A DNA stretch of 64,000 bases, from assembly GCA_963717435.1 (NCBI GenBank), contig OY970332.1:1056001-1120000 (forward strand), given 5' to 3'. Below the pieces are notes generated by a model. That model ran no database searches. It saw only the letters and a program-made list of their open reading frames with translations, and had not been told where the DNA came from. Shown in pieces: positions 1 through 64,000 of this stretch; within the stretch, counting starts at the first letter, position 1, and the number at the start of each line of letters is the position of its first letter. This DNA is from an uncultured bacterium. GTDB taxonomy: Bacteria > Babelota > Babeliae > Babelales > Babelaceae. Position numbers and translations under genes: made by a program.

Positions 1-59
1 GAAATATTGATTTTATACGTGAACTATTTAAATTTTGCAGTAATAATCCAGAAACAAAT

Positions 60-971
60 TTGAATCTTAGCATAAAAGATAGTAAAGAAGATGATAAAAA
101 AAATGGGAAAAATACGGATGAAACGGCGTTTGAGCGCTGCGTTGATAATTATCTTGAATGCAAAGAAAATTCAGAAAAATATATTAGGCACATAAATATT
201 ATAAAACTCTTTTTGGATCACCACACAATTTCACGAATTTCGCCCGGTTATTTCCCCTTGCACAGCTTAATATCTCAAAAAGATATAAAATTTAAGCCGG
301 TATTGGATCTTGTTGATATAAACTATTTAAATTTACAAGATATGTATGGGGACTCACTTGCGCACAAAGCTGCACGATTTGGAAACGAAGAAATTTTGCA
401 ATATTTAATTAAAAGAATAGCTAACATAAATTTGAAAAACAATCTTGGTAGACTGCCTATTCACGAAGCGGCTTTAAATAAAAATCAAGCCATTTTGCAA
501 GTTTTATTAGATGCTGGTGGATGCAACATTTCAGAAAAAGATAATTACGGGAAAACTGTGTTGGATTATGCAATCGAATCTAATTATCTTTTGAATATTT
601 ATACGCTAATAAATTCTCAAGAAGTTGATTATGCGCCCCTTATGAAAGTCATAAAGAATTGTTCTGCTGGGTTTGATAAACAGGATATAAAAAATATAAA
701 CAGCATAATTAATGGCGATCTAAATTCAATATTACAGAAAAATAAATTTGGCTTAAACGCGCTTCATGTCTGTGTTATCAATAGCAATTATCTCGCACTA
801 AAGTTTTTGTTAGACGAACTAAGGGAGCAAAAAACTCTAAGTGTTTCGGATTTTAATTCGATCTTAGATTCGCAAGATAATTTCAAGAATAATTTGTTGC
901 AACTGTCATCGATTTGCAATTGCATCGATAGCGGCGAAGTTATTAGAAATTTTAAGAAAATGATTCAGTAA
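60..971 (+). CDS. Ankyrin repeat protein
   Basis: Ank motifs GDSLAHKAARFG, GRLPIHEAALNK, GKTVLDYAIES, GLNALHVCVINS; TTG start uncertain. Confidence 0.8.
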   Translation: MNLSIKDSKEDDKKNGKNTDETAFERCVDNYLECKENSEKYIRHINIIKLFLDHHTISRISPGYFPLHSLISQKDIKFKPVLDLVDINYLNLQDMYGDSLAHKAARFGNEEILQYLIKRIANINLKNNLGRLPIHEAALNKNQAILQVLLDAGGCNISEKDNYGKTVLDYAIESNYLLNIYTLINSQEVDYAPLMKVIKNCSAGFDKQDIKNINSIINGDLNSILQKNKFGLNALHVCVINSNYLALKFLLDELREQKTLSVSDFNSILDSQDNFKNNLLQLSSICNCIDSGEVIRNFKKMIQ

Positions 972-1055
972 GTTTATTATTTGTTTTAAAAATAAAAAAA
1001 TCAGTGTTATTGTAATTTGGTATTAAAAAACAATCCCAAAAAGAGAAAGAGTATT

Positions 1056-2459
1056 ATGAAGAGTGTAAATATTTTATCGAAAAATGTTACAAACTTAAGG
1101 TCAATTCCAAAATTTCTTGTGTTAACCTTACTGAGCTTTGCGCCGCAATTGTTTGCTATGCAAGGCACGCTGGACACATCTTTTAATCCAACAGGAACAC
1201 CTCCTGGAACAGTCACTACACAGCCAGGTGGCGCTACAAGCAGCGGATTAAATTCAATAGCGATACAATCTAATGGACAAATTGTTGCCGGTGGAAGTGC
1301 CAATAATGAATTTGCATTAGCAAGATACAACACCAATGGAACACTGGACACCAGTTTTGGTACTAATGGCGTTGTTATGATGCAACCTAGTGGCTCTACA
1401 GGTAGCGGATTAAATTCAATAGCAATACAATCTAATGGACAAATCGTTGCTGCTGGCTATGCAACTATAAACAGTGCCGCTGAATTTGCATTGGCAAGAT
1501 ACAACAGCAATGGCACATTGGACACAAACTTTGGTACTAATGGCGTTGTTACAAGGCAACCTAGTGGCTCTACAAGTAGCTCAATATATTCAATAGCGAT
1601 ACAATCTGATGGCAAAATCGTTGCCGGTGGATCAGCCCAGATTGGCAATAATGAATTTGCATTAGCAAGATTTAACAGCAATGGCACATTGGACACAAAC
1701 TTTGGTACTAATGGCGTTGTTACGGTGAAACCTAGCGGCGCTACAAGTAGCCAAATAAATTCAATAACAATACAATCTAATGGACAAATCGTTGCTGCTG
1801 GACAGGCAGTCATAAATACCATTTATGAATGTGCATTGGTTAGATACAACACCAATGGAACATTGGACGCCAGCTTTGGCACTAATGGCGTTGTCACCAC
1901 GCAACCTAGCGGCAGTTCGATTAGCGGATTAAATTCAATAACAATACAATCTAATGGACAAATCGTTGCTGGCGGTTTTGCAGTCATAAACGGCAACCAG
2001 TTCTTTGCCGTGGCTAGATACAACACCAATGGAACATTAGACACAAGCTTTGGAACTGATGGCATTGTTGCGACCGAAAATCCCGACGGTGGCGTAATAA
2101 ACTCAGTGGCAATACAATCTGATGGCAAAATCGTTGCAGGTGGAACTACAACAATAGGTGAAGGTGAATTTGAATTGGCAAGATACAACAGCAATGGCAG
2201 TTTAGACAATAGCTTTGGTACTGACGGTCTTGTCACGACCACTCCCGGCGGCAGTTCATATAGCATAATGTACGCAATGGCAATACAATCTAATGGACAA
2301 ATTGTTTCCGGCGGATTTGCACAAATAGGCAGTAACTTTGAATTTGCATTGGCAAGATACAATGCAAGCACAAGTTTGACCCAAAGTGCGCTGACATTAG
2401 CTCTAAAAAACAAATATTATGCTAATGGAACTGGCGCTAAACAGGGCCCGGTGTTTTAA
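1056..2459 (+). CDS. Secreted delta-60 repeat (7-blade beta-propeller-like) protein, copy 1
   Basis: 7x SIAIQS(N/D)G(Q/K)IVAGG...FALARYNxNGxLDxSFGxNG; signal peptide; start at ATG 1056 by alignment with paralogs (ORF track starts 1017). Confidence 0.85.
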   Translation: MKSVNILSKNVTNLRSIPKFLVLTLLSFAPQLFAMQGTLDTSFNPTGTPPGTVTTQPGGATSSGLNSIAIQSNGQIVAGGSANNEFALARYNTNGTLDTSFGTNGVVMMQPSGSTGSGLNSIAIQSNGQIVAAGYATINSAAEFALARYNSNGTLDTNFGTNGVVTRQPSGSTSSSIYSIAIQSDGKIVAGGSAQIGNNEFALARFNSNGTLDTNFGTNGVVTVKPSGATSSQINSITIQSNGQIVAAGQAVINTIYECALVRYNTNGTLDASFGTNGVVTTQPSGSSISGLNSITIQSNGQIVAGGFAVINGNQFFAVARYNTNGTLDTSFGTDGIVATENPDGGVINSVAIQSDGKIVAGGTTTIGEGEFELARYNSNGSLDNSFGTDGLVTTTPGGSSYSIMYAMAIQSNGQIVSGGFAQIGSNFEFALARYNASTSLTQSALTLALKNKYYANGTGAKQGPVF

Positions 2460-2506
2460 AACTTTGATAGCAAGTTGACCAAGTATACGTAATTTTTTTT
2501 AAACAT

Positions 2507-2543
2507 AATCAGCCCTGGGAATTTAAATATCCCGGGGCTGATT
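2507..2543. terminator. Intergenic hairpin, probable intrinsic terminator
   Basis: aatcagccctggga-atttaaata-tcccggggctgatt after copy 1. Confidence 0.65.
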
Positions 2544-2621
2544 GTTTATTTGAAAAAAAACAGAAAATAATGTTATTGTAAGCTGGTATCAAAAAACAAT
2601 TTCAAAAGGAGAAACTGTATT

Positions 2622-4046
2622 ATGAATATTGTAAATATTTTATCGAAAAATGTTGCAAACTTAACGTCAATTGCAAAATTTCTTGTGTTAACCTTACTGA
2701 GCTTTGCGCCGCAATTACTCGCGACGCAAGGCACACTGGACACAACGTTTAATCCAACAGGAACACCTCCTGGAACAGTCGCCACACCAATTCCCAGCAG
2801 TTCGCAGAGCATATTAAATTCAATGGCAATACAATCTAATGGACAAATTGTTGCCGGTGGAACCGCAACCATAGGCGGCAACGAGTTATTTGCACTAGCA
2901 AGATACAACACCAATGGATCTTTGGACACAAACTTTGGAACTAATGGCATTGTTACAATGCAACCTAGTGGGGCTACAGGTAGCGTAATATATTCAATGG
3001 CAATACAATCTAATGGACAAATCGTCGCTGCTGGAGGGGCAGTCATAGGCGGCAACCAGTTATTTGCATTGGCAAGATACAACAGCAATGGAACTTTGGA
3101 CACCAGTTTTGGCACTAATGGCGTTGTTACCACAGCAATCCCCGGCAGTCCGGCTAGCGTAATATATTCAATAGCAATACAATCTAATGGACAAATCGTC
3201 GCTGCTGGAGGGGCAGTCATAGGCGGCAACGGTGAATTTGCATTGGCAAGATACAACACCAATGGAACTTTGGACACAAACTTTGGAACTAATGGCATTG
3301 TCGCTATGCAGATTAGCGGCTCTAATTATAGCCAAATATATTCAATGGCAATACAATCTAATGGTCAAATCATTGCCGGTGGCTATGCAATCATAGGCAG
3401 CAACGGTGAATTTGCATTGGCAAGATACAACACCAATGGATCTTTGGACACAAACTTTGGAACTAATGGCATTGTCGCTATGCAGATTAGCGGCTCTAAT
3501 TATAGCCAAATATTTTCAATAGCAATACAATCTAATGGTCAAATTGTTGCCGGTGGAGCGGCAATCATAGGCGGCAACGGCGAATTTGTATTGGCAAGAT
3601 ATAACACCAATGGAACACTGGACACCAGTTTTGGAAATAATGGCATTGTTACGATGCAGCCTAGCGGCGCTACAGGTGGTGAAATAAACTCAATAGCAAT
3701 ACAATCTAATGGTCAAATTGTTGCCGGTGGATATGCAACCATAAGCGGTGCTAATGAATTTGCTTTGGCAAGATACAACAGCAATGGCAGTTTAGACAAT
3801 AGCTTTGGTACTAACGGTATTGTCACGACCACTCCCGGCGGCAGTTCAGCTAGCGAAGTATTTTCAATGGCAATACAATCTAACGGACAAATTGTTGCCG
3901 GTGGTTTTGCAGTCATAGGCAGCCCCCAATTTGGACTAGCTAGATATAATGCAAGCACAAGTTTGACCCAAAGTGCGTTGACACTGGCTCTAAAAAACAA
4001 GTATTACGCTAATGGCACTGGCGCTAAACAGGGCCCAGTGTTCTAA
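2622..4046 (+). CDS. Secreted delta-60 repeat protein, copy 2
   Basis: Same 7-repeat architecture, signal peptide and C-terminal tail. Confidence 0.85.
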   Translation: MNIVNILSKNVANLTSIAKFLVLTLLSFAPQLLATQGTLDTTFNPTGTPPGTVATPIPSSSQSILNSMAIQSNGQIVAGGTATIGGNELFALARYNTNGSLDTNFGTNGIVTMQPSGATGSVIYSMAIQSNGQIVAAGGAVIGGNQLFALARYNSNGTLDTSFGTNGVVTTAIPGSPASVIYSIAIQSNGQIVAAGGAVIGGNGEFALARYNTNGTLDTNFGTNGIVAMQISGSNYSQIYSMAIQSNGQIIAGGYAIIGSNGEFALARYNTNGSLDTNFGTNGIVAMQISGSNYSQIFSIAIQSNGQIVAGGAAIIGGNGEFVLARYNTNGTLDTSFGNNGIVTMQPSGATGGEINSIAIQSNGQIVAGGYATISGANEFALARYNSNGSLDNSFGTNGIVTTTPGGSSASEVFSMAIQSNGQIVAGGFAVIGSPQFGLARYNASTSLTQSALTLALKNKYYANGTGAKQGPVF

Positions 4047-4093
4047 AACTTTGATAGCAAGTTGACCAAGTATACGTAATTTTTTTTAAACAT

Positions 4094-4130
4094 AATCAGC
4101 CCTGGGAATTTAAATATCCCGGGGCTGATT
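4094..4130. terminator. Intergenic hairpin identical to 2507-2543
   Basis: Direct sequence identity. Confidence 0.65.
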
Positions 4131-4208
4131 GTTTATTTGAAAAAAACCAGAAAATAATGTTATTGTAAGCTGGTATCAAAAAACAATCCCAAAAGGAGAA
4201 AGTGTATT

Positions 4209-5603
4209 ATGAAGAGTGTAAATATTTTATCGAAAAATGTTGCAAACTCAACGCCAATTGCAAAATTTCTTGCATTAACTTTACTGAGCTTTGCGCCGCA
4301 ATTGCTCGCGATGCAGGGCTCGCTGGACACAACGTTTAATCCAACAGGAACCCCTCCTGGAACAGTCACTACCCAACCTAGTGGCGCTACAATTAGCCAA
4401 ATAAATTCAATAGCAATACAATCTAATGGACAAATCGTTGCCGGTGGAGTGGCAGTCATAGGCGGCAACAACTATTTTGCATTGGCAAGATACAACAGCA
4501 ATGGCACACTAGACACAAACTTTGGAACTAATGGCGTTGTCACCACGCAACCTAGTGGCATAATGATATCATTAGCTATACAATCTGATGGCAAAATTGT
4601 TGGTGGCGGAACAAACAACGGTGAAGGTGAATTTGAATTGGCAAGATACAACACCAATGGATCTTTGGACACCAGTTTTGGCACTAATGGCGTTGTTACG
4701 ACTGCAATTAGCGGCACTATAAGTGCCGTAATAGATTCAATAGCAATACAATCTAATGGACAAATCGTCACCGGCGGATTTGCAACAACCATAAGCGGTT
4801 CTAATGAATTTGCTTTGGCAAGATATAACAGCAATGGCACATTGGACACCAGTTTTGGAACTAATGGTATTGTTGCGATGCAACTTAGCGGCAGTTTGGC
4901 TAGCGCAATATATTCAATAGCAATACAATCTGATGGCAAAATTGTTGCCGGGGGAACGGCATTAATAGGCGGCATCCCTGAATTTGCGTTGGCAAGATAC
5001 AACACCAATGGATCTTTGGACACCAGTTTTGGAACTAATGGCGTTGTTACAAGGCAACCTAGTGGCTCTACAAGTAGCTCAATATATTCAATAGCGATAC
5101 AATCTGATGGCAAAATCGTTGCCGGTGGATCAGCCCAGATTGGCAATAATGAATTTGCATTAGCAAGATTTAACAGCAATGGCACATTGGACACCAGTTT
5201 TGGAACTAATGGCGTTGTAATCACGCAACCTAGTGGGGCTATAACTGGCCAACTATTTTCAATAGCAATACAATCTGATGGGCAAATCGTCGCCAGTGGA
5301 CAAAGCAACGGCACACTTGCATTAGCAAGGTATAACACTAATGGAACCTTGGACACAAACTTTGGAACTAATGGCATTGTTACGACGCAACCTAGCGGCG
5401 CTACAGGTGGTGAAATAAACTCAATAGCAATACAATCTAATGGTCAAATTGTTGCCGGTGGATATGCAGTCATAGGCAATAACGAATTTGCGTTGGCTAG
5501 ATATAATGCAAGCACAAGTTTGACCCAAAGTGCGTTGACACTGGCTCTAAAAAACAAGTACTACGCTAATGGCACTGGCGCTAAACAGGGCCCGGTGTTT
5601 TAA
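4209..5603 (+). CDS. Secreted delta-60 repeat protein, copy 3
   Basis: Same architecture. Confidence 0.85.
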   Translation: MKSVNILSKNVANSTPIAKFLALTLLSFAPQLLAMQGSLDTTFNPTGTPPGTVTTQPSGATISQINSIAIQSNGQIVAGGVAVIGGNNYFALARYNSNGTLDTNFGTNGVVTTQPSGIMISLAIQSDGKIVGGGTNNGEGEFELARYNTNGSLDTSFGTNGVVTTAISGTISAVIDSIAIQSNGQIVTGGFATTISGSNEFALARYNSNGTLDTSFGTNGIVAMQLSGSLASAIYSIAIQSDGKIVAGGTALIGGIPEFALARYNTNGSLDTSFGTNGVVTRQPSGSTSSSIYSIAIQSDGKIVAGGSAQIGNNEFALARFNSNGTLDTSFGTNGVVITQPSGAITGQLFSIAIQSDGQIVASGQSNGTLALARYNTNGTLDTNFGTNGIVTTQPSGATGGEINSIAIQSNGQIVAGGYAVIGNNEFALARYNASTSLTQSALTLALKNKYYANGTGAKQGPVF

Positions 5604-5639
5604 AACTTTGATAACAAGTTAACCAAGTATACTTATTTG

Positions 5640-5684
5640 ACATAATCAGCCCCGGGAGTTTAGATATCCCAGGGCTGATTATGT
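5640..5684. terminator. Intergenic hairpin variant
   Basis: acataatcagccccggga-gtttagata-tcccagggctgattatgt. Confidence 0.65.
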
Positions 5685-5755
5685 TTAAAAAAAAACAGAA
5701 AATAATGTTATTGTAAGTTGATATTAAAAACAATTCCAAAAGGAGAAAGTGTATT

Positions 5756-7180
5756 ATGAAGAGTGTAAATATTTTATCGAAAAATGTTGCAAACTCAACG
5801 TCAATTGCAAAATTTCTTGCATTAACTTTACTGAGCTTTGCGCCGCAATTGCTCGCGATGCAAGGCACACTGGACACAACATTTAATCCAACAGGAACCC
5901 CTCCGGGAACAGTCGCCACACCAATTCCCAGCAGTTCGCAGAGCATATTATATTCAATGGCAATACAATCTAATGGACAAATCATTGCCGGTGGATTTGC
6001 AAGCATAGGCGGCAGCCAGTTATTTGCATTGGCAAGATATAACACTAATGGAACTTTGGACACAAACTTTGGAACTAATGGAATTGTTACAATGCAACCT
6101 AGTGGGGCTACAAATAGCCAACTATTTTCAATAGCAATACAATCTGATGGCAAAATTGTTGCTGCTGGACAGACAACCATAGGCGGCAACGGTGAATTTG
6201 TATTGGCTAGATTTAACACCAATGGAACGCTGGACACCAGTTTTGGCACTAATGGCATTGTTACGACGCAACCTAGCGGCGCTACAGGTGGCGTAATATA
6301 TTCAATAGCAATACAATCTAATGGTCAAATTGTTGCCGGGGGAGCTGTAACCATAAGCGGGACAAATGAATTTGCATTGGCTAGATACAACACCAATGGA
6401 TCTTTGGACACAAACTTTGGTACCAATGGCATTGTTACAATGCAACCTGGCGCTACAGGTAGTAGCGTAATATTTTCAATAGCAATGCAATCTAATGGAC
6501 AAATCGTTGCTGCTGGACAGGCAACCATAGGCGGCGGCCCCGCATTTGCATTGGCAAGATACAACACCAATGGAACACTGGACACCAGTTTTGGCACTAA
6601 TGGCGTTGTCGCCATGCAGATTAGTGGCTCTAATTATAGCCAAATAAATTCAATAGCAATACAATCTAATGGTCAAATCATTGCCGGTGGATTTGCAATC
6701 ATAGGCGGCAACGAGTTCTTTGTATTGGCAAGATATAACACCAATGGAACACTGGACACCAGTTTTGGAACTAATGGCATTGTTACGATGCAACCTGGCG
6801 GCGCTACAGGTGGCGTAATAAATTCAATAGCAATACAATCTAATGGTCAAATTGTTGCTGGTGGACAGGCAACCATAAGCGGTGCTAATGAATTTGTGTT
6901 GGCTAGATACAACAGCAATGGCAGTTTAGACAATAGCTTTGGTACTAACGGTATTGTCACGACCACTCCCGGCGGCAGTTCAGCTAGCGAAGTATTTTCA
7001 ATAGCAATACAATCTAACGGACAAATTGTTGCCGGTGGAGGAGCAACCATAGGCAGCCCCCAATTTGCGTTGGCAAGATACAATGCAAGCACAAGTTTGA
7101 CTCAAAGTGCGCTGACACTGGCTCTAAAAAACAAGTACTACGCTAATGGTAGTGGCGCAAAACAGGGTCCGGTGTTTTAA
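5756..7180 (+). CDS. Secreted delta-60 repeat protein, copy 4
   Basis: Same architecture. Confidence 0.85.
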   Translation: MKSVNILSKNVANSTSIAKFLALTLLSFAPQLLAMQGTLDTTFNPTGTPPGTVATPIPSSSQSILYSMAIQSNGQIIAGGFASIGGSQLFALARYNTNGTLDTNFGTNGIVTMQPSGATNSQLFSIAIQSDGKIVAAGQTTIGGNGEFVLARFNTNGTLDTSFGTNGIVTTQPSGATGGVIYSIAIQSNGQIVAGGAVTISGTNEFALARYNTNGSLDTNFGTNGIVTMQPGATGSSVIFSIAMQSNGQIVAAGQATIGGGPAFALARYNTNGTLDTSFGTNGVVAMQISGSNYSQINSIAIQSNGQIIAGGFAIIGGNEFFVLARYNTNGTLDTSFGTNGIVTMQPGGATGGVINSIAIQSNGQIVAGGQATISGANEFVLARYNSNGSLDNSFGTNGIVTTTPGGSSASEVFSIAIQSNGQIVAGGGATIGSPQFALARYNASTSLTQSALTLALKNKYYANGSGAKQGPVF

Positions 7181-7223
7181 AACTTTGATAACAAGTTAAC
7201 CAAGTATACTTATTTGACAAAAT

Positions 7224-7252
7224 AAGCCCCCAGGATTAATTTCTGGGGGCTT
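7224..7252. terminator. Bidirectional intrinsic terminator between convergent genes
   Basis: aagcccccagga-ttaat-ttctgggggctt followed by T run. Confidence 0.7.
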
Positions 7253-7257
7253 TTAAA

Positions 7258-8199
7258 TTACTTTAACAAATCATCGATTTTCTTTTCAGGCGCCTGTTCA
7301 ATTCGATCAATATTATGCGCGTAAATCATGGTGGTATTGATATCTGAATGTCGGGCCATTGAGCGCGCCTCTTGAGGCGTTGCGCCTCCCATTAAACTAA
7401 ATGTGATTGCAGTGTGTCGCAAGCTGTGGGCGGTTAGTCTTGAGTCATCGATATCTATATCTTGAAGTCGTGTTTTTACTATTCTGGAAATAGATCTTGT
7501 AGTTAATCTTTTTCCAAAGTTTTTGGTGCTTAGCGACACAAATATTGGGTCCTCATCACGTACTTTTCCGCGGGCCTTTAGATAATCTTTTATTGGGGCA
7601 AGCGCAGTTTCGGTAAGCAAAACTATCTCATCCTTGCTATCGCGCCCTTTACCATGAACCAAGAGTACGGGCTGGCCACCTTGCTGGCAGATATCTTCTT
7701 TATTGGCGCGTATTATTTCTATGGTTCGCAACCCCGTCCTGACCATCAGGTTTAACATGGCATAATCCCGCTTGCCGACTAAATCTTTTGTGTCTATAGA
7801 ACTTAAGAGCTTTTTTACTTGGGCCAGGGTAAGTGAATCTTTTTTGAACCCTTTTTTTCTTTTGGGCCCCTTAACGCCCTTTGTTATATTTGGGTAGATT
7901 CTTGAAAAATCTAGCCATTCGAAAAATCTTCTTAGTGCTACAAGATAGCCCGCTATAGTGTGTGGGGCAAGCAGCTTTTTTTCTTTTAAAAACTCTTTAT
8001 ATGCAAGTATATCTTCTCTGTCAGGCGTGATTATATTACTTTTCTTTTGCCAAGCTATAAACTCGCCCAGCTGCTTTTTATATGTGTCTTTTGATGAGTA
8101 TCTTATGTCCAGTGTTCTGAAAAACTGGACCGTTAATTCGTCAATATTTGAAAGATTTGGATTTTCGGGAAAAGAAAATTTTAGCATCATACTCTCCAA
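7258..8199 (-). CDS. Tyrosine recombinase/integrase (Xer-like)
   Basis: GLRTIE, HGKG, HSLRH and ARHSDINTTMIY catalytic motifs; N-terminal SAM-like domain; start could be ATG ~8190. Confidence 0.9.
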   Translation of the reverse strand: MESMMLKFSFPENPNLSNIDELTVQFFRTLDIRYSSKDTYKKQLGEFIAWQKKSNIITPDREDILAYKEFLKEKKLLAPHTIAGYLVALRRFFEWLDFSRIYPNITKGVKGPKRKKGFKKDSLTLAQVKKLLSSIDTKDLVGKRDYAMLNLMVRTGLRTIEIIRANKEDICQQGGQPVLLVHGKGRDSKDEIVLLTETALAPIKDYLKARGKVRDEDPIFVSLSTKNFGKRLTTRSISRIVKTRLQDIDIDDSRLTAHSLRHTAITFSLMGGATPQEARSMARHSDINTTMIYAHNIDRIEQAPEKKIDDLLK

Positions 8200-8381
8200 C
8201 TTTTTTTATTTTACTACTTTTTTTGTATCTCAATCCAAATTTAGCATATTGACCCCGTAAATTCTATATTTGCGCAGTTTAGATGCTATTTTGTGCCCAC
8301 CAGTTGCGACACAAAATAAATTATGTAAAATATATAATATATCTGAATAAATTTATATATCTCGAGTTTTAATGGGGGTTT

Positions 8382-9950
8382 ATGTTCACAAATAATATTA
8401 ATAACAGCGCAAAGCTGTTTTTTCTGATTCTTTCTTTATTTTCTGCAAAATTAATGGGTATGAGTAGTGGGGAACCAAGACCAGCAAATCAGGACAAATA
8501 TTCTAAAATTAGTTCTGATGTGAAAAGTGTTATTCAAAAACTGGCAGATTCAGGTGTAGATCCCAAAAACCCTGAGGTAAGACTCGTAAGACAACTTAAA
8601 GATTGGACCGCTAATCATAAAAAAACTGTAGGGTTAAACTTAGTTCTACAAACCTTATTAGAGCCGCAAAGCCCATTTTTCAAAAGATTAATGGATGTAA
8701 TTGACGTCAAGTATATGGACTCCACACCAGAAGCGGGTATTTTTTCGATATGGTGGAGCCCTTGCGGGAATTATGCTGTTTCTTCTTCAGAGGACGGGAC
8801 AATTAAAATCTGGGATCTTACCAATAAAAACACTATTAAATCAACTGCAACTTTAGGTGGATATCATACTGAATCTATCAATTCGATATGTTTTAGCTCC
8901 GATGGGAACTTCTTTATTTCATGCGCAGATGATAAAACAATAAAAATATGGGATTTTACAAATAAAAAAGCCCCTAGGTTAATTAAAAGCTTATACGATG
9001 CCCAGCGCTCGCTTGTCTATTCTGTCGCATTGAGCTCAGATAATAAATACTTAATTTCAGGTTCTGGTGAAAAAGTTAAGATATGGGACATTAGAGATAA
9101 GGCAAACCCTAAATTAATTACAGAACTGGGGGACCATGAAGCTAAGGTTCGACTTGTATCTTTTAGCCCCGATGGGAACTACTTCGTTTCTTGTTCTGAT
9201 ACTTGCGATGATGACGATACTGAATTGGGTGATGCGATAATTAAAATATGGGATTTTTCTGATAAAACAATAGAGCCCAAATTGATTAAAACTTTAGTTG
9301 ACCCAGAAACTTCAGTCACATCGTTGTCTTTTACTCCCGATGGGAACTATTTTATTTACGGAGCAGATGATTTCAATATAGAAATATGTGATTTTAGAGA
9401 CAAATCAAATCCAAATCTAGTTCAAACGCTTCCCCCTCATAAATTTGCTGTTCGATCAGTGGCAATGGCTCGTAATGGCAAGTTTTTTATTTCCGGCTCA
9501 GATGGAAAAAGTGGGACTTGCGAAATTAAAATATGGCACTTAAATTCTAAGCAAATTATAGCGCCTATGTTAATTAAAAGTTTAAGTGGCTATCATCTTG
9601 AGACTCTTAGTTCAATATCTCTTAGCCCCGACGGTAAATATCTGCTTTCAGTTTCAAATGCCCCAGAATATAAAGCGGTAATAAAGTTATGGGATCTCAG
9701 ATTTTTGGAATTATATGACGAAATTAAAAAGCTTGTGGATACGCCTGATACAATCAAGATGCGCAAATTATTATTGTTGAATTCGATTTTGGAATTTAGA
9801 GACAATCAGAAAAACGCCAAACACGAATTATATAATATTAATCCGGCTCCATTTGTAATTAGTCACGAGGGATTAAAACCGCTGTTTATTTTATTGCCTG
9901 ATTATTTAAAACAAGCTTTGATTGAGAAAAACTACGTTGAGATAGTTTAA
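8382..9950 (+). CDS. Secreted WD40-repeat protein
   Basis: Repeated IKIWD / FSPDGNYF motifs; N-terminal signal peptide. Confidence 0.9.
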   Translation: MFTNNINNSAKLFFLILSLFSAKLMGMSSGEPRPANQDKYSKISSDVKSVIQKLADSGVDPKNPEVRLVRQLKDWTANHKKTVGLNLVLQTLLEPQSPFFKRLMDVIDVKYMDSTPEAGIFSIWWSPCGNYAVSSSEDGTIKIWDLTNKNTIKSTATLGGYHTESINSICFSSDGNFFISCADDKTIKIWDFTNKKAPRLIKSLYDAQRSLVYSVALSSDNKYLISGSGEKVKIWDIRDKANPKLITELGDHEAKVRLVSFSPDGNYFVSCSDTCDDDDTELGDAIIKIWDFSDKTIEPKLIKTLVDPETSVTSLSFTPDGNYFIYGADDFNIEICDFRDKSNPNLVQTLPPHKFAVRSVAMARNGKFFISGSDGKSGTCEIKIWHLNSKQIIAPMLIKSLSGYHLETLSSISLSPDGKYLLSVSNAPEYKAVIKLWDLRFLELYDEIKKLVDTPDTIKMRKLLLLNSILEFRDNQKNAKHELYNINPAPFVISHEGLKPLFILLPDYLKQALIEKNYVEIV

Positions 9951-10023
9951 AAAGCAAAGTAGTTTTATACCCCGCTACGCCGGGCACAGCCGATTGATGT
10001 ATAAGCCCACAAAGCGAAATCAA

Positions 10024-10084
10024 AACCGCTCGTCCCGAGTGTTTTTCGTAGCGAAGCGAAGAAAAATGTATCGAGGGATGGGCG
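10024..10084 (+). repeat. Structured palindromic repeat, left flank of GIY-YIG gene
   Basis: aaccgctcgtcccgagtg-tttttcgtagcgaagcgaagaaaaa-tgtatcgagggatgg. Confidence 0.9.
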
Positions 10085-10107
10085 TTAAAGAAAGATATAT
10101 TAAAGTT

Positions 10108-10392
10108 ATGGAATATTTTTTTGTTTATATTCTTAAATGTGCTGATGGTTCATATTATGTGGGCCATACGGATAATATTGAAAAAAGAATTATAGAACAC
10201 AAAAGTGGTACTCATAAGGGATTTACATCTAGACGTCTGCCGGTAAAATTAGTTTTTCAACAAGAATTTGAATCTAGGGATGCAGCATTCGTTGCAGAAA
10301 GAAAAATAAAGGAATGGTCACGCAAGAAAAAAGAGGCGCTAATAAAAAGAGATTTTGATTTATTGTCTGAGTTTTCAAAAAAGAAATTTTAA
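10108..10392 (+). CDS. GIY-YIG nuclease, small stand-alone UPF0213/YhbQ-like
   Basis: FVYILKCADGSYYVGHT, R..EH, FT..R.P, AE..IK..SR..K..LI motifs; the extension from 9994 is translated repeat, so ATG 10108 is the likely start. Confidence 0.9.
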   Translation: MEYFFVYILKCADGSYYVGHTDNIEKRIIEHKSGTHKGFTSRRLPVKLVFQQEFESRDAAFVAERKIKEWSRKKKEALIKRDFDLLSEFSKKKF

Positions 10393-10408
10393 TCTTTTTC
10401 AATCTGCC

Positions 10409-10469
10409 CGCCATCCCTCGATACATTCTACTTCGCCAAGGCTTCGTAGAACACTCGGGACGAGCGGTT
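10409..10469 (-). repeat. Structured palindromic repeat, right flank (inverted)
   Basis: Reverse complement: aaccgctcgtcccgagtg-ttctacgaagccttggcgaagtagaa-tgtatcgagggatgg. Confidence 0.9.
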
Positions 10470-10498
10470 GTTTAGCTATACAATTTACGTAAAACTAC

Positions 10499-10538
10499 CA
10501 AGTAAAAACGGGACTTTTTAGGGTCCCGTTTTTACTTG
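10499..10538. terminator. Bidirectional intrinsic terminator
   Basis: caagtaaaaacgggac...gtcccgtttttacttg long inverted repeat. Confidence 0.75.
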
Positions 10539-10547
10539 CACTAAACT

Positions 10548-11054
10548 TTATTGCTCTTCTTCTTCATCCATTCTATCTTCTTCATCAACCGTCATAATAT
10601 TCATGATCGAAACCGCCATAAATACCGGACGAAGTTCATCAAGAGCCGAAAAATCAAACTCTTCTTCTGACATCATTTCTTCTAATTTTGCTTCAAACTG
10701 TTCATATTTTGCAAAGCGCTCGTCAGCCAATTTTAACCAGTTTCCGGTTTTGATTATATCTTTAAGAGTTTGTTCAAGTTCTTTTCCAAATTTAACAAAT
10801 TCAGCAAGACCGCCCTCTTTTTCCATGAATATAGAAAGTCCCGCCCTTGCAGCTGCAAGTCTGCCAATTAAACCGTTTTTAACAGTTTTATCAACATTTT
10901 CCAAAAGCAATACTCCCTTAATTAAAACCTCTGTCTCTTCGTAGATGGTCATGATCCCGTAGTTTTGCTCAAAGAGATACGCCCATTCAACATCTATCTG
11001 ATTGTTTTTAAAATCATTTAAAAAATCAAAAAGCTCTTGTTTCAATTCTGACAT
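10548..11054 (-). CDS. Acidic hypothetical protein
   Basis: 168-aa ORF with AAGGA RBS and downstream terminator. Confidence 0.7.
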   Translation of the reverse strand: MSELKQELFDFLNDFKNNQIDVEWAYLFEQNYGIMTIYEETEVLIKGVLLLENVDKTVKNGLIGRLAAARAGLSIFMEKEGGLAEFVKFGKELEQTLKDIIKTGNWLKLADERFAKYEQFEAKLEEMMSEEEFDFSALDELRPVFMAVSIMNIMTVDEEDRMDEEEEQ

Positions 11055-11217
11055 AGTTGTTCCTTAGAGTATTATTTTTAGCGTGTTAAAAGTTTTAATT
11101 TTAAGCAATTATAGCAAAAGAAAAGTTATAAATCTTGAAAATTTTAAATAATTAAAGCTTAAATGAAATTATCAAGCAGGGGTAATTTATAAAAAGTCTA
11201 TTATTGGGGGGAACAAT

Positions 11218-12412
11218 ATGGGGACCATTGGGACGCATAAAATATTTACTATAATATTATTAGTTATTTTTAATATCTTTTGGGGCCCAATTTACGGGCT
11301 ATATTTTTCAGAACTTGAAGAAGAATTTTCTATGTTGCAAAATATAGAACCTGGGACAGAAGAAGACGAAATAGAACTGGAAGAAATTAATGGCAATTCG
11401 GAAGAAAACAAAAAAGCATTATGTGAAGAGTTTTTCCCAATAGAAAAGCTTCCCACAGAGTTAATAATATTTATAGCAAGTTTATTACTTAAATCAGAAA
11501 ATGCTGAAAATTCTTGCACGAATATTTATGCCGATATTGCTAGTTTTTTAATAACATGCAAAAAATTTTATGCACTAAAAAATAATATAAATAAGTTGGT
11601 TATAGAAAATCTCGACGGGCATAATTACAAATTATTAAGCGCAAGATTAGAGCTAATAAAAAAAGACAAATCCCGAAGCGGATTTGGTACACGTGGCCGT
11701 TAAATTTGAAAACAAAAATTGGTTAACTTTGTGGGTTTTAAAAAATATAATCGGGCCCAGAGATTTGCAAGAGAAAGATGTTTTTGAAAAAAGCTTAAAA
11801 ATCTTAAATATAAAAGACACGTTGGATAGAACACCTCTCCATACGGCAGCATATAGCAATAAACCCAGAATCATTTATATGCTGGCAAAATTGGGGGCAG
11901 ACTTGGAATTCCAAGAATTTAGGGGTAACACGCCATTACATTTTACTGTATTTAAAGGCAGCGCAAACTCTGCGCACATGCTTTTAAAACTGGGCGCAAA
12001 CGTTGATGCAAGAAATAAAAGTAATCGCACGCCGCTGCATAGAGCTTGTTTTAAAGACTGTTTTGAAATGGTAAATCTTTTTTTAAAATTTAAAGCGGAT
12101 CCAAACGCACGGGATAATATAAATCGAACGCCATTACATGAAACCGCTACTAAGAACAGCTGGAAGTCTGTGCCGTTATTATTAAAATTTGGCGCCAACC
12201 CCAATTTGCCAGATTCTCAGGGTAATACGGCTTTGCATGAAGCTGCGCGTTTTGGAAGCACAGAAGTCGTCGGGCTGTTAGTGCGTGCAGGGGCAAATAA
12301 ATCTATTTTAAACTTAGCAATGGAAACTCCCGCCCAGGTTGCCATAAATAACGGCTATACTGATCTTGCTAGAATTATTGAGCCCAATACCAGTGATTGC
12401 AAAATTGTGTGA
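11218..12412 (+). CDS. Signal peptide + F-box-like + ankyrin repeats + CaaX protein, split by a +1 frameshift at the A run ~11659-11665
   Basis: ORFs 11218-11703 and 11684-12412 join if one A is removed (ATA AAA AAG ACA AAT CCC GAA GCG GAT TTG); IEKLPTELIIFIASLL..LITCKKF; five TPLH/TALH repeats; ends CKIV. Confidence 0.75.
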
Positions 12413-12414
12413 AT

Positions 12415-13863
12415 CTAATAAGCTTTTGCGACCAAAATATCAGTCGGGCTAGATGCGTCGCAATTAAAGCAAGTTTTGTTTTTATGCTCGTTAATCAAGC
12501 ATCTGATTGTTGCTTTTCGCTGTTTCAGTTGCTCTTCGCATTCAGATTTACCGCACCAACCGGTTTGATAAAAGCCACCGTTATCTTCCAGATTTTTTTC
12601 AAAATCTTTTAATTTGCCAACAACGTGCCACTTTGATTGCACCTGTTTTTTGGAGCGTTCGTAAAGCTCTTTTTGAATATTATCGAGTTTATTGGAAATT
12701 TTTTCCTGCAAAATATCAAGACTTATAATATCTTTTGATGTCCCAAGTCTGTCAACCGCAACAACTTGATTTGCCGCAATATCGCGAGGTCCAACCTCTA
12801 TTCTTAACGGGACCCCTTTTAATTCCCAATTATAAAATTTGGATCCTGGGGTATGCTCAGTAGAATCATCAACAAAAACTCTAAATTGATTTAATTTTTT
12901 AGCCAGGTTATGCGCAAAGTTTTTTATATCTTCGATTTCTGACTCTGAACCACGATAAATTGGTATTATAACTACCTGTATTGGTGCAATTTTTGGTGGA
13001 ATTACAAGACCTTTACTGTCGCCGTGGGACATAACAAGTGCACCGACCAATCTTGTTGTTGCTCCCCAGCTTGTTAAATATGGATAAGCGATCTGCCCAG
13101 ATCTATCTTGAAACGTCATGCCAAAAGATTTTGCAAAACTTTGGGAAATTAAATGCGATGTACACATTTGAAGTGCGCGGCCATCAAGCATCAGCCCTTC
13201 AACTGTATAAGTTTTATCTGCGCCTGCAAATCTTTCACTTTCTGATTTTTGGCCCTTAATTGCATATATGGCCATATGATTTGTTATTAGATCGTAATAT
13301 TGATCCAACATGGTCGCAACTTCTTGTTCGGCTTCTTCAAGCGTTTCATGGGCCGTGTGTCCTTCTTGCCACAAAAATTCTGTTGTTCTTAAGAATGGGC
13401 GCGTTCTCATCTCCCATCTTACTACGTTTGCCCACTGGTTAATCTTTAACGGCAAATCGCGCCATGATCTTAACCATCTTGCAAACATATAATGGATCAT
13501 GGTCTCAGATGTGGGACGCACAACAAGCTTTTCTTCAAGTTCTTTGCCTCCCGCAAATGTCACAACCGCAACTTCAGGAGCAAAACCCTCGACATGCTTG
13601 GCTTCTTTTTTTAGAAACTCTTCTGGAATAAACAATGGGAAATATGCGTTTTGATGCCCGGTCTCTTTAATTTTTTTATCTAATATGTCACTAATATTTT
13701 CCCAAATTGCGTAGCCATATGGCCTGATTACAATGCAACCCCTGACCGGAGATTGATCGGCCAGTTCTGCTTGATATATAACCTCTTGGTACCACTCTGG
13801 AAAGTTGGCATTAATATCAGGGAGTTTTTTTAAATCAGAAGCTTTTTTTGCGTTGTTTGACAT
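12415..13863 (-). CDS. proS: Proline--tRNA ligase (archaeal/eukaryotic type)
   Basis: WY.EVI..AEL, RPTSET, RWEMRTRPFLRTTEFLWQEGHT; C-terminal AKAY. Confidence 0.97.
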   Translation of the reverse strand: MSNNAKKASDLKKLPDINANFPEWYQEVIYQAELADQSPVRGCIVIRPYGYAIWENISDILDKKIKETGHQNAYFPLFIPEEFLKKEAKHVEGFAPEVAVVTFAGGKELEEKLVVRPTSETMIHYMFARWLRSWRDLPLKINQWANVVRWEMRTRPFLRTTEFLWQEGHTAHETLEEAEQEVATMLDQYYDLITNHMAIYAIKGQKSESERFAGADKTYTVEGLMLDGRALQMCTSHLISQSFAKSFGMTFQDRSGQIAYPYLTSWGATTRLVGALVMSHGDSKGLVIPPKIAPIQVVIIPIYRGSESEIEDIKNFAHNLAKKLNQFRVFVDDSTEHTPGSKFYNWELKGVPLRIEVGPRDIAANQVVAVDRLGTSKDIISLDILQEKISNKLDNIQKELYERSKKQVQSKWHVVGKLKDFEKNLEDNGGFYQTGWCGKSECEEQLKQRKATIRCLINEHKNKTCFNCDASSPTDILVAKAY

Positions 13864-14061
13864 ATTAGGACCAATAAAAAATTAAATTAAATAAGAGACA
13901 CAAAATAATTAAACTAATTATAGAATAATTATTAAACTCTTTCAAAAAATAGATTTAACCCCCTAAATCAATTATGTGTATAAAATTATAAAATTTTGTA
14001 AAATTATTTTTACCTATATAATTATATAACTATAAAAAATTACTCACGTAAAAAGAGGCAT

Positions 14062-15255
14062 TTGATGGAAACAGAATTACTTAAAAGTAACAGCTTGGGA
14101 AAAAGCGCAAATAAAAATACAAGCACGGACATAAACCCAAATAAATTTATCGTGGACCAAAAATCTCTTGTCAGCCTGCTCACTTCTATGCAGCCAATAT
14201 GCACAAAGCGAACCGCGATAGATTCGACATCTTCTGTATTGTTTCAAGTGGGAAACAAAGAACTAATATTAAAAAGCACAGATCTTGAAATAAGTTTGCA
14301 AGCAAGTTGTGCGCTATCTGAAAGTAGCTTTACAGAGAACCAGTCTTTTTTGGTTCCAGGAAAACGCATATTTGATGTTGTAAAAGAACTAGATGATAAT
14401 ATCACCTGTTCCGTTGAAAGTAATCAACTTACATTAAAATCTAACGGCGTAAATTTGGCGCTTAATATTAAAGATGCGCAAGAGTTTCCTCCATTTCCGG
14501 AGCGCATAGAAAACTTAATGCATATAAACGCAACAAATTTAAGAAACATGCTTGATGACGTTGCATTCTTGATACCACAAAATAATGCAAACTCTGCACT
14601 TAACGGGCTCTTATTAGAGATATCGGCAAAAGAATTTTCTATGACAGCGACAGACGGTCACTGCTTGGCGCGAGTAAGCAACACAACTTATACACTTTCA
14701 GAAACAAAGTCTTGGCTATTACCACGAAGAGCAATATTTGAGTTAAAAAAGATTTTGGAATCTTCACAAGACAATACTGTATTTTTGGGTATCTGCGGAA
14801 ACCAACTTGTGTTTTCTGGCGAGTCTTTTAATTTCTTTACAAAATTACTTGCAGATCCATTTCCAAATTATAGACCAATACTTGATAGGACAGATTTTGT
14901 TACGGCCAGCTTAGACAGAACAAGATTTATTAAGACACTACGCAGATCAGTTTCGCTTTTATCTGGGCAATTTATTGCAACAAAATTTAATTTCTCTTCT
15001 GATGGACTTAAAGTATCAATGAACAACAAAGAAGTTGGTATGCTTGACGAGCACATGCCCGTTGCAAACTATTCAGGATCAGAACTTGAAGTTAGATTTT
15101 ATGCGCCTTATTTGTTAAGTGGGATTCAAGTCATTGAGACTGAACTCGTTAAATTTTATTTAAAGAATGGCGCGAAGCCGATTATTTTTGAATCTGATGG
15201 CGAGTCGTTTAATACAACTTATTTGGTTATGCCTGTTTCAAACACTACTAAATAG
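14062..15255 (+). CDS. dnaN: DNA polymerase III beta sliding clamp
   Basis: STDLEI, ATDGH.LA, FPNY, YLVMPV; followed by recF. Confidence 0.95.
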   Translation: MMETELLKSNSLGKSANKNTSTDINPNKFIVDQKSLVSLLTSMQPICTKRTAIDSTSSVLFQVGNKELILKSTDLEISLQASCALSESSFTENQSFLVPGKRIFDVVKELDDNITCSVESNQLTLKSNGVNLALNIKDAQEFPPFPERIENLMHINATNLRNMLDDVAFLIPQNNANSALNGLLLEISAKEFSMTATDGHCLARVSNTTYTLSETKSWLLPRRAIFELKKILESSQDNTVFLGICGNQLVFSGESFNFFTKLLADPFPNYRPILDRTDFVTASLDRTRFIKTLRRSVSLLSGQFIATKFNFSSDGLKVSMNNKEVGMLDEHMPVANYSGSELEVRFYAPYLLSGIQVIETELVKFYLKNGAKPIIFESDGESFNTTYLVMPVSNTTK

Positions 15256-15280
15256 TTTAAACTAATTAAATAAATTTATT

Positions 15281-16369
15281 GTGTATATAACAAAACTAGA
15301 ACTAAAAAATTTTAGATGTTTTAGCAGCAAGTCTTTGCACTTTGAAAAAAACATCTCTTGCATATTGGGGCCGAACGGCATAGGAAAAACTTCTGTGCTT
15401 GAGGCTCTCCATTATGCCTGTTACTTTAAATCTTTTAAGGCAAGCTCCCCCAAAGAGCTTGTTAAAATCAATTCCCCTGGATTTGCTATTAAAATAGATC
15501 TTCAAGATTTATCTTCTGGGGATTTTGATAGTTTAAATATTAATTTTGCTGACGGAAAAAGAGTTATCAAATTTAATAACAATCAAGTTGCATCTTTTAA
15601 AGATCATTTTTCACGATACACAACCGTAACTTTAACGGAAGATGATCTTGAATTAATTAAAGGGGCCCCTGAGGTTAGGCGAACTTTTATAGACCAGTTA
15701 TTAATAGTGGACGATCCCGGATATGCAACTTTATTGCGCAAATTTCGACAAATCTTAGAAAACCGAAACGCGCTTCTTGAAAATTTTAATGGCAAGCGCG
15801 AGATGCGTGAGACGCGTGAAATGTACGAGCTCTGGACAAAGCAACTATGGGAAATAACTATACTAATTAGAAAGCTTAGACTTGAGGGGTTAAAAAATCT
15901 TCAAAATGAGTTTAATTTTTTAATTGAGAATACACTTCAGGGTGACTTTTCTATACAACTGGATTATTCAGGCGATATTGGTGAAAATTTTCAGGATTTT
16001 TACGACAATCTATTAATTACAAAATATTCACGCGAATGCGCCTCGGGTCGGTCACTATTTGGCGTCCATCTTGACGATTTTAATATAATATTTAAGCAAA
16101 AATCTTCAAGAATTTATGCGTCCAGAGGGCAACAGAAACTAATAGTATTATTCTTGAAGCTTGCCCAGCTTAAACTGATCTCAAAAAAGTACTCAAAAAC
16201 AGTATTATTATTAGACGATTTCATGACCGATTTTGATGACCAGATAATAGCCAGTATTATCCCTGCCTTAACCGGCCTTGCAAACCAGCTGATTTTTACC
16301 GCCCCCTCTGAAAAAAACCTTATAAATTCAAGTCTAAGCATGCTTGAACCGCAGCTCCTGCGGCTCTAA
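15281..16369 (+). CDS. recF: DNA replication/repair protein RecF
   Basis: NFR, GPNGIGKTS.LEA, ASRGQQK, LLLDD. Confidence 0.95.
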   Translation: MYITKLELKNFRCFSSKSLHFEKNISCILGPNGIGKTSVLEALHYACYFKSFKASSPKELVKINSPGFAIKIDLQDLSSGDFDSLNINFADGKRVIKFNNNQVASFKDHFSRYTTVTLTEDDLELIKGAPEVRRTFIDQLLIVDDPGYATLLRKFRQILENRNALLENFNGKREMRETREMYELWTKQLWEITILIRKLRLEGLKNLQNEFNFLIENTLQGDFSIQLDYSGDIGENFQDFYDNLLITKYSRECASGRSLFGVHLDDFNIIFKQKSSRIYASRGQQKLIVLFLKLAQLKLISKKYSKTVLLLDDFMTDFDDQIIASIIPALTGLANQLIFTAPSEKNLINSSLSMLEPQLLRL

Positions 16370-16461
16370 ACCGGCTATTTTGCGTGATATAATTATTCTT
16401 GACAAACATGACATAAATTCCAAATATTGCCATACTTACAGGCTTTTTTTGATATTTATGT

Positions 16462-16489
16462 TTGACATTTTTATAATTATCTTCATAAT
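16462..16489 (+). promoter_or_regulatory. Candidate sigma70 promoter
   Basis: TTGACA-N16-CATAAT. Confidence 0.45.
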
Positions 16490-16495
16490 TATTAT

Positions 16496-16615
16496 TACTT
16501 AGGCAGTCAGAAATCATATCGGGCTATAACCCCTGCCAAGTGATTCGATTAGGCTTCATTACTACTCTCCTTTTTTCCACCGCATTGAGTAAAATCAGTG
16601 CGGTGGTTTGTTTTT
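16496..16615 (+). ncRNA. Candidate small RNA
   Basis: Promoter-like element upstream, 5' hairpin, CU-rich linker, terminator ccaccgcattga-gtaaaa-tcagtgcggtgg + T-rich tail. Confidence 0.4.
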
Positions 16616-16632
16616 GTCGATTTTGTGGGTAA

Positions 16633-17121
16633 TCAGATCCGGCGCCAGGCGGCGCAAAGTGCGATAGCAAGAGCATCTGTAACATCGAGCTTATCTGGCA
16701 TTTTTACACCCATAAAAAGTCTTAACACCACCCTTGCAACCTGTTCCTTATCCGCCCCTCCAAATCCTGTAACTGCCAGTTTAATTTCACTGGGAGAAAA
16801 CTCATGCAAGTTAAGCTTATTTTGGGACGCTAGCAGGTATAAAGTTCCCCTTAAATAGCCAAGTTTTAGGAAGTTTTGGGCATTTTTACCCAAAAAACTG
16901 GTCTCAAGTGCTATATCTGTAATTTTGTGTTGATTTATCTTCTGAAGAATAAAATTATAAAACTGTTCGACTCTGTTGGGCAGTGGGTCCGTGGGTTTCA
17001 TCTTTAGGGCCCCCAGGTCCAAAAGCGATATTTTACTACCCTCTTTTTTAAGAATCGCAAAACCGGTGCAAGAAAAGCCCGGGTCGATCCCCAAAATTAT
17101 TTTATTTAGATTGGTCGTCAT
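16633..17121 (-). CDS. ruvC: Holliday junction resolvase RuvC
   Basis: ILGIDPG, IKLAVTGFGGADKEQV, DVTDALAIA. Confidence 0.97.
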   Translation of the reverse strand: MTTNLNKIILGIDPGFSCTGFAILKKEGSKISLLDLGALKMKPTDPLPNRVEQFYNFILQKINQHKITDIALETSFLGKNAQNFLKLGYLRGTLYLLASQNKLNLHEFSPSEIKLAVTGFGGADKEQVARVVLRLFMGVKMPDKLDVTDALAIALCAAWRRI

Positions 17122-17166
17122 AACCCTCTCCAGTTATTACCCAATTACTAATTATTAAGCATTTAG

Positions 17167-17245
17167 GAGTTGGTTTATCAGGCGGCGCTCCTAGCCGTCG
17201 AGCGCAAGCAAAAGACGGCGACGGACAAAGCCTATAAACCAACTC
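17167..17245. repeat. Composite GC-rich palindrome
   Basis: gagttggtttat...ataaaccaactc enclosing aggc/gcct and gccgtc/gacggc stems. Confidence 0.7.
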
Positions 17246-17256
17246 GAGAATCTATT

Positions 17257-18635
17257 TTATCCCTCGTCATCAAATCGGGTTAATTCTCTAACATAATTTA
17301 AAAATACTGTGCCGGTTGGACCATTACGCTGCTTTCCTATAATAAGTTCAGACAAAGCGGGATTGTCAGTATCCGGGTTATAAACTATATCCCTATATAA
17401 AAACATAATAAGATCCGCATCCTGCTCAATCGCACCCGATTCACGCAAATCCGAAAGCATGGGCCGCTTATCCATACGCGCATCAACTGCACGAGAAAGC
17501 TGGGACAGGGCCAATATCGGGATTCCTAATTCCTTAGCCAAAGACTTCAATGATCTAGAGATATCAGAAACTTCCTGATGACGATTTTCATGTTTTCTAT
17601 GGGAATGAATCAACTGCAGATAGTCGATTATCAAAAACTGCAAATTATGCTCGATTTTTAATTTACGTGCCTTTGCTCGAACATCTGCAATACTCTGAAC
17701 AGCCGTATCATCGATAAATATATTAAGCTGAGACAATCTGCCAGCAGAATGCGTAAGCTCCAACCACTCATCAGATGTAATTGTCGCATTACGAATATTC
17801 TGGTGAGAAACTCCAGAATCGCAAGACAAAAGTCGGAGAGCCAACTGCTCCGCTGACATTTCTAATGACAAAAATCCAAGTGAAGTATTATTCCCGGAAG
17901 CAGCATTATGCGCAATCGACAACGCAAGTGCAGTTTTACCCATAGATGGCCTGGCTGCCAAAACAATAAAATCACCCTTTTGAAACCCTGAAGTAAATTC
18001 GTCCAGTTTTTTAAATCCTGAAGAAACTCCAGTGATCCCCCTGCTGTTACCCTTGATATCAGAAAGATGCTGAAAAGTTTTTTTCAGCCAAATAGTTAAC
18101 TGAACAAATTTGACTTGGTACGTTGTTCAGAAATCTGAAAAATAACTTTTTCAGCTTCATCCAAGACACTTTCGATCTCTTTGTCATTCTGGTCATAACA
18201 GTTGGTAATAATTTGGGTAGCAGAAGAGATAAGCTCTCTTAATACTGACTTGTCTTTTATAATTTGGGCATGTTGTTCAATAAGACCCAGTGCAGGAATC
18301 TCTTCTTGCAAAGAAAGCAGATAGACAATTCCGCCAATGGCATCAAGTTGCGCCATTTTATCAAGTTCATCTTGCAACGTCACAATATCAACACGCTGGT
18401 TGCGCGTTGTAATATTCAACATTGCCTGAAAAATTGTCTTATTAGACGGAGTATAAAAATCACTAGGCGCAAGCATCTCCAAAATATTATTTAACGTTGA
18501 GTCGTTAAGTAATATTGCACCCAAAACTGCCCGTTCAGCTTCTAAGCTAAACGGCAATCTTTTGCCCAATATTTTTTCCGCAACTACAAGTTTATTTTTT
18601 TCGGCCGCTTGCTTAAAAAACTCTTTTTTTTGCAT
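17257..18635 (-). CDS. dnaB: Replicative DNA helicase, one frameshift at ~18105-18111
   Basis: N-domain ORF 18096-18635; the shifted frame continues ..VQLTIWLKKTFQHL..GITGVSSGF..LAARPSMGKT..SDLRESGAIEQDAD. Confidence 0.92.
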
Positions 18636-18637
18636 TT

Positions 18638-19108
18638 TTAAGCTTGCTGACGCTCTTCTGGAACAACTTTAAGTTTTACTTCTGGCTGCAACTTAGAAGA
18701 TAATTTGATTACTATCTGATAAGACCCTTTTGATTTTATGTTCTTATCAAGAACAACTTGGTTTTTAGCAACGCTTACACCTTTTTCAGATAACAGATCC
18801 ACTATCTCTTGTGGTGCAACTGAACCATAAAGCTGGTCGCCATTGTGCATCTTGCGTTTTAACACAAGCTCTAAAGACTTAATTTTTTCTGCCAACATAG
18901 AGGTCTTTGTCGCAACAACTTCTTTTCTTTGAGCGACAACTTTGATGCGCTTTGTAAGACCGGATTCATTCTCAGGGGTCACTTCAAGGGCGAGTTTTTT
19001 GGCTATCAGAAAGTTTCTACCAAAACCTTCGTTAACTTTTATAATCTCACCGGCCATGCCCACTTTTTCAATATCTTTTAATAAAAAAACTTTCATAATC
19101 TTCTCCAA
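18638..19108 (-). CDS. rplI: 50S ribosomal protein L9
   Basis: MKVFLLKDIEKVGMAGEIIKVNEGFGRNFL, LYGSV; upstream of dnaB. Confidence 0.96.
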   Translation of the reverse strand: MEKIMKVFLLKDIEKVGMAGEIIKVNEGFGRNFLIAKKLALEVTPENESGLTKRIKVVAQRKEVVATKTSMLAEKIKSLELVLKRKMHNGDQLYGSVAPQEIVDLLSEKGVSVAKNQVVLDKNIKSKGSYQIVIKLSSKLQPEVKLKVVPEERQQA

Positions 19109-19289
19109 CTGGATTGCAAAACAGGGAAATATATTCTAGTAAACAGTATAAACTAATAAACCCTGTCGATCAAAAAATATATAGCCAAAATCTGTATCTA
19201 AATGTTTTATTGATTTTTAATTTTTATATTAAGTAAGCTTTAACAGTAAAATTTGTAACTATATAAATAGAAAATAAGTCGAGGGGATT

Positions 19290-21057
19290 ATGTCAAAGAC
19301 TAGATATCTTGCAATAATATTGTTGGGGTCATTCACTTATAATTTAAATATAATATCTGCAGAGCCAAAAAAGAAAACTGAAAGCTATGAGCAGCTTACA
19401 GAAATGCTTGAATATATGTCACGCAAAGTATTTTTCGATAGGCCAATTTCAGAGTGGTCAAAAACGGAATATGAAAATAACGATAAAAGTAAAAGTTTGA
19501 TTAACAAGCTGGAAGCAACTAATGGACAAAATCGGTGATTTTATAACAGAATCAGGCTCACGCGATCTCCCGCCCATTTATAACAGATATTTTAAGCCAA
19601 GATATTTTGGTAACCAAAGGACATGGACCTTTGTAGGCGACAGGTCTAACGACATATTTTCTGATATTTTTTCCGAAATGGAATTATACAATCATTTAAA
19701 AGGCGGCAAAAAAATAGAAAAAATAGAGGAAATCGTTCGAAAAATTAACAGTTCTAATAACTCCATAAAAAAAGAAATCAAAGACGTGACAACTTGGTTT
19801 GACGCAAAAACAAAAGCTAAAGATCTACTAACGCAATTAACAATAATATTAGACAAAATATACAAAGAACTTAAACCCTTAATCCCACCAAAATTACCTG
19901 CTGAAAGCACATCTCAAAAGTTACTTGAACCCTCAACCAAACCCGAATTACCTGCTGAAAGCACATCTCAAAAGTTACTTGAACCCTCAACCAAACCCGA
20001 ATTACCTGCTGAAAGCACATCTCAAAAGTTACTTGAACCCTCAACCAAACCCGAATTACCTGCTGAAAGCACATCTCAAAAGTTACCTGTCGGAGTTATG
20101 CAAGAAATCGCCAAAGCTTCGATAGAAACAAATATAAAAAACGCTATAGACAACCCTAACGTGACCCAAGCTGCAATTTTCAGCGAAACAGATAATATGT
20201 TCAAAGCAGGTGGAGATTCAACCAGAGCTATTTTAAATTTAATAAACACAGAGGGCAACAAGAGGAAACAAAAAAATTATCATTATGGCAATTTCAAACA
20301 TGATATTATTGAAGATTTAATAAAAAAACGTTTGAAAAACACAAATCCTAGTCGTGATGACAAAATTAAAGAGGCAAGAAAATTGGATGCAAAAGTCTGG
20401 CTAAAACTAGAAAGCGTGCCAGAAAAAAAACCGCTGTCAAGCGAAGAAATGGCAGCCTTAATAAGGGAAATTGCAATATTCAATAATGAAACCCTAGACG
20501 CAATTGATAAAGTTACACAAAAAATAATTGATCACCTTAGACAAGAAGTAAAAGAAAATCTAAGACTTGGTGCAAATTTAAATGGGGGCTCCACCCCACC
20601 ATTCTTCTATATAACACTAATAAAAAATACAAATGAACAGTTAGAGTTCACAAAATTTATTATAAAGAACTCAAAAGTGCCTATAAATATAAGTTCTAAA
20701 ACCGGTTATGAGCAAAATACGATATTGCATTTATTGGGTCTAAAAATTAACCTATTTGATAACACTGAGTCTTGGGATAAGTTTGAATTGGCAAAATTTT
20801 ATCTAGATAATTTTAAAAATATAAAATTTAATATTGGAAACAGAGATGGATTGACGGTACTAGATTGTTTTACATTTTTAAAAAAAGAAATTATTAAAGA
20901 ACACTTTGAAAGCAAATTTCTTTTTGATAACAATGTTAATGATTATAACGAAAAGGGCCAAAAATTTATTTTGGAGATTTATAATAAAGGTGCGCGATTT
21001 AATGTAAATAAAGATGGGGATAAGTTAATTAACGCTCTAAAGAAGAAATATAAATAA
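19290..21057 (+). CDS. Secreted protein with degenerate C-terminal ankyrin-like repeats, copy 1; frameshifted at ~19506
   Basis: One extra A (AAC aAGC TGG) relative to the intact paralog 21462-23141. Confidence 0.75.
19892..20086 (+). repeat. 54-bp coding tandem repeat, ~3.6 copies (LPAESTSQKLLEPSTKPE)
   Basis: Exact copies starting 19892, 19946, 20000, 20054. Confidence 0.95.
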
Positions 21058-21090
21058 TAATATAATCTCCAAGCTGAAAATATATAACTT

Positions 21091-21330
21091 TCAGTTTGGA
21101 GACTCTACTGTTAAATTTATTAAATTAGCTTCTAGACTAAACACAATTTTATTATCGGCTTTGTTAATTAATTCTGCTTTAATAAGCACAGTTTTGTCAG
21201 ATTTTTGCCACGATATTTTGCCGTAATATAAGCCGGATTTATCAAAATCGGGCCAGTTTTTGAATACTTTAAAATCAGAGTCTTTAAGTAATAAATAATT
21301 TGATTTATAAAAAATAACCCCATAATCAAG
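21091..21330 (-). pseudogene. Duplicated 3' fragment of gene 23177-23557
   Basis: Near-identical to 23177-23416; lacks the 5' end. Confidence 0.85.
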
Positions 21331-21422
21331 ATAACCTAATAAACCCTGTCGATCAAAAAATATGTATCTAAAATATATGGCTCTTGAATTTTAATTTTTG
21401 TATCAAGTAAGCTTTAACAGTA

Positions 21423-21445
21423 ATATATATATATATATATATATA
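21423..21445. repeat. (AT)~11 microsatellite upstream of RBS
   Basis: atatatatatatatatatatata; absent from the paralogous promoter. Confidence 0.9.
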
Positions 21446-21461
21446 ATAAATCGAGGGGATT

Positions 21462-23141
21462 ATGTTAAAGATTAACTATCTTGCAATAATATTATCAGGG
21501 GCATTCACTTACAATTTAAATATAATATCTGCAGAGCCAAAAAATAAAACTGAACACTATATCTATCTTACGGAAAAGCTTGAAGATATGTCACACAAAG
21601 TATTTTTTGATAGACCAATTTCAAAGTGGTCAAAAACGGAATATGAAAATAACGATAAAAGTAAAACTTTGGTTAACAGCTGGAATCAACTAATGGAAAA
21701 AATCGGTGATTTTATAACAGAATCAGGCTCACGCGATCTCCCGCCCATTTATAACAAATATTTTAAGCCAAGATATTTTGGTAACAAAAGGTCGACGCCA
21801 TGGACCTTTGTAAGCGATAGGTCTAACGACATATTTTCTGATATTTTTTCCCAAATAGCATTATACAACCATTTAAATGGGGAAAAAGAAAAAGAAAAAA
21901 GATTAGAAGCCGACAAAAAAATAGAGGAAATCGCTAAAGAAATTAATAGTTCTAATAAATCTATAAAAAAAGAACTCGAAGACGTGACAACTTGGTTTGA
22001 CGCAAAAACAAAAGCTAAAGATCTACTAACGCAATTAACAATAATATTAGACAAAATATACAAAGAACTTGAACCCTTAACCAAATCCGAATTGCCTACT
22101 GAAAGCATTCCTGAAAATTTACCTATCGGAACTATGCAAGAAATCGCCAAAGCTTCGATAGAAACAAATATAAAAAACGCTATAGACAACCCTAACGTGA
22201 CCCAAGCTGCAATTTTCAGCGAAACAGATAATATGTTCAAAGCAGGTGGAGATTCAACCAGAGCTATTTTATATTTAATAAAAACAGAGGGCAACAAGAG
22301 GAAACAAAAAGATTATCATTATGGCAATTTCAAACATGATATTATTGAAGATTTAATAAAAAAACGTTTAAAAAACACAAATCCTAGTCGTTATGACAAA
22401 ATTAAAGAGGCAAAAAAATTGAAAGCAACAGTCTGGCTAAAACTAGAAAATGCTGAAGAAGAACCGCTGTCAACTGGCGGAATGGTAGAATTATTAATTC
22501 ACATTGCAAGTGCATTAAATAATGAGAAACATCAAGCGTACATTGATTACCTTAGACAAAGAATAGCAGAAAATCTAAAACTTGGTGCAAATTTAAATGA
22601 TCTTATAAAACGTGAATCCGAGTCTATCTGGTCTTCTTATAGGGGTGAAGACTCCGCTCCAGCCTTCTTCTACATAACAAAAATAAAAAATACAAAAGAA
22701 CAGTTGGACTTCACAAAATTTATTATAAAGAACTCAAAAGTGCCTATAAATATAAATGCTACAGACAGCAAGGGCGATACGATATTGCATTTATTGGGTA
22801 AAAAAATTAGCTTATTTTCTAGTCGTGGTCAGATAAGGCATGATTTTAACGATACTGAGCCTTGGGATAATTTTGAATTGGCAAAATTTTATCTAGATAA
22901 TTTTAAAAATATAAAATTGAATATGCTAAACAAAAGTGGGTATACAGTACTGGATTGTTTCACATTTTTAAAATCAGAAACCGGAGAGAGTTTTTACACA
23001 CGGTTTTTTTCTAACGATGTTAATGATTATAGCAAAGAGGGCCAAAAATTTATTTTGGATATTTATAATAAAGGTGCGAGATTCAATTTAAATAAAGATG
23101 GCGATAAGTTGATTAAAGCTCTAAAGAAGAAATATAAATAA
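21462..23141 (+). CDS. Secreted protein with degenerate ankyrin-like repeats, copy 2
   Basis: Signal peptide; INATDSKGDTILHLL, NMLNKSGYTVLD. Confidence 0.8.
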   Translation: MLKINYLAIILSGAFTYNLNIISAEPKNKTEHYIYLTEKLEDMSHKVFFDRPISKWSKTEYENNDKSKTLVNSWNQLMEKIGDFITESGSRDLPPIYNKYFKPRYFGNKRSTPWTFVSDRSNDIFSDIFSQIALYNHLNGEKEKEKRLEADKKIEEIAKEINSSNKSIKKELEDVTTWFDAKTKAKDLLTQLTIILDKIYKELEPLTKSELPTESIPENLPIGTMQEIAKASIETNIKNAIDNPNVTQAAIFSETDNMFKAGGDSTRAILYLIKTEGNKRKQKDYHYGNFKHDIIEDLIKKRLKNTNPSRYDKIKEAKKLKATVWLKLENAEEEPLSTGGMVELLIHIASALNNEKHQAYIDYLRQRIAENLKLGANLNDLIKRESESIWSSYRGEDSAPAFFYITKIKNTKEQLDFTKFIIKNSKVPININATDSKGDTILHLLGKKISLFSSRGQIRHDFNDTEPWDNFELAKFYLDNFKNIKLNMLNKSGYTVLDCFTFLKSETGESFYTRFFSNDVNDYSKEGQKFILDIYNKGARFNLNKDGDKLIKALKKKYK

Positions 23142-23151
23142 AAACAGACAG

Positions 23152-23188
23152 TCTCCAAGCTGAAAATATATAACTTTCAGTTTGGAGA
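23152..23188. terminator. Hairpin between convergent genes (also copied at 21066-21102)
   Basis: tctccaagctgaaa...tttcagtttggaga. Confidence 0.6.
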
Positions 23189-23557
23189 CTCTACTGTTAA
23201 ATTTATTAAATTAGCTTCTAGACTAAACACAATTTTATTATCGGCTTTGTTAATTAATTCTGCTTTAATAAGCACAGTTTTTTCGGTTTTTTGCCACGAT
23301 ATTTTGCCGTAATATAAGCCGGATTTATCAAAATCGGGCCAGTTTTTGAATACTTTAAAATCAGAATCTTTAAGTAATAAATAATTTGATTTATAAAAAA
23401 TAACCCCATAATCAAGAAGAGCTTCGCATAGATAATATTTCTGTTCATGTCTCTGCTTTAAAATCACAGAGTCCATAAAATTACTACTGTGGTTCCACAT
23501 AATCATGCAGTAACTTGAAAGTAGCATAAAGACAGAAAATATTATAAAAAAGTTCAT
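23177..23557 (-). CDS. Small membrane-anchored protein, possible minor pseudopilin
   Basis: Hydrophobic N-terminus; last in a run with two prepilin-like genes. Confidence 0.55.
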   Translation of the reverse strand: MNFFIIFSVFMLLSSYCMIMWNHSSNFMDSVILKQRHEQKYYLCEALLDYGVIFYKSNYLLLKDSDFKVFKNWPDFDKSGLYYGKISWQKTEKTVLIKAELINKADNKIVFSLEANLINLTVESPN

Positions 23558-23578
23558 AATTTTATTACCAAGTTAATT

Positions 23579-23660
23579 ACCATCCCTCGATACATTTTTT
23601 CTTCGAAAAAACACTCGGGATGAGCGGGCATCTTGGCGAAGACGGGACGAGCGGGGTATA
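23579..23660 (-). repeat. Structured palindromic repeat plus partial second copy
   Basis: ccatccctcgataca-ttttttcttcgaaaaaa-cactcgggatgagcggg, then tcttggcgaagacgggacgagcggggtata. Confidence 0.9.
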
Positions 23661-23684
23661 ATACTATCTTTCTTATTAAATTTG

Positions 23685-24227
23685 TTAAAATTTAACAAAT
23701 CTTTTGCAATACAAATTAATATTATCTTTATCTTGTAATATTAAATCAGCGCCAATAATATTTCCTGACACAAAATCTATTACCGGCGTCAATTCAAGTT
23801 CGCAGTTGTTTAATAATATAGAGTAACCTGCATGATCTGAGATATTTTCTCCGGACCAAGAATTATTTTGCAAGTTATATTTGCCCGTTTTTTTAAATAA
23901 TCTGTTTTTATTATCGACATAAAAGCCAATATCCCAGCTATTATTATTAATGCTACTACTATTATTATTAATATTTTTTTCTTGAGCAAAAACAAAACTT
24001 GATTTATCCAGTTTCTTCCAAAATTTTTTCTTGTTCGGCGCTTGTTGCAAAAAAGAGACAACAAAGTCATGGGCCCTGTAGACTTCAAAATATCTATCAA
24101 CAAATTTTATATTTCTCTTGGAGTTTAAGTATATATTAGAAACAAAGCTCGCCGTTAACATGCACATCAGTGTCGCGCATGTTATGTATATAAGTGATTC
24201 GATAAGTGTAAAACCTGATTTGTTCAA
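23685..24227 (-). CDS. Prepilin-type N-terminal cleavage/methylation protein
   Basis: KSG-FTLIESLI class III signal. Confidence 0.85.
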   Translation of the reverse strand: MNKSGFTLIESLIYITCATLMCMLTASFVSNIYLNSKRNIKFVDRYFEVYRAHDFVVSFLQQAPNKKKFWKKLDKSSFVFAQEKNINNNSSSINNNSWDIGFYVDNKNRLFKKTGKYNLQNNSWSGENISDHAGYSILLNNCELELTPVIDFVSGNIIGADLILQDKDNINLYCKRFVKF

Positions 24228-24281
24228 AATTATCTCCCGATACTATCAGCATGTTTGCTTAGCTTTTACACATACCCCTAA

Positions 24282-24680
24282 TTAAGTCCCGCGACCTGAA
24301 ACAATTTCCACAAAAGTTTTTTTGCCCGAGTAAGATTCCCAGCCAACTTTAATTTCTATAAAATCAAAATTTCTATCAAACTTTTTTATATTATAATTAA
24401 CTTCAAAGTTATCTAATTTAGGTGAACTTAATGCACTAAGTTCTCCCGCACGTGCTTTATCTGCCAAAGAGCAAGCAAGCAAAAGTGCTTTGGACCTGAC
24501 AATAGATTCTCGATTAATATTAATAAGTTGGGAGTACCATGCGCATAAATAAAAGCCCAAAACACTGACAAGAAATATTGTCAAAACTAATTCGACCAGC
24601 AAAAAACCCGGTATATTATTTTTGCTAATAACACTATTTTGACCAGGGTAACCCGAAAATGTTATATTAAAAATAGACAT
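24282..24680 (-). CDS. Prepilin-like (pseudopilin) protein
   Basis: PG-FLLVELVLTIFLV. Confidence 0.75.
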   Translation of the reverse strand: MSIFNITFSGYPGQNSVISKNNIPGFLLVELVLTIFLVSVLGFYLCAWYSQLININRESIVRSKALLLACSLADKARAGELSALSSPKLDNFEVNYNIKKFDRNFDFIEIKVGWESYSGKKTFVEIVSGRGT

Positions 24681-24822
24681 AAATTTTAATTATTAATCTG
24701 TTTACAATTTAACTAAACTACTTATAACATATAATAATTATAATAGGTTATAATATCAGCCGCGCAAGAGTTGCCCGTAATAAAAAAGCAACAAAAAATT
24801 TGGTTTAAAAAGAAAGAAGAAC

Positions 24823-27369
24823 ATGAAATCTAAATTTATTTTCAAGAAAATAGTATCCGGTTCTATACTATCTCTAATATTAATAGCTTGTAATATCACA
24901 GATTTATTTTCACAGGCCACAGCGCCAACACCTGCAACTGCTGCGGACGCAAATGCAGTTCCGTTCACCCTTTCACCCGAAGACATAGAAGCATTAAAAG
25001 CTAGTTCTGCAGACAGTCCGATGGGCCCCATCACAGACAAAGATATTGAAGAGTTTGTAAGCTTTATAAATAATTTAAGTGAAGATGACATGAAAGCCCT
25101 TGAAAGTCTTGCTCAAGAGGCGGCAAAAGAAATAGAAGAAGCAGCAAAAGCCGAAAGCGCAGCTGGACAACCTCAAACGCCAGAAATAAAACCTCAAGAG
25201 GCGCCAATAAAAAAAGAAGAAAAACCTAAAATTCCTACAAATAAAGTTGACGAAGCAAAACAGATATTATCAACAACCGCAAAATACATAAACGATCTAA
25301 AACAAGAAGCTTCAAAAGAAGAGTCTGTTTCACGCAGATTAAATCCGTGGGCAAAAGATCTTAATGATCTGGTTTATTACTTAAATGCGATTAATAGTAA
25401 GAATGTTCTTGTGGGACATTTATTGAACCCAGAGTTTGAAAACTTTTATCAAAACTTAAAAAAGCTTAATAGAACTCTTGAAGAAAATATCAAAGCTTTC
25501 TCTGTTGAAGATATTATAGGGGGCCAAGAATATGAAGAAGAGGACCCTTATGAAATTCTTGGAGTTGAACAGACTGCAACGGCACAAGATATCGAAGACG
25601 CTTTTAACAAAATTAAGCTATCAAAAGATCCGAAAAAAATTGAAGAAAAATTGAAAGCAGAAAAAGTTGATGCGAAAGAGATCAAGCGAAAACTAAAAGA
25701 AGCAAAGCTTTCTTTTAACTTAATAGAATCTGCTTACGAAAAGTTAAAAAATCCAAAATCTAGGGCCCAAATCGATAAAGAAATAGAATCTAAGCAGTCT
25801 TCTGGTTTGAGCAAAAAAGAGATATCAAAACGGGCATTTTCAAAAATCTTAGACAGTTTCGGGACAGCTTTTTATGACAACAAGATTTTACAAGATTGTG
25901 TTGCGTTACTTAAAAAATATGACCCGATAGCGCTGGAGACAAAAAAAGAGCTTGATAAAGCTGAAGAAGCTGCAAAAAAAGCCAAACAAGAAGCAGCAAA
26001 GAGCAAAGTAGGCAAATCACCTGGTCGCTTTTCTGATTATGGCGCAGGTATATCTTATGGAGGCGGCGGAACTGATTATGGAGCTGGTAGAAACTACCCG
26101 TCAGGCGGCGGCTACGATTCAGATTACGGCAACAGATACGGGAGCGATTATGGAAATTGGGGCGACCAGGGTAAATTAAAAGAAAAACAAGTTGGCAGCA
26201 TCTCAAAAGGTGGAAAGCCAGGAGAAAAAGAAGAAAAAGAGAAAAAACTAACAGATAAAAACAAAAAAGAAGAGATGTCCAAGATTCCGGGCGAACAACC
26301 AGAAAAAGCTGAAAAGAAAATCGACCCAATAAAATTGATGCAAGAAATAGATGCAAATTTAAATCTGGTGAACACGCAACTTGAGAATAATCCGCAAATA
26401 GTAAAAATGCTTTCAATAACACACGAAGTGCATCCAGCTCCAGGTAGTGAACCAGAAAAAGTATTTAGAAGATCTATGCCATTAGGTACACTAAGAGAAG
26501 CAAATATCGTTAAATGGGCAAATGAACCGAAAAAACTATCTGAGCATCAGGGAGATATAGATTATCTTGATAAATGGCAGAAGAACATGCAGTTTGATAA
26601 GTTAATCGAGAAAACAAACAGTCTTGAAGAGCTTATAAAAAAGGCAGTTGAAAAAGACCCTAAAGCTAAAAAGAATCTTGCAAAAGAGTTTAATAATAGT
26701 CTTTCAAACAAACTTTCTGGTCCTGTATCAGATATTTTATTTACCGTAAAAAATGTTTCGGGAGATATAAAGCCCGTTAAAAACTTATTAAAAAATATTG
26801 AATCGATTTATGACAACTTACATGATATAAGAAGTTTATTGTCTGGAGAAAAAGAGGTACTTCAAGATATAAAAGATGTTGCGAAATTATTGGTCCAAAT
26901 AGTTGATATTTCAAAATCTGCCCAAGTTTTAGATGCACAAATAAAGGGCTCGCAAGAAGAAGGTCAGGGTGAAGAAGAAAGTGAAGAAGCCGGTCAAGAA
27001 GAAATAGCAGAAGAAAAACCTGAAAAAACTATAAAGAAATCAGTTGATCCACAACTACAAAAAAATCTTGATAGCATACTAAAAAATCTTGAAGGCGACA
27101 GAGTTTTCTTGTCTATAATTTTAAAGAGCATAGATAGAATAGCTAATCAAATCAAAGATGCGTCAGCTGACGAAAAGCAAGCGTATAAAGCAGAATGGGA
27201 AAACGAAAATAATCCTAATTCTATAGCATCAGAAATAGGAGACGTAAAAAAGCTATTTGAAATCTTGCAAAATAACGCGACCCAAGATGGAGCAATTAGA
27301 AGAAATACTAGTATTCTTGAAACTGTAACGAAAAAGTTAAAAGAGATAGAAAAAAATATAAATCTATAA
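24823..27369 (+). CDS. Large secreted protein with internal J-domain-like segment
   Basis: Signal peptide; DPYEILGV...AF..and FNLIESAYEKL.NP..RAQID; G/Y-rich linker. Confidence 0.75.
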   Translation: MKSKFIFKKIVSGSILSLILIACNITDLFSQATAPTPATAADANAVPFTLSPEDIEALKASSADSPMGPITDKDIEEFVSFINNLSEDDMKALESLAQEAAKEIEEAAKAESAAGQPQTPEIKPQEAPIKKEEKPKIPTNKVDEAKQILSTTAKYINDLKQEASKEESVSRRLNPWAKDLNDLVYYLNAINSKNVLVGHLLNPEFENFYQNLKKLNRTLEENIKAFSVEDIIGGQEYEEEDPYEILGVEQTATAQDIEDAFNKIKLSKDPKKIEEKLKAEKVDAKEIKRKLKEAKLSFNLIESAYEKLKNPKSRAQIDKEIESKQSSGLSKKEISKRAFSKILDSFGTAFYDNKILQDCVALLKKYDPIALETKKELDKAEEAAKKAKQEAAKSKVGKSPGRFSDYGAGISYGGGGTDYGAGRNYPSGGGYDSDYGNRYGSDYGNWGDQGKLKEKQVGSISKGGKPGEKEEKEKKLTDKNKKEEMSKIPGEQPEKAEKKIDPIKLMQEIDANLNLVNTQLENNPQIVKMLSITHEVHPAPGSEPEKVFRRSMPLGTLREANIVKWANEPKKLSEHQGDIDYLDKWQKNMQFDKLIEKTNSLEELIKKAVEKDPKAKKNLAKEFNNSLSNKLSGPVSDILFTVKNVSGDIKPVKNLLKNIESIYDNLHDIRSLLSGEKEVLQDIKDVAKLLVQIVDISKSAQVLDAQIKGSQEEGQGEEESEEAGQEEIAEEKPEKTIKKSVDPQLQKNLDSILKNLEGDRVFLSIILKSIDRIANQIKDASADEKQAYKAEWENENNPNSIASEIGDVKKLFEILQNNATQDGAIRRNTSILETVTKKLKEIEKNINL

Positions 27370-27384
27370 CCAAAAGGGACCGTA

Positions 27385-27936
27385 ATGGCAAGCAAAGTAC
27401 ACGTAAGTGAGTTTATAGAAAAGTTGTTAGAGATTCTTGTAAAACAAAAATCTTTATCAGAAACGCAAGCTGCTGACCTAAAAAAAGGCTTCAGGGAAAG
27501 TTCTCCCCCAGATTTTGAAGCATATCTTTTAGATTCTGCGCAAGTAAGTAAAGCGTCGCTATTAAAAGCTTTAGGTAGCTATTACAAGTTGCCCGCTTTT
27601 GATGTCAGCGGATATTTATTTGACCATGATCTTGTAAAAGAACTTCCAAAAGATGTGATGCTCAGAAACAGTTGTGTCCCGGTTGAGGTTGATCAAGATA
27701 TATTGGTGGTTGTTGCAAACGAACCTAGCGACGATCTTGCAGTTACACTTGAAAGCTACTTAAAAAACGACATACAATTTAATGTTGGCTTATATCAAGA
27801 CATAAAAAACGCCATCGAAGAGTTTTATGATGAGGCGATAACAGAAGAGCCATCAGAGGACCCATATTATCGCGTTGAAGAAGAAGATGAGCGTATAGAA
27901 AAAATTCTTGATACAGAAGACAAGCGAGATTTGTAA
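27385..27936 (+). CDS. Stand-alone GspE/PilB N-terminal domain-like protein
   Basis: L.EILV....LS..Q, LL.AL..YY.LP, LPKDV......VP, LVVV..P; near pseudopilin genes. Confidence 0.65.
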   Translation: MASKVHVSEFIEKLLEILVKQKSLSETQAADLKKGFRESSPPDFEAYLLDSAQVSKASLLKALGSYYKLPAFDVSGYLFDHDLVKELPKDVMLRNSCVPVEVDQDILVVVANEPSDDLAVTLESYLKNDIQFNVGLYQDIKNAIEEFYDEAITEEPSEDPYYRVEEEDERIEKILDTEDKRDL

Positions 27937-27942
27937 ATTTAA

Positions 27943-28866
27943 TTAAATAATAACGCAGTCATCTTCGTCGTCGCCATATGGCCAAGCTTTGCCCACAGTT
28001 ACCCGGTGGTTCAAGATTAGATTGGCAATGTCATCTTTGCCCAAACTTTTGGCCAGGCTATATAATCTTTGTTTTGTAAAATAAGAAGAATCAGAAGATT
28101 CGTAAAATTTAAAGAGCAGCTCAAATATTTCTTTGTCCCAATATTTTATGGCCCAAAAAAGTGCGTTCCAATTGTATTCATCTTCAGATTCGTTGCCAGA
28201 CTTATCAAACGTATTTATTAAAAAACCCCGAGTGAAATTATCTGCGCAAGATTCTAATATTAAGTTTAAAAAATCTATGCACAGCTTTTTGGCGTTTGGT
28301 CTTTTGTTTGGACCATACTTTAGAGCTATGCAAATAACACTCTCATGATACTTATTCAAAAAAATAAAATGCGCGTTATGTTTCAACAAGCATCTGGCAG
28401 CCTCTAACTTAAGGTTGCAGGCTGCGTAATGCATCGGCAAATTCAGATCACTGTCCCGAACATTTAAAAAATTTGATATATCTTGGGGGTTTTTATTAAC
28501 GCAATTTGCGGCCAGCCAGTTTGCGCAATTATACTGCGCGGCCAGATGCACCGCAGTTACGCTACTATCTGTATTTGGTTTTCGAAGAGATTTGGGAAAA
28601 TCAGGAGCGCCTCCTGCGGGATTTTGCAAATATTCTTGAGATAATTGTTCAATATCTTGTGTCCCGTTAACGGCCCCTATAGAATTAGTGCTTGAAGCTG
28701 AACTATTGCCATCAAGTATATCCAACTCGTGTTCTTCTTGATCAGCGCCAGTGTTATCGTAAAAACCCATACAGTAACTACTTTTAAAGTTTGTCAAAAA
28801 CAAAATATAAAAGATCAAAAATTTGGTAAAAATAATTGGCGTAAAAATAGCTTTTTTCAAAAACAT
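27943..28866 (-). CDS. Secreted ankyrin repeat protein with C-terminal CaaX (CVII)
   Basis: TAVHLAAQY, LPMHYAAC, NALFWAI; signal peptide; ends DDCVII. Confidence 0.8.
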   Translation of the reverse strand: MFLKKAIFTPIIFTKFLIFYILFLTNFKSSYCMGFYDNTGADQEEHELDILDGNSSASSTNSIGAVNGTQDIEQLSQEYLQNPAGGAPDFPKSLRKPNTDSSVTAVHLAAQYNCANWLAANCVNKNPQDISNFLNVRDSDLNLPMHYAACNLKLEAARCLLKHNAHFIFLNKYHESVICIALKYGPNKRPNAKKLCIDFLNLILESCADNFTRGFLINTFDKSGNESEDEYNWNALFWAIKYWDKEIFELLFKFYESSDSSYFTKQRLYSLAKSLGKDDIANLILNHRVTVGKAWPYGDDEDDCVII

Positions 28867-28885
28867 ATTTACTTCTCCAAAAAAA

Positions 28886-28906
28886 AGGACCGCAAGTTGC
28901 GGTCCT
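28886..28906 (-). terminator. Intrinsic terminator after ileS
   Basis: aggaccgcaa/ttgcggtcct followed by a U tract on the minus strand. Confidence 0.8.
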
Positions 28907-28913
28907 GATTATT

Positions 28914-31904
28914 TTACTGTTTTAAAACTTTAACGCATCTTCTGCACAACCCATCAACACCGGGCTCGCTATCCCATTGCCAACATCTTGGACACTTCCC
29001 GCCAATCGCATGCGTAACTTTTGCATATATTCCATCAGCTAACTTTGGCAAACTGTCGTTGTCTTTGTTTAACTTAAACTGCGAAATAACAAGTAGCTCT
29101 TTAAAAAACTGTTCAATCGAATCTGTAATATTATTAGAGTCACCAGACTTTTTTATTCTCTTAAACAGATCCCGCAAGATTTCAAATTCTTCTAAATTTA
29201 AATCTATATAAAGGTCAACCGAAACATCAAGAGAATGTCCAACAACCGCCTTGGCTCTTAATTCTTCGATACTTTTTAAAATTATAGATCTAACGGCTTT
29301 TAAAACTTCCCAAGAATCCTGCCATTTTACTATCTCATCAGATTTTAAGATCGCCATCTTGGCTTCCATAATTTTATCTATTTCCAAAAACGGAGCCTGA
29401 ACTGGAACAGATTCACCAATCTCATATCCAACAACTGATTTAGCAAACTCTAAGTCTGAAAAGCTTTGTAAATGCACAGATTTTGATTTATTTTTTTGAT
29501 AAAAATCTGTAACAATTTCAGCATTAAATGACATAATAGGCGCAGTCAGTTTTGTAAGCGCATCTAAGATATACCAAATTGCAGTTTGCGCAGATCTTCT
29601 TAATTTGCCATCAGCCACTTCAACGTAAAGCCTGTCTTTTATAATATCCAGATAAAAAGAGCTAAGCTCCGCAGAACAATAATCAGCAAGTTCATGAAAA
29701 ACTGCAGTAAAATCACAAGCGTTATAGTTTGCCAAAATCTTATTTTGCAACTCATAAAGTTTTACAAGTGCGTATCTGTCAATTGGTGTAAGCTCTTCAA
29801 CTGAAAGTTTATCTTTTTCAATATCAAAATCATAAAGATTTGAAACAAAAATCGCTGCGTGTTTCTAATTTTTCTGAACACTTCAGCAACATTTGCAGTA
29901 AATTCTGTGAAACAACCGGGTCGCCATCATGGCCTACACTAGCAACCCATAAGTCGCAGCCCATCGGTCCCTACTTTATCAATAATATCTTGCGGCGCAA
30001 CAACATTACCCAAGAGATTTGGACATCTTGCGCCCTTTTTCATCAACGGTATACCCGTGAGAAATTATCTGACGCGTGCAAGCTTTATCTTCCAAAACTA
30101 AACTGGTGATAAGTGAACTCTGGAACCAACCCCGATGCTGATCAACACCCTCACAATATACATCTGCGGGGAAATGTAAGTTCGGATTTTTTTCAAGAAC
30201 TGCATAATGGCTAACACCAGAATCGAACCAGACATCCAAAATATCCTGCTCTTTTTTAAAGTCGTTTTTTATTACATCCGGGACAAGCTTACTATTTTCA
30301 CAAACTCTTTAATATCCACAGCATCCCAGTATTCAATCCCATTTGAGCAACATCGGATGCAACAGCATTACACAAGTTTTGAATCTATAAAAGTAAAATC
30401 ACAATATTTACATAATTAGTGCAGGTATTGGCACGCCCCAGATTCTTTGGCGGGAAAAGCACCATTCCCATCTATTTTCAACTGTAGCTTTTAAGAAATT
30501 TCTTCCACGATCCGGGATAAAGTTTATCTTATTTATACTCTCAAGCGCCGCTTGTTTAACATTTTGTGTATTCAAATCAAAGAACCACTGACGAGTTGCT
30601 CTAAAAATTAGCCCATTGCGGCAACGCCAACAATGCGGGTAACTATGCGTAATATTATTTTTAAATAGCATCTTGCCAAGTTCAGCAAGTTTTTTTATCA
30701 CCCAAATTTGTCCATCAGAAACGGGCATGCCCTCCAGTTCTATTGGATCAATTCCAGCAGAATATTTACCGTCGGGTGATACTGGGCAGTATATTTCGAG
30801 CCCATTTTTTACACCAATTTCATAATCCACTGGTCCGCAACCTGGGGCAACGTGAACAGCAGCTGTCCCTTCGTCAAGACCAACAGAGGCATCCAAAACA
30901 ATTGGAACCTGCAAGTTTTTTACAAATGGGTGAACAACTTTTGCTCCAAATAATCTTGATGGCAAAAACTCTTCGATAATTTCCAAATCTTGATCAAGAA
31001 GCTTTACAAATTTTTCAGCTACCTGCGCGCCGATTATAATATTTTTTGTACTATTATCTTTTATATTTTTAATTTTTATTAGTTTATATGGCGCATCTTT
31101 GTGGATCAAAACAGCTCTATTTAGTGGCAAAGTCCAAGGTGTTGTTGTCCAAACCGCGATACTTATCGGGCCTGAAACTTTAGGAAACAAAGCTTTCTTG
31201 TCTGAGTCGCTAAGTTCAAACTCAACGTATACTGATGGGTCTTTTCTGTCTTGATATTCGATTTCTGCTGAAGCAAGCGTTGTCGCACAAGAGGGGCACC
31301 AAGCAACAGTTTTGTTTTTTCGTTCTATATACCCTTCTTCGACTAATTTGCCAAAAGCTCTTAAAGTCGCCGCTTCATATTCCGGGGCCATAGTTATATA
31401 CGGATTTTTGAAGTCCATTAAAACCCCAAGTTTTTTAAACTCTCCCCGCTGGATATCGATCCATTTTGACGCGTACTCTCGACAAGCTTTTATAAATTCA
31501 ACCCGCTGTCCAGAAGACAATAAATTGTCATTATTTTTGTTCGATTTATCTGATAAGCTTGGGTTTTCACTAACAACTTTTAGCTCTATTGGCAGGCCAT
31601 GGCAGTCCCAACCCGGTTTAACTGGCACATGATACCCGGCCATGCGTCTATATTTGCAGACAATATCTTTTAAGATTTTATTATAAGCGTGCCCAAGATG
31701 AATGTTCCCATTTGCATAGGGGGGGCCATCATGTAAAATATATTTTGTTTTGCCGCTGTTATGCTCATAAGATTTTTTATACAAATCTTCATCTTGCCAA
31801 CGTTGCAATAATACTGGGTCATCTTGTTTTGAATTGCCACGTATGGGAAAACCAGTTTGCGGTAAATTCAATGTATCTTTAAAACTTTTTGATTCAGTTG
31901 ACAT
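28914..31904 (-). CDS. ileS: Isoleucine--tRNA ligase (multiple indels in 29820-30410)
   Basis: [36 protein letters not shown]-terminal CPRCW...CRRC. Confidence 0.95.
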
Positions 31905-31958
31905 ATGCACACCTAAATAGGATTTATTTTTACAATAATCTCAGTATACTTAAAACTT

Positions 31959-33323
31959 ATGAACAGTCCAAAAAAAATCGGGATCTGGGGCTCCGGAGTG
32001 GTCGGCAGATCTGCAATAAAATATTTTTCCGCCCGATCTGATTATCAAATTGTCGCACTTGCAGACAAAAAAGAGCCCGATGCCCAATTTCTAGAATTTC
32101 TGGGAAAATATACTACCCCCAAATTCTATCCTGAAGAAAATATTCAAGAGTTTTTAGAAATCTGCGACGGAATTCTCCCGTCACCGGGCATAGACTTAAG
32201 AAAATATAGTAAATATAAGCATAAATTTATAACTGAAGCCGATATATTTGCGCAAAACTGGGATAAAACTAAACCGGTAATTGCCATAACAGGCACAGTG
32301 GGTAAAACTTCTGTTGTTACTTTACTTTCTAAAGTATTAGAACAAAATAATTTACGTGTCGCTACTGGCGGCAATATCGGCACAGGCATGCTTGATCTTT
32401 TAGAGAATCAAGAAAATTATGACATTGCTGTGCTTGAACTTTCAAGCTTTCAATTAGAATACTGTAAAATATTTGCCCCCGATCTTGCGATAATTACCAA
32501 TATTTTCCCGAACCATTTGGACAGGCACGGAGACATGCAGAATTATCTGCAAGCAAAATTTAATATTTTTTTGAACCAAAACAATAATCAAAAACTGTTG
32601 GTCCCTGAAGAGCTTCGCCCTCAAATAGAAAATTTAAGAAAAACTGACACTTGCCCGGCACCCTTCGATACATTTTTCTCACTTTGTTCGAAAAACACTC
32701 AGGGCGAGCGCGTGCCTGGTGACGGGTGTATCGAACCATGCGGGCCGAGAAGCTCAAAATTCTCATACCCCATTCCCGATATATCATATCCAGTAAACTG
32801 GGTAATAATATTTAAAGCCTGCGAGATTATGGGCATAGAAATAAAAAACTTAGATATAAATAACTTAGAAATACCAGATCATAGAGTTGAATTTGTTCGC
32901 GAATTTAACGGCATAGAGTTTTATGACGATTCAAAATCAACAGTGTGTCAGGCGACGCTTGCAGCCGTAGAAAAACTTAATAACAAATCAGAAACAAAAC
33001 CCATAATTTTATTTTTGGGGGGTATCTCAAAAGGCGTCGACAGATCTGGGCTAATTAAAGATCTAAAAAACAAAGTTTCAGAAATTATCTGCTTTGGATC
33101 TGAAGCTGAAAATTTAAATAAATTTTGCATAGAGAATTCGATACCAAGTAGTTTTCATAAAACTTTAGAAGAAGCTTTTTCTGCGTGCATCTCTTCAAAT
33201 ATGTGCTCAACAAAAAATAGCGCCCGCGTTTTATTTTCCCCATCCGGCGCAAGCTTTGATCTTTTTAAAGATTATAAAGATCGGGGAAATAAATTTAAAA
33301 ATCTGGTAAATAGTTTAAAATAA
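31959..33323 (+). CDS. murD: UDP-N-acetylmuramoyl-L-alanine--D-glutamate ligase
   Basis: SPGI, ITGTVGKTS, GGNIG, LELSSFQL, NHLDRH, DDSKST, SPSGASFDLF. Confidence 0.95.
   Translation: MNSPKKIGIWGSGVVGRSAIKYFSARSDYQIVALADKKEPDAQFLEFLGKYTTPKFYPEENIQEFLEICDGILPSPGIDLRKYSKYKHKFITEADIFAQNWDKTKPVIAITGTVGKTSVVTLLSKVLEQNNLRVATGGNIGTGMLDLLENQENYDIAVLELSSFQLEYCKIFAPDLAIITNIFPNHLDRHGDMQNYLQAKFNIFLNQNNNQKLLVPEELRPQIENLRKTDTCPAPFDTFFSLCSKNTQGERVPGDGCIEPCGPRSSKFSYPIPDISYPVNWVIIFKACEIMGIEIKNLDINNLEIPDHRVEFVREFNGIEFYDDSKSTVCQATLAAVEKLNNKSETKPIILFLGGISKGVDRSGLIKDLKNKVSEIICFGSEAENLNKFCIENSIPSSFHKTLEEAFSACISSNMCSTKNSARVLFSPSGASFDLFKDYKDRGNKFKNLVNSLK
32652..32744 (+). repeat. Nested palindromic repeat inserted in frame in murD
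   Basis: Near-identical to the reverse complement of 63483-63572. Confidence 0.92.
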
Positions 33324-33382
33324 AAAAGTAAAATAATAATTTATATAGTTATTAAAAGAGTTATTTAAAAGTTAGGTTACAT

Positions 33383-33727
33383 ATGCAAATTGTAGAAACT
33401 AAAATCACAATAGACGAGCTAAAAAAAATGTCCCAAAACATGTTTGGCGGCCTGGTAAAAGCGGTTGTGGATATCGAAAAAGCTATTATGGTCGTCGATG
33501 CGCCCATGCATGTGGACCAAGAATTTTTATTATTAGAAAATGACTCTAAGCAAGAAAATTTATGGGGAATAAATATTTTTCCGGATCAATATGGAACTGA
33601 AAAATTTATAGTATTTGATTCGATGATAAATTTAAGACCAAGCTGGGGAAATAGAAGCAGAAGTGTTGAAAACCCTGAAATTCAAAACAAAATAAAAAAT
33701 ATTGTTAACAAATTGGTGGCTATATGA
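33383..33727 (+). CDS. DUF5674-like protein
   Basis: KAVVDI...MH.D.E..LL...S.QENLWG.N, SMINLRP..GNRS (recognised from memory). Confidence 0.7.
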   Translation: MQIVETKITIDELKKMSQNMFGGLVKAVVDIEKAIMVVDAPMHVDQEFLLLENDSKQENLWGINIFPDQYGTEKFIVFDSMINLRPSWGNRSRSVENPEIQNKIKNIVNKLVAI

Positions 33728-34062
33728 TGTTTCATAAAGATTTAACACCAGAACGTTGGTTCAAATTTTCTCTATTTGACCAGTTGGCAAATGTTGGAAT
33801 GGAGATTGAAAGAACAATTTCTTGGAGAAATGTTAATAATCCAGAATACAGCCAACAGGCTTTTTTTAGAGCATTAGAACTTTTGGACCTAACAATAATG
33901 GATCCCAAAAATAAATCCGGCACCCTAAAAGAACTAGTTTTCACGCGCGAATCACTCGTAGATTATTTTATGTATGATAACGAATATAAGTCGACCGATG
34001 AAATCTGGCAAAACTATTTTTATAACTTTGCCTACGCTGCTGCAATCAGGCGCGGGAAATAA
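33724..34062 (+). CDS. Conserved hypothetical protein, translationally coupled (ATGA overlap)
   Basis: RW..FSL..QLANVG.E..R, RALELLDLT. Confidence 0.75.
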   Translation: MMFHKDLTPERWFKFSLFDQLANVGMEIERTISWRNVNNPEYSQQAFFRALELLDLTIMDPKNKSGTLKELVFTRESLVDYFMYDNEYKSTDEIWQNYFYNFAYAAAIRRGK

Positions 34063-34081
34063 AGTTCTTATTGTAATTTTA

Positions 34082-35260
34082 CTAAATCAAATCAATAACT
34101 TTATAACAGTTGTTCCAAGAAAAAACTGAGTTGTGTGTGCGCTTTTGGGACTGATCCCCAGCATAAATTAATGCTCCGTTATTTTCTAATTTCAACTCTT
34201 CTTTGAGCCAATTTAGATTATCAAAAAACTGACTTTGTATGGTCATAGAGGCTTTTATTTCCACAAGAGTTTTTACTCCTGGTGTTTCGATTATCAAATC
34301 AACTTCTTTTAAATTTGTATCCCTAAAAAAAGAAAATTGGTTTTGAATGTCACGATTATTGCACTCTTTAATTAAATCTACAATTATCATGTTTTCAAAA
34401 AATTGACCCAAAATTTCACGCCTAGTTTTTAAAAACTCTAAAGATAATCCGGCAATATTTGCAGCCAGACCAACATCATAAAAATATATCTTAGGTGATT
34501 TGACAGCTCTTTTTGAAAGATTATTGTGAAAACTTGGCATCAAGAATAGAATAAAACTTGCCTCCAATATTGATAACCAGGCCTTTGCCGTCACCGTCGT
34601 TATTCCCGCTTCAGAAGCCAGGGATGAAATATTTAATGGTTGGCCAATACGAGCTATACATAACTGAATAAATTTTTTAAAAGTCGAAAGATTTTCTATA
34701 TTTCTAAGAGATCTAATATCCCGCTCAACATAAGTGTAAAAATATGACTCATAAAATTTTTCAACAAGTTGGGCATATGTGTATAAATTTGGATAAAAAC
34801 CTTTAACTATCTGGCTCTCAGAACTATCTAATAGAAAATTATTATCTTTTAACTCTTTTATCGAAAGAGGCAATAATTTATAAATATAAACACGACCCGC
34901 TAAAGACTCTGTAATTTTTTCAATAAGCAAAAAGTTTTGGGAACCTGATAAAATATATTTTCCCATTTTATGTCTATCTTTATCAACTTCAACTTTTATT
35001 TGATCAAACAAAATCGGAGCGTATTGGGCCTCATCAATAATTATCCCATGCTCGTTAGTATTTGCCCTTAAAAAACCCTTAGGATCAGAAAGAGCAAACT
35101 GTAGAACATCTGGCTCCTGCATATCTACATAATTATGCTTTGGGAATATGTGCCTACATAAAGTACTTTTACCAGACTGACGCGGACCGATAACAGAAAC
35201 TACCGGGCTATCCTTGGCGCCTGCTAAAACAGAGTCTGTTATATCTCTTTTTATATACAT
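34082..35260 (-). CDS. AAA_14/DUF4143 ATP-binding protein
   Basis: GPRQSGKST, IIDEAQ, SGSQ, ESLAGR, K.YFYDVGL, EVD....EIK. Confidence 0.9.
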   Translation of the reverse strand: MYIKRDITDSVLAGAKDSPVVSVIGPRQSGKSTLCRHIFPKHNYVDMQEPDVLQFALSDPKGFLRANTNEHGIIIDEAQYAPILFDQIKVEVDKDRHKMGKYILSGSQNFLLIEKITESLAGRVYIYKLLPLSIKELKDNNFLLDSSESQIVKGFYPNLYTYAQLVEKFYESYFYTYVERDIRSLRNIENLSTFKKFIQLCIARIGQPLNISSLASEAGITTVTAKAWLSILEASFILFLMPSFHNNLSKRAVKSPKIYFYDVGLAANIAGLSLEFLKTRREILGQFFENMIIVDLIKECNNRDIQNQFSFFRDTNLKEVDLIIETPGVKTLVEIKASMTIQSQFFDNLNWLKEELKLENNGALIYAGDQSQKRTHNSVFSWNNCYKVIDLI

Positions 35261-35416
35261 TTTTTTGGCCTCAATAAATTAAAAAACAGTTAGATTTATG
35301 AAAACAAGATAATTAAGTATATGATTTTCATAAATTCACGTCAAAAAAACTGATCTTGCACGCCATTAGGGGGTATTAATTTACCCTTTTTGGATTTAAT
35401 GTTTTGTTAATCTCTA

Positions 35417-36787
35417 TTAAGTTGGCATTTGCAGCGTCGCCCATGGACTGGTCGCACTTGCGCTGGTTATCGATGTCGTAGACGTAACCGCCCCTGCATT
35501 CACACCACTTGTCTGATTTGCCCCTGTTGTTCCATTAAAGGCACAGTTGTTGCTCAAAAAAGCATTGCCACTTGTTCCAGTTTGCAAACTAATGCCATAT
35601 GAAGTTGAGGAGGCGTTTCCTGTATTGTTCATAAAATCACAATTTATAATTTGATTGCCAGAGACCGGTGTTCCCGAAACAGCCAAAAACCCTTCAGCAG
35701 CCGAAGCTGGTGAATAATTGAAGATTGCTGCGCAGTTTAAAAAAACATTGCCAAAAGCACTTTGAACGCGAAATCCATTAGTATCTCCTGAAGTACACCT
35801 ATTATTTGAAGATATACAATTTAAAAAAACGCATGAATTGACAATGTCTAACGCAAATCCCACACATTCGTTTGTTGCGCCAAAATTGCCATCTGCTATG
35901 CAGTTCCGGAAAGTGTGACAATTACCAGAAATATTAAAAAACAATGACAAATTCGCTCCTCCTGAATTGTTTAAGACCTGACACCCATCAAGCACGTTAT
36001 ATTCAGAATTTGTCGCAAAGCTAAAACCAAAAAGTGCAGTACTCGCTGTACTATTATTTCTGACTATACAATCCAGAAAATAGTTCCCAACAATCGTAGA
36101 TGATATTGAATTCAAATTTATGGCGACAAAATTGTGCGCCGAAATGGAATTGGAATTAATATCCAATCTGATAAAGCTGCAATATGTTGTATCTGTAACT
36201 CCTATTACGGACCAGTTCTGTGCAGGTGCCCCGCCATTTTTGCTAAACACGCAGTCTGAGATCAACAGGTTGCTACAATTTGAAAGACTTAAAGCGAAGT
36301 CGGCAGTCGAAGCGGTGCTACTATTGATTATCTTACAGTTTAATATTGAAGACTCTGTTATATTTGTGCCGCCAGTAATTGTAGACGTCCCATTAAAATC
36401 TATTCCACGAACCTGACAACTATCTATAATTAAATTCTGAAGAAGCAAATTATTACATCCGGCGTTGGCGACTATACCGGCTCGTGTAAAATTTTTTATA
36501 TAACCATTTGTTATTTTAACATCACCAACACCGGCATCTATCTGGATCCCATTACAACTTGCTGTTGCACTACTTTGGGAAATCTCTCTTCCATTAAGAT
36601 CAAGATTTACATAACTTGATTGGATTCGAATTGTCCCATTTGTTGCATCACCAGTTGAAAAAATATCATCGTCCAAAATATAGTTTCCCGAAGTTGTGAT
36701 TAACCAATCAACTGATTTAATTTTAAAATTGCAAGACAAAAATAAAATTAATATTAAAAATCCAAAAAACAATTTTTTAATGCCCAT
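35417..36787 (-). CDS. Secreted right-handed beta-helix protein
   Basis: Signal peptide; ITTSGNYIL, VNLDLNG, C.A..N repeats. Confidence 0.8.
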   Translation of the reverse strand: MGIKKLFFGFLILILFLSCNFKIKSVDWLITTSGNYILDDDIFSTGDATNGTIRIQSSYVNLDLNGREISQSSATASCNGIQIDAGVGDVKITNGYIKNFTRAGIVANAGCNNLLLQNLIIDSCQVRGIDFNGTSTITGGTNITESSILNCKIINSSTASTADFALSLSNCSNLLISDCVFSKNGGAPAQNWSVIGVTDTTYCSFIRLDINSNSISAHNFVAINLNSISSTIVGNYFLDCIVRNNSTASTALFGFSFATNSEYNVLDGCQVLNNSGGANLSLFFNISGNCHTFRNCIADGNFGATNECVGFALDIVNSCVFLNCISSNNRCTSGDTNGFRVQSAFGNVFLNCAAIFNYSPASAAEGFLAVSGTPVSGNQIINCDFMNNTGNASSTSYGISLQTGTSGNAFLSNNCAFNGTTGANQTSGVNAGAVTSTTSITSASATSPWATLQMPT

Positions 36788-36846
36788 TACTAACCCTTTT
36801 TAAATTTTTATTCTTACTCTTAAATCACTATTATTAATTTTATTTA

Positions 36847-38217
36847 TTAAGTTGGCATCTGCAACGTTGTCCACGGCACAGTCACGCTTGCGCTCGTTAC
36901 GGACGTTGTCGCACTAACGGCTCCGGAATTAACACCCTGTGTCTGATTTGCTCCCGTTGATCCATTAAAGGCACAAGTATTTCTCAAAAATGCATTGCTT
37001 GACCCACTGGCAGCAAAATTAATACCATATGAGTTTATAGGTCCTGTATTTCCTATAAATTGACAATCTTTGATTTCATTCATATTAACCGTTCCTGTAC
37101 TCAGACTCATGCCCATGGCCGTAGTGACCCTGCCAATATTATAATTTGCCACGCAACGTAAGATCACATTTCCAATTGACGACTGAACTCTGAACCCATC
37201 CACTTCGAACCCTGCAATATTATTAGAAGACACGCAATCCATGAACACGCTCGCATTAGTATTATTAAGCCAAATCCCAAGCGTCTGGCCGGTGGATTCT
37301 GTGGCGATATTACCATCTGCTATACAACCAACAAATGTGTTTGATATTCCGGGTGATGAAAATCCTACGGTCAGAAGGGCTGAAGAATTGTTTAATGCCT
37401 GACAATTTTTAAATACATTGTATTCAGAATTTGTTGATGTCTGGAAACCTACAAACTGCCCGTTTGTTTGAGGGACACTATTATTTCTAGCGATACAATC
37501 TACAAAATAGTTTCCTATAAGTTCCCCAGCTATGGAATTAAGAGATATTCCGTTCATTTGGTGTGCAGTTGAAATTGAATTGGAGTTAATATCTAATCTT
37601 ACAAAACTGCAATAACTTGAATCTGTAAGACCCACTATGGTAAAATTCTGCGCCGGGTTATTGCCGTTGGTGCTGAACTCACAGTCTGAGACCAATATTC
37701 TTGCGCAGTTTGATAAACTCAAAACAAAATCTGCCGTTGTAGATGTGCCACTATTAATTATTTTGCAGTTTGTTATCGAAGACTCTGTGATATTTGTGCC
37801 GCCCCTTATAGTTGACGTTCCGTTAAAATCTATTCCACGAACCTGGCAGCTATCGATAATTAAATTCTGCAAATATAGATTATTGCATCCGGCGTTGGCG
37901 ACAATTCCAGACTGTGTAAAATTTTTTATATAGCCATTAGATATTTTAACATCCCCAACACCAGCATCTATCTGGATCCCATTACAACTTGCTGTTGCAC
38001 TACTTTGGGAAATCTCTCTTCCATTAAGATCAAGATTTACATAACTTGATTGGATTCTAATTGTCCCGTTTGTTGCATCACCAGTTGAAAAAACATCGTC
38101 ATCTAAAATATAATTTCCCGAAGTTGTAATTAACCAGTCGACAGCTTTAATTTTAAAATTGCAAGACAAAAATAAAATTAATATTAAAAATCTAAAAAAC
38201 AATTTTTTAATGCTCAT
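36847..38217 (-). CDS. Secreted right-handed beta-helix protein (paralog)
   Basis: N-terminal ~150 aa and C-terminal tail nearly identical to neighbours. Confidence 0.8.
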   Translation of the reverse strand: MSIKKLFFRFLILILFLSCNFKIKAVDWLITTSGNYILDDDVFSTGDATNGTIRIQSSYVNLDLNGREISQSSATASCNGIQIDAGVGDVKISNGYIKNFTQSGIVANAGCNNLYLQNLIIDSCQVRGIDFNGTSTIRGGTNITESSITNCKIINSGTSTTADFVLSLSNCARILVSDCEFSTNGNNPAQNFTIVGLTDSSYCSFVRLDINSNSISTAHQMNGISLNSIAGELIGNYFVDCIARNNSVPQTNGQFVGFQTSTNSEYNVFKNCQALNNSSALLTVGFSSPGISNTFVGCIADGNIATESTGQTLGIWLNNTNASVFMDCVSSNNIAGFEVDGFRVQSSIGNVILRCVANYNIGRVTTAMGMSLSTGTVNMNEIKDCQFIGNTGPINSYGINFAASGSSNAFLRNTCAFNGSTGANQTQGVNSGAVSATTSVTSASVTVPWTTLQMPT

Positions 38218-38257
38218 TGCTATGCCCTTTTTAAATTTTTGCTCTTGCTATTAAAAA

Positions 38258-39409
38258 CTAGTCACTATTTGCTTGTGTAGAGTTATTATAAAACGAATTA
38301 TGTCTGAAAATATTGTTATTCATAGTATAAGTATCCAAGTAAGCAAGTCCCGCAAGGCCCTGATTATTATTAAGAATGCAATTCAATGCTGAACTTTGTA
38401 TCGCACCATCAAAAAGAATTCCGTAGCCAGCATTTCCGCCTTGATTGGAAAATGCATAGGCCTGGATAATATGTGAAGCGGACTCGGTTCCTGTCATGAC
38501 AAAACCCGCGCCAATATTTCCACCAACATTAGATTGTCCATCGCACTGATCAAATACATTACTTATGCCGTCATATGCGCTGAAGCCGATTCCGCATCCA
38601 GCTTGAGAAACATTATTAGAACCAATGCAGTACGCCATGCCTGCGGTTTTTGTGGAATCAAATATAAATCCAGCTGCAGTGGATGTTGAAAGATTATCAA
38701 GAGTGTAATTATTGGAACCGGCGCAATATAATATTTTGCAATCGTTACAATTTTTGAAATAAGCACCTACACCAAACGGCGTTCCGCCATTGTAAAGAAA
38801 CACTGTGTTTGTAAAATGGCAAGTTTCTGAATTATAAAAATATGCACCATAGCCCGAAGCAGTGTAAGAAAAATTATTTGTAAAATAGACATGCACCATA
38901 TCGATAAATGTCGTGTTGTTAAAAATACCGCCATAAGCAGCACCGCCGTTAACCCCAAGACTTCCTGAAAATGCACTTTCTGCAATACTTATCCCTGCTA
39001 TCCCGTAAGTACTACCATCGCAAATTATGCCACCAGCGGCACAGCTTATAGTAAGAATATTATCGATTGTGATATCGCTGCAACCATCTGCTATGTAGAT
39101 TCCATATCCTGTAAAATTTTTAAAAACACCGTTCTTTATAGTTACGTTTGAGATACCCGGAGCCAAAGTTATTCCATTAAAAGCTAGAGCGGTACCAGTT
39201 TGAATATAAGTTCGCTCAGAAAGATCGATTATCACATCCCCTGATGTAATATAACAGTAGCTATCAGAATTGATTGTCGGGTTGTATGGACCGCTTGGAC
39301 TAAATCTATAATATCCCGGCTGATTCACGACTGTGGCGATGGACATCCCGAAACAAGATCCATAATTTATTAAGCCCATAATCAATAAGCTTTTTAATCT
39401 CAAATTCAT
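38258..39409 (-). CDS. Secreted right-handed beta-helix protein (divergent)
   Basis: QPGYY, VIIDL, NVTIKNG motifs. Confidence 0.7.
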   Translation of the reverse strand: MNLRLKSLLIMGLINYGSCFGMSIATVVNQPGYYRFSPSGPYNPTINSDSYCYITSGDVIIDLSERTYIQTGTALAFNGITLAPGISNVTIKNGVFKNFTGYGIYIADGCSDITIDNILTISCAAGGIICDGSTYGIAGISIAESAFSGSLGVNGGAAYGGIFNNTTFIDMVHVYFTNNFSYTASGYGAYFYNSETCHFTNTVFLYNGGTPFGVGAYFKNCNDCKILYCAGSNNYTLDNLSTSTAAGFIFDSTKTAGMAYCIGSNNVSQAGCGIGFSAYDGISNVFDQCDGQSNVGGNIGAGFVMTGTESASHIIQAYAFSNQGGNAGYGILFDGAIQSSALNCILNNNQGLAGLAYLDTYTMNNNIFRHNSFYNNSTQANSD

Positions 39410-39450
39410 AATTAGCCCTTATATTATTAGTATTATTATTAATTTATTTA

Positions 39451-40866
39451 TTAAGTTGGCATCTGCAACGTTGTCCACGGCGCGGTCACACTTGCGCTCG
39501 TTATCGATGTTGTAGCCGTAACAGCACCGGCATTCACCCCCGATGTCTGATTTGCACCCGTTGTTCCATTAAATGCACAAGTTGTCCTCAAATATGCATT
39601 ACTTGACCCTGAAGCGGCAAAACGAATTCCATACGAGTTTGCCGCACTGCTTCCGGTATTTCCAATAAACTCACAATCTTTAATTTCATTAGTGTTAACT
39701 GTTCCACTAAACAAATACATACCTGCTGCGGTAGCATTTGTAGTCGTGCTCAAATTATAATTTGCTACACAACGCAAGAAGACATTCCCTACAGAAGATT
39801 GAACGAGGAATCCAACCACTAGAGACCCACTCGCGCCTGAAACTATTGAAAAATTATTGGAAGCGACACAATCCATAAAAACACTAGCATTCGCACCGTT
39901 AACAAGGAATCCAAACGTATTAAGCGCACCAGTATTTGAAGTAGAGTTATTGCCATTTGCTATACAAGCTATGAATGTGTTTGTTATTCCGGGCGTTGAA
40001 AAGCCTACACATTCGGCATTAGCCGAATTATTTAAAGCCTGGCAATTTTTAAATACGTTATATTCAGAATTTGCTGATGTCTGAAAGCCTATAAAGAAGG
40101 AGCTGGCGCTCGCCGCTGGAACCATATTATTTCTTGCTATGCAATCAACAAAATAGTTTCCTATAAGTTCCGCAGCAACTGAATTAAAATATACTCCGTA
40201 CATTTGGTGCGCAGTTGAAATCGAATTAGAGTTAATATCTAATCTTACAAAGCTGCAATAGCTTGAATCTGTGAGAGTCACTATACCAAAATTGGTTGAT
40301 GTAGTAGCCCCGCCATTTGTGCTGAACACGCAATCTGAGACAAGTATTCTTGCGCAATTGGATAAACTCAAAACAAAATCTGCAGTTGTTGCCGTACTGC
40401 TGTTAATTATTTTGCAATTGGTTATCGAAGACTCTGTTATATTTGTACCGCCCCTTATAGTTGAAGTTCCATTGAAATCTATTCCACGAACCTGGCAGCC
40501 ATCGATAATTAAATTCTGCAAATATAGATTATTGCACCCGGCGTTGGCGACAATTCCAGACTGTGTAAAATTTTTTATATAGCCATTAGATATTTTAACA
40601 TCCCCAACACCAGCATCTATCTGGATCCCATTGCAGCTTGCTGTTGCGCTACTTTGATAGATAACTCTTCCATTAAGATCAAGATTTACATAACTTGATT
40701 GGATTCTAATTGTCCCGTTTGTTGCATCACCAGTTGAAAAAATATCGTCATCTAAAATATAGTTTCCCGAAGTTGTGATTAACCAATCAACTGATTTAAT
40801 TTTAAAACTGTAAGACAAAAATAAAATTAATATTAAAAACCCATATGCTAACTTTTTGCTGTACAT
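39451..40866 (-). CDS. Secreted right-handed beta-helix protein (paralog)
   Basis: As 36847-38217. Confidence 0.8.
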   Translation of the reverse strand: MYSKKLAYGFLILILFLSYSFKIKSVDWLITTSGNYILDDDIFSTGDATNGTIRIQSSYVNLDLNGRVIYQSSATASCNGIQIDAGVGDVKISNGYIKNFTQSGIVANAGCNNLYLQNLIIDGCQVRGIDFNGTSTIRGGTNITESSITNCKIINSSTATTADFVLSLSNCARILVSDCVFSTNGGATTSTNFGIVTLTDSSYCSFVRLDINSNSISTAHQMYGVYFNSVAAELIGNYFVDCIARNNMVPAASASSFFIGFQTSANSEYNVFKNCQALNNSANAECVGFSTPGITNTFIACIANGNNSTSNTGALNTFGFLVNGANASVFMDCVASNNFSIVSGASGSLVVGFLVQSSVGNVFLRCVANYNLSTTTNATAAGMYLFSGTVNTNEIKDCEFIGNTGSSAANSYGIRFAASGSSNAYLRTTCAFNGTTGANQTSGVNAGAVTATTSITSASVTAPWTTLQMPT

Positions 40867-40945
40867 TACTATCGCCTTTTTTTTACTTTATTACTTCACC
40901 CAATATGTATAAAATTTAATTTATTTTGTAAATAATAAAAAATTT

Positions 40946-42772
40946 TTAACTCGCTATTCTCAAATTTGTCCATGGAGACATAGCGCTACTTACCCTTGAC
41001 GAAGGAGACACGCCACCGCCACCACCAGGTGTCATCATTGAACCTACTGGCAAGCCAAACAATTGATTTGCAATCAATGGCGTTGTTACGCCATTTGCAT
41101 ATGAAATATTCTGGGTAAAAATATTATTACTATTTAGTGTATAAATTCCATACGAGTTGGCATCCACCGTTGCTGCATTTTGGCTAACCATGCAACCTGA
41201 AATCACATTGCTTGATGAACTGGCATCTAAGTATATGCCGTAAGCCTGCTGCAGCGACGTGGCTGCCGTATTACTTTTTATTACGCAATTCGATATATTA
41301 TTTCCCGTGCTATTAGCTGCACCGGAACTGAGGTATATACCAATAAAAACTTGACCTTGTGCAGTATTTGATTCGATTCTGCAGGACGTAATATCGTTTG
41401 CTTGTGCCTGCGCTATTTGGATCCCATAGAAGGTTGTTGTATGCAGATTACCTGATATCAAACAATCACTAATGAAATTACTATAGCTGAGTGTACCTAC
41501 CACAACAAGGCCGGGGCTAAGACGTTGATTATTTGTAATTAAACATCTTAAGACTGAATTTAATGCTGAGGCTGAAATATAAAAAGCATTTAAAAAACAT
41601 GTATTTCCGCTAATCACGCAATCTTCAAATACATTACCTGCTGTCAGGCCCGACGAAGCAGGGGAAGCTGAACTATTCCCAATTAAAGATACAAATGCTC
41701 CCGATGATGAAGAAGTAGCAATGTTTCCCTGAGCCACACAGTTCCTGACAAAATTATTAGAGCTGTATTGAAGGTTAAAACAAGTAAAATCGACAGGAAC
41801 AGTATTGCCAAGAAATTGACAATTTTCAATAAAATTTTGGCTACAGGTATTAGCAGACAGAGAATTCAGCGCTATCCCGTAAGATACGCCTGCGTTGATG
41901 AGATTATTTCTAATTGAGACATCTGAGATAATATTATTAGAGCAAAGTGATGATACAGTTGTAAGCTGTATGGCATACAGATTACCAGTTGAGCCACCTC
42001 CCGTGTTTTCACTTATATCAATATTTTTTAAAGAACAAGAATTTGAGTCTGTTAAGCCTATAAATGAAAAGCTACTGCTGTTTGTAGTATTATTATTAAA
42101 CGTGCAACCTGAAACAAGAACTGATTGGCAGTTTGAAAGATTTATGCCAAAATCTGAAGAGGCATTGGAAAAACAGCCTATAAAGTTGCAGTTATTGATT
42201 TGCGAAGCCGTTATATTTGACCCACCCGTTCCGGTAAAAGTACCAGAAAAATCTATACCCCGTGTCTGGCAATTTGCAAAATCAAGATTTTGCAAAGTAA
42301 TCACACTACAACCTGCCTGAGCTAATACGCCAGCACGGGTAAAGCCAAGTAGCGTCCCGTTTTGTATCGTTACGTTTGTAACACCGGGCGCAATTACGAT
42401 TCCGTTACAACTTGCTGTCGCCGTTGTCTGGATCACTGAATATTCGTTCAGGTCCAATGTAACATAACTTGCCTGAATCAAGATCGTTCCGTTAGGATCG
42501 CCGCTTGATGTAATATTTGTTCCAAGTTCGTAGTTACCGGAATGCGTAATTAAAAAATCTGTCGTATGCGTTGTGTTAAAAAAAGATATTAAAAAAAATA
42601 AGCTTAAAATTAATTTATTAAATTCTTTTGCCCGCATCCCTCGATACACCCTTCGGGCACTCCCAGGCTTCGTGCAAGACTTCGCCGGGCGCGGGGGGAG
42701 GAGCGGCTTTTGGGAATTATTTTTTTGAGTTTTAACCACCTTGATAAACTTATTAATTGTTTTGCAAATCAT
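40946..42772 (-). CDS. Secreted right-handed beta-helix protein with repeat-derived N-terminal insert
   Basis: ITHSGNY.L, VTLDLN, C.I..N repeats; AAGGA RBS before 42772. Confidence 0.8.
   Translation of the reverse strand: MICKTINKFIKVVKTQKNNSQKPLLPPRPAKSCTKPGSARRVYRGMRAKEFNKLILSLFFLISFFNTTHTTDFLITHSGNYELGTNITSSGDPNGTILIQASYVTLDLNEYSVIQTTATASCNGIVIAPGVTNVTIQNGTLLGFTRAGVLAQAGCSVITLQNLDFANCQTRGIDFSGTFTGTGGSNITASQINNCNFIGCFSNASSDFGINLSNCQSVLVSGCTFNNNTTNSSSFSFIGLTDSNSCSLKNIDISENTGGGSTGNLYAIQLTTVSSLCSNNIISDVSIRNNLINAGVSYGIALNSLSANTCSQNFIENCQFLGNTVPVDFTCFNLQYSSNNFVRNCVAQGNIATSSSSGAFVSLIGNSSASPASSGLTAGNVFEDCVISGNTCFLNAFYISASALNSVLRCLITNNQRLSPGLVVVGTLSYSNFISDCLISGNLHTTTFYGIQIAQAQANDITSCRIESNTAQGQVFIGIYLSSGAANSTGNNISNCVIKSNTAATSLQQAYGIYLDASSSSNVISGCMVSQNAATVDANSYGIYTLNSNNIFTQNISYANGVTTPLIANQLFGLPVGSMMTPGGGGGVSPSSRVSSAMSPWTNLRIAS
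42631..42706 (-). repeat. Structured palindromic repeat variant in the 5' end of the CDS
   Basis: catccctcgatacac-ccttcggg-cactc-[ccaggcttcgtgcaagacttcgccggg..]-gggaggagcgg. Confidence 0.85.
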
Positions 42773-42779
42773 TAATTAG

Positions 42780-42908
42780 TCATCCTTTTTTTGATTTATA
42801 TCTTCCTGACTGACTCGGGCAAATTTTGCCAACCTTCTTTGGAGCGGGTTTTTTATTTTTCCCCGCTCCTGCGCATATCATATTCAACTTTTTTACGAGC
42901 TTCAACAT
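42780..42908 (-). CDS. Possible 42-aa basic small protein
   Basis: aaggga RBS + ATG, MLKLVKKLNMICAGAGKNKKPAPKKVGKICPSQSGRYKSKKG; fills the gap in a co-oriented cluster. Confidence 0.3.
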   Translation of the reverse strand: MLKLVKKLNMICAGAGKNKKPAPKKVGKICPSQSGRYKSKKG

Positions 42909-42918
42909 ATAATCCCTT

Positions 42919-45900
42919 TTAATTAACCGAAATATTTGTCCATGGAGCTGTAACTGCATTTAGGTTCGATATGTCTGTGGATATAGAGGTTGATCCTGAA
43001 ATAAATTGGCTGTATGGATTTGTGTTTTTTGTCGCAATGTTTTGAACAAATGCCGCAATTGTCGCGTTATTTGGCTCTATACGATATCCATAATCATTTC
43101 TTGAAGCTTGGCAGTTTCTTACAGTGTTATTTGCTCCATTCGCGTTTCTTATACCCACTGAACTTGCGGTTACACCAGCATTTGCCGTCTGACCCAATGC
43201 AATACAGTTATACAACAACGAATCGTTACATGTATTTAAATCGAAACCAAATGCACCAAATAGTCCCGCGGTACTTGATGTTGCATTATTACTATCAGCA
43301 AAGCAACTTATACAAGAGAGCCTTATGGCATTATTGAAACTGAAACCATAAGCAATTGCAGATGCAGATGCACCAGTTGATATGTTATTTACGGCCCGCG
43401 AATTTATAAATAAGTTGTCATTACAGTTTGCATTCACCAAGAACCCGTATGCCGTTGTCGTTCCACTATTTATGCCAGCAGTACAAGTATCGAATGTATT
43501 ACATGTGGAAGATGAAACTAAATCGAAACCGTATATGGAACCGTTTGCTACCGTATTTGATCTTGCCGTGCAATATTTGAATGAACTGTTTGTTACAGCA
43601 TTCATTAAGAAGCCAGAGCTTCCCGAGTTGTCGCACGCGTCAACAACAAGCATATCCACTTTAACTGAGTTATTAACACTTACTACTGTTAGGGTTAATG
43701 CATTTGAAGTCAGACCGTTTAGATTAACGCGACAGGTATTGATTTTCAAATCAGAAGCATAGTTAATAAACAGTGGGCTATTTGCACCGTTGGCTGTTGA
43801 ACAAGAGAAAATATCGCAATTGTTAATTAGACCCTCGTTCAATGTACCAGTTCCGGACGTACCATTAAGGGCGATTCCACCAGTTGCGCAAGATGTTATT
43901 GTTGTGGCCAAAATCTTATAGCGATCAACGTTTGACTGCAGCGTCAAACCTGTTCCTGTAAATCCATTAATTCTGCCACCCGTTACTATAACATCGGTGT
44001 AATTTGAGCTAACAACAACACCATTAACGCCCGTGCTTGCATTTGTTTGTCTTAAGGTGAAGCATGAAAGATCGAGTGTCACATACGAAGAGTTTATTGT
44101 TATCGCTGTTGTGTTATTTGCGCCAGTAAATGATATATCTGAACCCAATCTATAGACGCCCGAAGTTGTTATCACGTACGGAGTTGAACCTGAACCAAAA
44201 TTTGCTTGGGTTATTATTGTCGCCGCGCACTCATCCGCATTTAATGTTGCAAGTATTGTCCAGGTTGCCGCAAAGTCGTTTACTACTATAGTTTGTAAAG
44301 CTGCAATACTTGTAAATGTATTTAAAACGTTTGTATTTATTGTATTTAATACTGTGAATGTATTTGCGGTGCTTATATTTGCTATCGCCGTGAAAGTATT
44401 TAGCACGTTCGTGTTTATTGTCGCCAGTATCGTCCACGTATTATTAAAGTCTTGCTGAGTTTGCGCACAACACGCTGTCACTGAGTTTTTCAAGTCAGCG
44501 ATTGCTGTAAATGTATTTAGCACGTTGGTGTTTATTGTATTTAATACCGTAAATGTTGCCGCATTGCTTAGATTTGCGAGAATCGTCCACGTTGCTGCAA
44601 AGTCTGAAATTATTGTGTTATTGATAGCCGAAAGTATCGTCCATGTGCTATTGAAATCGTTAACAACTGTATTTTGCAGAGTTGCAATACTTGTGAAAGT
44701 ATTTAGCACGTTGGTATTTATTGTCGCCAATATTGTCCATGTATTATTAAAGTCTTGCTGCGTTTGCGCACAACATGCTGTCACAGTGTTTTGTAATTCT
44801 GCAATTGCTGTAAATGTATTTACGCTGCTTATATTTGCAAGTATCGTCCATGTGCTATTGAAATCGTTAACAACTGTATTTTGCAGAGTTGCGATACTCG
44901 TGAAAGTATTTAGCACGTTGGTATTTATTGTCGCCAATATTGTCCATGTATTATTAAAGTCTTGCTGCGTTTGCGCACAACACGCTGTCACTGAATTTTT
45001 CAAGTCAGCGATTGCTGTAAATGTATTTACGCTGCTTATATTTGCAAGTATCGTCCATGTGCTATTGAAATCGTTAACAACTGTATTTTGCAGAGTTGCG
45101 ATACTCGTGAAAGTATTTAGCACGTTGGTATTTATTGTCGCCAGTATTGTCCATGTATTATTAAAGTCTTGCTGCGTTTGCGCACAACACGCTGTCACTG
45201 AATTTTTTAAATCTGCGATTGCTGTAAATGTATTTACGCTGCTTATATTTGCAAGTATTGTCCATGTGCTATTAAAGTCTGAAACTATCGTGTTTTCGAT
45301 AGCAGCTAATATTGTCCAAGTACTATTGAAATCGTTAACAACTGTATTTTGCAGATTCGCAATACTCGTGAAAGTATTTAGCACGTTGGTATTTATTGTC
45401 GCCAATATTGTCCATGTATTATTAAAGTCTTGCTGTGTTTGCGCACAACATGCTGTCACAGTGTTTTGTAATTCTGCAATTGCTGTAAATGTATTTACGC
45501 TGCTTATATTTGCAAGTATCGTCCATGTGCTATTAAAGTCTGAAACTATCGTGTTTAATATATTTGCTTCTATTGTCCAAGTACTATTGAAATCGTTAAC
45601 AACTGTATTTTGCAGATTCGCAATACTCGTGAAAGTATTTAGCACGTTCGTGTTTATTGTCGCCAATATTGTCCATGTATTATCAAAATCCTGCTGGGTT
45701 TGGGCACAACATGCTGTTAACGTGTTCTGTAATTCTGCAATTGCTGTAAATGTATTTACGCTGCTTATATTTGCAAGTATCGTCCATGTGCTATTAAAGT
45801 CTGAAACTATCGTGTTTAATATATTTGCTTCTATTGTCCAAGTACTATTGAAATCGTTAACAACTGTATTTTGCAGATTCGCAATACTCGTGAAAGTATT

Positions 45901-48471
45901 TAGCACGTTCGTGTTTATTGTCGCCAATATTGTCCATGTATTATCAAAATCCTGCTGAGTTTGCGCACAACATGCTGTTAACGTGTTTTGCAACTCTGCG
46001 ATTGCTGTAAATGTATTTACGCTGCTTATATTTGCAAGTATCGTCCATGTGCTATTAAAGTCGTTAACAACTGTATTTTGCAACTCTGCGATACTCGTGA
46101 AAGTATTTAGCACATTGGTATTTATTGTCGCCAATATTGTCCATGTATTATCAAAATCCTGCTGCGTTTGCGCACAACATGCTGTTAACGTGTTCTGTAA
46201 TTCTGCAATTGCCGTAAACGTACCCGACAGGTCCACAACGGCTGTTGTCGTTGATATTGAAGCTTGTATCTGTGCTAATATTGTCCAGGTATTATTAAAG
46301 TCTTGCTGGGTTTGTGCACAACATGCTGTCACCGTCTCTTGTAACTCTGCAATCGCCGTAAATGTATTTAACACGTTTACATTTATCGTATTTAATACGG
46401 TAAATGTAGAACCCACTGACAGGTTATTTATCTCGTTACTTATAGCTGCAAGTATTGTCCATGTATTATTAAAGTCTTGTTGAGTTTGTTCACAACATGC
46501 TGTTACTGTGTTTTGTAACTCTGCAATTGCTGTAAATGTATTTAACACGTTTACATTTATCGTGTTCAATACTGTAAATGTCGAACCTATTGATAGGTTA
46601 TTTATCTCATTACTTATAGCTGCAAGTATTGTCCATGTATTATTAAAGTCTTGTTGAGTTTGTGCACAACATGCTGTTACCGTGTTTTGCAACTCTGCAA
46701 TTGCTGTAAATGTGCCCGATAGGTCCACAACTGCTGTTGTTGTTGATATTGAAGACTGTATCTGTGCAAGTATTGTCCATGTACTATTAAAATCCGTAAC
46801 TATCGTATTTTCGATCGCAGCTAATATTGTCCAAGTAGCATTGAAGTCGCTTTGTGTCTGAGCGCAACATGCCGTTACAGTGTTTTGTAATTCTGCAATT
46901 GCTGTAAACGTACCCGACAAATCTACGACAGCTGTTGTTGTTGCTATCGAAGATTGTATATGTGCAAGTATCGTCCATGTACTATTAAAATCTGTAACTA
47001 TCGTATTTTCAATCGCAGCTAATATTGTCCAGGTATTATCAAAATCTTGTTGCGTTTGGGCACAACATGCTGTCACCGTGTTTTGCAACTCCGCAATTGC
47101 TGTAAATGTATTCACGCTGCTTATATTTGCAAGTATCGTCCATGTGCTATTAAAATCCGTAACTATCGTGTTTTCAATCGCAGCCAATATCGTCCAGGTA
47201 TTATCAAAATCTTGCTGAGTTTGAGCACAACATGCTGTCACCGTGTTTTGCAACTCCGCAATTGCTGTAAATGTATTCACGCTGCTTATATTTGCAAGTA
47301 TCGTCCATGTGCTATTAAAATCCGTAATTATCGTGTTTTCAATCGCAGCCAGTATCGTCCAGGTATTATCAAAATCTTGCTGAGTTTGAGCACAACATGC
47401 CGTCAGCGTATTTTGTAACTCCGCAATTGCTGTAAATGTGGCATCAAATTGTGCACCAAATGTTATAACTATAGTCGGTGTTGTTAAAGTTGATAAAATC
47501 TCATTTAAGAGAGAAAACGTTGTATTAAAATTATTTTGAGTTTGAACGCAACATGTTGTTACAGTATTTGTAAGATCAGCTAAAATTGTAAATGTGCTAT
47601 TAAATTCTGTTGTTACTAAAGCAATTAAAGTATTTAATAACCCTATTATTGTACTTATTCCCTGGCATTGGGTTGAACTTATTGATGCCTGAATATTTAA
47701 AAGCAGCGCCAAAATATCAACGCCACCAACACAAAATTTTCCATTAACAACTAAATTGCCGCAAATTCTTAAAGAGTCATTAATTATTAATGCGCCAAGT
47801 CTTTTTATTTTGGCACCGCGTCTTGTTGCCGCCAAATCATCTGATGTTGAAATAGAGTTTTTATTAACTTCGTTTTGATATTCTTCTAATTTTGCCTGAA
47901 TACTCTTTAAATCTTGAATTAAGTTTTTCGCATCTTCTGAAGATAACCCGTTATCAAAAACCGCAGAGCCTACAGATTCATTGGATTCACCATATCTCTG
48001 ATGCATACTTTCGGTAAACTTTAAGCAACAATCTGATATTGTCTTTTCAATTAAAGAAATCTGATTTTCAAGTGGACTCAGGTCATACACAGACGCTATA
48101 GAATATGACATGTTCCTAAATTCAGATGGATCCATTTGGTGCACATTTGATATATAATCTACGGCGCCTTCTGGGTATTCATTTTTGAGCTCTTTATAAG
48201 ATTCCAGATCACGGGTTAATTTTTCCAGAGCACCATTATCTCTTGCCGCTCTTTCTATTGCTTGCGCAAGTTGGGCCATCTTTTCTTCATCGCCTAACTG
48301 GCCACTTTCAGAAAAATTATCTTCACAAAATTCGGTTATTAAATCTAGCGGACGCCCGTGAGATAAGCCAAACGGATCAGAATTTTCTGGACAAAAACTA
48401 TTGAACCAAAAAACAGAAATAAAAAATATAAGATAAACAGACAACTTGAAATGCTTCTTACGTATATTCAT
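42919..48471 (-). CDS. Giant secreted fibre-like protein: Cys-Cys coiled-coil repeats + C-terminal beta-helix
   Basis: ~16x TFTAIAELQNTVTACCAQTQQDFNNTWTILA; ITTSGVYRL/VTLDL beta-helix head. Confidence 0.85.
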   Translation of the reverse strand: MNIRKKHFKLSVYLIFFISVFWFNSFCPENSDPFGLSHGRPLDLITEFCEDNFSESGQLGDEEKMAQLAQAIERAARDNGALEKLTRDLESYKELKNEYPEGAVDYISNVHQMDPSEFRNMSYSIASVYDLSPLENQISLIEKTISDCCLKFTESMHQRYGESNESVGSAVFDNGLSSEDAKNLIQDLKSIQAKLEEYQNEVNKNSISTSDDLAATRRGAKIKRLGALIINDSLRICGNLVVNGKFCVGGVDILALLLNIQASISSTQCQGISTIIGLLNTLIALVTTEFNSTFTILADLTNTVTTCCVQTQNNFNTTFSLLNEILSTLTTPTIVITFGAQFDATFTAIAELQNTLTACCAQTQQDFDNTWTILAAIENTIITDFNSTWTILANISSVNTFTAIAELQNTVTACCAQTQQDFDNTWTILAAIENTIVTDFNSTWTILANISSVNTFTAIAELQNTVTACCAQTQQDFDNTWTILAAIENTIVTDFNSTWTILAHIQSSIATTTAVVDLSGTFTAIAELQNTVTACCAQTQSDFNATWTILAAIENTIVTDFNSTWTILAQIQSSISTTTAVVDLSGTFTAIAELQNTVTACCAQTQQDFNNTWTILAAISNEINNLSIGSTFTVLNTINVNVLNTFTAIAELQNTVTACCEQTQQDFNNTWTILAAISNEINNLSVGSTFTVLNTINVNVLNTFTAIAELQETVTACCAQTQQDFNNTWTILAQIQASISTTTAVVDLSGTFTAIAELQNTLTACCAQTQQDFDNTWTILATINTNVLNTFTSIAELQNTVVNDFNSTWTILANISSVNTFTAIAELQNTLTACCAQTQQDFDNTWTILATINTNVLNTFTSIANLQNTVVNDFNSTWTIEANILNTIVSDFNSTWTILANISSVNTFTAIAELQNTLTACCAQTQQDFDNTWTILATINTNVLNTFTSIANLQNTVVNDFNSTWTIEANILNTIVSDFNSTWTILANISSVNTFTAIAELQNTVTACCAQTQQDFNNTWTILATINTNVLNTFTSIANLQNTVVNDFNSTWTILAAIENTIVSDFNSTWTILANISSVNTFTAIADLKNSVTACCAQTQQDFNNTWTILATINTNVLNTFTSIATLQNTVVNDFNSTWTILANISSVNTFTAIADLKNSVTACCAQTQQDFNNTWTILATINTNVLNTFTSIATLQNTVVNDFNSTWTILANISSVNTFTAIAELQNTVTACCAQTQQDFNNTWTILATINTNVLNTFTSIATLQNTVVNDFNSTWTILSAINNTIISDFAATWTILANLSNAATFTVLNTINTNVLNTFTAIADLKNSVTACCAQTQQDFNNTWTILATINTNVLNTFTAIANISTANTFTVLNTINTNVLNTFTSIAALQTIVVNDFAATWTILATLNADECAATIITQANFGSGSTPYVITTSGVYRLGSDISFTGANNTTAITINSSYVTLDLSCFTLRQTNASTGVNGVVVSSNYTDVIVTGGRINGFTGTGLTLQSNVDRYKILATTITSCATGGIALNGTSGTGTLNEGLINNCDIFSCSTANGANSPLFINYASDLKINTCRVNLNGLTSNALTLTVVSVNNSVKVDMLVVDACDNSGSSGFLMNAVTNSSFKYCTARSNTVANGSIYGFDLVSSSTCNTFDTCTAGINSGTTTAYGFLVNANCNDNLFINSRAVNNISTGASASAIAYGFSFNNAIRLSCISCFADSNNATSSTAGLFGAFGFDLNTCNDSLLYNCIALGQTANAGVTASSVGIRNANGANNTVRNCQASRNDYGYRIEPNNATIAAFVQNIATKNTNPYSQFISGSTSISTDISNLNAVTAPWTNISVN
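44230..47620 (-). repeat. Modular coding repeat array
   Basis: Long near-exact internal DNA repeats. Confidence 0.9.
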
Positions 48472-48694
48472 ATGCTCGCCCTTTTTTTACTACTCTAATT
48501 CACGATACCAAACTTTTAGCAAAAAACAACAGTTGTTTTATAAAAAAAAATTTATCTATGTTGACACCACTTTTTTTGATTTGATAACGTAAATTCTGAA
48601 AACAAAAACTTATTCAGAACAACTTAGCATAAGTATTAAAACTTTGGTGGGCATAATACAATAATATTCAAAAAAAATTTAGAAAGTTAAGATC

Positions 48695-49867
48695 ATGCAA
48701 AATGTAAAAGATAATAAAATAGTTATAATTTTCACAAGTGTTATATACATATTAATTATTATTGGGCTAATATTTATCTACTCTTCAAGCTCTGTATTTG
48801 CACTTGAAAAACTTGGAAGCGCAAATTTTTTTGTAAAAAAACAGCTGGCCGGGATTATTTTGGGATCAATTGGTCTATTTGCTTTAAGATTTATCCCAAT
48901 TAAATTTATTTACAAATTAACGCCAGTAATTTTTATCTGTTCAATAATTTTAACATTATTGTCTATGACCAAATTTTTTGGGCAAACAATACATGGTTCA
49001 AGCAGATGGATAAATATTGGGGGAATCGGGTTTCAACCAAGCGAACTTTTAAAAATAAGCTTTATTTTATACGCAGCATATTTTATTGAAAAAAAAGGGA
49101 ACAAAATTAGAACCCTCTCAAAGGGATATGTCCCTTTTTTGGTCGTATTAGGATTAATATCTCTTATACTTTTAAAGCAGCCTGATTTTGGACAAACAAT
49201 CACAATAACCTCTACGGGGATAATTTTATTGTTTTTGGCAGGATGCAAAATAAAACATATTTTATTTACTTTGCTGGCAACAACGCCGATTTTAATTACT
49301 CTTATTACATTAAAGGCTTATAGATTAAAAAGAATATTAACATTTATGAATCCTTGGAACGATCCGCAAGGTTCTGGGTTTCAAATTATTCAGTCTTTAA
49401 TAGCGGTCGGCTCCGGAAATTTTTGGGGTGTTGGAATAGCAAACTCTAAACAAAAGTTTTTTTACTTGCCCATGCAACACACAGATTTTGTATTTTCTAT
49501 AATTGCCGAAGAAACAGGCTTTTTGGGCTGCTTATTATTAGTACTACTATATATGATATTAATATACTCAGGTTTTGCGTTAGCTTCTAAAACAGAAAAT
49601 CTTTTTTGTAGATTTACAATATTGGGCTTCACAATTTTAACTGGACTTCAAAGCATGATAAATATTTTTGTTGCCACAGGACTTGCGCCCACCAAAGGTA
49701 TAGGTCTACCCTTTGTAAGTTATGGAATGTCATCAATAACATGTAACTTATTAATGGTGGGCATAATTATAAACTGTTTTCTTAATGAAAAAGAAATTGA
49801 AGAAGCAAAACTTACTTCTTCCAATTCATTATCAAATCAACGAGCAACCTTACACCAAACGCTGTAG
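48695..49867 (+). CDS. ftsW: SEDS peptidoglycan polymerase FtsW
   Basis: GSSRWI, FQPSELLK, QPDFG, GFQIIQS, LPMQHTDF, LPFVSYG. Confidence 0.92.
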   Translation: MQNVKDNKIVIIFTSVIYILIIIGLIFIYSSSSVFALEKLGSANFFVKKQLAGIILGSIGLFALRFIPIKFIYKLTPVIFICSIILTLLSMTKFFGQTIHGSSRWINIGGIGFQPSELLKISFILYAAYFIEKKGNKIRTLSKGYVPFLVVLGLISLILLKQPDFGQTITITSTGIILLFLAGCKIKHILFTLLATTPILITLITLKAYRLKRILTFMNPWNDPQGSGFQIIQSLIAVGSGNFWGVGIANSKQKFFYLPMQHTDFVFSIIAEETGFLGCLLLVLLYMILIYSGFALASKTENLFCRFTILGFTILTGLQSMINIFVATGLAPTKGIGLPFVSYGMSSITCNLLMVGIIINCFLNEKEIEEAKLTSSNSLSNQRATLHQTL

Positions 49868-51317
49868 CACCTGGTCTATAATAGCTAATATCGGGAGTAT
49901 CGAAGGCAACGCCCGCTATATCAAGATGTGCCCACGGAACATCGTCAACAAAGTTTTGCAAAAAATATGCTGCTGTTGTTGCGCCTGACATATATCTAGG
50001 GCTGCCAATATTACAAATGTCCGCAATATCAGACTTGATCGCAACTTTATAATCTTCATGTGTTGGAAGGCGCCAAACTTTGTCGCCAGAATGCTTAGCA
50101 GATTCTTCTATTTTTTTTGCAATATCTTCATGCTCACTAAACAGGCCCGCATAGATTGGTCCTAGCGCAGCGGCACATGCACCAGTTAAAGTTGCAAGAT
50201 CAATAATATAATCAGGCTTATAATTTTTAACTGCATAAGAAAGAGCATCTGCTAAAATAAGTCTACCCTCTGCATCTGTATTTTTCACTTCGGCAGTTTT
50301 GCCATTATAAAACTTTAAAACATCTCCGGGTCTTATTGCTTTGCCGCTGGGCATATTTTCAACTAGCGGCGCTATTGCTATGACATTTATGTTTTTCGGC
50401 TTTAGCTGACCTATGGCACCCATAACAGCATTAACAACCGCAGAGCCTGCCATATCGTCTTTCATTGTTTCCATGGAATTTGCGGGCTTGATACTTAATC
50501 CGCCTGAATCGAAAGTAACGCCTTTGCCGACAATCACAAGTGTCTGATTTTTCGGATCGGTTTTATATTCTGCTATAACAAAACGGGGCTCATGATCTGA
50601 CCCACGGCAAACGCCTTCAACTCCACCCATTCCAAGTTTTACAATTTCAGCTTCGCCAAAAATTTTATAGCTTACACCAAATGGCTCCGCAAATTTTTCA
50701 TATTCTTTTGATAAAATATCGGGAGAAGAGTTGCCTGCTGGTAGATCGCACCAATATCTTGCCTTATTTACAGACTTGGCGATTATTTTTCCAGTTTCGA
50801 TTCCAGATTTAACTTTATCTGTGTTTTCAGAAAGTATAATAAATTTAAGTTCTCTTGAAAGTTTTCTGTGCTTTTCAGTTATAAAATCATCAAAATGATA
50901 ATCTGCCATCATTAATACCATAGCAGTTTCTTGAGCAATATTTTCAATATCGCGGCCAAAAAGTTTAGCATCAGGCAATGAAAGTGCTACTGAATCAAGT
51001 TTTGAGTGCTCGCAAAAACGCACAATTGCGCCTAGCGCCCTTCTATATTTTTCTATATCTAATAGCTCTTTTTTATTTTTGCCGATACCATAAATTAATA
51101 AGTAACAAGCACGGGAATCAACTGAGAAAGAGAGAGTTAATGCGCTGCCAGCAGAACCAGTAAAATTACGTTTTTTGATTACGTCTTCTAGCGCTGGAAA
51201 AAACTTACTTAAACTTTCTGAAAGTTTTTTTGAATCAAAGTCTTGTTCGACAAAAATCGCATATCCGTCAGCTTTAATATCGCCTAACGCTTTTGATGAA
51301 ATTTCAAAATCTACCAT
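49812..51317 (-). CDS. pepA: Leucyl aminopeptidase (M17)
   Basis: VGKGVTFDSGG, MKDDMAG, NTDAEGRL.LAD, WAHLDIAG. Confidence 0.96.
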   Translation of the reverse strand: MVDFEISSKALGDIKADGYAIFVEQDFDSKKLSESLSKFFPALEDVIKKRNFTGSAGSALTLSFSVDSRACYLLIYGIGKNKKELLDIEKYRRALGAIVRFCEHSKLDSVALSLPDAKLFGRDIENIAQETAMVLMMADYHFDDFITEKHRKLSRELKFIILSENTDKVKSGIETGKIIAKSVNKARYWCDLPAGNSSPDILSKEYEKFAEPFGVSYKIFGEAEIVKLGMGGVEGVCRGSDHEPRFVIAEYKTDPKNQTLVIVGKGVTFDSGGLSIKPANSMETMKDDMAGSAVVNAVMGAIGQLKPKNINVIAIAPLVENMPSGKAIRPGDVLKFYNGKTAEVKNTDAEGRLILADALSYAVKNYKPDYIIDLATLTGACAAALGPIYAGLFSEHEDIAKKIEESAKHSGDKVWRLPTHEDYKVAIKSDIADICNIGSPRYMSGATTAAYFLQNFVDDVPWAHLDIAGVAFDTPDISYYRPGATAFGVRLLVDLIMNWKK

Positions 51318-51408
51318 TATTATACCCCGGGTAAAAAATTAAATTTTTTGTTAATTTATTTTTGTTAATTTAAGGGTACAAAAAGCTTAGATATCGCGCA
51401 AGTCAAAC

Positions 51409-52590
51409 TTACTTTTTGCGATTTTTAAATTTTCTTATTATCCATGAAGAGACGAAAAACAGGCCCAATATTATAAACGCAAATTTTAATAATAGAGTAA
51501 TCGAATCTATATAGCTTCCAGTTTTTTGTATAACAACTTCTTCGTCATAAAATACTTTGGGCGCGCCACAATCTTGATCTTCTGAGTCTAAAATCACTTT
51601 TTGTTGAATGTCGATTTTAACTTCGCCATCAAGAATTTTTCTAATAAATTTATCAACGCGATACGAATATTCTTCAGGCTTACAAAAAATAGAACCGAAG
51701 TGCCCGGGACCGTCAGTTATCCAAAGTCTTTTGTATCCGGTAACAGAATCATAAACTTGGCGCACCGCTTCAACCGGCGCTTTTTCGTCATTTTTGCATA
51801 CTATAAATAAAGCTGGTGTATTAATACTTTTTGCTGCTTGCGCAGGGTAAATTGGAACCATGCAAGTATTAATAACAGTAGCATCTTTTTTTGCTATAGT
51901 TTTTAGGGCCATTTTCAAAGTTTCTTGAACATATTGGTTCCAGCGATATTTATAAATTAAAGTTCTCATTGGAGTGCATAGATCGTAGCCGAAAATTTTG
52001 CACTGGAAATATTCTATTAATCTTCGCAACACTTCTTCACTGGATTCAAATGGGCAGTCATAGATTCCGCCGGCAAAAATTTTAGGATCAATATTTTGTG
52101 CCAATATAGAAGCAACGGCCCCCATTGAGAACCCATAAACTATTAATGGCACTTTATTTAAATCAGGGTCAGATTTAATAAATTCTGCCGCACCGATAAC
52201 GTCATATGCTTCGTCCCTACCAAAAGAACAGCATTGCCCTAAGGTATTTTCACCGTGGGCCCTAAAGTCAAAAGTCATGACGTTATAATCTTTAAACATA
52301 AGTCTTAAGAAAGATATATCTTTTTTATCGCACATAAATCCGTGACAAATTAATATAGTCGCCGCTGCGTCATTACGTCTTAAAACGTACCCGCTACGAG
52401 TTATTTTTTTGTCTGAATCGGCGCCCTCTTTTACCGAAAAATTAACTGTTTCTAAAACACCATTAAAATATTTTTCCGATTTTTCTGTAGTTTTTGTTTG
52501 CTCTGGCAAAAAGCTTGAGTTTAAATTAAAACAGATAACTGTTGAAAATATGGCTGTGATTAAAAATTTTATAGAAAACTTAATATGCAT
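51409..52590 (-). CDS. Alpha/beta hydrolase, exported, with C-terminal TM anchor
   Basis: CHGF, DFRAHG, GFSMG nucleophile motif. Confidence 0.85.
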   Translation of the reverse strand: MHIKFSIKFLITAIFSTVICFNLNSSFLPEQTKTTEKSEKYFNGVLETVNFSVKEGADSDKKITRSGYVLRRNDAAATILICHGFMCDKKDISFLRLMFKDYNVMTFDFRAHGENTLGQCCSFGRDEAYDVIGAAEFIKSDPDLNKVPLIVYGFSMGAVASILAQNIDPKIFAGGIYDCPFESSEEVLRRLIEYFQCKIFGYDLCTPMRTLIYKYRWNQYVQETLKMALKTIAKKDATVINTCMVPIYPAQAAKSINTPALFIVCKNDEKAPVEAVRQVYDSVTGYKRLWITDGPGHFGSIFCKPEEYSYRVDKFIRKILDGEVKIDIQQKVILDSEDQDCGAPKVFYDEEVVIQKTGSYIDSITLLLKFAFIILGLFFVSSWIIRKFKNRKK

Positions 52591-52600
52591 AATTATACCC

Positions 52601-53563
52601 TTATCTTAAAACAGCTAAACGCTTATTATAAACTTGTTTTAAATGCCCCATATGCATCGATTTTTGCTCCTGCCCATAAGGTGAGCCTGGCAGCGATGAC
52701 CATATGTGCCCAACTTTTTTAACGGCACTTTCAAAATGCCCCTTTTTTAAATCTTCTATGGCACCTGCCCTGTGCAATAAGACAAGAGCCGCAATATCTT
52801 GATTGATGGGCCCGAAGTTTTTTGCACCTATCAAAGATGCAAGTGAATCCCAAGTTTTGGCCAAAAATTGATATCTGCCTGCAGCACTTGAGCAAAAAGT
52901 TTTCCCATTAATTACTCCACATGAAACTGTTCTTGGATGATCATGAAAACTTTTAAAATATTCACCCATATATTTTAACCTATAACCGTCTGGCTTAAAT
53001 GCCCCCTCGCAATAGGCTATAGTATCCAGAAAAGCTTTGACCTGGACATTGCTTAATAAAGTTTTAAGTTTTGCAGAATTTATCGGATATTTTTTATCTA
53101 TTATCTGATCAATTTTATTTTGCAAATTAGAAACTACAAACTTTCTTATACTTTTTTCGTTAATATTGTCTTTAAATTCAAGCTTAACCACTTTATTATC
53201 AACTTTGTATGGCAACTTATTCTCATAAACAACATAAATATTGGTTATTTTTTTCGGATCATAATTTTTGTAAACTTTATTAAGATCGTTAATGTCAAGA
53301 TTAGCACTGATAAATCCTAGGTCAGCTTTGATAAACTGCGGAAATTCACTAGCTTCTTGGATCGCTGTCTTGCTTTGATCTAACATATCTGTATTTGACG
53401 CAAATTTATTATTATAAAAATGAACAATAGTATATGGAGAAGATTTTAAATTTGCCGCAAAACTGTTTTTTGTAAAAACTTCCACAGTTTTGCCCGATAA
53501 ACTATTTACGCTTATTACGCTTAGAAAAATTCCCAAAAACATGCTTGTCGCACGCAGCTTCAT
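52601..53563 (-). CDS. Secreted protein with C-terminal lambda-lysozyme-type (muramidase/lytic transglycosylase) domain
   Basis: KAFLDTIAYCEG, DHPR, SSAAGRYQFL..TW, FGP.NQD, W.SLPG..YGQ. Confidence 0.85.
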   Translation of the reverse strand: MKLRATSMFLGIFLSVISVNSLSGKTVEVFTKNSFAANLKSSPYTIVHFYNNKFASNTDMLDQSKTAIQEASEFPQFIKADLGFISANLDINDLNKVYKNYDPKKITNIYVVYENKLPYKVDNKVVKLEFKDNINEKSIRKFVVSNLQNKIDQIIDKKYPINSAKLKTLLSNVQVKAFLDTIAYCEGAFKPDGYRLKYMGEYFKSFHDHPRTVSCGVINGKTFCSSAAGRYQFLAKTWDSLASLIGAKNFGPINQDIAALVLLHRAGAIEDLKKGHFESAVKKVGHIWSSLPGSPYGQEQKSMHMGHLKQVYNKRLAVLR

Positions 53564-53786
53564 ACTTCACCCCTAAAGTTTGCTGTTAACCAAAACCACC
53601 CACTTATTTTTTATTATATCTGATCCATCTACTATAATTATATAATTATTGAGGCAGGCTTTTAAATAGTTTTAGCTAATTTATTTTCAGCCTGAATTAT
53701 TTGGGCGTTATTTGTGCATATAATTAATTTTGTAAAACCTCAAATCAACCATGTTTTTTGAAGTTTCAAAGAATTATGGGAAGTAA

Positions 53787-53822
53787 AATAGCGAGTTGCT
53801 ATCTAGATAACAACTCGCTATT
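53787..53822. terminator. Hairpin downstream of trxB fusion
   Basis: aatagcgagttg...caactcgctatt. Confidence 0.7.
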
Positions 53823-53845
53823 AATTTAGTTTAAAAATTATTTAA

Positions 53846-55291
53846 TCACTGCAAAATATCCCCAACAAACTGGGTAAGTTGGAACTTGGTCATAACAGAA
53901 TCATGTCTTCGAACAATCTGACCATTTTTATAAACCAAAATATATGGCACTTTGTTAACCCCAAGATCAGTGGCAAGCTTGGCCGATACACTGGTATCTA
54001 TTTTGACAAACTTAACTTTATCCACAAACTTAGCCGCGACAAGTTCAATAACTGGCAACATCTGCATGCATGAGGGGCAATAAGGGGCGTAAAAATCTAA
54101 GATCACAGGGATTTTTGAGGCAACCACTTCTCTATCAAAGTCTTCTTTAGATGCTAATTTTGTAATCTTAATTGGCTCTATGCCATCTTCAGGTTCGTAG
54201 ATATTCTTGTATATTTTGGCACCACTTTTTTCGATAACTTCAATATCTCTCAAGAAAGCCAGCGCATCTAAAGCAGCTTTAATGCCATCGCCGGCAGCAA
54301 CCCCGGCCTGCCTATACCTGAAATCAGCAACATCACCTGCTGCAAAAATTCCAGGCAAAGAAGTCTCTTGGGTAGGAGATTTGACTGTAATATACCCATT
54401 TTTATCAAGATTTATATAATTATCGAATATCTTAGTGTTGGGTTCATGCCCTATAGCTAGAAATACTCCCCCTATATCCAAATTTGTTTTTTCTTTAGTA
54501 GCGGCGTCTTCAAGCTCGATAGATCTGACATGATCAGAATCGCCCATTATTTTGGTAATTTTGGTATTAAATTTAACCGTTATATTATTAAAGCTTTTTA
54601 ATTTTTCAATCATGGCTGGGGCGGCACGCATTTTATCGGTTCTTACCAATATTGTTATGCTTTTTGCATAGCCTGAAAGTTGAAGAGCCTCTTCAACCGC
54701 AGAATCTCCTCCCCCTACAACCACAACATTATCGCCTTTATGATAAGGCGCGTCGCAAACGGCGCAGGTTGTGACACCCTTACCCCAATACTGATCCTCT
54801 CCCTGAACCCCCAGCTTTTTAGGGCTGGCCCCAGTTGCAATAATAACAGAAAGCGCATGTATTGTGTTATTATCTTCTGTTTTTAAAATATATGGCCAAG
54901 AAGAAAAGTTAACTTCTTTGATAACTTCAGGGGTTACCCTTGCCCCAAAAGATTCCGCTTGGGATTGCAGTAGTTTCATAACATCTGGGCCCATAATCTT
55001 GGGAACTCCGGGCCAGTTTTCTATATATGACGTGCCGGTAAGTTGTCCACCAGGTTTGGCCCCTTGGAAAACAACGGAGTAAATCTTGCCCCGAGCAGCA
55101 TAAAGAGCCGCGCTTAAACCTGCCGGACCCGAACCTATAATTGCGACGGGAACTATGTTTTTATACTGTCCCAGGTCAACTTTATGTGAGTAATCTAAAC
55201 TTTTACTGATTTTCGACCTTCGTAGGTAAAAAGTAAAAGAAAATATACTTACAATTAGCAAATAGAAAACAATACTTCTTTTATATTCCAT
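53846..55291 (-). CDS. trxB: Thioredoxin reductase fused to C-terminal thioredoxin, with N-terminal TM segment
   Basis: GSGPAG, CAVCD, GGGDSA.EEA, FAAGD; DFYAPYCPSC Trx domain. Confidence 0.92.
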   Translation of the reverse strand: MEYKRSIVFYLLIVSIFSFTFYLRRSKISKSLDYSHKVDLGQYKNIVPVAIIGSGPAGLSAALYAARGKIYSVVFQGAKPGGQLTGTSYIENWPGVPKIMGPDVMKLLQSQAESFGARVTPEVIKEVNFSSWPYILKTEDNNTIHALSVIIATGASPKKLGVQGEDQYWGKGVTTCAVCDAPYHKGDNVVVVGGGDSAVEEALQLSGYAKSITILVRTDKMRAAPAMIEKLKSFNNITVKFNTKITKIMGDSDHVRSIELEDAATKEKTNLDIGGVFLAIGHEPNTKIFDNYINLDKNGYITVKSPTQETSLPGIFAAGDVADFRYRQAGVAAGDGIKAALDALAFLRDIEVIEKSGAKIYKNIYEPEDGIEPIKITKLASKEDFDREVVASKIPVILDFYAPYCPSCMQMLPVIELVAAKFVDKVKFVKIDTSVSAKLATDLGVNKVPYILVYKNGQIVRRHDSVMTKFQLTQFVGDILQ

Positions 55292-55404
55292 ATATACACC
55301 TTTTTAAGATTAGGGGCTTTTGACAATTAACATATGACTTTTATACTTAAAGTCTAATAGTAGATATAGAGATTATAGATAATTTATAAAAGGTAAAAAA
55401 AGAT

Positions 55405-57825
55405 ATGAAAAACTTGTCAGTAGGTCTATTGACAGTATTGATGCTGTTAGCTTGCCCAAGCTTACAGTCTGAGCAGCTTCAAGAAACTGAGCAAACCCAA
55501 GAATTGCAAAATCAAGTCGACCCGGCTGAGAATATCAACAAATATTCAGCTGCACTTTTAAGACTTAACGAGCGACTGCTTGAAGTCTTCCAGTCAACCG
55601 GGCACTATATAAACAAAGGCAACTCGAACTTAAATTCAGAGCAAAAAAAGGCTGCCACAAAATGGGTGCAAGAAAACCAAAAAAACATAAATTATATCAA
55701 TAAGCAGTTAATCGACACCCCATCAGAAAATTTAATTACCCAATACGCTACAAAAATCAATTGCATGGTTTTAAACCTAAACGTAGCTATAATTTCAAAT
55801 TTTAAAAACTTGATTAATACTGACATAACAATCAAAAGATCTGTCTTATTAGAGCCCCATGCTATAGAAATAGACAGTGTTATTGCTGATGTTGATACAA
55901 AGCTTGGAACAGCCTCAAAAAAGATAAATAATCTGGGTCTTACAAACTTGAATCTGGCTGTAAGAAAGCTTGAAGATATAGATTTTAGATATGGCATAAC
56001 CCCCAAAATCAAAACTGCATTAATGGGCGCTTTTGTCTTGTGGGTAGCTTGGATTTTTACTCCGGAAACATATCTTGATTCCCTAAAACACAAACTTAAT
56101 GTCTTTGATTTTTGGTCAAAAACTCAGACAAAACTCCAAGAAAACAACGTCCCTGCTGAACCTTCTAAATCCAACACAAATAGTAGGCTTAGGATAAATC
56201 CCCTGACTAGGAGAATTGAAAGTAGATTCCCTAAGAAACAAACTAAAGCAAAGAAAACTGACGCAAACTCAGGGAAAAAAAGCCTAGTTAAGGGCTTTTT
56301 GGGAGGCATAATAAGTGCGGTATTACTTGATGCTTATAAAAAAGATGGTGGCGATTTTATAAAAGATTTACATCATAACTTTCTAAGCGGTATAAGTTCA
56401 GGCGCCAGCAAGTTTTATAGCTTATTGCGCGGATCAGGTACAAAAATTGGAAGTAATGGCTACGAATATGTCAGTTCATCAAATACATTAGAAGATCAAA
56501 AGCTAGTGGGCCTTGAAGATCAAAAGCAGGCATTGGGACAACTTGTTAATGCGCTTAAAAATTTGCAAGTCTTTGAAAGAGCAAAAATAAATATTAATAA
56601 AGCATATTTGATTACGGGCCCTGCAGGTTGCGGTAAAAGCTATTTGGCAAGAGCTGTGGCAGGATCGATCAATAAAAGCTTAGAAGAAAGTGGACTTTCA
56701 AATAAAATCGGGTTCAAAGAAGTTAAGTTCTCTGATCTTATGTGGAAAAAGGATGACGGAATTTCAGAACTGATTAAAGAAGCGCAATCTGAGGCGCCAT
56801 GTATTTTATTTATAGACGAAATTCACTTATTAAGATTACAAACAGAGGGCAACGGCAAAGCTCTAACAGAGTTTTTGACAGTTTTAAGTGGCATAAATTC
56901 AGACAATAATGGGCTAAAACCGGTAATATTAATTGCTGCAACAAATAGACCCGATCTTCTTGACCCTGCACTATTACGTTCAGGTCGATTTGAAGTTGTC
57001 AAAGTTGAAAAGCCAAATTTTAATACTAGAAAACAGTATTTTGAAATAATGTTAAAAGATCAGGGGATCAATCCTGAAAATTTTGATATCGAAAGATTGT
57101 CGCAGCTTACAGAAAACTGCTCGTATGCGCAACTTGATCAGGTTATAAAAAATGCAAGATTCAAGGCAAAATCGCAGGCACGCGGTATCTCTTCGACAAA
57201 AGATCTTGAAGATAGTATCGACACTATAGTATTCAAATTAAAAAACGAATCTGAGTTGCCAATATCTCAAGAATCAAAAAATATAATCGCTGCACATTTG
57301 GCAGGAAAAACTTTATCGCACATATTGTTTGACGGGAAAATTAATCACAAAATATTGAAAGTAACACTGAGAGCCAAAATCCCTGCTGTTAAAGAAAGCA
57401 TGGTATATTCACCGCAGGATAAGATAAAAGCTATCAAAGAAAAGAAAGTTAAGTACGGAAATATTTTTGTTTACTCAAAAGACGAGATCGCTAATCTTGA
57501 AACGTCTGAGAGCTTAGAGTTGCAAATTAAAATATTATTATCTGGCGCTATTGCTGAGCAAATAATTTTAAACACACAACATGTTGTGAAAAAATCTGAC
57601 AAAACTAAAGCTTTAGAGCTTGCAAAAAGAATAATATATAACGGTGTTAGACCTGAAATATTAAGTAAAAACTTGCAAAGAGAATACGAGAGCAAAGCTG
57701 TACTATTACTTGAAAAACTTGAACTTGAAACAAAAGCTCTTGTTGCAAGTAATAAAGAAAAATTAGGCAAGATTTACTCTGATCTTCTTGAAAAACAGAC
57801 TCTTTCAAGATCTGAGTTGTTATAA
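55405..57825 (+). CDS. FtsH-like AAA+ ATPase lacking the HExxH zinc motif
   Basis: GPAGCGKS, ILFIDE, AATNRPDLLDPALLRSGRF; AAHLAGK at the protease site. Confidence 0.85.
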   Translation: MKNLSVGLLTVLMLLACPSLQSEQLQETEQTQELQNQVDPAENINKYSAALLRLNERLLEVFQSTGHYINKGNSNLNSEQKKAATKWVQENQKNINYINKQLIDTPSENLITQYATKINCMVLNLNVAIISNFKNLINTDITIKRSVLLEPHAIEIDSVIADVDTKLGTASKKINNLGLTNLNLAVRKLEDIDFRYGITPKIKTALMGAFVLWVAWIFTPETYLDSLKHKLNVFDFWSKTQTKLQENNVPAEPSKSNTNSRLRINPLTRRIESRFPKKQTKAKKTDANSGKKSLVKGFLGGIISAVLLDAYKKDGGDFIKDLHHNFLSGISSGASKFYSLLRGSGTKIGSNGYEYVSSSNTLEDQKLVGLEDQKQALGQLVNALKNLQVFERAKININKAYLITGPAGCGKSYLARAVAGSINKSLEESGLSNKIGFKEVKFSDLMWKKDDGISELIKEAQSEAPCILFIDEIHLLRLQTEGNGKALTEFLTVLSGINSDNNGLKPVILIAATNRPDLLDPALLRSGRFEVVKVEKPNFNTRKQYFEIMLKDQGINPENFDIERLSQLTENCSYAQLDQVIKNARFKAKSQARGISSTKDLEDSIDTIVFKLKNESELPISQESKNIIAAHLAGKTLSHILFDGKINHKILKVTLRAKIPAVKESMVYSPQDKIKAIKEKKVKYGNIFVYSKDEIANLETSESLELQIKILLSGAIAEQIILNTQHVVKKSDKTKALELAKRIIYNGVRPEILSKNLQREYESKAVLLLEKLELETKALVASNKEKLGKIYSDLLEKQTLSRSELL

Positions 57826-57841
57826 GAATTAATTTTTTACC

Positions 57842-57905
57842 ACCATCCCTCGATACATTTTTCTTAGCTATCGCTACGAAAAACACTCGGGACGAGCGGG
57901 TATAG
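57842..57905 (-). repeat. Structured palindromic repeat between convergent genes
   Basis: ccatccctcgataca-tttttcttagctatcgctacgaaaaa-cactcgggacgagcgggtata. Confidence 0.92.
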
Positions 57906-57916
57906 AACTATAGAGA

Positions 57917-58387
57917 CTACCCTTTAATTTTATCGATCATCTTAATTCTGTGTGTATATACTTTGCCCTCAGGAGTATTATCGCCCTTAAAATTTGTAGC
58001 GAGCCATGCAAGCACAATTTTTATCGAAAGTTCTCTGTCAACAAAATCAGCGGGCAATACTAAAACATTAATATTGTCGTCAGCTTTTGCAGCAACTGCA
58101 ACTTCAACTGACCATGCAACGCCGGCATAAATACCATCAAATCTGTTTGCTGCAATTGCTACTCCAACACCGGAACCGCACAATAAAATCCCCAAATCTG
58201 CTTGTCTATTTTTTATCGTCATAACAGCAGATTTTGCATATATAGGGTAATCTGTTCTTTCTTGAGTGTGCGTCCCAACATCAGTAATTTCTAGATTCTT
58301 AATATGATATTCAAGATCAGATTTTAAGAATTCTTTAAGTTTATATCCCCTGTGATCAGAGCCGATCACAATTTTTATATTCTTCAA
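57917..58387 (-). CDS. rpiB: Ribose-5-phosphate isomerase B
   Basis: GSDHRG..LK, DYP, CGSGVG..IAAN. Confidence 0.92.
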   Translation of the reverse strand: MKNIKIVIGSDHRGYKLKEFLKSDLEYHIKNLEITDVGTHTQERTDYPIYAKSAVMTIKNRQADLGILLCGSGVGVAIAANRFDGIYAGVAWSVEVAVAAKADDNINVLVLPADFVDRELSIKIVLAWLATNFKGDNTPEGKVYTHRIKMIDKIKG

Positions 58388-58409
58388 AATTTTACTCCCA
58401 AATTTTTAT

Positions 58410-59033
58410 TTACCAGCATAACTGCACTGTATATTTTGTTGTTCTTATTACTAATTTCAGCTTCCCAGAATAATTATCTTCTGGTTTAAATTTTGCTATA
58501 TAAATAGACCTGTATCTTGTTGAAGTTCTGCCAAATATTAGAGAAAATTCTGGGCTAAGTTCTGAAATATTCGTAAATTCAACAGGACTATATTTTTTGC
58601 CACCAACTTCCAAAAAAACTTTCCAGTCGATATTATTGTTAAAATAAGTTACGCCATCAAAGTGCATATAGCCTACGTCTTGCGCATCTTTGGGAGGGAG
58701 TAATAAATAAAAAGTTGTAAATTGATTATATTGCTCAAGCTCTGCTTCTAACTTTTTTTGCTCAGTAGTATCAAGTACCCCAGAACGCTCTAATTTAATT
58801 TTTCTGTATGCATCCTGAACATCTTTGTTAACCCAAAGTGCATCAAAAAGCCCGACCGTTGTAAGCTGATCATATACTTTTTCTGAACGTATATAACTTC
58901 TGGCTTTACTTAAATCTAAATCAACTGAGCAGGCCTGGTCAAAAGTTTTTTTTGCATAATCGATATACCGTGAACAACCTGAGATTAAGCCTAAAATTAT
59001 TAATAAAAAAAATGTTTTTACTCTAAGTTGCAT
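58410..59033 (-). CDS. Hypothetical lipoprotein
   Basis: Lipobox ISGC after hydrophobic stretch. Confidence 0.7.
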   Translation of the reverse strand: MQLRVKTFFLLIILGLISGCSRYIDYAKKTFDQACSVDLDLSKARSYIRSEKVYDQLTTVGLFDALWVNKDVQDAYRKIKLERSGVLDTTEQKKLEAELEQYNQFTTFYLLLPPKDAQDVGYMHFDGVTYFNNNIDWKVFLEVGGKKYSPVEFTNISELSPEFSLIFGRTSTRYRSIYIAKFKPEDNYSGKLKLVIRTTKYTVQLCW

Positions 59034-59209
59034 GTAAATCTCTCTAAACTTAAATTAAATTATCAAGCAATTTAAATTTGATCTAAAATTTTATACTAAA
59101 AAAAAATTATGCTGGTAATATAACAAGAAAAATAAATTTAACCAAAAGTGAATAACTAAAAATAAAAAGTAAAAAATAAAAAAATAGTTAAAAACAAATA
59201 GGGGAAAAT

Positions 59210-60454
59210 ATGTATCTTTCTTGGTTCATAGCACGAAGATTTTTACGCGTGGCGTCAACAGAAAAAAACATAAGATCTATGTTGCAAATATGTTTTATGA
59301 GTATATTTATCGGGACATTTGCTTTAGCGCTAGTTGCAGCAATAATGAATGGGTTTGAAAAAGAAACCTATAAAAAACTTCAGGGGATTAACGCAGATTT
59401 GATTATTAGATCACGAGAGCAATTAGATTTTGAAAAAATAAAAAAAGTATTAGAGTCAAAATTTGCAAAAGAGATAGAAGCTATTACACCAAGCACAATG
59501 CACCAATTAATTTTAAGAAATGACGAGACAGAATCAACAAGTTTGGTGGCTGTCAAAGCAGTCGATCCAAAAACTATATCCAAAGTAACAACTTTATTGG
59601 ATTCTATAACCAAAAGTTCTCATAATAGCTCTGAAGATGCAGAAAAATTGCTTGAAAACAAAAATATATTACTGGGCACACAACTTGCGCACCACATAGG
59701 CGCAGAAATTGGCAACCCAATTTCGCTATTATTTACACAGGAAGAAAAAATCTCCAAAAATAAAGTTACTTTAGATAAAGAAAAAGCTACTGTATCCGGA
59801 ATTTTCAAAACAGGCATAGACGAGCTTGATAATAATATAGTTGTTATGTCTTTAGATTTGTTTAACTCTATATTCCCAGATACGGGAATCACAACAATAG
59901 AAATAAAATTAAGGCCAGGTATAAGTAGCGCAAACAGCGAAAAATTAAAAAAAGAGCTGCAGGACCAATTTGATTTAAATATATATTCTTGGAAAGATCT
60001 TTATCCGCCATTAGTCGCAGCTTTGGTACTTGAAAAATATGCCATGATTTTTATTCTTGCGCTTATTACGCTGGTTGCAAGTATGAATCTTATATCTTTA
60101 CTTTTTATGTATATTACTCAAAAACGCGTTAACATAGCCATATTAAAAGCTATGGGCATGCAACAAAAAAATATTTCCGCAATATTTATAATTATTGGCA
60201 TGAGCTTAAGCTTAGTGGCCTGTTTTTCGGGTCTGTGTCTATCTTGGGTTGCAGTTTATATTCTTAATAAATACCCATTCATAAAGCTTCCGGATGTATA
60301 TTACGTCACTCAGCTTCCAGCACAGATGGACATTCAAATAAATATTATTGTTATTTTAATTGTGACTGCTTTAAGCTTTATTGCGTCGATTTTACCAGCA
60401 ATACGAACAAAGCAGATTAATATCGCAAATATTTTAAAATTTGAGAGCCAGTAG
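59210..60454 (+). CDS. LolC/LolE-family ABC permease
   Basis: FIA.RFL, MNGF, IAILKAMG, YY...LP, PA..A. Confidence 0.88.
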   Translation: MYLSWFIARRFLRVASTEKNIRSMLQICFMSIFIGTFALALVAAIMNGFEKETYKKLQGINADLIIRSREQLDFEKIKKVLESKFAKEIEAITPSTMHQLILRNDETESTSLVAVKAVDPKTISKVTTLLDSITKSSHNSSEDAEKLLENKNILLGTQLAHHIGAEIGNPISLLFTQEEKISKNKVTLDKEKATVSGIFKTGIDELDNNIVVMSLDLFNSIFPDTGITTIEIKLRPGISSANSEKLKKELQDQFDLNIYSWKDLYPPLVAALVLEKYAMIFILALITLVASMNLISLLFMYITQKRVNIAILKAMGMQQKNISAIFIIIGMSLSLVACFSGLCLSWVAVYILNKYPFIKLPDVYYVTQLPAQMDIQINIIVILIVTALSFIASILPAIRTKQINIANILKFESQ

Positions 60455-60457
60455 GTC

Positions 60458-61672
60458 ATGAATACTATTAGTATTAAATCTAAATTAAAAGATTTTAATC
60501 TTGAAAATAAAACTGTTTTTTTGAGAGCCGATCTTAATGTCACTATTATAAAAAACCCAGATGGCTCAAGAAAAATATTTAGTGATTATAAAATTCAGGC
60601 AATAAGACCAACTATAGACTTAATACTCTCAAAAAAAGGCCGAATAGTTTTGGCGACCCATATGGGCAGGCCCAAAAAACAGGAACCTGAATATTCTACT
60701 CAAATCATTTCTGAATATTTGGCACAGCTTGGTTATAAAATAGGCTTTGAAAATTTTAAAAATAGTCTTGATAAAAATATAATCTCAAAAAAACTCGAAT
60801 CTGTAGATATAGTATTACTTGAAAATCTCAGATTCTGGCCCGAAGAAACATCTAATACTATAGACAGCAAAGAATTTGCAAAAAAATTATATAACTTGGC
60901 AGAATTTTATGTTAACGACGCATTTGGGGCGTTGCACAGGGAAAACAGCTCGGTGACGCAGCTTGCACAAATTTACCCAGAAAATAGAAAAACTATTGGG
61001 TTATTAGTAGAAAAAGAGTTAAGGGAGCTTACAAAACTTAAAGATAACCCTGCAAGGCCGCTAACGCTTATTTTGGGTGGCGGAAAAGTCAAAGACAAGC
61101 TTGTGCTAATAGAGAGCTTGATAGAAAAAATAGACACGGTAATTTTATGTCCTGCGCTGGTCTTTACTATTTTAAGGTCCCAGGGATTTGAAGTTGGCTC
61201 CTCTCTTGTTGAACCCAACTTATTAGATTATTCAAAAAAGCTCTTAAATATCGCAAAGAATAAGAATCTAAAATTAGTTTTTCCTGAAGATTATTTAGTG
61301 GGAACCGGAACGGTTAATAAATTTGAAAAGTTACAATATAAAAATATATCAAGTTTTAATAGCTCAGATTTCGGTATATCTATAGGTCCAAAATCTGTAG
61401 ATATTTTTAAAGATCTAATAAATAACTCTAAAACTATATTTTTTAACTGCGCCATGGGATTCTTTGATAAACCTGAGACTCTAGAATCTACGCAAAAACT
61501 TCTTAATATAATCGGCCAATCTAAAACTTATAGTATTGTCGGTGGTGGGGATTCTGTTGCAGCAGTGCAATATTTTGGACTTGAAAAGAATATAGATTTC
61601 TTATCAACAGGCGGCGGTGCGACTTTGGAATTTTTGGCAGGAAAAGATTTACCCGGTTTAAAATATTTATAA
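60458..61672 (+). CDS. pgk: Phosphoglycerate kinase
   Basis: RADLNV, THMGRP, LLENLRF, NDAFG, GGGDS, STGGGATLEFL. Confidence 0.97.
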   Translation: MNTISIKSKLKDFNLENKTVFLRADLNVTIIKNPDGSRKIFSDYKIQAIRPTIDLILSKKGRIVLATHMGRPKKQEPEYSTQIISEYLAQLGYKIGFENFKNSLDKNIISKKLESVDIVLLENLRFWPEETSNTIDSKEFAKKLYNLAEFYVNDAFGALHRENSSVTQLAQIYPENRKTIGLLVEKELRELTKLKDNPARPLTLILGGGKVKDKLVLIESLIEKIDTVILCPALVFTILRSQGFEVGSSLVEPNLLDYSKKLLNIAKNKNLKLVFPEDYLVGTGTVNKFEKLQYKNISSFNSSDFGISIGPKSVDIFKDLINNSKTIFFNCAMGFFDKPETLESTQKLLNIIGQSKTYSIVGGGDSVAAVQYFGLEKNIDFLSTGGGATLEFLAGKDLPGLKYL

Positions 61673-61675
61673 AAA

Positions 61676-62215
61676 TTATCTTACAGGACAAAAACCTAAA
61701 AGACACGCTCCACGACGAACATGATCTTGAAACTCTTTATCTGATTCAGAACCTGCCTCTGAGTGTTCCACAATTAATATCCCATGATTGTCATGTTTCA
61801 TGTTCCAAGTATAATATTTGGGATTTTTTAGGCCAAGATACCCAGAAATCTCTTTAACAATTTCTGATTCGTTAGCGTTTGAGCTTTTTAAGCTGGGTCT
61901 TGAAATTCCGCGAACTATATTATTAAATTTTGCCTTGGCCATATAATCTGTAAAAACTTCTGGCTTGTTCCATATGTCAGCAAGTTGGGTGCAACGTTCA
62001 TTTTTATTATAACCCGCAACGCCTTTAAAAGTATTAAAGTCTGGATTATCAACAAAATATGCCGCTTTTTCAAGGTTAAACACTGATTCGTTGGCAAGTT
62101 CATGCAGAAGAAACTCTGACAAATTTTTTGCCCCATGGACCGATATCATTTTTTCTGGCAAACAACTCAAACATTCATAGATTGCGTGAGTGCGATTGCC
62201 GTTATTATTTTTCAT
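61676..62215 (-). CDS. Hypothetical protein
   Basis: 179-aa ORF with AGGT-type RBS. Confidence 0.7.
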   Translation of the reverse strand: MKNNNGNRTHAIYECLSCLPEKMISVHGAKNLSEFLLHELANESVFNLEKAAYFVDNPDFNTFKGVAGYNKNERCTQLADIWNKPEVFTDYMAKAKFNNIVRGISRPSLKSSNANESEIVKEISGYLGLKNPKYYTWNMKHDNHGILIVEHSEAGSESDKEFQDHVRRGACLLGFCPVR

Positions 62216-62297
62216 ACCACCTATCCTTTTTTTGGTATTATTTGGGTATTAATTTAAACAGCTTCTAGTAACATATTAGCAGACAAAAAAAATAAAA

Positions 62298-62320
62298 GGC
62301 AATAAAGAATCTTTATTGCC
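62298..62320. promoter_or_regulatory. Perfect inverted repeat between divergent genes
   Basis: ggcaataaag-aat-ctttattgcc. Confidence 0.35.
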
Positions 62321-62402
62321 GAAAAAACAGAAATAGTGGTAGGCTAATTTAAAAGTGATATTAAAAAAGGCGTAGTAAATCCAAAAAAAGAAAATTTAGA
62401 CT

Positions 62403-63458
62403 ATGAAAATAAAATTCATAATACAAATTCTAGTTGTGCTATCTTTGATAAATTTGGAGATAATTTCAACTCGAAGTATTTTCAGACCCGATGATCCACT
62501 GACACCAGAAATCACAACCCAATGGAAAGATGGCGGTAAAAAATATTACCTAAGACATACAAGGCTTTCATATGTGCCGTTATTTAAAAAATTTGATAGA
62601 GATTTTTTTGATAGTCATATGTTACCAGATGGCAAAATCAACTTCAGAAGTGATCCTGATAAATCTGTAAATGGGTCAGAACTAAAAGAACTTTTTGAGG
62701 AACTGCTTAAAGAGATTTATCAGCAAAAAACTGAATACACCAATTTTACTGTGCTGAAAAGACGGGACTTTAATATGAGCAACCAATCTGGAGTAATAAT
62801 ATTAAAGTGCAAAAAATATCCCTTTGTTGTGAAGATTTTTATCGAAACTCCTGAAAGCTTTGTTCGCCCATTTTCAAAAGGGTTCGAACCCTCAGTATTT
62901 TTTATTATGGGTGGCGGCATAAACAGGTATTTGTCTGGATTTACGCGTATAAAAAATCTTGAGGTGATAAAGAAACAGATAGAAGAGGACCCAGTCTGGT
63001 CGAAAAAAATCGATGTCCCAAGAAAATGGTACTGGGCGCCGAAAAATAACAAATGGTTTACTTTAACTGGAAAAAATATTGGCCAACAAAAAACAACATC
63101 TATAGAACTACCGTCAGTTTATGCGATAGTCAGTGATGCGATAACTGTTGACAAGGGATTCTCTATATTCAACAAACAAAATAGAAAAGATGTTATAGCG
63201 CTTTCTAAATTTTTAGGTAACAGAATAGACCCGCACATAGACAATTATTTACGCGAAAAAGATACCGGATTATTAGTTATTGTAGATAGTGAGCATTTTC
63301 CTACAATGGTTGGACTTAAAAAACCACTCACATGTGACAGTTATGCAGGATGGTATTCAAAACTTGTCGTGAAATGTTCAAAAGATATGTTCGCACAGGA
63401 CAAAAGAGCGAGAAGAGCCGCACAATTTAACGAAGAGCCCGAATACTTGGCAGTGTGA
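62403..63458 (+). CDS. Hypothetical exported protein
   Basis: 351-aa ORF with N-terminal hydrophobic signal. Confidence 0.75.
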   Translation: MKIKFIIQILVVLSLINLEIISTRSIFRPDDPLTPEITTQWKDGGKKYYLRHTRLSYVPLFKKFDRDFFDSHMLPDGKINFRSDPDKSVNGSELKELFEELLKEIYQQKTEYTNFTVLKRRDFNMSNQSGVIILKCKKYPFVVKIFIETPESFVRPFSKGFEPSVFFIMGGGINRYLSGFTRIKNLEVIKKQIEEDPVWSKKIDVPRKWYWAPKNNKWFTLTGKNIGQQKTTSIELPSVYAIVSDAITVDKGFSIFNKQNRKDVIALSKFLGNRIDPHIDNYLREKDTGLLVIVDSEHFPTMVGLKKPLTCDSYAGWYSKLVVKCSKDMFAQDKRARRAAQFNEEPEYLAV

Positions 63459-63482
63459 TAGCTACCAGAAGATTAATTTTTT

Positions 63483-63587
63483 ATGGTTCGATACACCCGT
63501 CACCTAATCCCGCGCTCGCCCTGAGTGTTTTTCGAACATAGTGAGAAAAATGTATCGAAGGGTGCCGGGCACTCACCACGAGCGGGT
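63483..63587 (-). repeat. Nested (repeat-within-repeat) palindromic element
   Basis: Outer TGGT/ACCA-stem copy on the minus strand encloses an inner CCCT/AGGG-stem copy on the plus strand. Confidence 0.92.
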
Positions 63588-63612
63588 AAAAAATTAATTT
63601 TTTGATAATCTC

Positions 63613-64000
63613 TCAGACAAAAATTTCATGTTCGATACGCTCAAGCTCTGCGCCCCATGACGCATCGGTATCTTTGTAATAAGATATTTTTTCAAGAGCA
63701 TGAATAACTGTAGAGTGATCTTTGCGACACCAAAAGGTCCCGATATCTTTAAGAGATTTATCTGTTAATTTTTTCATAAAATACATGGCCACATGTCGTG
63801 CCAAAGTTACATTCTTATTGCGACTTGAAGATCTAAGATCTTCTAAATTATATTGATAATATCTAGCAACTGTCTGCGCAATTCTTTGCAAATCAGCTGT
63901 TCCGGGTTTGGTCTCTTTTGGATTGGTTCCCAAAACTTTTTGGGCAAGTTTGAGACTTATAGATTCTGAAGTTAAAGAAGAATAGGCTATTAGTCGTATG
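63613..64000 (-). CDS. dnaA: Chromosomal replication initiator DnaA, C-terminal part (runs off window)
   Basis: Domain IV: ARHVAMY, SLKDIG..KDHSTVIHA; frame open to the window end. Confidence 0.95.
   Translation of the reverse strand, partial: IRLIAYSSLTSESISLKLAQKVLGTNPKETKPGTADLQRIAQTVARYYQYNLEDLRSSSRNKNVTLARHVAMYFMKKLTDKSLKDIGTFWCRKDHSTVIHALEKISYYKDTDASWGAELERIEHEIFV

Follow-up and report, generated by a model that had tools for sequence, protein, structure and literature searches.

The locus described here is very probably a cassette of the Ssn type, in which the gene of a 94-residue GIY-YIG nuclease is bracketed by inverted copies of a presumed recognition element that is dispersed in about 110 copies. 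The ssn-like gene (10108-10392, + strand; 94 codons and a stop codon; Pfam PF01541) sits between a left unit of 58 nt at 10024-10081 (+) and an inverted right unit at 10411-10469 (-), both with their 5' box turned outward, in the 64-kb window, by which we mean the whole stretch of DNA that was analysed. The initial annotation had proposed this arrangement of a GIY-YIG gene between inverted structured repeats, with identical arms, differing inner hairpins and close spacing, and it was right in each of these respects: 26 nt separate the left unit from the ATG and 18 nt the stop codon from the right unit, both units have the same 5' arm of 18 nt and the same 3' arm of 15 nt (shuffled sequence gave a mean of 0.00 matches for the 18-nt arm and 0.05 for the 15-nt arm), and the inner hairpins differ. 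In the left unit, the 5' box and first 4-nt box occupy 10024-10041, the inner hairpin 10042-10066, and the 3' arm with the complementary box 10067-10081. When folded as single-stranded DNA (ssDNA), the left unit reaches -10.3 kcal/mol on the + strand vs. -5.3 kcal/mol for its complement, and the right one -10.4 kcal/mol on the unit strand vs. -6.7 kcal/mol. The whole cassette is flanked by the convergent ORFs 8382-9950 (+) and 10548-11054 (-).

A Pfam profile search places the GIY-YIG domain (PF01541) over residues 4-75 of the 94-residue protein with an E-value of 9.9e-17, and domain and structure searches found no second domain in it. Residues Y7, Y17, R27, H31 and E64 are invariant in an alignment of 18 homologues, and the numbers of R27 and H31 agree with those of catalytic residues of I-TevI. 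The nearest solved structures by sequence are the UPF0213 entries 1zg2 and 1ywl (PDB, E of about 1e-14), no structure of an Ssn protein having been found for comparison; the B. subtilis yazA product (from a plasmid-collection record) is 40% identical to the protein, and the repeat-flanked relatives are 50-67% identical. There are five GIY-YIG matches in the genome, and units flank just the gene at 10108-10392, which is the one intact copy of this nuclease clade vs. about 110 units belonging to three box classes or more.

The repeat unit consists, in order, of CGCTCG, four variable bases, GAGTG, a variable hairpin (mostly 16-32 nt), nGTATCGA, and the four-base complement of the variable bases. 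It makes a two-tier hairpin, with an unpaired and oriented 5' box, (C)CGCTCG, followed by a covarying 4-bp helix, an internal loop, and a variable inner hairpin, the internal loop being conserved as GAGTG on one side and TGTATCGA on the opposite one. The 5' box occurs as CGCTCG, CGTTCG or CGCTCA, and the general motif class can be written as CGYTCR, a 4-nt box, GAG, a loop or hairpin, TCGA, and the complementary box. Genome-wide, the two 4-nt boxes are compatible in 99 of 110 units, which fall into the classes TCCC:GGGA (54), CCCT:AGGG (25), TGGT:ACCA (10), CCCC:GGGG (4) and a few others, and every one of the four helix pairs is formed in 103-109 of the 110, with changes on both sides. Since the 4-bp helix covaries, it is the folded single strand that is under selection; in 98 of 103 units, the ssDNA fold is stabler on the unit strand (mean -7.85 kcal/mol) than on the complement (mean -6.38 kcal/mol). 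Folded DNA or RNA had been named as the target in the initial annotation, and the covariation upholds the folded single strand, while RNA is disfavoured: 19 units have the same orientation as their co-directional neighbouring genes and 20 the opposite one, a lack of bias that argues against a strand-specific RNA role, and SsnA, the characterised enzyme treated below, is reported to be inactive on RNA (PMC11893778).

The genome is a single contig of 1,198,203 bp with 34.6% G+C, in which a strict pattern counts 92 units (reversed control 0) and a slightly wider regular expression counts 110, so that the genome-wide dispersal claimed from the window holds. Five further window loci had been listed in that claim, and four of them are units, two of the same class as the cassette and two of a variant class. 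The solo units at 23580-23629 (-; CGCTCA box variant) and at 57843-57901 (-) belong to the TCCC/GGGA class, and a partial additional 5' arm lies after the former, at about 23639-23656. The variant class is represented by a CCCT/AGGG unit at 32661-32710 (-), which is followed by the 3' half of a TGGT/ACCA host unit in a truncated nested composite inside the murD ORF (32654-32740, -), and by a complete CCCT/AGGG unit at 63513-63562 (+), which lies within the inner loop of a TGGT/ACCA unit in the nested composite 63484-63584 (-), a kind of unit-inside-unit arrangement that recurs elsewhere in the genome. The fifth locus, 42631-42700 (-), is degenerate, with one mismatch in its 3' arm and a decayed 5' arm that gives no match within three mismatches. 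The segment 9966-9987, which had been taken as a remnant of a unit, has to be withdrawn, as its core belongs to a different low-copy GC-rich repeat with four genome hits at one mismatch or fewer. The murD unit was tried as a filled/empty test for a solo unit and gave an ambiguous answer, the repeat-encoded segment replacing a variable stretch of about 45 residues with no clean insertion.

As to where the units lie, 79 of 110 are outside mechanically called long ORFs, which make up 83% of the genome. Another count puts 29 of 110 within mechanical ORFs of 120 aa or longer, and in 26 of the 29 cases the unit is more than 60 nt away from either ORF end. No replichore orientation bias was seen (33/32 and 26/19). 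Twelve gene-less pairs of units stand head to head with spacers of 14-62 nt, several of them sharing an AT-rich core. Among outward-facing pairs up to 4 kb apart in the genome, no other gene is tightly bracketed by an inverted pair of the same class; the genes found between such pairs, namely those of ankyrin proteins, a pilin-like protein, and pieces of gyrA, include no transposase and have mismatched box classes, and they were set aside. The enzyme had also been proposed to be of a non-HUH kind, and a search for the HUH/Y1 transposase family (PF01797) indeed gave no match in the genome at E up to 0.01, the control search detecting the family in 6 of 14 reference genomes.

The tie between the nuclease gene and the repeat is real, and it is the comparison across genomes that carries this conclusion. 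Among 151 genomes of the order, 39 (counting G000) have close homologues (E of 1e-25 or less), often in multiple copies, some of them with internal stops and several at contig ends. Of 29 loci of the order that we examined, 26 have flanks of 150 nt or more to the left and right of the gene and were counted. Within 170 nt of the gene, 21 of the 26 have a motif turned outward (9 on both sides and 12 on one) and 5 have none, inward-facing motifs occur in 3 of the 26, and the background in the far parts of the order loci is 0.18 motifs per kb. A scan of one genome per prokaryotic species yielded 586 relatives, and the best 80 of these 586 (50-64% identity) belong to Babeliales, Nitrospirota, Chloroflexota, Sphingomonadales, Burkholderiales, Ignavibacteria, and others. 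Within this best-80 set, 63 of the 75 loci with complete flanks have an outward motif, 31 of them on both sides, and 12 have no motif; many in the set hold a short-form repeat whose inner hairpin is reduced to a small loop. The same bracket was found with a motif-free test, in which the upstream flank was locally aligned to the reverse complement of the downstream flank (score of at least 20): 17 of 26 order loci were positive vs. 1 of 25 in the far-flank control taken 300 nt further out, and 50 of 75 cross-phylum loci (again from the best 80 of 586) vs. 4 of 71. Among doubly flanked loci, the same 4-nt box is found on both sides in 8 of 9 in the order and in 20 of 31 in the cross-phylum set, and it differs between loci. 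Homologues from other genera, families, and phyla are bracketed in the same way, which supports the claim that the nuclease and the repeat belong together. Two relatives, G005 (8 copies) and G027 (10 copies), hold the long-form repeat and have no nuclease homologue detected at E of 1e-5 or less; therefore, the repeats can persist without the gene.

Pairs of a nuclease and a hairpin repeat were first described in 2025 as the Ssn/SRM system (Chenal et al., Nat Commun 2025, PMC11893778). The SsnA protein of N. meningitidis is a single-domain GIY-YIG protein of 94 aa (CDD cd10448) which binds a hairpin repeat of about 28 nt, the NTS, only as ssDNA, cutting a few nt upstream of it, and which is inactive on the reverse strand, on double-stranded DNA and on RNA; its mutants Y6A, Y17A, and E64A keep binding and lose cleavage (PMC11893778). 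SRM motifs are present on both flanks of 42% of the homologues, and in Neisseria, SsnA lowers transformation by NTS-bearing DNA (PMC11893778). In view of this layout and biochemistry, the statement of the initial annotation that no characterised system of such a kind was known does not stand, while its analogy with REP/RAYT systems was apt and had already been drawn by the authors, who liken NTS-ssnA-NTS to an insertion sequence and to RAYT/REP (PMC11893778). The idea that the GIY-YIG nuclease is the cognate enzyme of the repeat is right by analogy, with its biochemical precedent in Ssn.

The two systems share a single-domain GIY-YIG protein of 94 aa, a gene placed between inverted hairpin repeats on its 5' and 3' sides with an oriented and conserved 5' box, a repeat dispersed in roughly a hundred mostly intergenic copies, and an enrichment in host-associated bacteria with small genomes. 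Residues Y6, Y17, and E64 of SsnA would correspond to Y7, Y17, and E64 here, an equivalence by position only. The differences are in the repeat and in the host: a single stem of 7-8 bp closed by a loop of 3 nt makes up the NTS, whereas the stem here is split into a covarying 4-bp helix, an internal loop that is conserved, and an inner hairpin that is long and variable; the published 5' box is CGTCAT, whereas the 5' box here is CGCTCG, CGTTCG, or CGCTCA; and the host lineage is new with respect to the hosts of the Ssn survey, the only Dependentiae genome in Supplementary Data 4, Babela massiliensis, being scored there with 0 NTS, 0 SRM, and no homologue (PMC11893778). The published SRM pattern gives a single hit in the genome, overlapping no unit, vs. 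0-2 in five first-order Markov shuffles, and in the 80 cross-phylum loci (the best 80 of 586) a single hit inside the gene match and none in the flanks. The plasmid collection gave 13 records in a search for an NTS-flanked homologue, and the three that were inspected (Sphingomonas paeninsulae, S. parapaucimobilis, and Legionella lytica) have no SRM-pattern hit.

An indirect link to ssnA comes from Sphingomonadales, where relatives 50-57% identical to our protein occur in species scored as ssnA- and cd10448-positive in Supplementary Data 4 (PMC11893778), a correspondence that is not one-to-one because those genomes hold several small GIY-YIG genes. Three Sphingomonadales species with repeat-flanked relatives are ssnA-positive there with an SRM enrichment of only 1.0-1.3-fold, and this low enrichment fits a second motif class missed by the SRM pattern (PMC11893778). 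The 94-residue protein is probably a member of cd10448, judging from its architecture, size, catalytic residues, and these indirect links. In the literature searched, we found described neither the CGYTCR motif class nor a GIY-YIG bacterial transposase, the Ssn paper being the only relevant one. What is new with respect to that paper is the host lineage, a repeat class outside the SRM pattern, the boundaries given by paralogues, and a filled/empty site.

By analogy with SsnA, the protein would bind the folded unit once the DNA becomes single-stranded, as may happen at replication forks, during repair, or in incoming DNA, and the bound enzyme would then cut a few nt 5' of the box, duplex DNA and RNA presumably not being substrates. 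Given that the flanking units face outwards, cuts are predicted at both ends of the cassette, one per strand, and the cassette boundaries obtained from paralogues in related genomes coincide with these predicted cut positions. Five such pairs of paralogues within single genomes have 373-489 bp of similarity at 83-91% identity, confined to unit-gene-unit, and in the two cleanest pairs the similarity extends past the 5' box by just 0-2 nt at either end. A comparison of filled and empty orthologous sites, as had been proposed, was possible in the case of G022, where about 480 bp, made of the gene and two units, stand in an intergenic spacer that measures about 20 bp in two aligned congeners; judged by flank spacing, the block is absent in 5 of 5 congeners searched, although the G022 cassette is without its upstream unit and the filled/empty comparison is, to that extent, imperfect. 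In all, the unit-gene-unit block behaves as a discrete element of gain and loss. Nine public sequencing runs cover small shares (at most 0.14) of the stretch, and two short contigs from such runs span the left junction with 0 differences.

Several readings of these data have to be weighed against each other, and one of them, that the units are just REP-like elements or regulatory or terminator RNA structures and that the gene landed between two of them by chance, is extremely improbable. The enrichment of units between convergent genes (31 of 81 intergenic units vs. 159 of 1010 intervals) and the two relatives with units and without the gene would suit it, but the bracket was found again at 21 of 26 homologue loci of the order and at 63 of 75 from other phyla (the latter from the best 80 of 586) over the low motif background already given, the units are not biased in orientation with respect to transcription and are present within ORFs as well, no Y1 transposase was found in the genome, and Rfam gave no match at gathering score in the window and none overlapping the units at E up to 10. 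A further reading is also improbable, if less so: the repeats would have spread by another route, and the nuclease gene, as a selfish passenger, would break DNA at pairs of them and be copied in by homologous recombination with the units as homology arms. Enzymes of the GIY-YIG kind are, of course, classic homing endonucleases, the twelve gene-less head-to-head pairs are possible landing sites, and the flanks of a cassette are usually of one 4-nt box class. Nevertheless, the spacer of about 20 bp into which the G022 block was inserted has no unit in the two aligned congeners, so the units arrived together with the gene, and the 94-residue protein is without the DNA-binding domain of homing enzymes, matching the NCBIfam model TIGR01453 at only 21 bits vs. 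a cut-off of 56.05 and over residues 5-41 only; besides, the characterised Ssn enzymes leave duplex DNA uncut (PMC11893778).

The reading as an Ssn-type cassette can be extended, without competing with it, to a minimal transposon. We hold it possible, though on balance doubtful, that we are dealing with a very small IS-like element whose only transposase is the GIY-YIG nuclease, and just as tentatively that the solo and paired units are its MITE-like non-autonomous derivatives, mobilised in trans via single-stranded intermediates. The discrete paralogue boundaries at the predicted cut sites and the one filled vs. empty site among congeners point this way, and so do the multiple copies in the order with their occasional stops and contig-end positions, the presence of the clade in many phyla at 50-64% identity (best 80 of 586), the recurrent nesting of unit in unit, the 29 of 110 units within ORFs (26 of them well inside), and the twelve gene-less head-to-head pairs, several with a common AT-rich core; the same idea appears in the Ssn authors' Discussion (PMC11893778). 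On the other hand, no target-site duplication was seen at the compared paralogue ends, the cuts are predicted on opposite strands, unlike those of IS200/IS605, and there is no replichore bias, unlike that of ssDNA transposons that depend on the lagging strand. We know of no strand-transfer activity in a single-site GIY-YIG monomer. The paralogues are only 83-91% identical, and therefore no recent jump was caught, and no excision joints across the cassette were found in contigs of four public runs (at 85% likeness), although this does not show that excision is absent. A spread of the gene-less repeats by the enzyme is a hypothesis we put forward from the discrete boundaries and the one filled/empty comparison. 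The most far-reaching form of the idea, that the CGYTCR class marks a distinct cross-phylum Ssn-like subclade amounting to the smallest autonomous bacterial transposon family known, of about 370-490 bp, with an enzyme that also drives gene-less units, we consider unlikely; in such a family, a GIY-YIG ssDNA nuclease of about 94 aa would be the only protein, one strand would be cut at each inverted end, and units without a gene would be sent by the enzyme into coding sequences, into the spacers between genes, and into the hairpin loops of other units.

Set beside other known systems, the Ssn-type cassette resembles in layout REP/BIME sequences with their RAYT enzymes, having likewise a small enzyme gene between inverted copies of a dispersed extragenic palindrome, which, by analogy, would also be recognised as a folded single strand. 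RAYT is an HUH Y1 enzyme, however, and both fold and chemistry are unrelated, GIY-YIG being a hydrolytic nuclease with no covalent tyrosine intermediate. With IS200/IS605, the cassette would share the recognition of subterminal hairpins in ssDNA and cleavage a short distance away, again by analogy, and it shares the lack of target-site duplications; in IS200/IS605, one and the same strand is cut at both ends, and the ends are not inverted repeats, whereas the ends here are inverted, from which follows the prediction of cuts on opposite strands, and, unlike in IS200/IS605, the units have no replichore bias. Rickettsia palindromic elements are short palindromic repeats of a reduced intracellular genome, some of them placed within protein-coding ORFs, and our units resemble them by description only, with 29 of 110 in ORFs and one in murD. 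With homing endonucleases of the I-TevI type, the enzyme has in common the catalytic domain and a selfish behaviour, but it is without their DNA-binding domain and lies in neither an intron nor a phage context. Rickettsia is, moreover, among the SRM-rich genera of the Ssn survey (PMC11893778).

In summary, Ssn enzymes are the only known site-specific nucleases cutting ssDNA exclusively, and each pair of enzyme and hairpin is therefore a potential new specificity for ssDNA tools. The repeat class described here is modular, in that its box is fixed, its 4-bp helix programmable, and its inner hairpin dispensable, a design that suggests which part sets the specificity. The locus adds to the Ssn family a lineage that was scored negative on its single genome by the published survey, and there is evidence that the published SRM pattern under-counts the family, since several genomes scored there as ssnA-positive and not SRM-enriched carry relatives of this nuclease, most of them flanked by a motif of the CGYTCR class (PMC11893778). 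More generally, the boundary data, together with the filled and empty sites, turn the possibility that a bare GIY-YIG nuclease may work as a transposase into a directly testable question.

In the source genome (G000, whose single contig is C1) some repeat units are nested: at positions 63484-63584 of the window the inner loop of one unit encloses, in the opposite orientation, a whole unit that belongs to a different box class. This nested composite is repeated several times in the genome, with further copies at C1 ~44208, ~810348 and ~815323. Head-to-head pairs of units were found as well, at C1 193743-193903, 238625-238779, 375698-375857, 438286-438452, 452907-453056 and 830581-830747, in which one partner always carries the same inner hairpin type, ATCACC...GGTGAT, and in which the AT-rich spacer of 49-62 nt is alike between pairs. 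These pairs look like a MITE-like family of composites without coding capacity. A truncated nested composite also lies within the murD ORF (window 31959-33323), where it is read through in frame, and the alignment with seven orthologues showed that the repeat-encoded stretch substitutes for a variable segment of ~45 residues and is not extra sequence.

The cassette, that is, the GIY-YIG nuclease gene between its two inverted units, is located between the stop of the upstream gene and a strong perfect hairpin at window positions 10492-10527, which has A and T runs on its flanks, separates the cassette from the convergent downstream ORF, and looks like a bidirectional terminator. Besides the GIY-YIG gene of the window, the genome contains small GIY-YIG genes that form a second subfamily, ~38% identical to the window gene, with copies in the loci L013 (1404-1659; C1 ~200170), L011 (1419-1716; C1 ~413462) and L010 (1245-1713; C1 1022780-1023250), one of them with an internal TAG. 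A tRNA gene lies immediately upstream of the copies in L013 and L010, and a perfect hairpin of a type unlike the window units lies 5' of the genes in L013 and L011, directly upstream of the gene in L011 and, in L013, with its first base directly after the tRNA 3' end. The L013 hairpin opens with a GTCAT-like box, which recalls the Neisseria NTS, and similar hairpins without a gene adjoin tRNA genes at C1:838845 and 988687.

Other genes are also found between units. The gyrase A N-terminal and C-terminal domains lie between two of them (L152:646-2909 = C1:999445-1001711) on two separate mechanical ORFs, a split that may be an artefact of the ATG-only calling. Two tandem ankyrin-repeat ORFs of 394 aa each, whose Pfam profiles are nearly the same, occupy the interval between two units that differ in box class (L150:382-2765 = C1:229581-231967) and, together with the WD40 ORF (window 8382-9950) and the ankyrin ORF (window 11684-12412), fit a host-associated lifestyle of this bacterium.

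Follow-up and report, generated by a model that had tools for sequence, protein, structure and literature searches.

Hairpin repeats and a nuclease gene in the window

The window, the whole 64-kb stretch of DNA analysed here, carries a cassette of about 450 bp (10021-10472) composed of a hairpin repeat on the forward strand, a gene for a 94-aa GIY-YIG protein and a second hairpin on the reverse strand. Further copies of the repeat occur alone, nested in one another or inside open reading frames (ORFs). S and S' denote the two strands of a 4-bp stem.

10021..10087 (+): left cassette repeat; highest-scoring covariance-model match genome-wide, 69.1 bits
10108..10392 (+): gene for a 94-aa single-domain GIY-YIG nuclease; Pfam PF01541, E 2e-16
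10405..10472 (-): right cassette repeat, inverted relative to the left one; covariance model 64.8 bits; S=TCCC/GGGA, distal stem TTCTAC/GTAGAA
23574..23632 (-): solo short-form copy; distal stem T7/A7, closed by a C-GAA-G triloop
32640..32750 (strand not assigned): composite copy in the Mur-ligase ORF 31959-33323 (+); inner copy at ~32652-32716 (-), S=CCCT/AGGG
~42630..42710 (-): arm-bearing copy in the 5' part of ORF 40946-42772 (-); extra 33-nt hairpin arm between S and GAGTG
57837..57904 (-): solo copy, S=TCCC/GGGA, directly downstream of ORF 55405-57825 (+)
63477..63590 (-): outer copy of a nested pair, S=TGGT/ACCA, 9-bp distal stem; covariance model 34.1 bits
63507..63571 (+): inner copy, S=CCCT/AGGG, inside the distal loop of the outer copy and opposite to it in orientation; covariance model 64.6 bits

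Every copy named in a sequence-only reading of this DNA was found within 1-5 nt of where that reading had placed it; the solo copy at 23574 had not been listed. The stem pairs it reported were also recovered: TCCC/GGGA near 10026 (+), 10409 (-) and 57842 (-), CCCT/AGGG near 63509 (+) and in the Mur-ligase ORF, and TGGT/ACCA in the outer copy at 63483-63587 (-).

Three helices make up the repeat, an outer one (CCGC/GCGG), S with its 4 bp and a distal one, and a fixed loop of GAGTG and TGTATCGA lies between the helices. The left cassette repeat reads CCGCTCG, S=TCCC, GAGTG, a distal stem TTTTTC/GAAAAA with a GNA/GNA inner loop, TGTATCGA and S'=GGGA, and DNA folding recovers its nested helices.

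Two composites depart from this simple form. Within the Mur-ligase ORF, an outer (+) copy with a degenerate 5' half holds an inner (-) copy in its distal loop; the frame stays open through the insertion, which encodes ~38 added residues and interrupts the Pfam Mur_ligase_M match. The nested pair at 63477..63590 separates the convergent ORF 62403-63458 (+) from the 3' end of dnaA (63613-63999, -), and the same composite is present at four further genomic sites, one of them with a different inner distal stem. The arm-bearing copy, one of seven in the genome, has a distal stem reduced to CCC-GAA-GGG, an inner stem already reported and traced here to ~42637-42700 (-). This copy is not listed by the covariance model at E <= 0.01, and its predicted fold is no better than those of shuffles.

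Covariation around a fixed internal loop

The DNA hairpin is genuine and covaries strongly. Across 109 copies from many genomes, CTCG (5' of S), GAGTG and TGTATCGA are near-constant, and 98.1% of cells are paired versus 64.4% after shuffling, and none of 500 shuffles reached the observed value; these cell counts overstate the number of independent events, because copies in one genome share descent. Sliding the partners against each other in the same set gave at most 65.5% pairing, and double changes are seen at 9/9 pairs. The S helix, which played no part in sequence selection, is 97.7% paired. The covariation proposed from the window thus persists in a larger alignment.

Within the genome of origin, an anchor regex gave 82 exact matches. 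In 73 of these, S and S' are complementary at all four positions; 1000 shuffles of the partners gave 31 on average and 44 at most. The inner stem, scored on its first and last five nucleotides, had also been said to covary, and it is fully paired (5/5) in 72 of the 82 versus a shuffled mean of 25. Where the same anchors matched by chance in unrelated phyla, comparable pairing was absent. The view that pairing is always kept and the motifs are invariant holds within the window but is too strict beyond it: the S stem is imperfect in 9/82 exact matches, and the motifs drift slightly across genomes (CTCG to CTCA or TTCG, TGTATCGA to CGTATCGA, GAGTG to GAGTA). Single-sequence DNA folding energies of seven window copies were only modestly better than those of shuffles (z +0.9 to -3.4), so the element is not detectable by stability alone.

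Two covarying helices around fixed nucleotides are the pattern expected of a fold that presents a protein-recognition loop, which is how the sequence-only reading had interpreted the repeat. A candidate reader of that loop is the GIY-YIG nuclease encoded between two copies. The pairing itself may be maintained by selection on point mutations or by modules passing from one copy to another.

Signs of a DNA structure

G-T pairs are scarce in the stems (4/1110 positions), and C-GNA-G loops close 89/104 copies versus 7.7 in shuffles. GNA triloops closed by C-G are typical of stable DNA mini-hairpins. Both features are signs of a DNA structure, not an RNA one. Comparing G-T with A-C mismatches gave no indication of the active strand, the mismatches being too few (4 vs 1).

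The covariation pattern is formally the same as that of a structured RNA, and the copies at 57837, 63477 and 23574 directly follow gene ends, as might be expected of a repeat that works at the RNA level, whether as a structured regulatory element, as a terminator or as a small RNA with a loop recognised by an RNA-binding protein. Against such a role stand the near absence of G-U-type pairs, the DNA-like triloops, and copies that lie within coding regions and take both orientations relative to their host ORFs (17 same, 10 opposite). A role as a plain terminator, doubted from the outset, is unlikely because copies occur in both orientations and inside ORFs. The Rfam search proposed earlier was run over the whole 64-kb window and returned no match at the gathering score. 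The canonical Ssn enzyme, a relative discussed below, is also reported not to bind RNA (PMC11893778). Taken together, an RNA function appears very improbable.

The GIY-YIG nuclease and its flanking hairpins

The PF01541 domain spans residues 3-74 of the protein (42-113 of the scanned 132-aa frame), with no second domain; an NCBIfam search returned a sub-threshold match to a group I intron endonuclease and nothing else. Single-strand DNA nucleases of the Ssn type, together with their NTS/SRM hairpin repeats, have been described by Chenal et al. (Nat Commun 2025; PMC11893778). Tyr7, Tyr17 and Glu64 lie at or adjacent to the positions mutated in Neisseria meningitidis SsnA (Y6, Y17 and E64; PMC11893778) and align with residues of an Azospirillum homolog. 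The latter, flanked by canonical SRM pairs, shares 39% identity with the protein (E 1e-17) and served as the stand-in for canonical Ssn in pairwise comparison, where it scored 57.8 bits versus 64.7 bits for Bacillus subtilis YazA. The best solved-structure matches are UPF0213 proteins (PDB 1zg2 and 1ywl, E 1e-14). In a tree of 41 sequences, the Dependentiae clade falls with UPF0213/YazA-like proteins, split from two canonical Ssn sequences with support of 97/86; this tree is thinly sampled and midpoint-rooted, its bootstrap is unsettled, and canonical Ssn is represented by those two sequences alone.

The cassette recurs across genomes. Inward-facing hairpins flank both sides of 21/30 homologous GIY-YIG loci from nine families, and two further loci end at a contig edge with a hairpin on the visible side; the 30 loci are the best-scoring matches rather than a random sample, and related genomes among them are not independent. 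At four loci (L124, L128, L130 and L137) the two ends are identical in the matched stretch, yet they differ between genomes. The suggestion that the repeat is not a terminal inverted repeat finds no support here: the copies at 10026 (+) and 10409 (-) bound a nuclease cassette as its inverted ends, a layout kept at those 21 loci, and 12/18 close copy pairs in the genome are convergent.

Hairpins and nuclease also co-occur. By hand tally, hairpins are present in 40/48 genomes with a close homolog (E <= 1e-25) versus 26/102 without one. The nuclease homologs are multi-copy, with up to eight matches per genome, some broken by stop codons; the genome of origin has one intact gene copy of the clade. 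These observations favour the reading, held at a probability of about 0.6, of a miniature nuclease element with the repeat as its hairpin partner.

The hairpins could instead have been moved by another agent, such as a host or other transposase, replication slippage or gene conversion, with the GIY-YIG gene as a selfish passenger or a homing endonuclease between doublets. A close homolog is absent from 26/66 other hairpin-bearing genomes sampled, one of which (G003) has at least 35 hairpins and a weak match only. GIY-YIG enzymes hydrolyse DNA and, as a superfamily, lack strand transfer or joining, so the arrival of copies at new sites is not accounted for by nuclease chemistry. Gene-less convergent doublets are possible landing sites, and the distal stems and the 33-nt arm are variously recombined among copies, which suggests inter-copy exchange. 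Set against this are the bracketing of the gene at 21 of the 30 loci in nine families and the outcome of a search for an IS200/IS605-type Y1 transposase (PF01797), which gave 0 matches in the genome of origin and was positive in 6/14 known genomes used as a control. Homologous Ssn enzymes, moreover, are described as specifically recognising their own flanking hairpins (PMC11893778). Movement by another agent is considered improbable.

Copy number, forms and distribution

The 1.2-Mb genome of origin contains 117 covariance-model matches. A stem-filtered list of 111 copies replaced a regex that allowed one mismatch per motif and gave 213 matches, mostly chance ones in coding DNA. Apart from the cassette, the ~115 remaining genomic copies are derivatives that lack the gene and occur as solo hairpins, as convergent doublets, nested in one another or with the extra arm. 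Eleven of the 12 convergent close pairs are gene-less, with gaps of 14-62 nt. The 111 copies show no orientation bias with respect to GC-skew replichores (60 vs 51, p 0.45).

Among sampled genomes, covariance-model matches occur in 67/151, covering 49/96 genera and 14/18 families; those with names, from a collection scan with a narrowed gap, are Dependentiae/Babeliales MAGs. The exact motif was found in 41/201 genomes, and a reversed-pattern control gave one match overall. The spread is patchy and burst-like: relatives range from no copies to at least 35, and 6/19 genomes of the same family are positive.

About a quarter of the copies (27/111, 24%) lie in frame within long open frames, and Pfam domains were recognised in 19/20 host ORFs tested. 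In MnmG the repeat adds 72 nt (24 codons) that are missing from 11 aligned family orthologs; RecR and MiaA carry inserts as well. The insertions are lineage-specific.

These patterns also bear on whether the system has been domesticated and is no longer mobile. The copies would then be kept for a host function of the kind suggested for Neisseria, in which the nuclease cuts single-stranded DNA at hairpins and so restricts DNA entering the cell or influences recombination. Retention of the motif over an order-level sample and the single intact nuclease gene in the genome of origin fit such a role, as does the report that SsnA lowers transformation of N. meningitidis by NTS-bearing DNA ~5-fold (PMC11893778). 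The burst-like distribution, the existence of pseudogenised nuclease copies and the insertions into housekeeping proteins, which resemble selfish spread, argue against it, and domestication is given small odds.

Proposed mechanism

On the favoured reading of the repeat as partner of a nuclease element, the hairpin most likely acts as folded single-stranded DNA that the nuclease would read; we infer this reading step by analogy with Ssn nucleases. The hairpin may be exposed in this form when DNA is replicated, repaired or taken up, for example. In all three helices (outer CCGC/GCGG, 4-bp S and distal) pairing alone would matter, leaving their sequences free to drift and covary. The nuclease is expected to read the fixed CTCG 5' of S and the GAGTG/TGTATCGA nucleotides between the helices, and the same bases would set the polarity of the site. 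The predicted cut lies a few nucleotides to the 5' side of the hairpin. What this scheme says of binding, strand choice and cut site is borrowed from relatives at ~39% identity. Hairpins have spread to new sites, among them probable loops in housekeeping proteins, where in-frame, stop-free copies would be the survivors; a part of the nuclease in this spread is likewise conjectural.

In a bolder form of this reading, the unit at 10021-10472, only ~450 bp long, would be a mobile element that is autonomous. It would have a single gene, that of the 94-aa GIY-YIG nuclease, of a clade nearer UPF0213/YazA than canonical Ssn, and the product would read a two-tier DNA hairpin via the fixed internal loop. 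This version is put forward tentatively and is thought less likely to be right than wrong.

Implications

The repeats amount to a natural mutagenesis table for one nuclease-hairpin pair, in which covarying positions need pairing only and conserved ones are presumably read; such a table would be helpful if Ssn-type enzymes become single-strand DNA tools. For annotators, the repeats account for odd inserts of 20-40 residues in conserved proteins of these genomes. The published SRM motif overlooks an entire class of these repeats, together with one order or more of intracellular bacteria. Dependentiae join Rickettsia as bacteria whose housekeeping genes are invaded in frame, here with a linked enzyme gene. 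If the ~450-bp unit is indeed autonomous, the logic of a nuclease with its own hairpin would no longer be confined to the published Ssn clade, the UPF0213 proteins, which are widespread and uncharacterised, would become candidate domesticated descendants, and the enzyme would be a candidate for RPE-like gene invasion in intracellular bacteria.

Comparison with known systems

Rickettsia palindromic elements (RPE), which Ogata et al. reportedly described in 2000, are said to be short palindromic repeats that lie in frame in housekeeping genes and leave the frames open. The likeness is one of behaviour alone: in both cases, a palindromic repeat lies in frame inside protein-coding genes in the small genome of an intracellular bacterium. 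Unlike RPE, the present repeat belongs to another phylum and sequence family and has a candidate enzyme physically linked to it.

REP/REPIN repeats and their RAYT enzymes share with this system an oriented conserved box, an enzyme gene between inverted hairpins and gene-less doublets, and the REP/REPIN hairpin is thought to act as single-stranded DNA. RAYT is an HUH tyrosine transposase of the IS200/IS605-like Y1 type, whereas the enzyme here is a GIY-YIG hydrolase; REP sequences are extragenic, whereas the present repeats are often within genes.

The UPF0213/YazA/YhbQ proteins are similar in length to the nuclease, provide its best solved-structure match and are its nearest tree neighbours. 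The YazA-type genes of Listeria, B. subtilis and Radiobacillus lie between trmN6 and rsmI and overlap annotated neighbours at both ends, so these three genes have no intergenic space for flanking hairpins. The nuclease clade described here, in contrast, is multi-copy and hairpin-flanked.

The closest system overall is Ssn with its NTS/SRM repeats. SsnA is described as a 94-aa single-domain GIY-YIG protein encoded between its NTS hairpins, which binds and cuts single-stranded DNA only, on one strand only and just upstream of the hairpin (PMC11893778). The present system likewise has a 94-aa single-domain GIY-YIG protein with the catalytic Tyr/Tyr/Glu, inverted hairpin repeats that bracket its gene, and roughly 100 or more scattered copies of that hairpin. 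Non-palindromic conserved flanks orient the hairpin in both systems, both are enriched in host-associated bacteria, and the 5' box CTC(G/A)T-CCC resembles the published GTCAT-(T)CCC box of NTS/SRM.

The two systems also differ. The present repeat has an extra tier, with outer, S and distal helices and the fixed GAGTG/TGTATCGA loop between them. The published SRM motif gave one match in the genome of origin versus one or two in each of five shuffles, and the same regex found four copies around the Azospirillum gene; the present repeat does not fit that motif. In the table of Chenal et al., the sole Dependentiae genome, that of Babela massiliensis, is entered with 0 SRM and no homolog (PMC11893778). 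The protein is no closer to canonical Ssn than to YazA and falls outside the two sampled Ssn sequences in the small tree. The 24% of copies that are intragenic also differ from the 2% given for NTS within genes (PMC11893778). The repeat and its nuclease probably represent a variant of the Ssn nuclease/hairpin system.

A covarying hairpin with a fixed internal loop

The source genome (G000, contig C1) is a single contig of 1,198,203 bp with a G+C content of 34.6%. Each copy of the repeat reads, from 5' to 3', as a short outer arm (most often inside CCGCTCG), a 4-nt segment S, GAGTG, a distal hairpin, TGTATCGA, the partner S', and a T followed by the outer partner, usually GCGG. The window contains eight hairpin copies, seven of which the covariance model recovers; in addition, a degenerate outer half surrounds the Mur-ligase copy. 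Every copy named in the sequence-only reading is present in the window sequence, but the one at 23574 had been overlooked.

Hairpin copies in the window (covariance-model matches unless stated)
10021-10087, +, left end of the nuclease cassette
10405-10472, -, right end of the nuclease cassette
23574-23632, -, hairpin copy, absent from the earlier list
32652-32716, -, copy in the Mur-ligase ORF
about 42637-42700, -, copy bearing an extra 33-nt arm (regex only)
57837-57904, -, hairpin copy
63477-63590, -, outer hairpin copy
63507-63571, +, hairpin copy

The anchor pattern CTCG-N4-GAGTG-N(9-60)-TGTATCGA occurs 82 times in the source genome. S and S' are complementary at 4/4 positions in 73 of these matches, against a shuffled-partner mean of 31, and the distal stem is complementary at 5/5 positions in 72, against a mean of 25. 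Seven fully Watson–Crick S/S' types are found in this genome: TCCC, CCCT, TGGT, CCCC, TACT, TCCT and TGCC, each with its complement.

An alignment of 109 copies from many genomes bears out the earlier claim of covarying stems. It derives from 122 relaxed matches with at least 4/5 distal pairs, less 11 resembling chance matches and two near-duplicates. Paired cells amount to 98.1%, compared with 64.4% after shuffling, a control that is blind to relatedness (0/500 shuffles as high), and no more than 65.5% when partners are slid; the slide control and a cross-phylum negative control are free of that weakness. Changes on both sides are seen at all nine pairs, and the S helix, which was not a criterion in choosing copies, is 97.7% paired. 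The cross-phylum control comes from a scan of one genome per species, in which the same anchors turn up in many phyla and are paired only in genomes whose titles name Babeliales, Dependentiae or TM6 and in a few other MAGs; pairing is absent from the lone matches elsewhere.

Copies that keep these fixed motifs and pair completely are also present in MAGs bearing the titles Alphaproteobacteria, Dehalococcoidia and Pseudomonadota (L063 and L064, with the title Alphaproteobacteria RI_34, and L019, L013, L048, L012 and L068). Either the repeat family extends beyond Dependentiae or these bins are mislabelled.

Distribution among related genomes

The covariance model, built on the 109-copy alignment, identifies 117 copies in the source genome. 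Of 151 genomes sampled from the phylum-level group, 67 have matches; all 67 belong to the same order, and they span 49/96 genera and 14/18 families, with per-genome counts reaching at least 35. The exact motif is present in 41 of 201 genomes, against one match in total for a reversed-pattern control. Copy number is patchy, with any covariance-model copy present in only 6 of 19 genomes of the source genome's own family.

A GIY-YIG nuclease gene between inverted copies

A 94-aa ORF encoding a bare GIY-YIG domain lies between the copies at 10021-10087 (+) and 10405-10472 (-). Of 201 sampled genomes, 140 contain homologs of this nuclease; a genome may have as many as eight matches, and some matches include stop codons. 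Among the 30 best homolog loci, taken one per genome from nine families, 21 have covariance-model hairpins to the left and right of the gene, each facing inward. The remaining nine comprise two at a contig end with the visible side positive, five one-sided loci and two without a hairpin. Several loci scored as misses show variant hairpins by eye. Minimal variants flank the GIY-YIG genes of L119, L122, L133 and L143, where the distal stem is missing, the S helix encloses an 11-nt loop with GAG at its start and TCGA at its end, and the outer arms CCGTTCG/CGAACGG are fully paired. At four loci, both ends are identical in the matched stretch, yet unlike the ends in other genomes. By hand tally over 150 related genomes, hairpins are present in 40 of the 48 that have a close homolog (E <= 1e-25), compared with 26 of the 102 that have none; these genomes are related rather than independent, and a p-value is therefore omitted.

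Two more mini GIY-YIG ORFs of 79 and 82 aa, belonging to a distant clade, lie at G000:C1:1023036-1023248 and 413544-413759, and hairpins of this family were not found near them. The cumulative GC-skew maximum, at ~11000 in the window (about 1,067,000 in the genome), adjoins the cassette and dnaN (14062-15255). The 3' end of dnaA (63613-63999) is about 50 kb from this maximum, and the skew minimum falls near 499,000 in genome coordinates.

Nested copies and optional arms

The 33-nt arm is optional and always lies between S and GAGTG; in the source genome it occurs in seven copies with differing distal stems. Copies are also nested within one another, and the composite at one site has a different inner module. 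Taken together, the nesting, the arm placement and the swapped inner module point to module exchange or site-specific re-insertion inside the hairpin. Close copy pairs in this genome are convergent in 12 of 18 cases, as at the cassette ends; 11 of these 12 are gene-less, with gaps of 14-62 nt.

The outer copy at G000:C1:291241-291370 holds two extra inserts, one of which breaks the CCGCTCG box; the second is an alternative form of the 33-nt arm that carries compensatory changes. Genome-wide, copies with an ATCACC/GGTGAT distal stem nearly always form a convergent doublet with a copy of another stem type (for example G000:C1:193745-193901, 238627-238777 and 1167748-1167862).

Copies within genes

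In the source genome, open frames of 200 aa or longer enclose 27 of the 111 stem-filtered copies, leaving 40 aa or more to either side of the copy; 17 copies share the orientation of the ORF and 10 oppose it. Pfam recognises 19 of 20 tested host ORFs as genes: PGI, MurB, GpsA, a SpoU methylase, MnmG, a transketolase-like enzyme, MnmE, a nucleotidyl transferase, AsnB, a class I tRNA synthetase, a Mur ligase, PGM, a glycosyltransferase, a heparinase-like protein, GH3, NurA, MiaA, RecR and a phosphoribosyltransferase. Several of these matches are stretched over the insert, with 117 profile positions spread over 164 residues for TrmE_N and 85 over 124 for Toprim_4 in RecR. The 24-residue (72-nt) block of MnmG that contains the repeat is missing from 11 family orthologs, and the Mur-ligase ORF (31959-33323) stays open through its composite copy.

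The window also contains split genes and paralog runs. DnaB helicase is encoded as two ORFs, for the N- and C-terminal domains (17257-17961 and 18096-18635, -), ~134 nt apart, and the covariance model finds no hairpin copy in this gap. A class I tRNA synthetase is likewise divided into catalytic and anticodon-binding ORFs (28914-29750 and 30408-31910, -), ~660 nt apart. Four DUF5122 beta-propeller genes and five beta-helix genes form tandem runs (1017-7180 and 35417-42772), with ankyrin and WD40 proteins nearby.

Folded DNA as the likely substrate

Several observations bear on whether the repeat acts as DNA or RNA. An Rfam search, proposed in the sequence-only reading, gives zero family matches in the window. 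G-T pairs occupy 4 of 1110 stem positions in the source genome and roughly 1% of cells in the cross-genome alignment. Of 104 copies, 89 have either C-GNA-G loops or inner loops of GNA/GNA type, against 7.7 in shuffles; loops of the C-GNA-G type are typical of very stable DNA mini-hairpins. Together with the occurrence of copies in both orientations and within genes, these features point to a repeat that acts as DNA rather than RNA. Single-copy folding energies are unremarkable, and copy orientation shows no bias relative to GC-skew replichores in the source genome; both are neutral on this question.

The data show directly the hairpin structure, the nuclease cassette, the co-occurrence of hairpin and nuclease, and the insertions. 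By analogy with its homologs, the nuclease would recognize the repeat as folded single-stranded DNA, with the fixed nucleotides setting polarity and the cut falling 5' of the hairpin. A GIY-YIG hydrolase cannot join strands. The earlier interpretation, that selection acts on a fold presenting a protein-recognition loop and not on a terminal inverted repeat, is partly supported: the data favour a recognition fold, but copies also act as inverted ends of a nuclease cassette.

Relationship to Ssn/SRM and UPF0213 proteins

Chenal et al. 2025 (PMC11893778) describe Ssn as a family of single-domain GIY-YIG proteins (N. meningitidis SsnA has 94 aa) whose genes are flanked by hairpin repeats termed NTS, or more generally SRM, which also number in the hundreds. 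Only the single-stranded DNA form of the hairpin is bound by the enzyme, and only one strand; the cut falls a few nucleotides upstream of the hairpin, and RNA and duplex DNA are ignored. The authors liken Ssn/NTS to insertion sequences and REP/RAYT and report enrichment in symbionts. Babela massiliensis, the sole Dependentiae genome in the paper's table, is listed with no SRM and no homolog. No account of this repeat in Dependentiae appears among literature-search listings on SsnA/GIY-YIG hairpins (from 2024) or on Dependentiae/Babeliales palindromic or repeat elements, or in one passage of a 2026 preprint.

The architecture, a GIY-YIG gene between hairpin repeats, is identical in kind. The window nuclease is homologous to Ssn via an Azospirillum protein (39% identity, E 1e-17) whose gene is flanked by canonical SRM pairs in our analysis. 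However, it scores slightly better against B. subtilis YazA and UPF0213 proteins in the PDB, and falls apart from two canonical Ssn sequences in a small, thinly sampled, midpoint-rooted tree with unsettled bootstrap values. Its closest named relatives are Methylobacterium and Sphingomonas proteins (53% identity), and the hairpins flanking the Methylobacterium gene are laid out alike: CTCAT box, S helix, GAG..TG loop half, distal stem, then a loop half that finishes in TCGA. The published SRM motif fails to describe the repeat of the source genome, giving one match there versus 1-2 in shuffles; this hairpin possesses additional helices and an internal loop of fixed sequence. Genic copies make up 24% in the source genome, in contrast to 2% for NTS (PMC11893778). 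The system is a homologous relative of published Ssn/SRM with the same architecture, a distinct hairpin and a larger share of genic copies.
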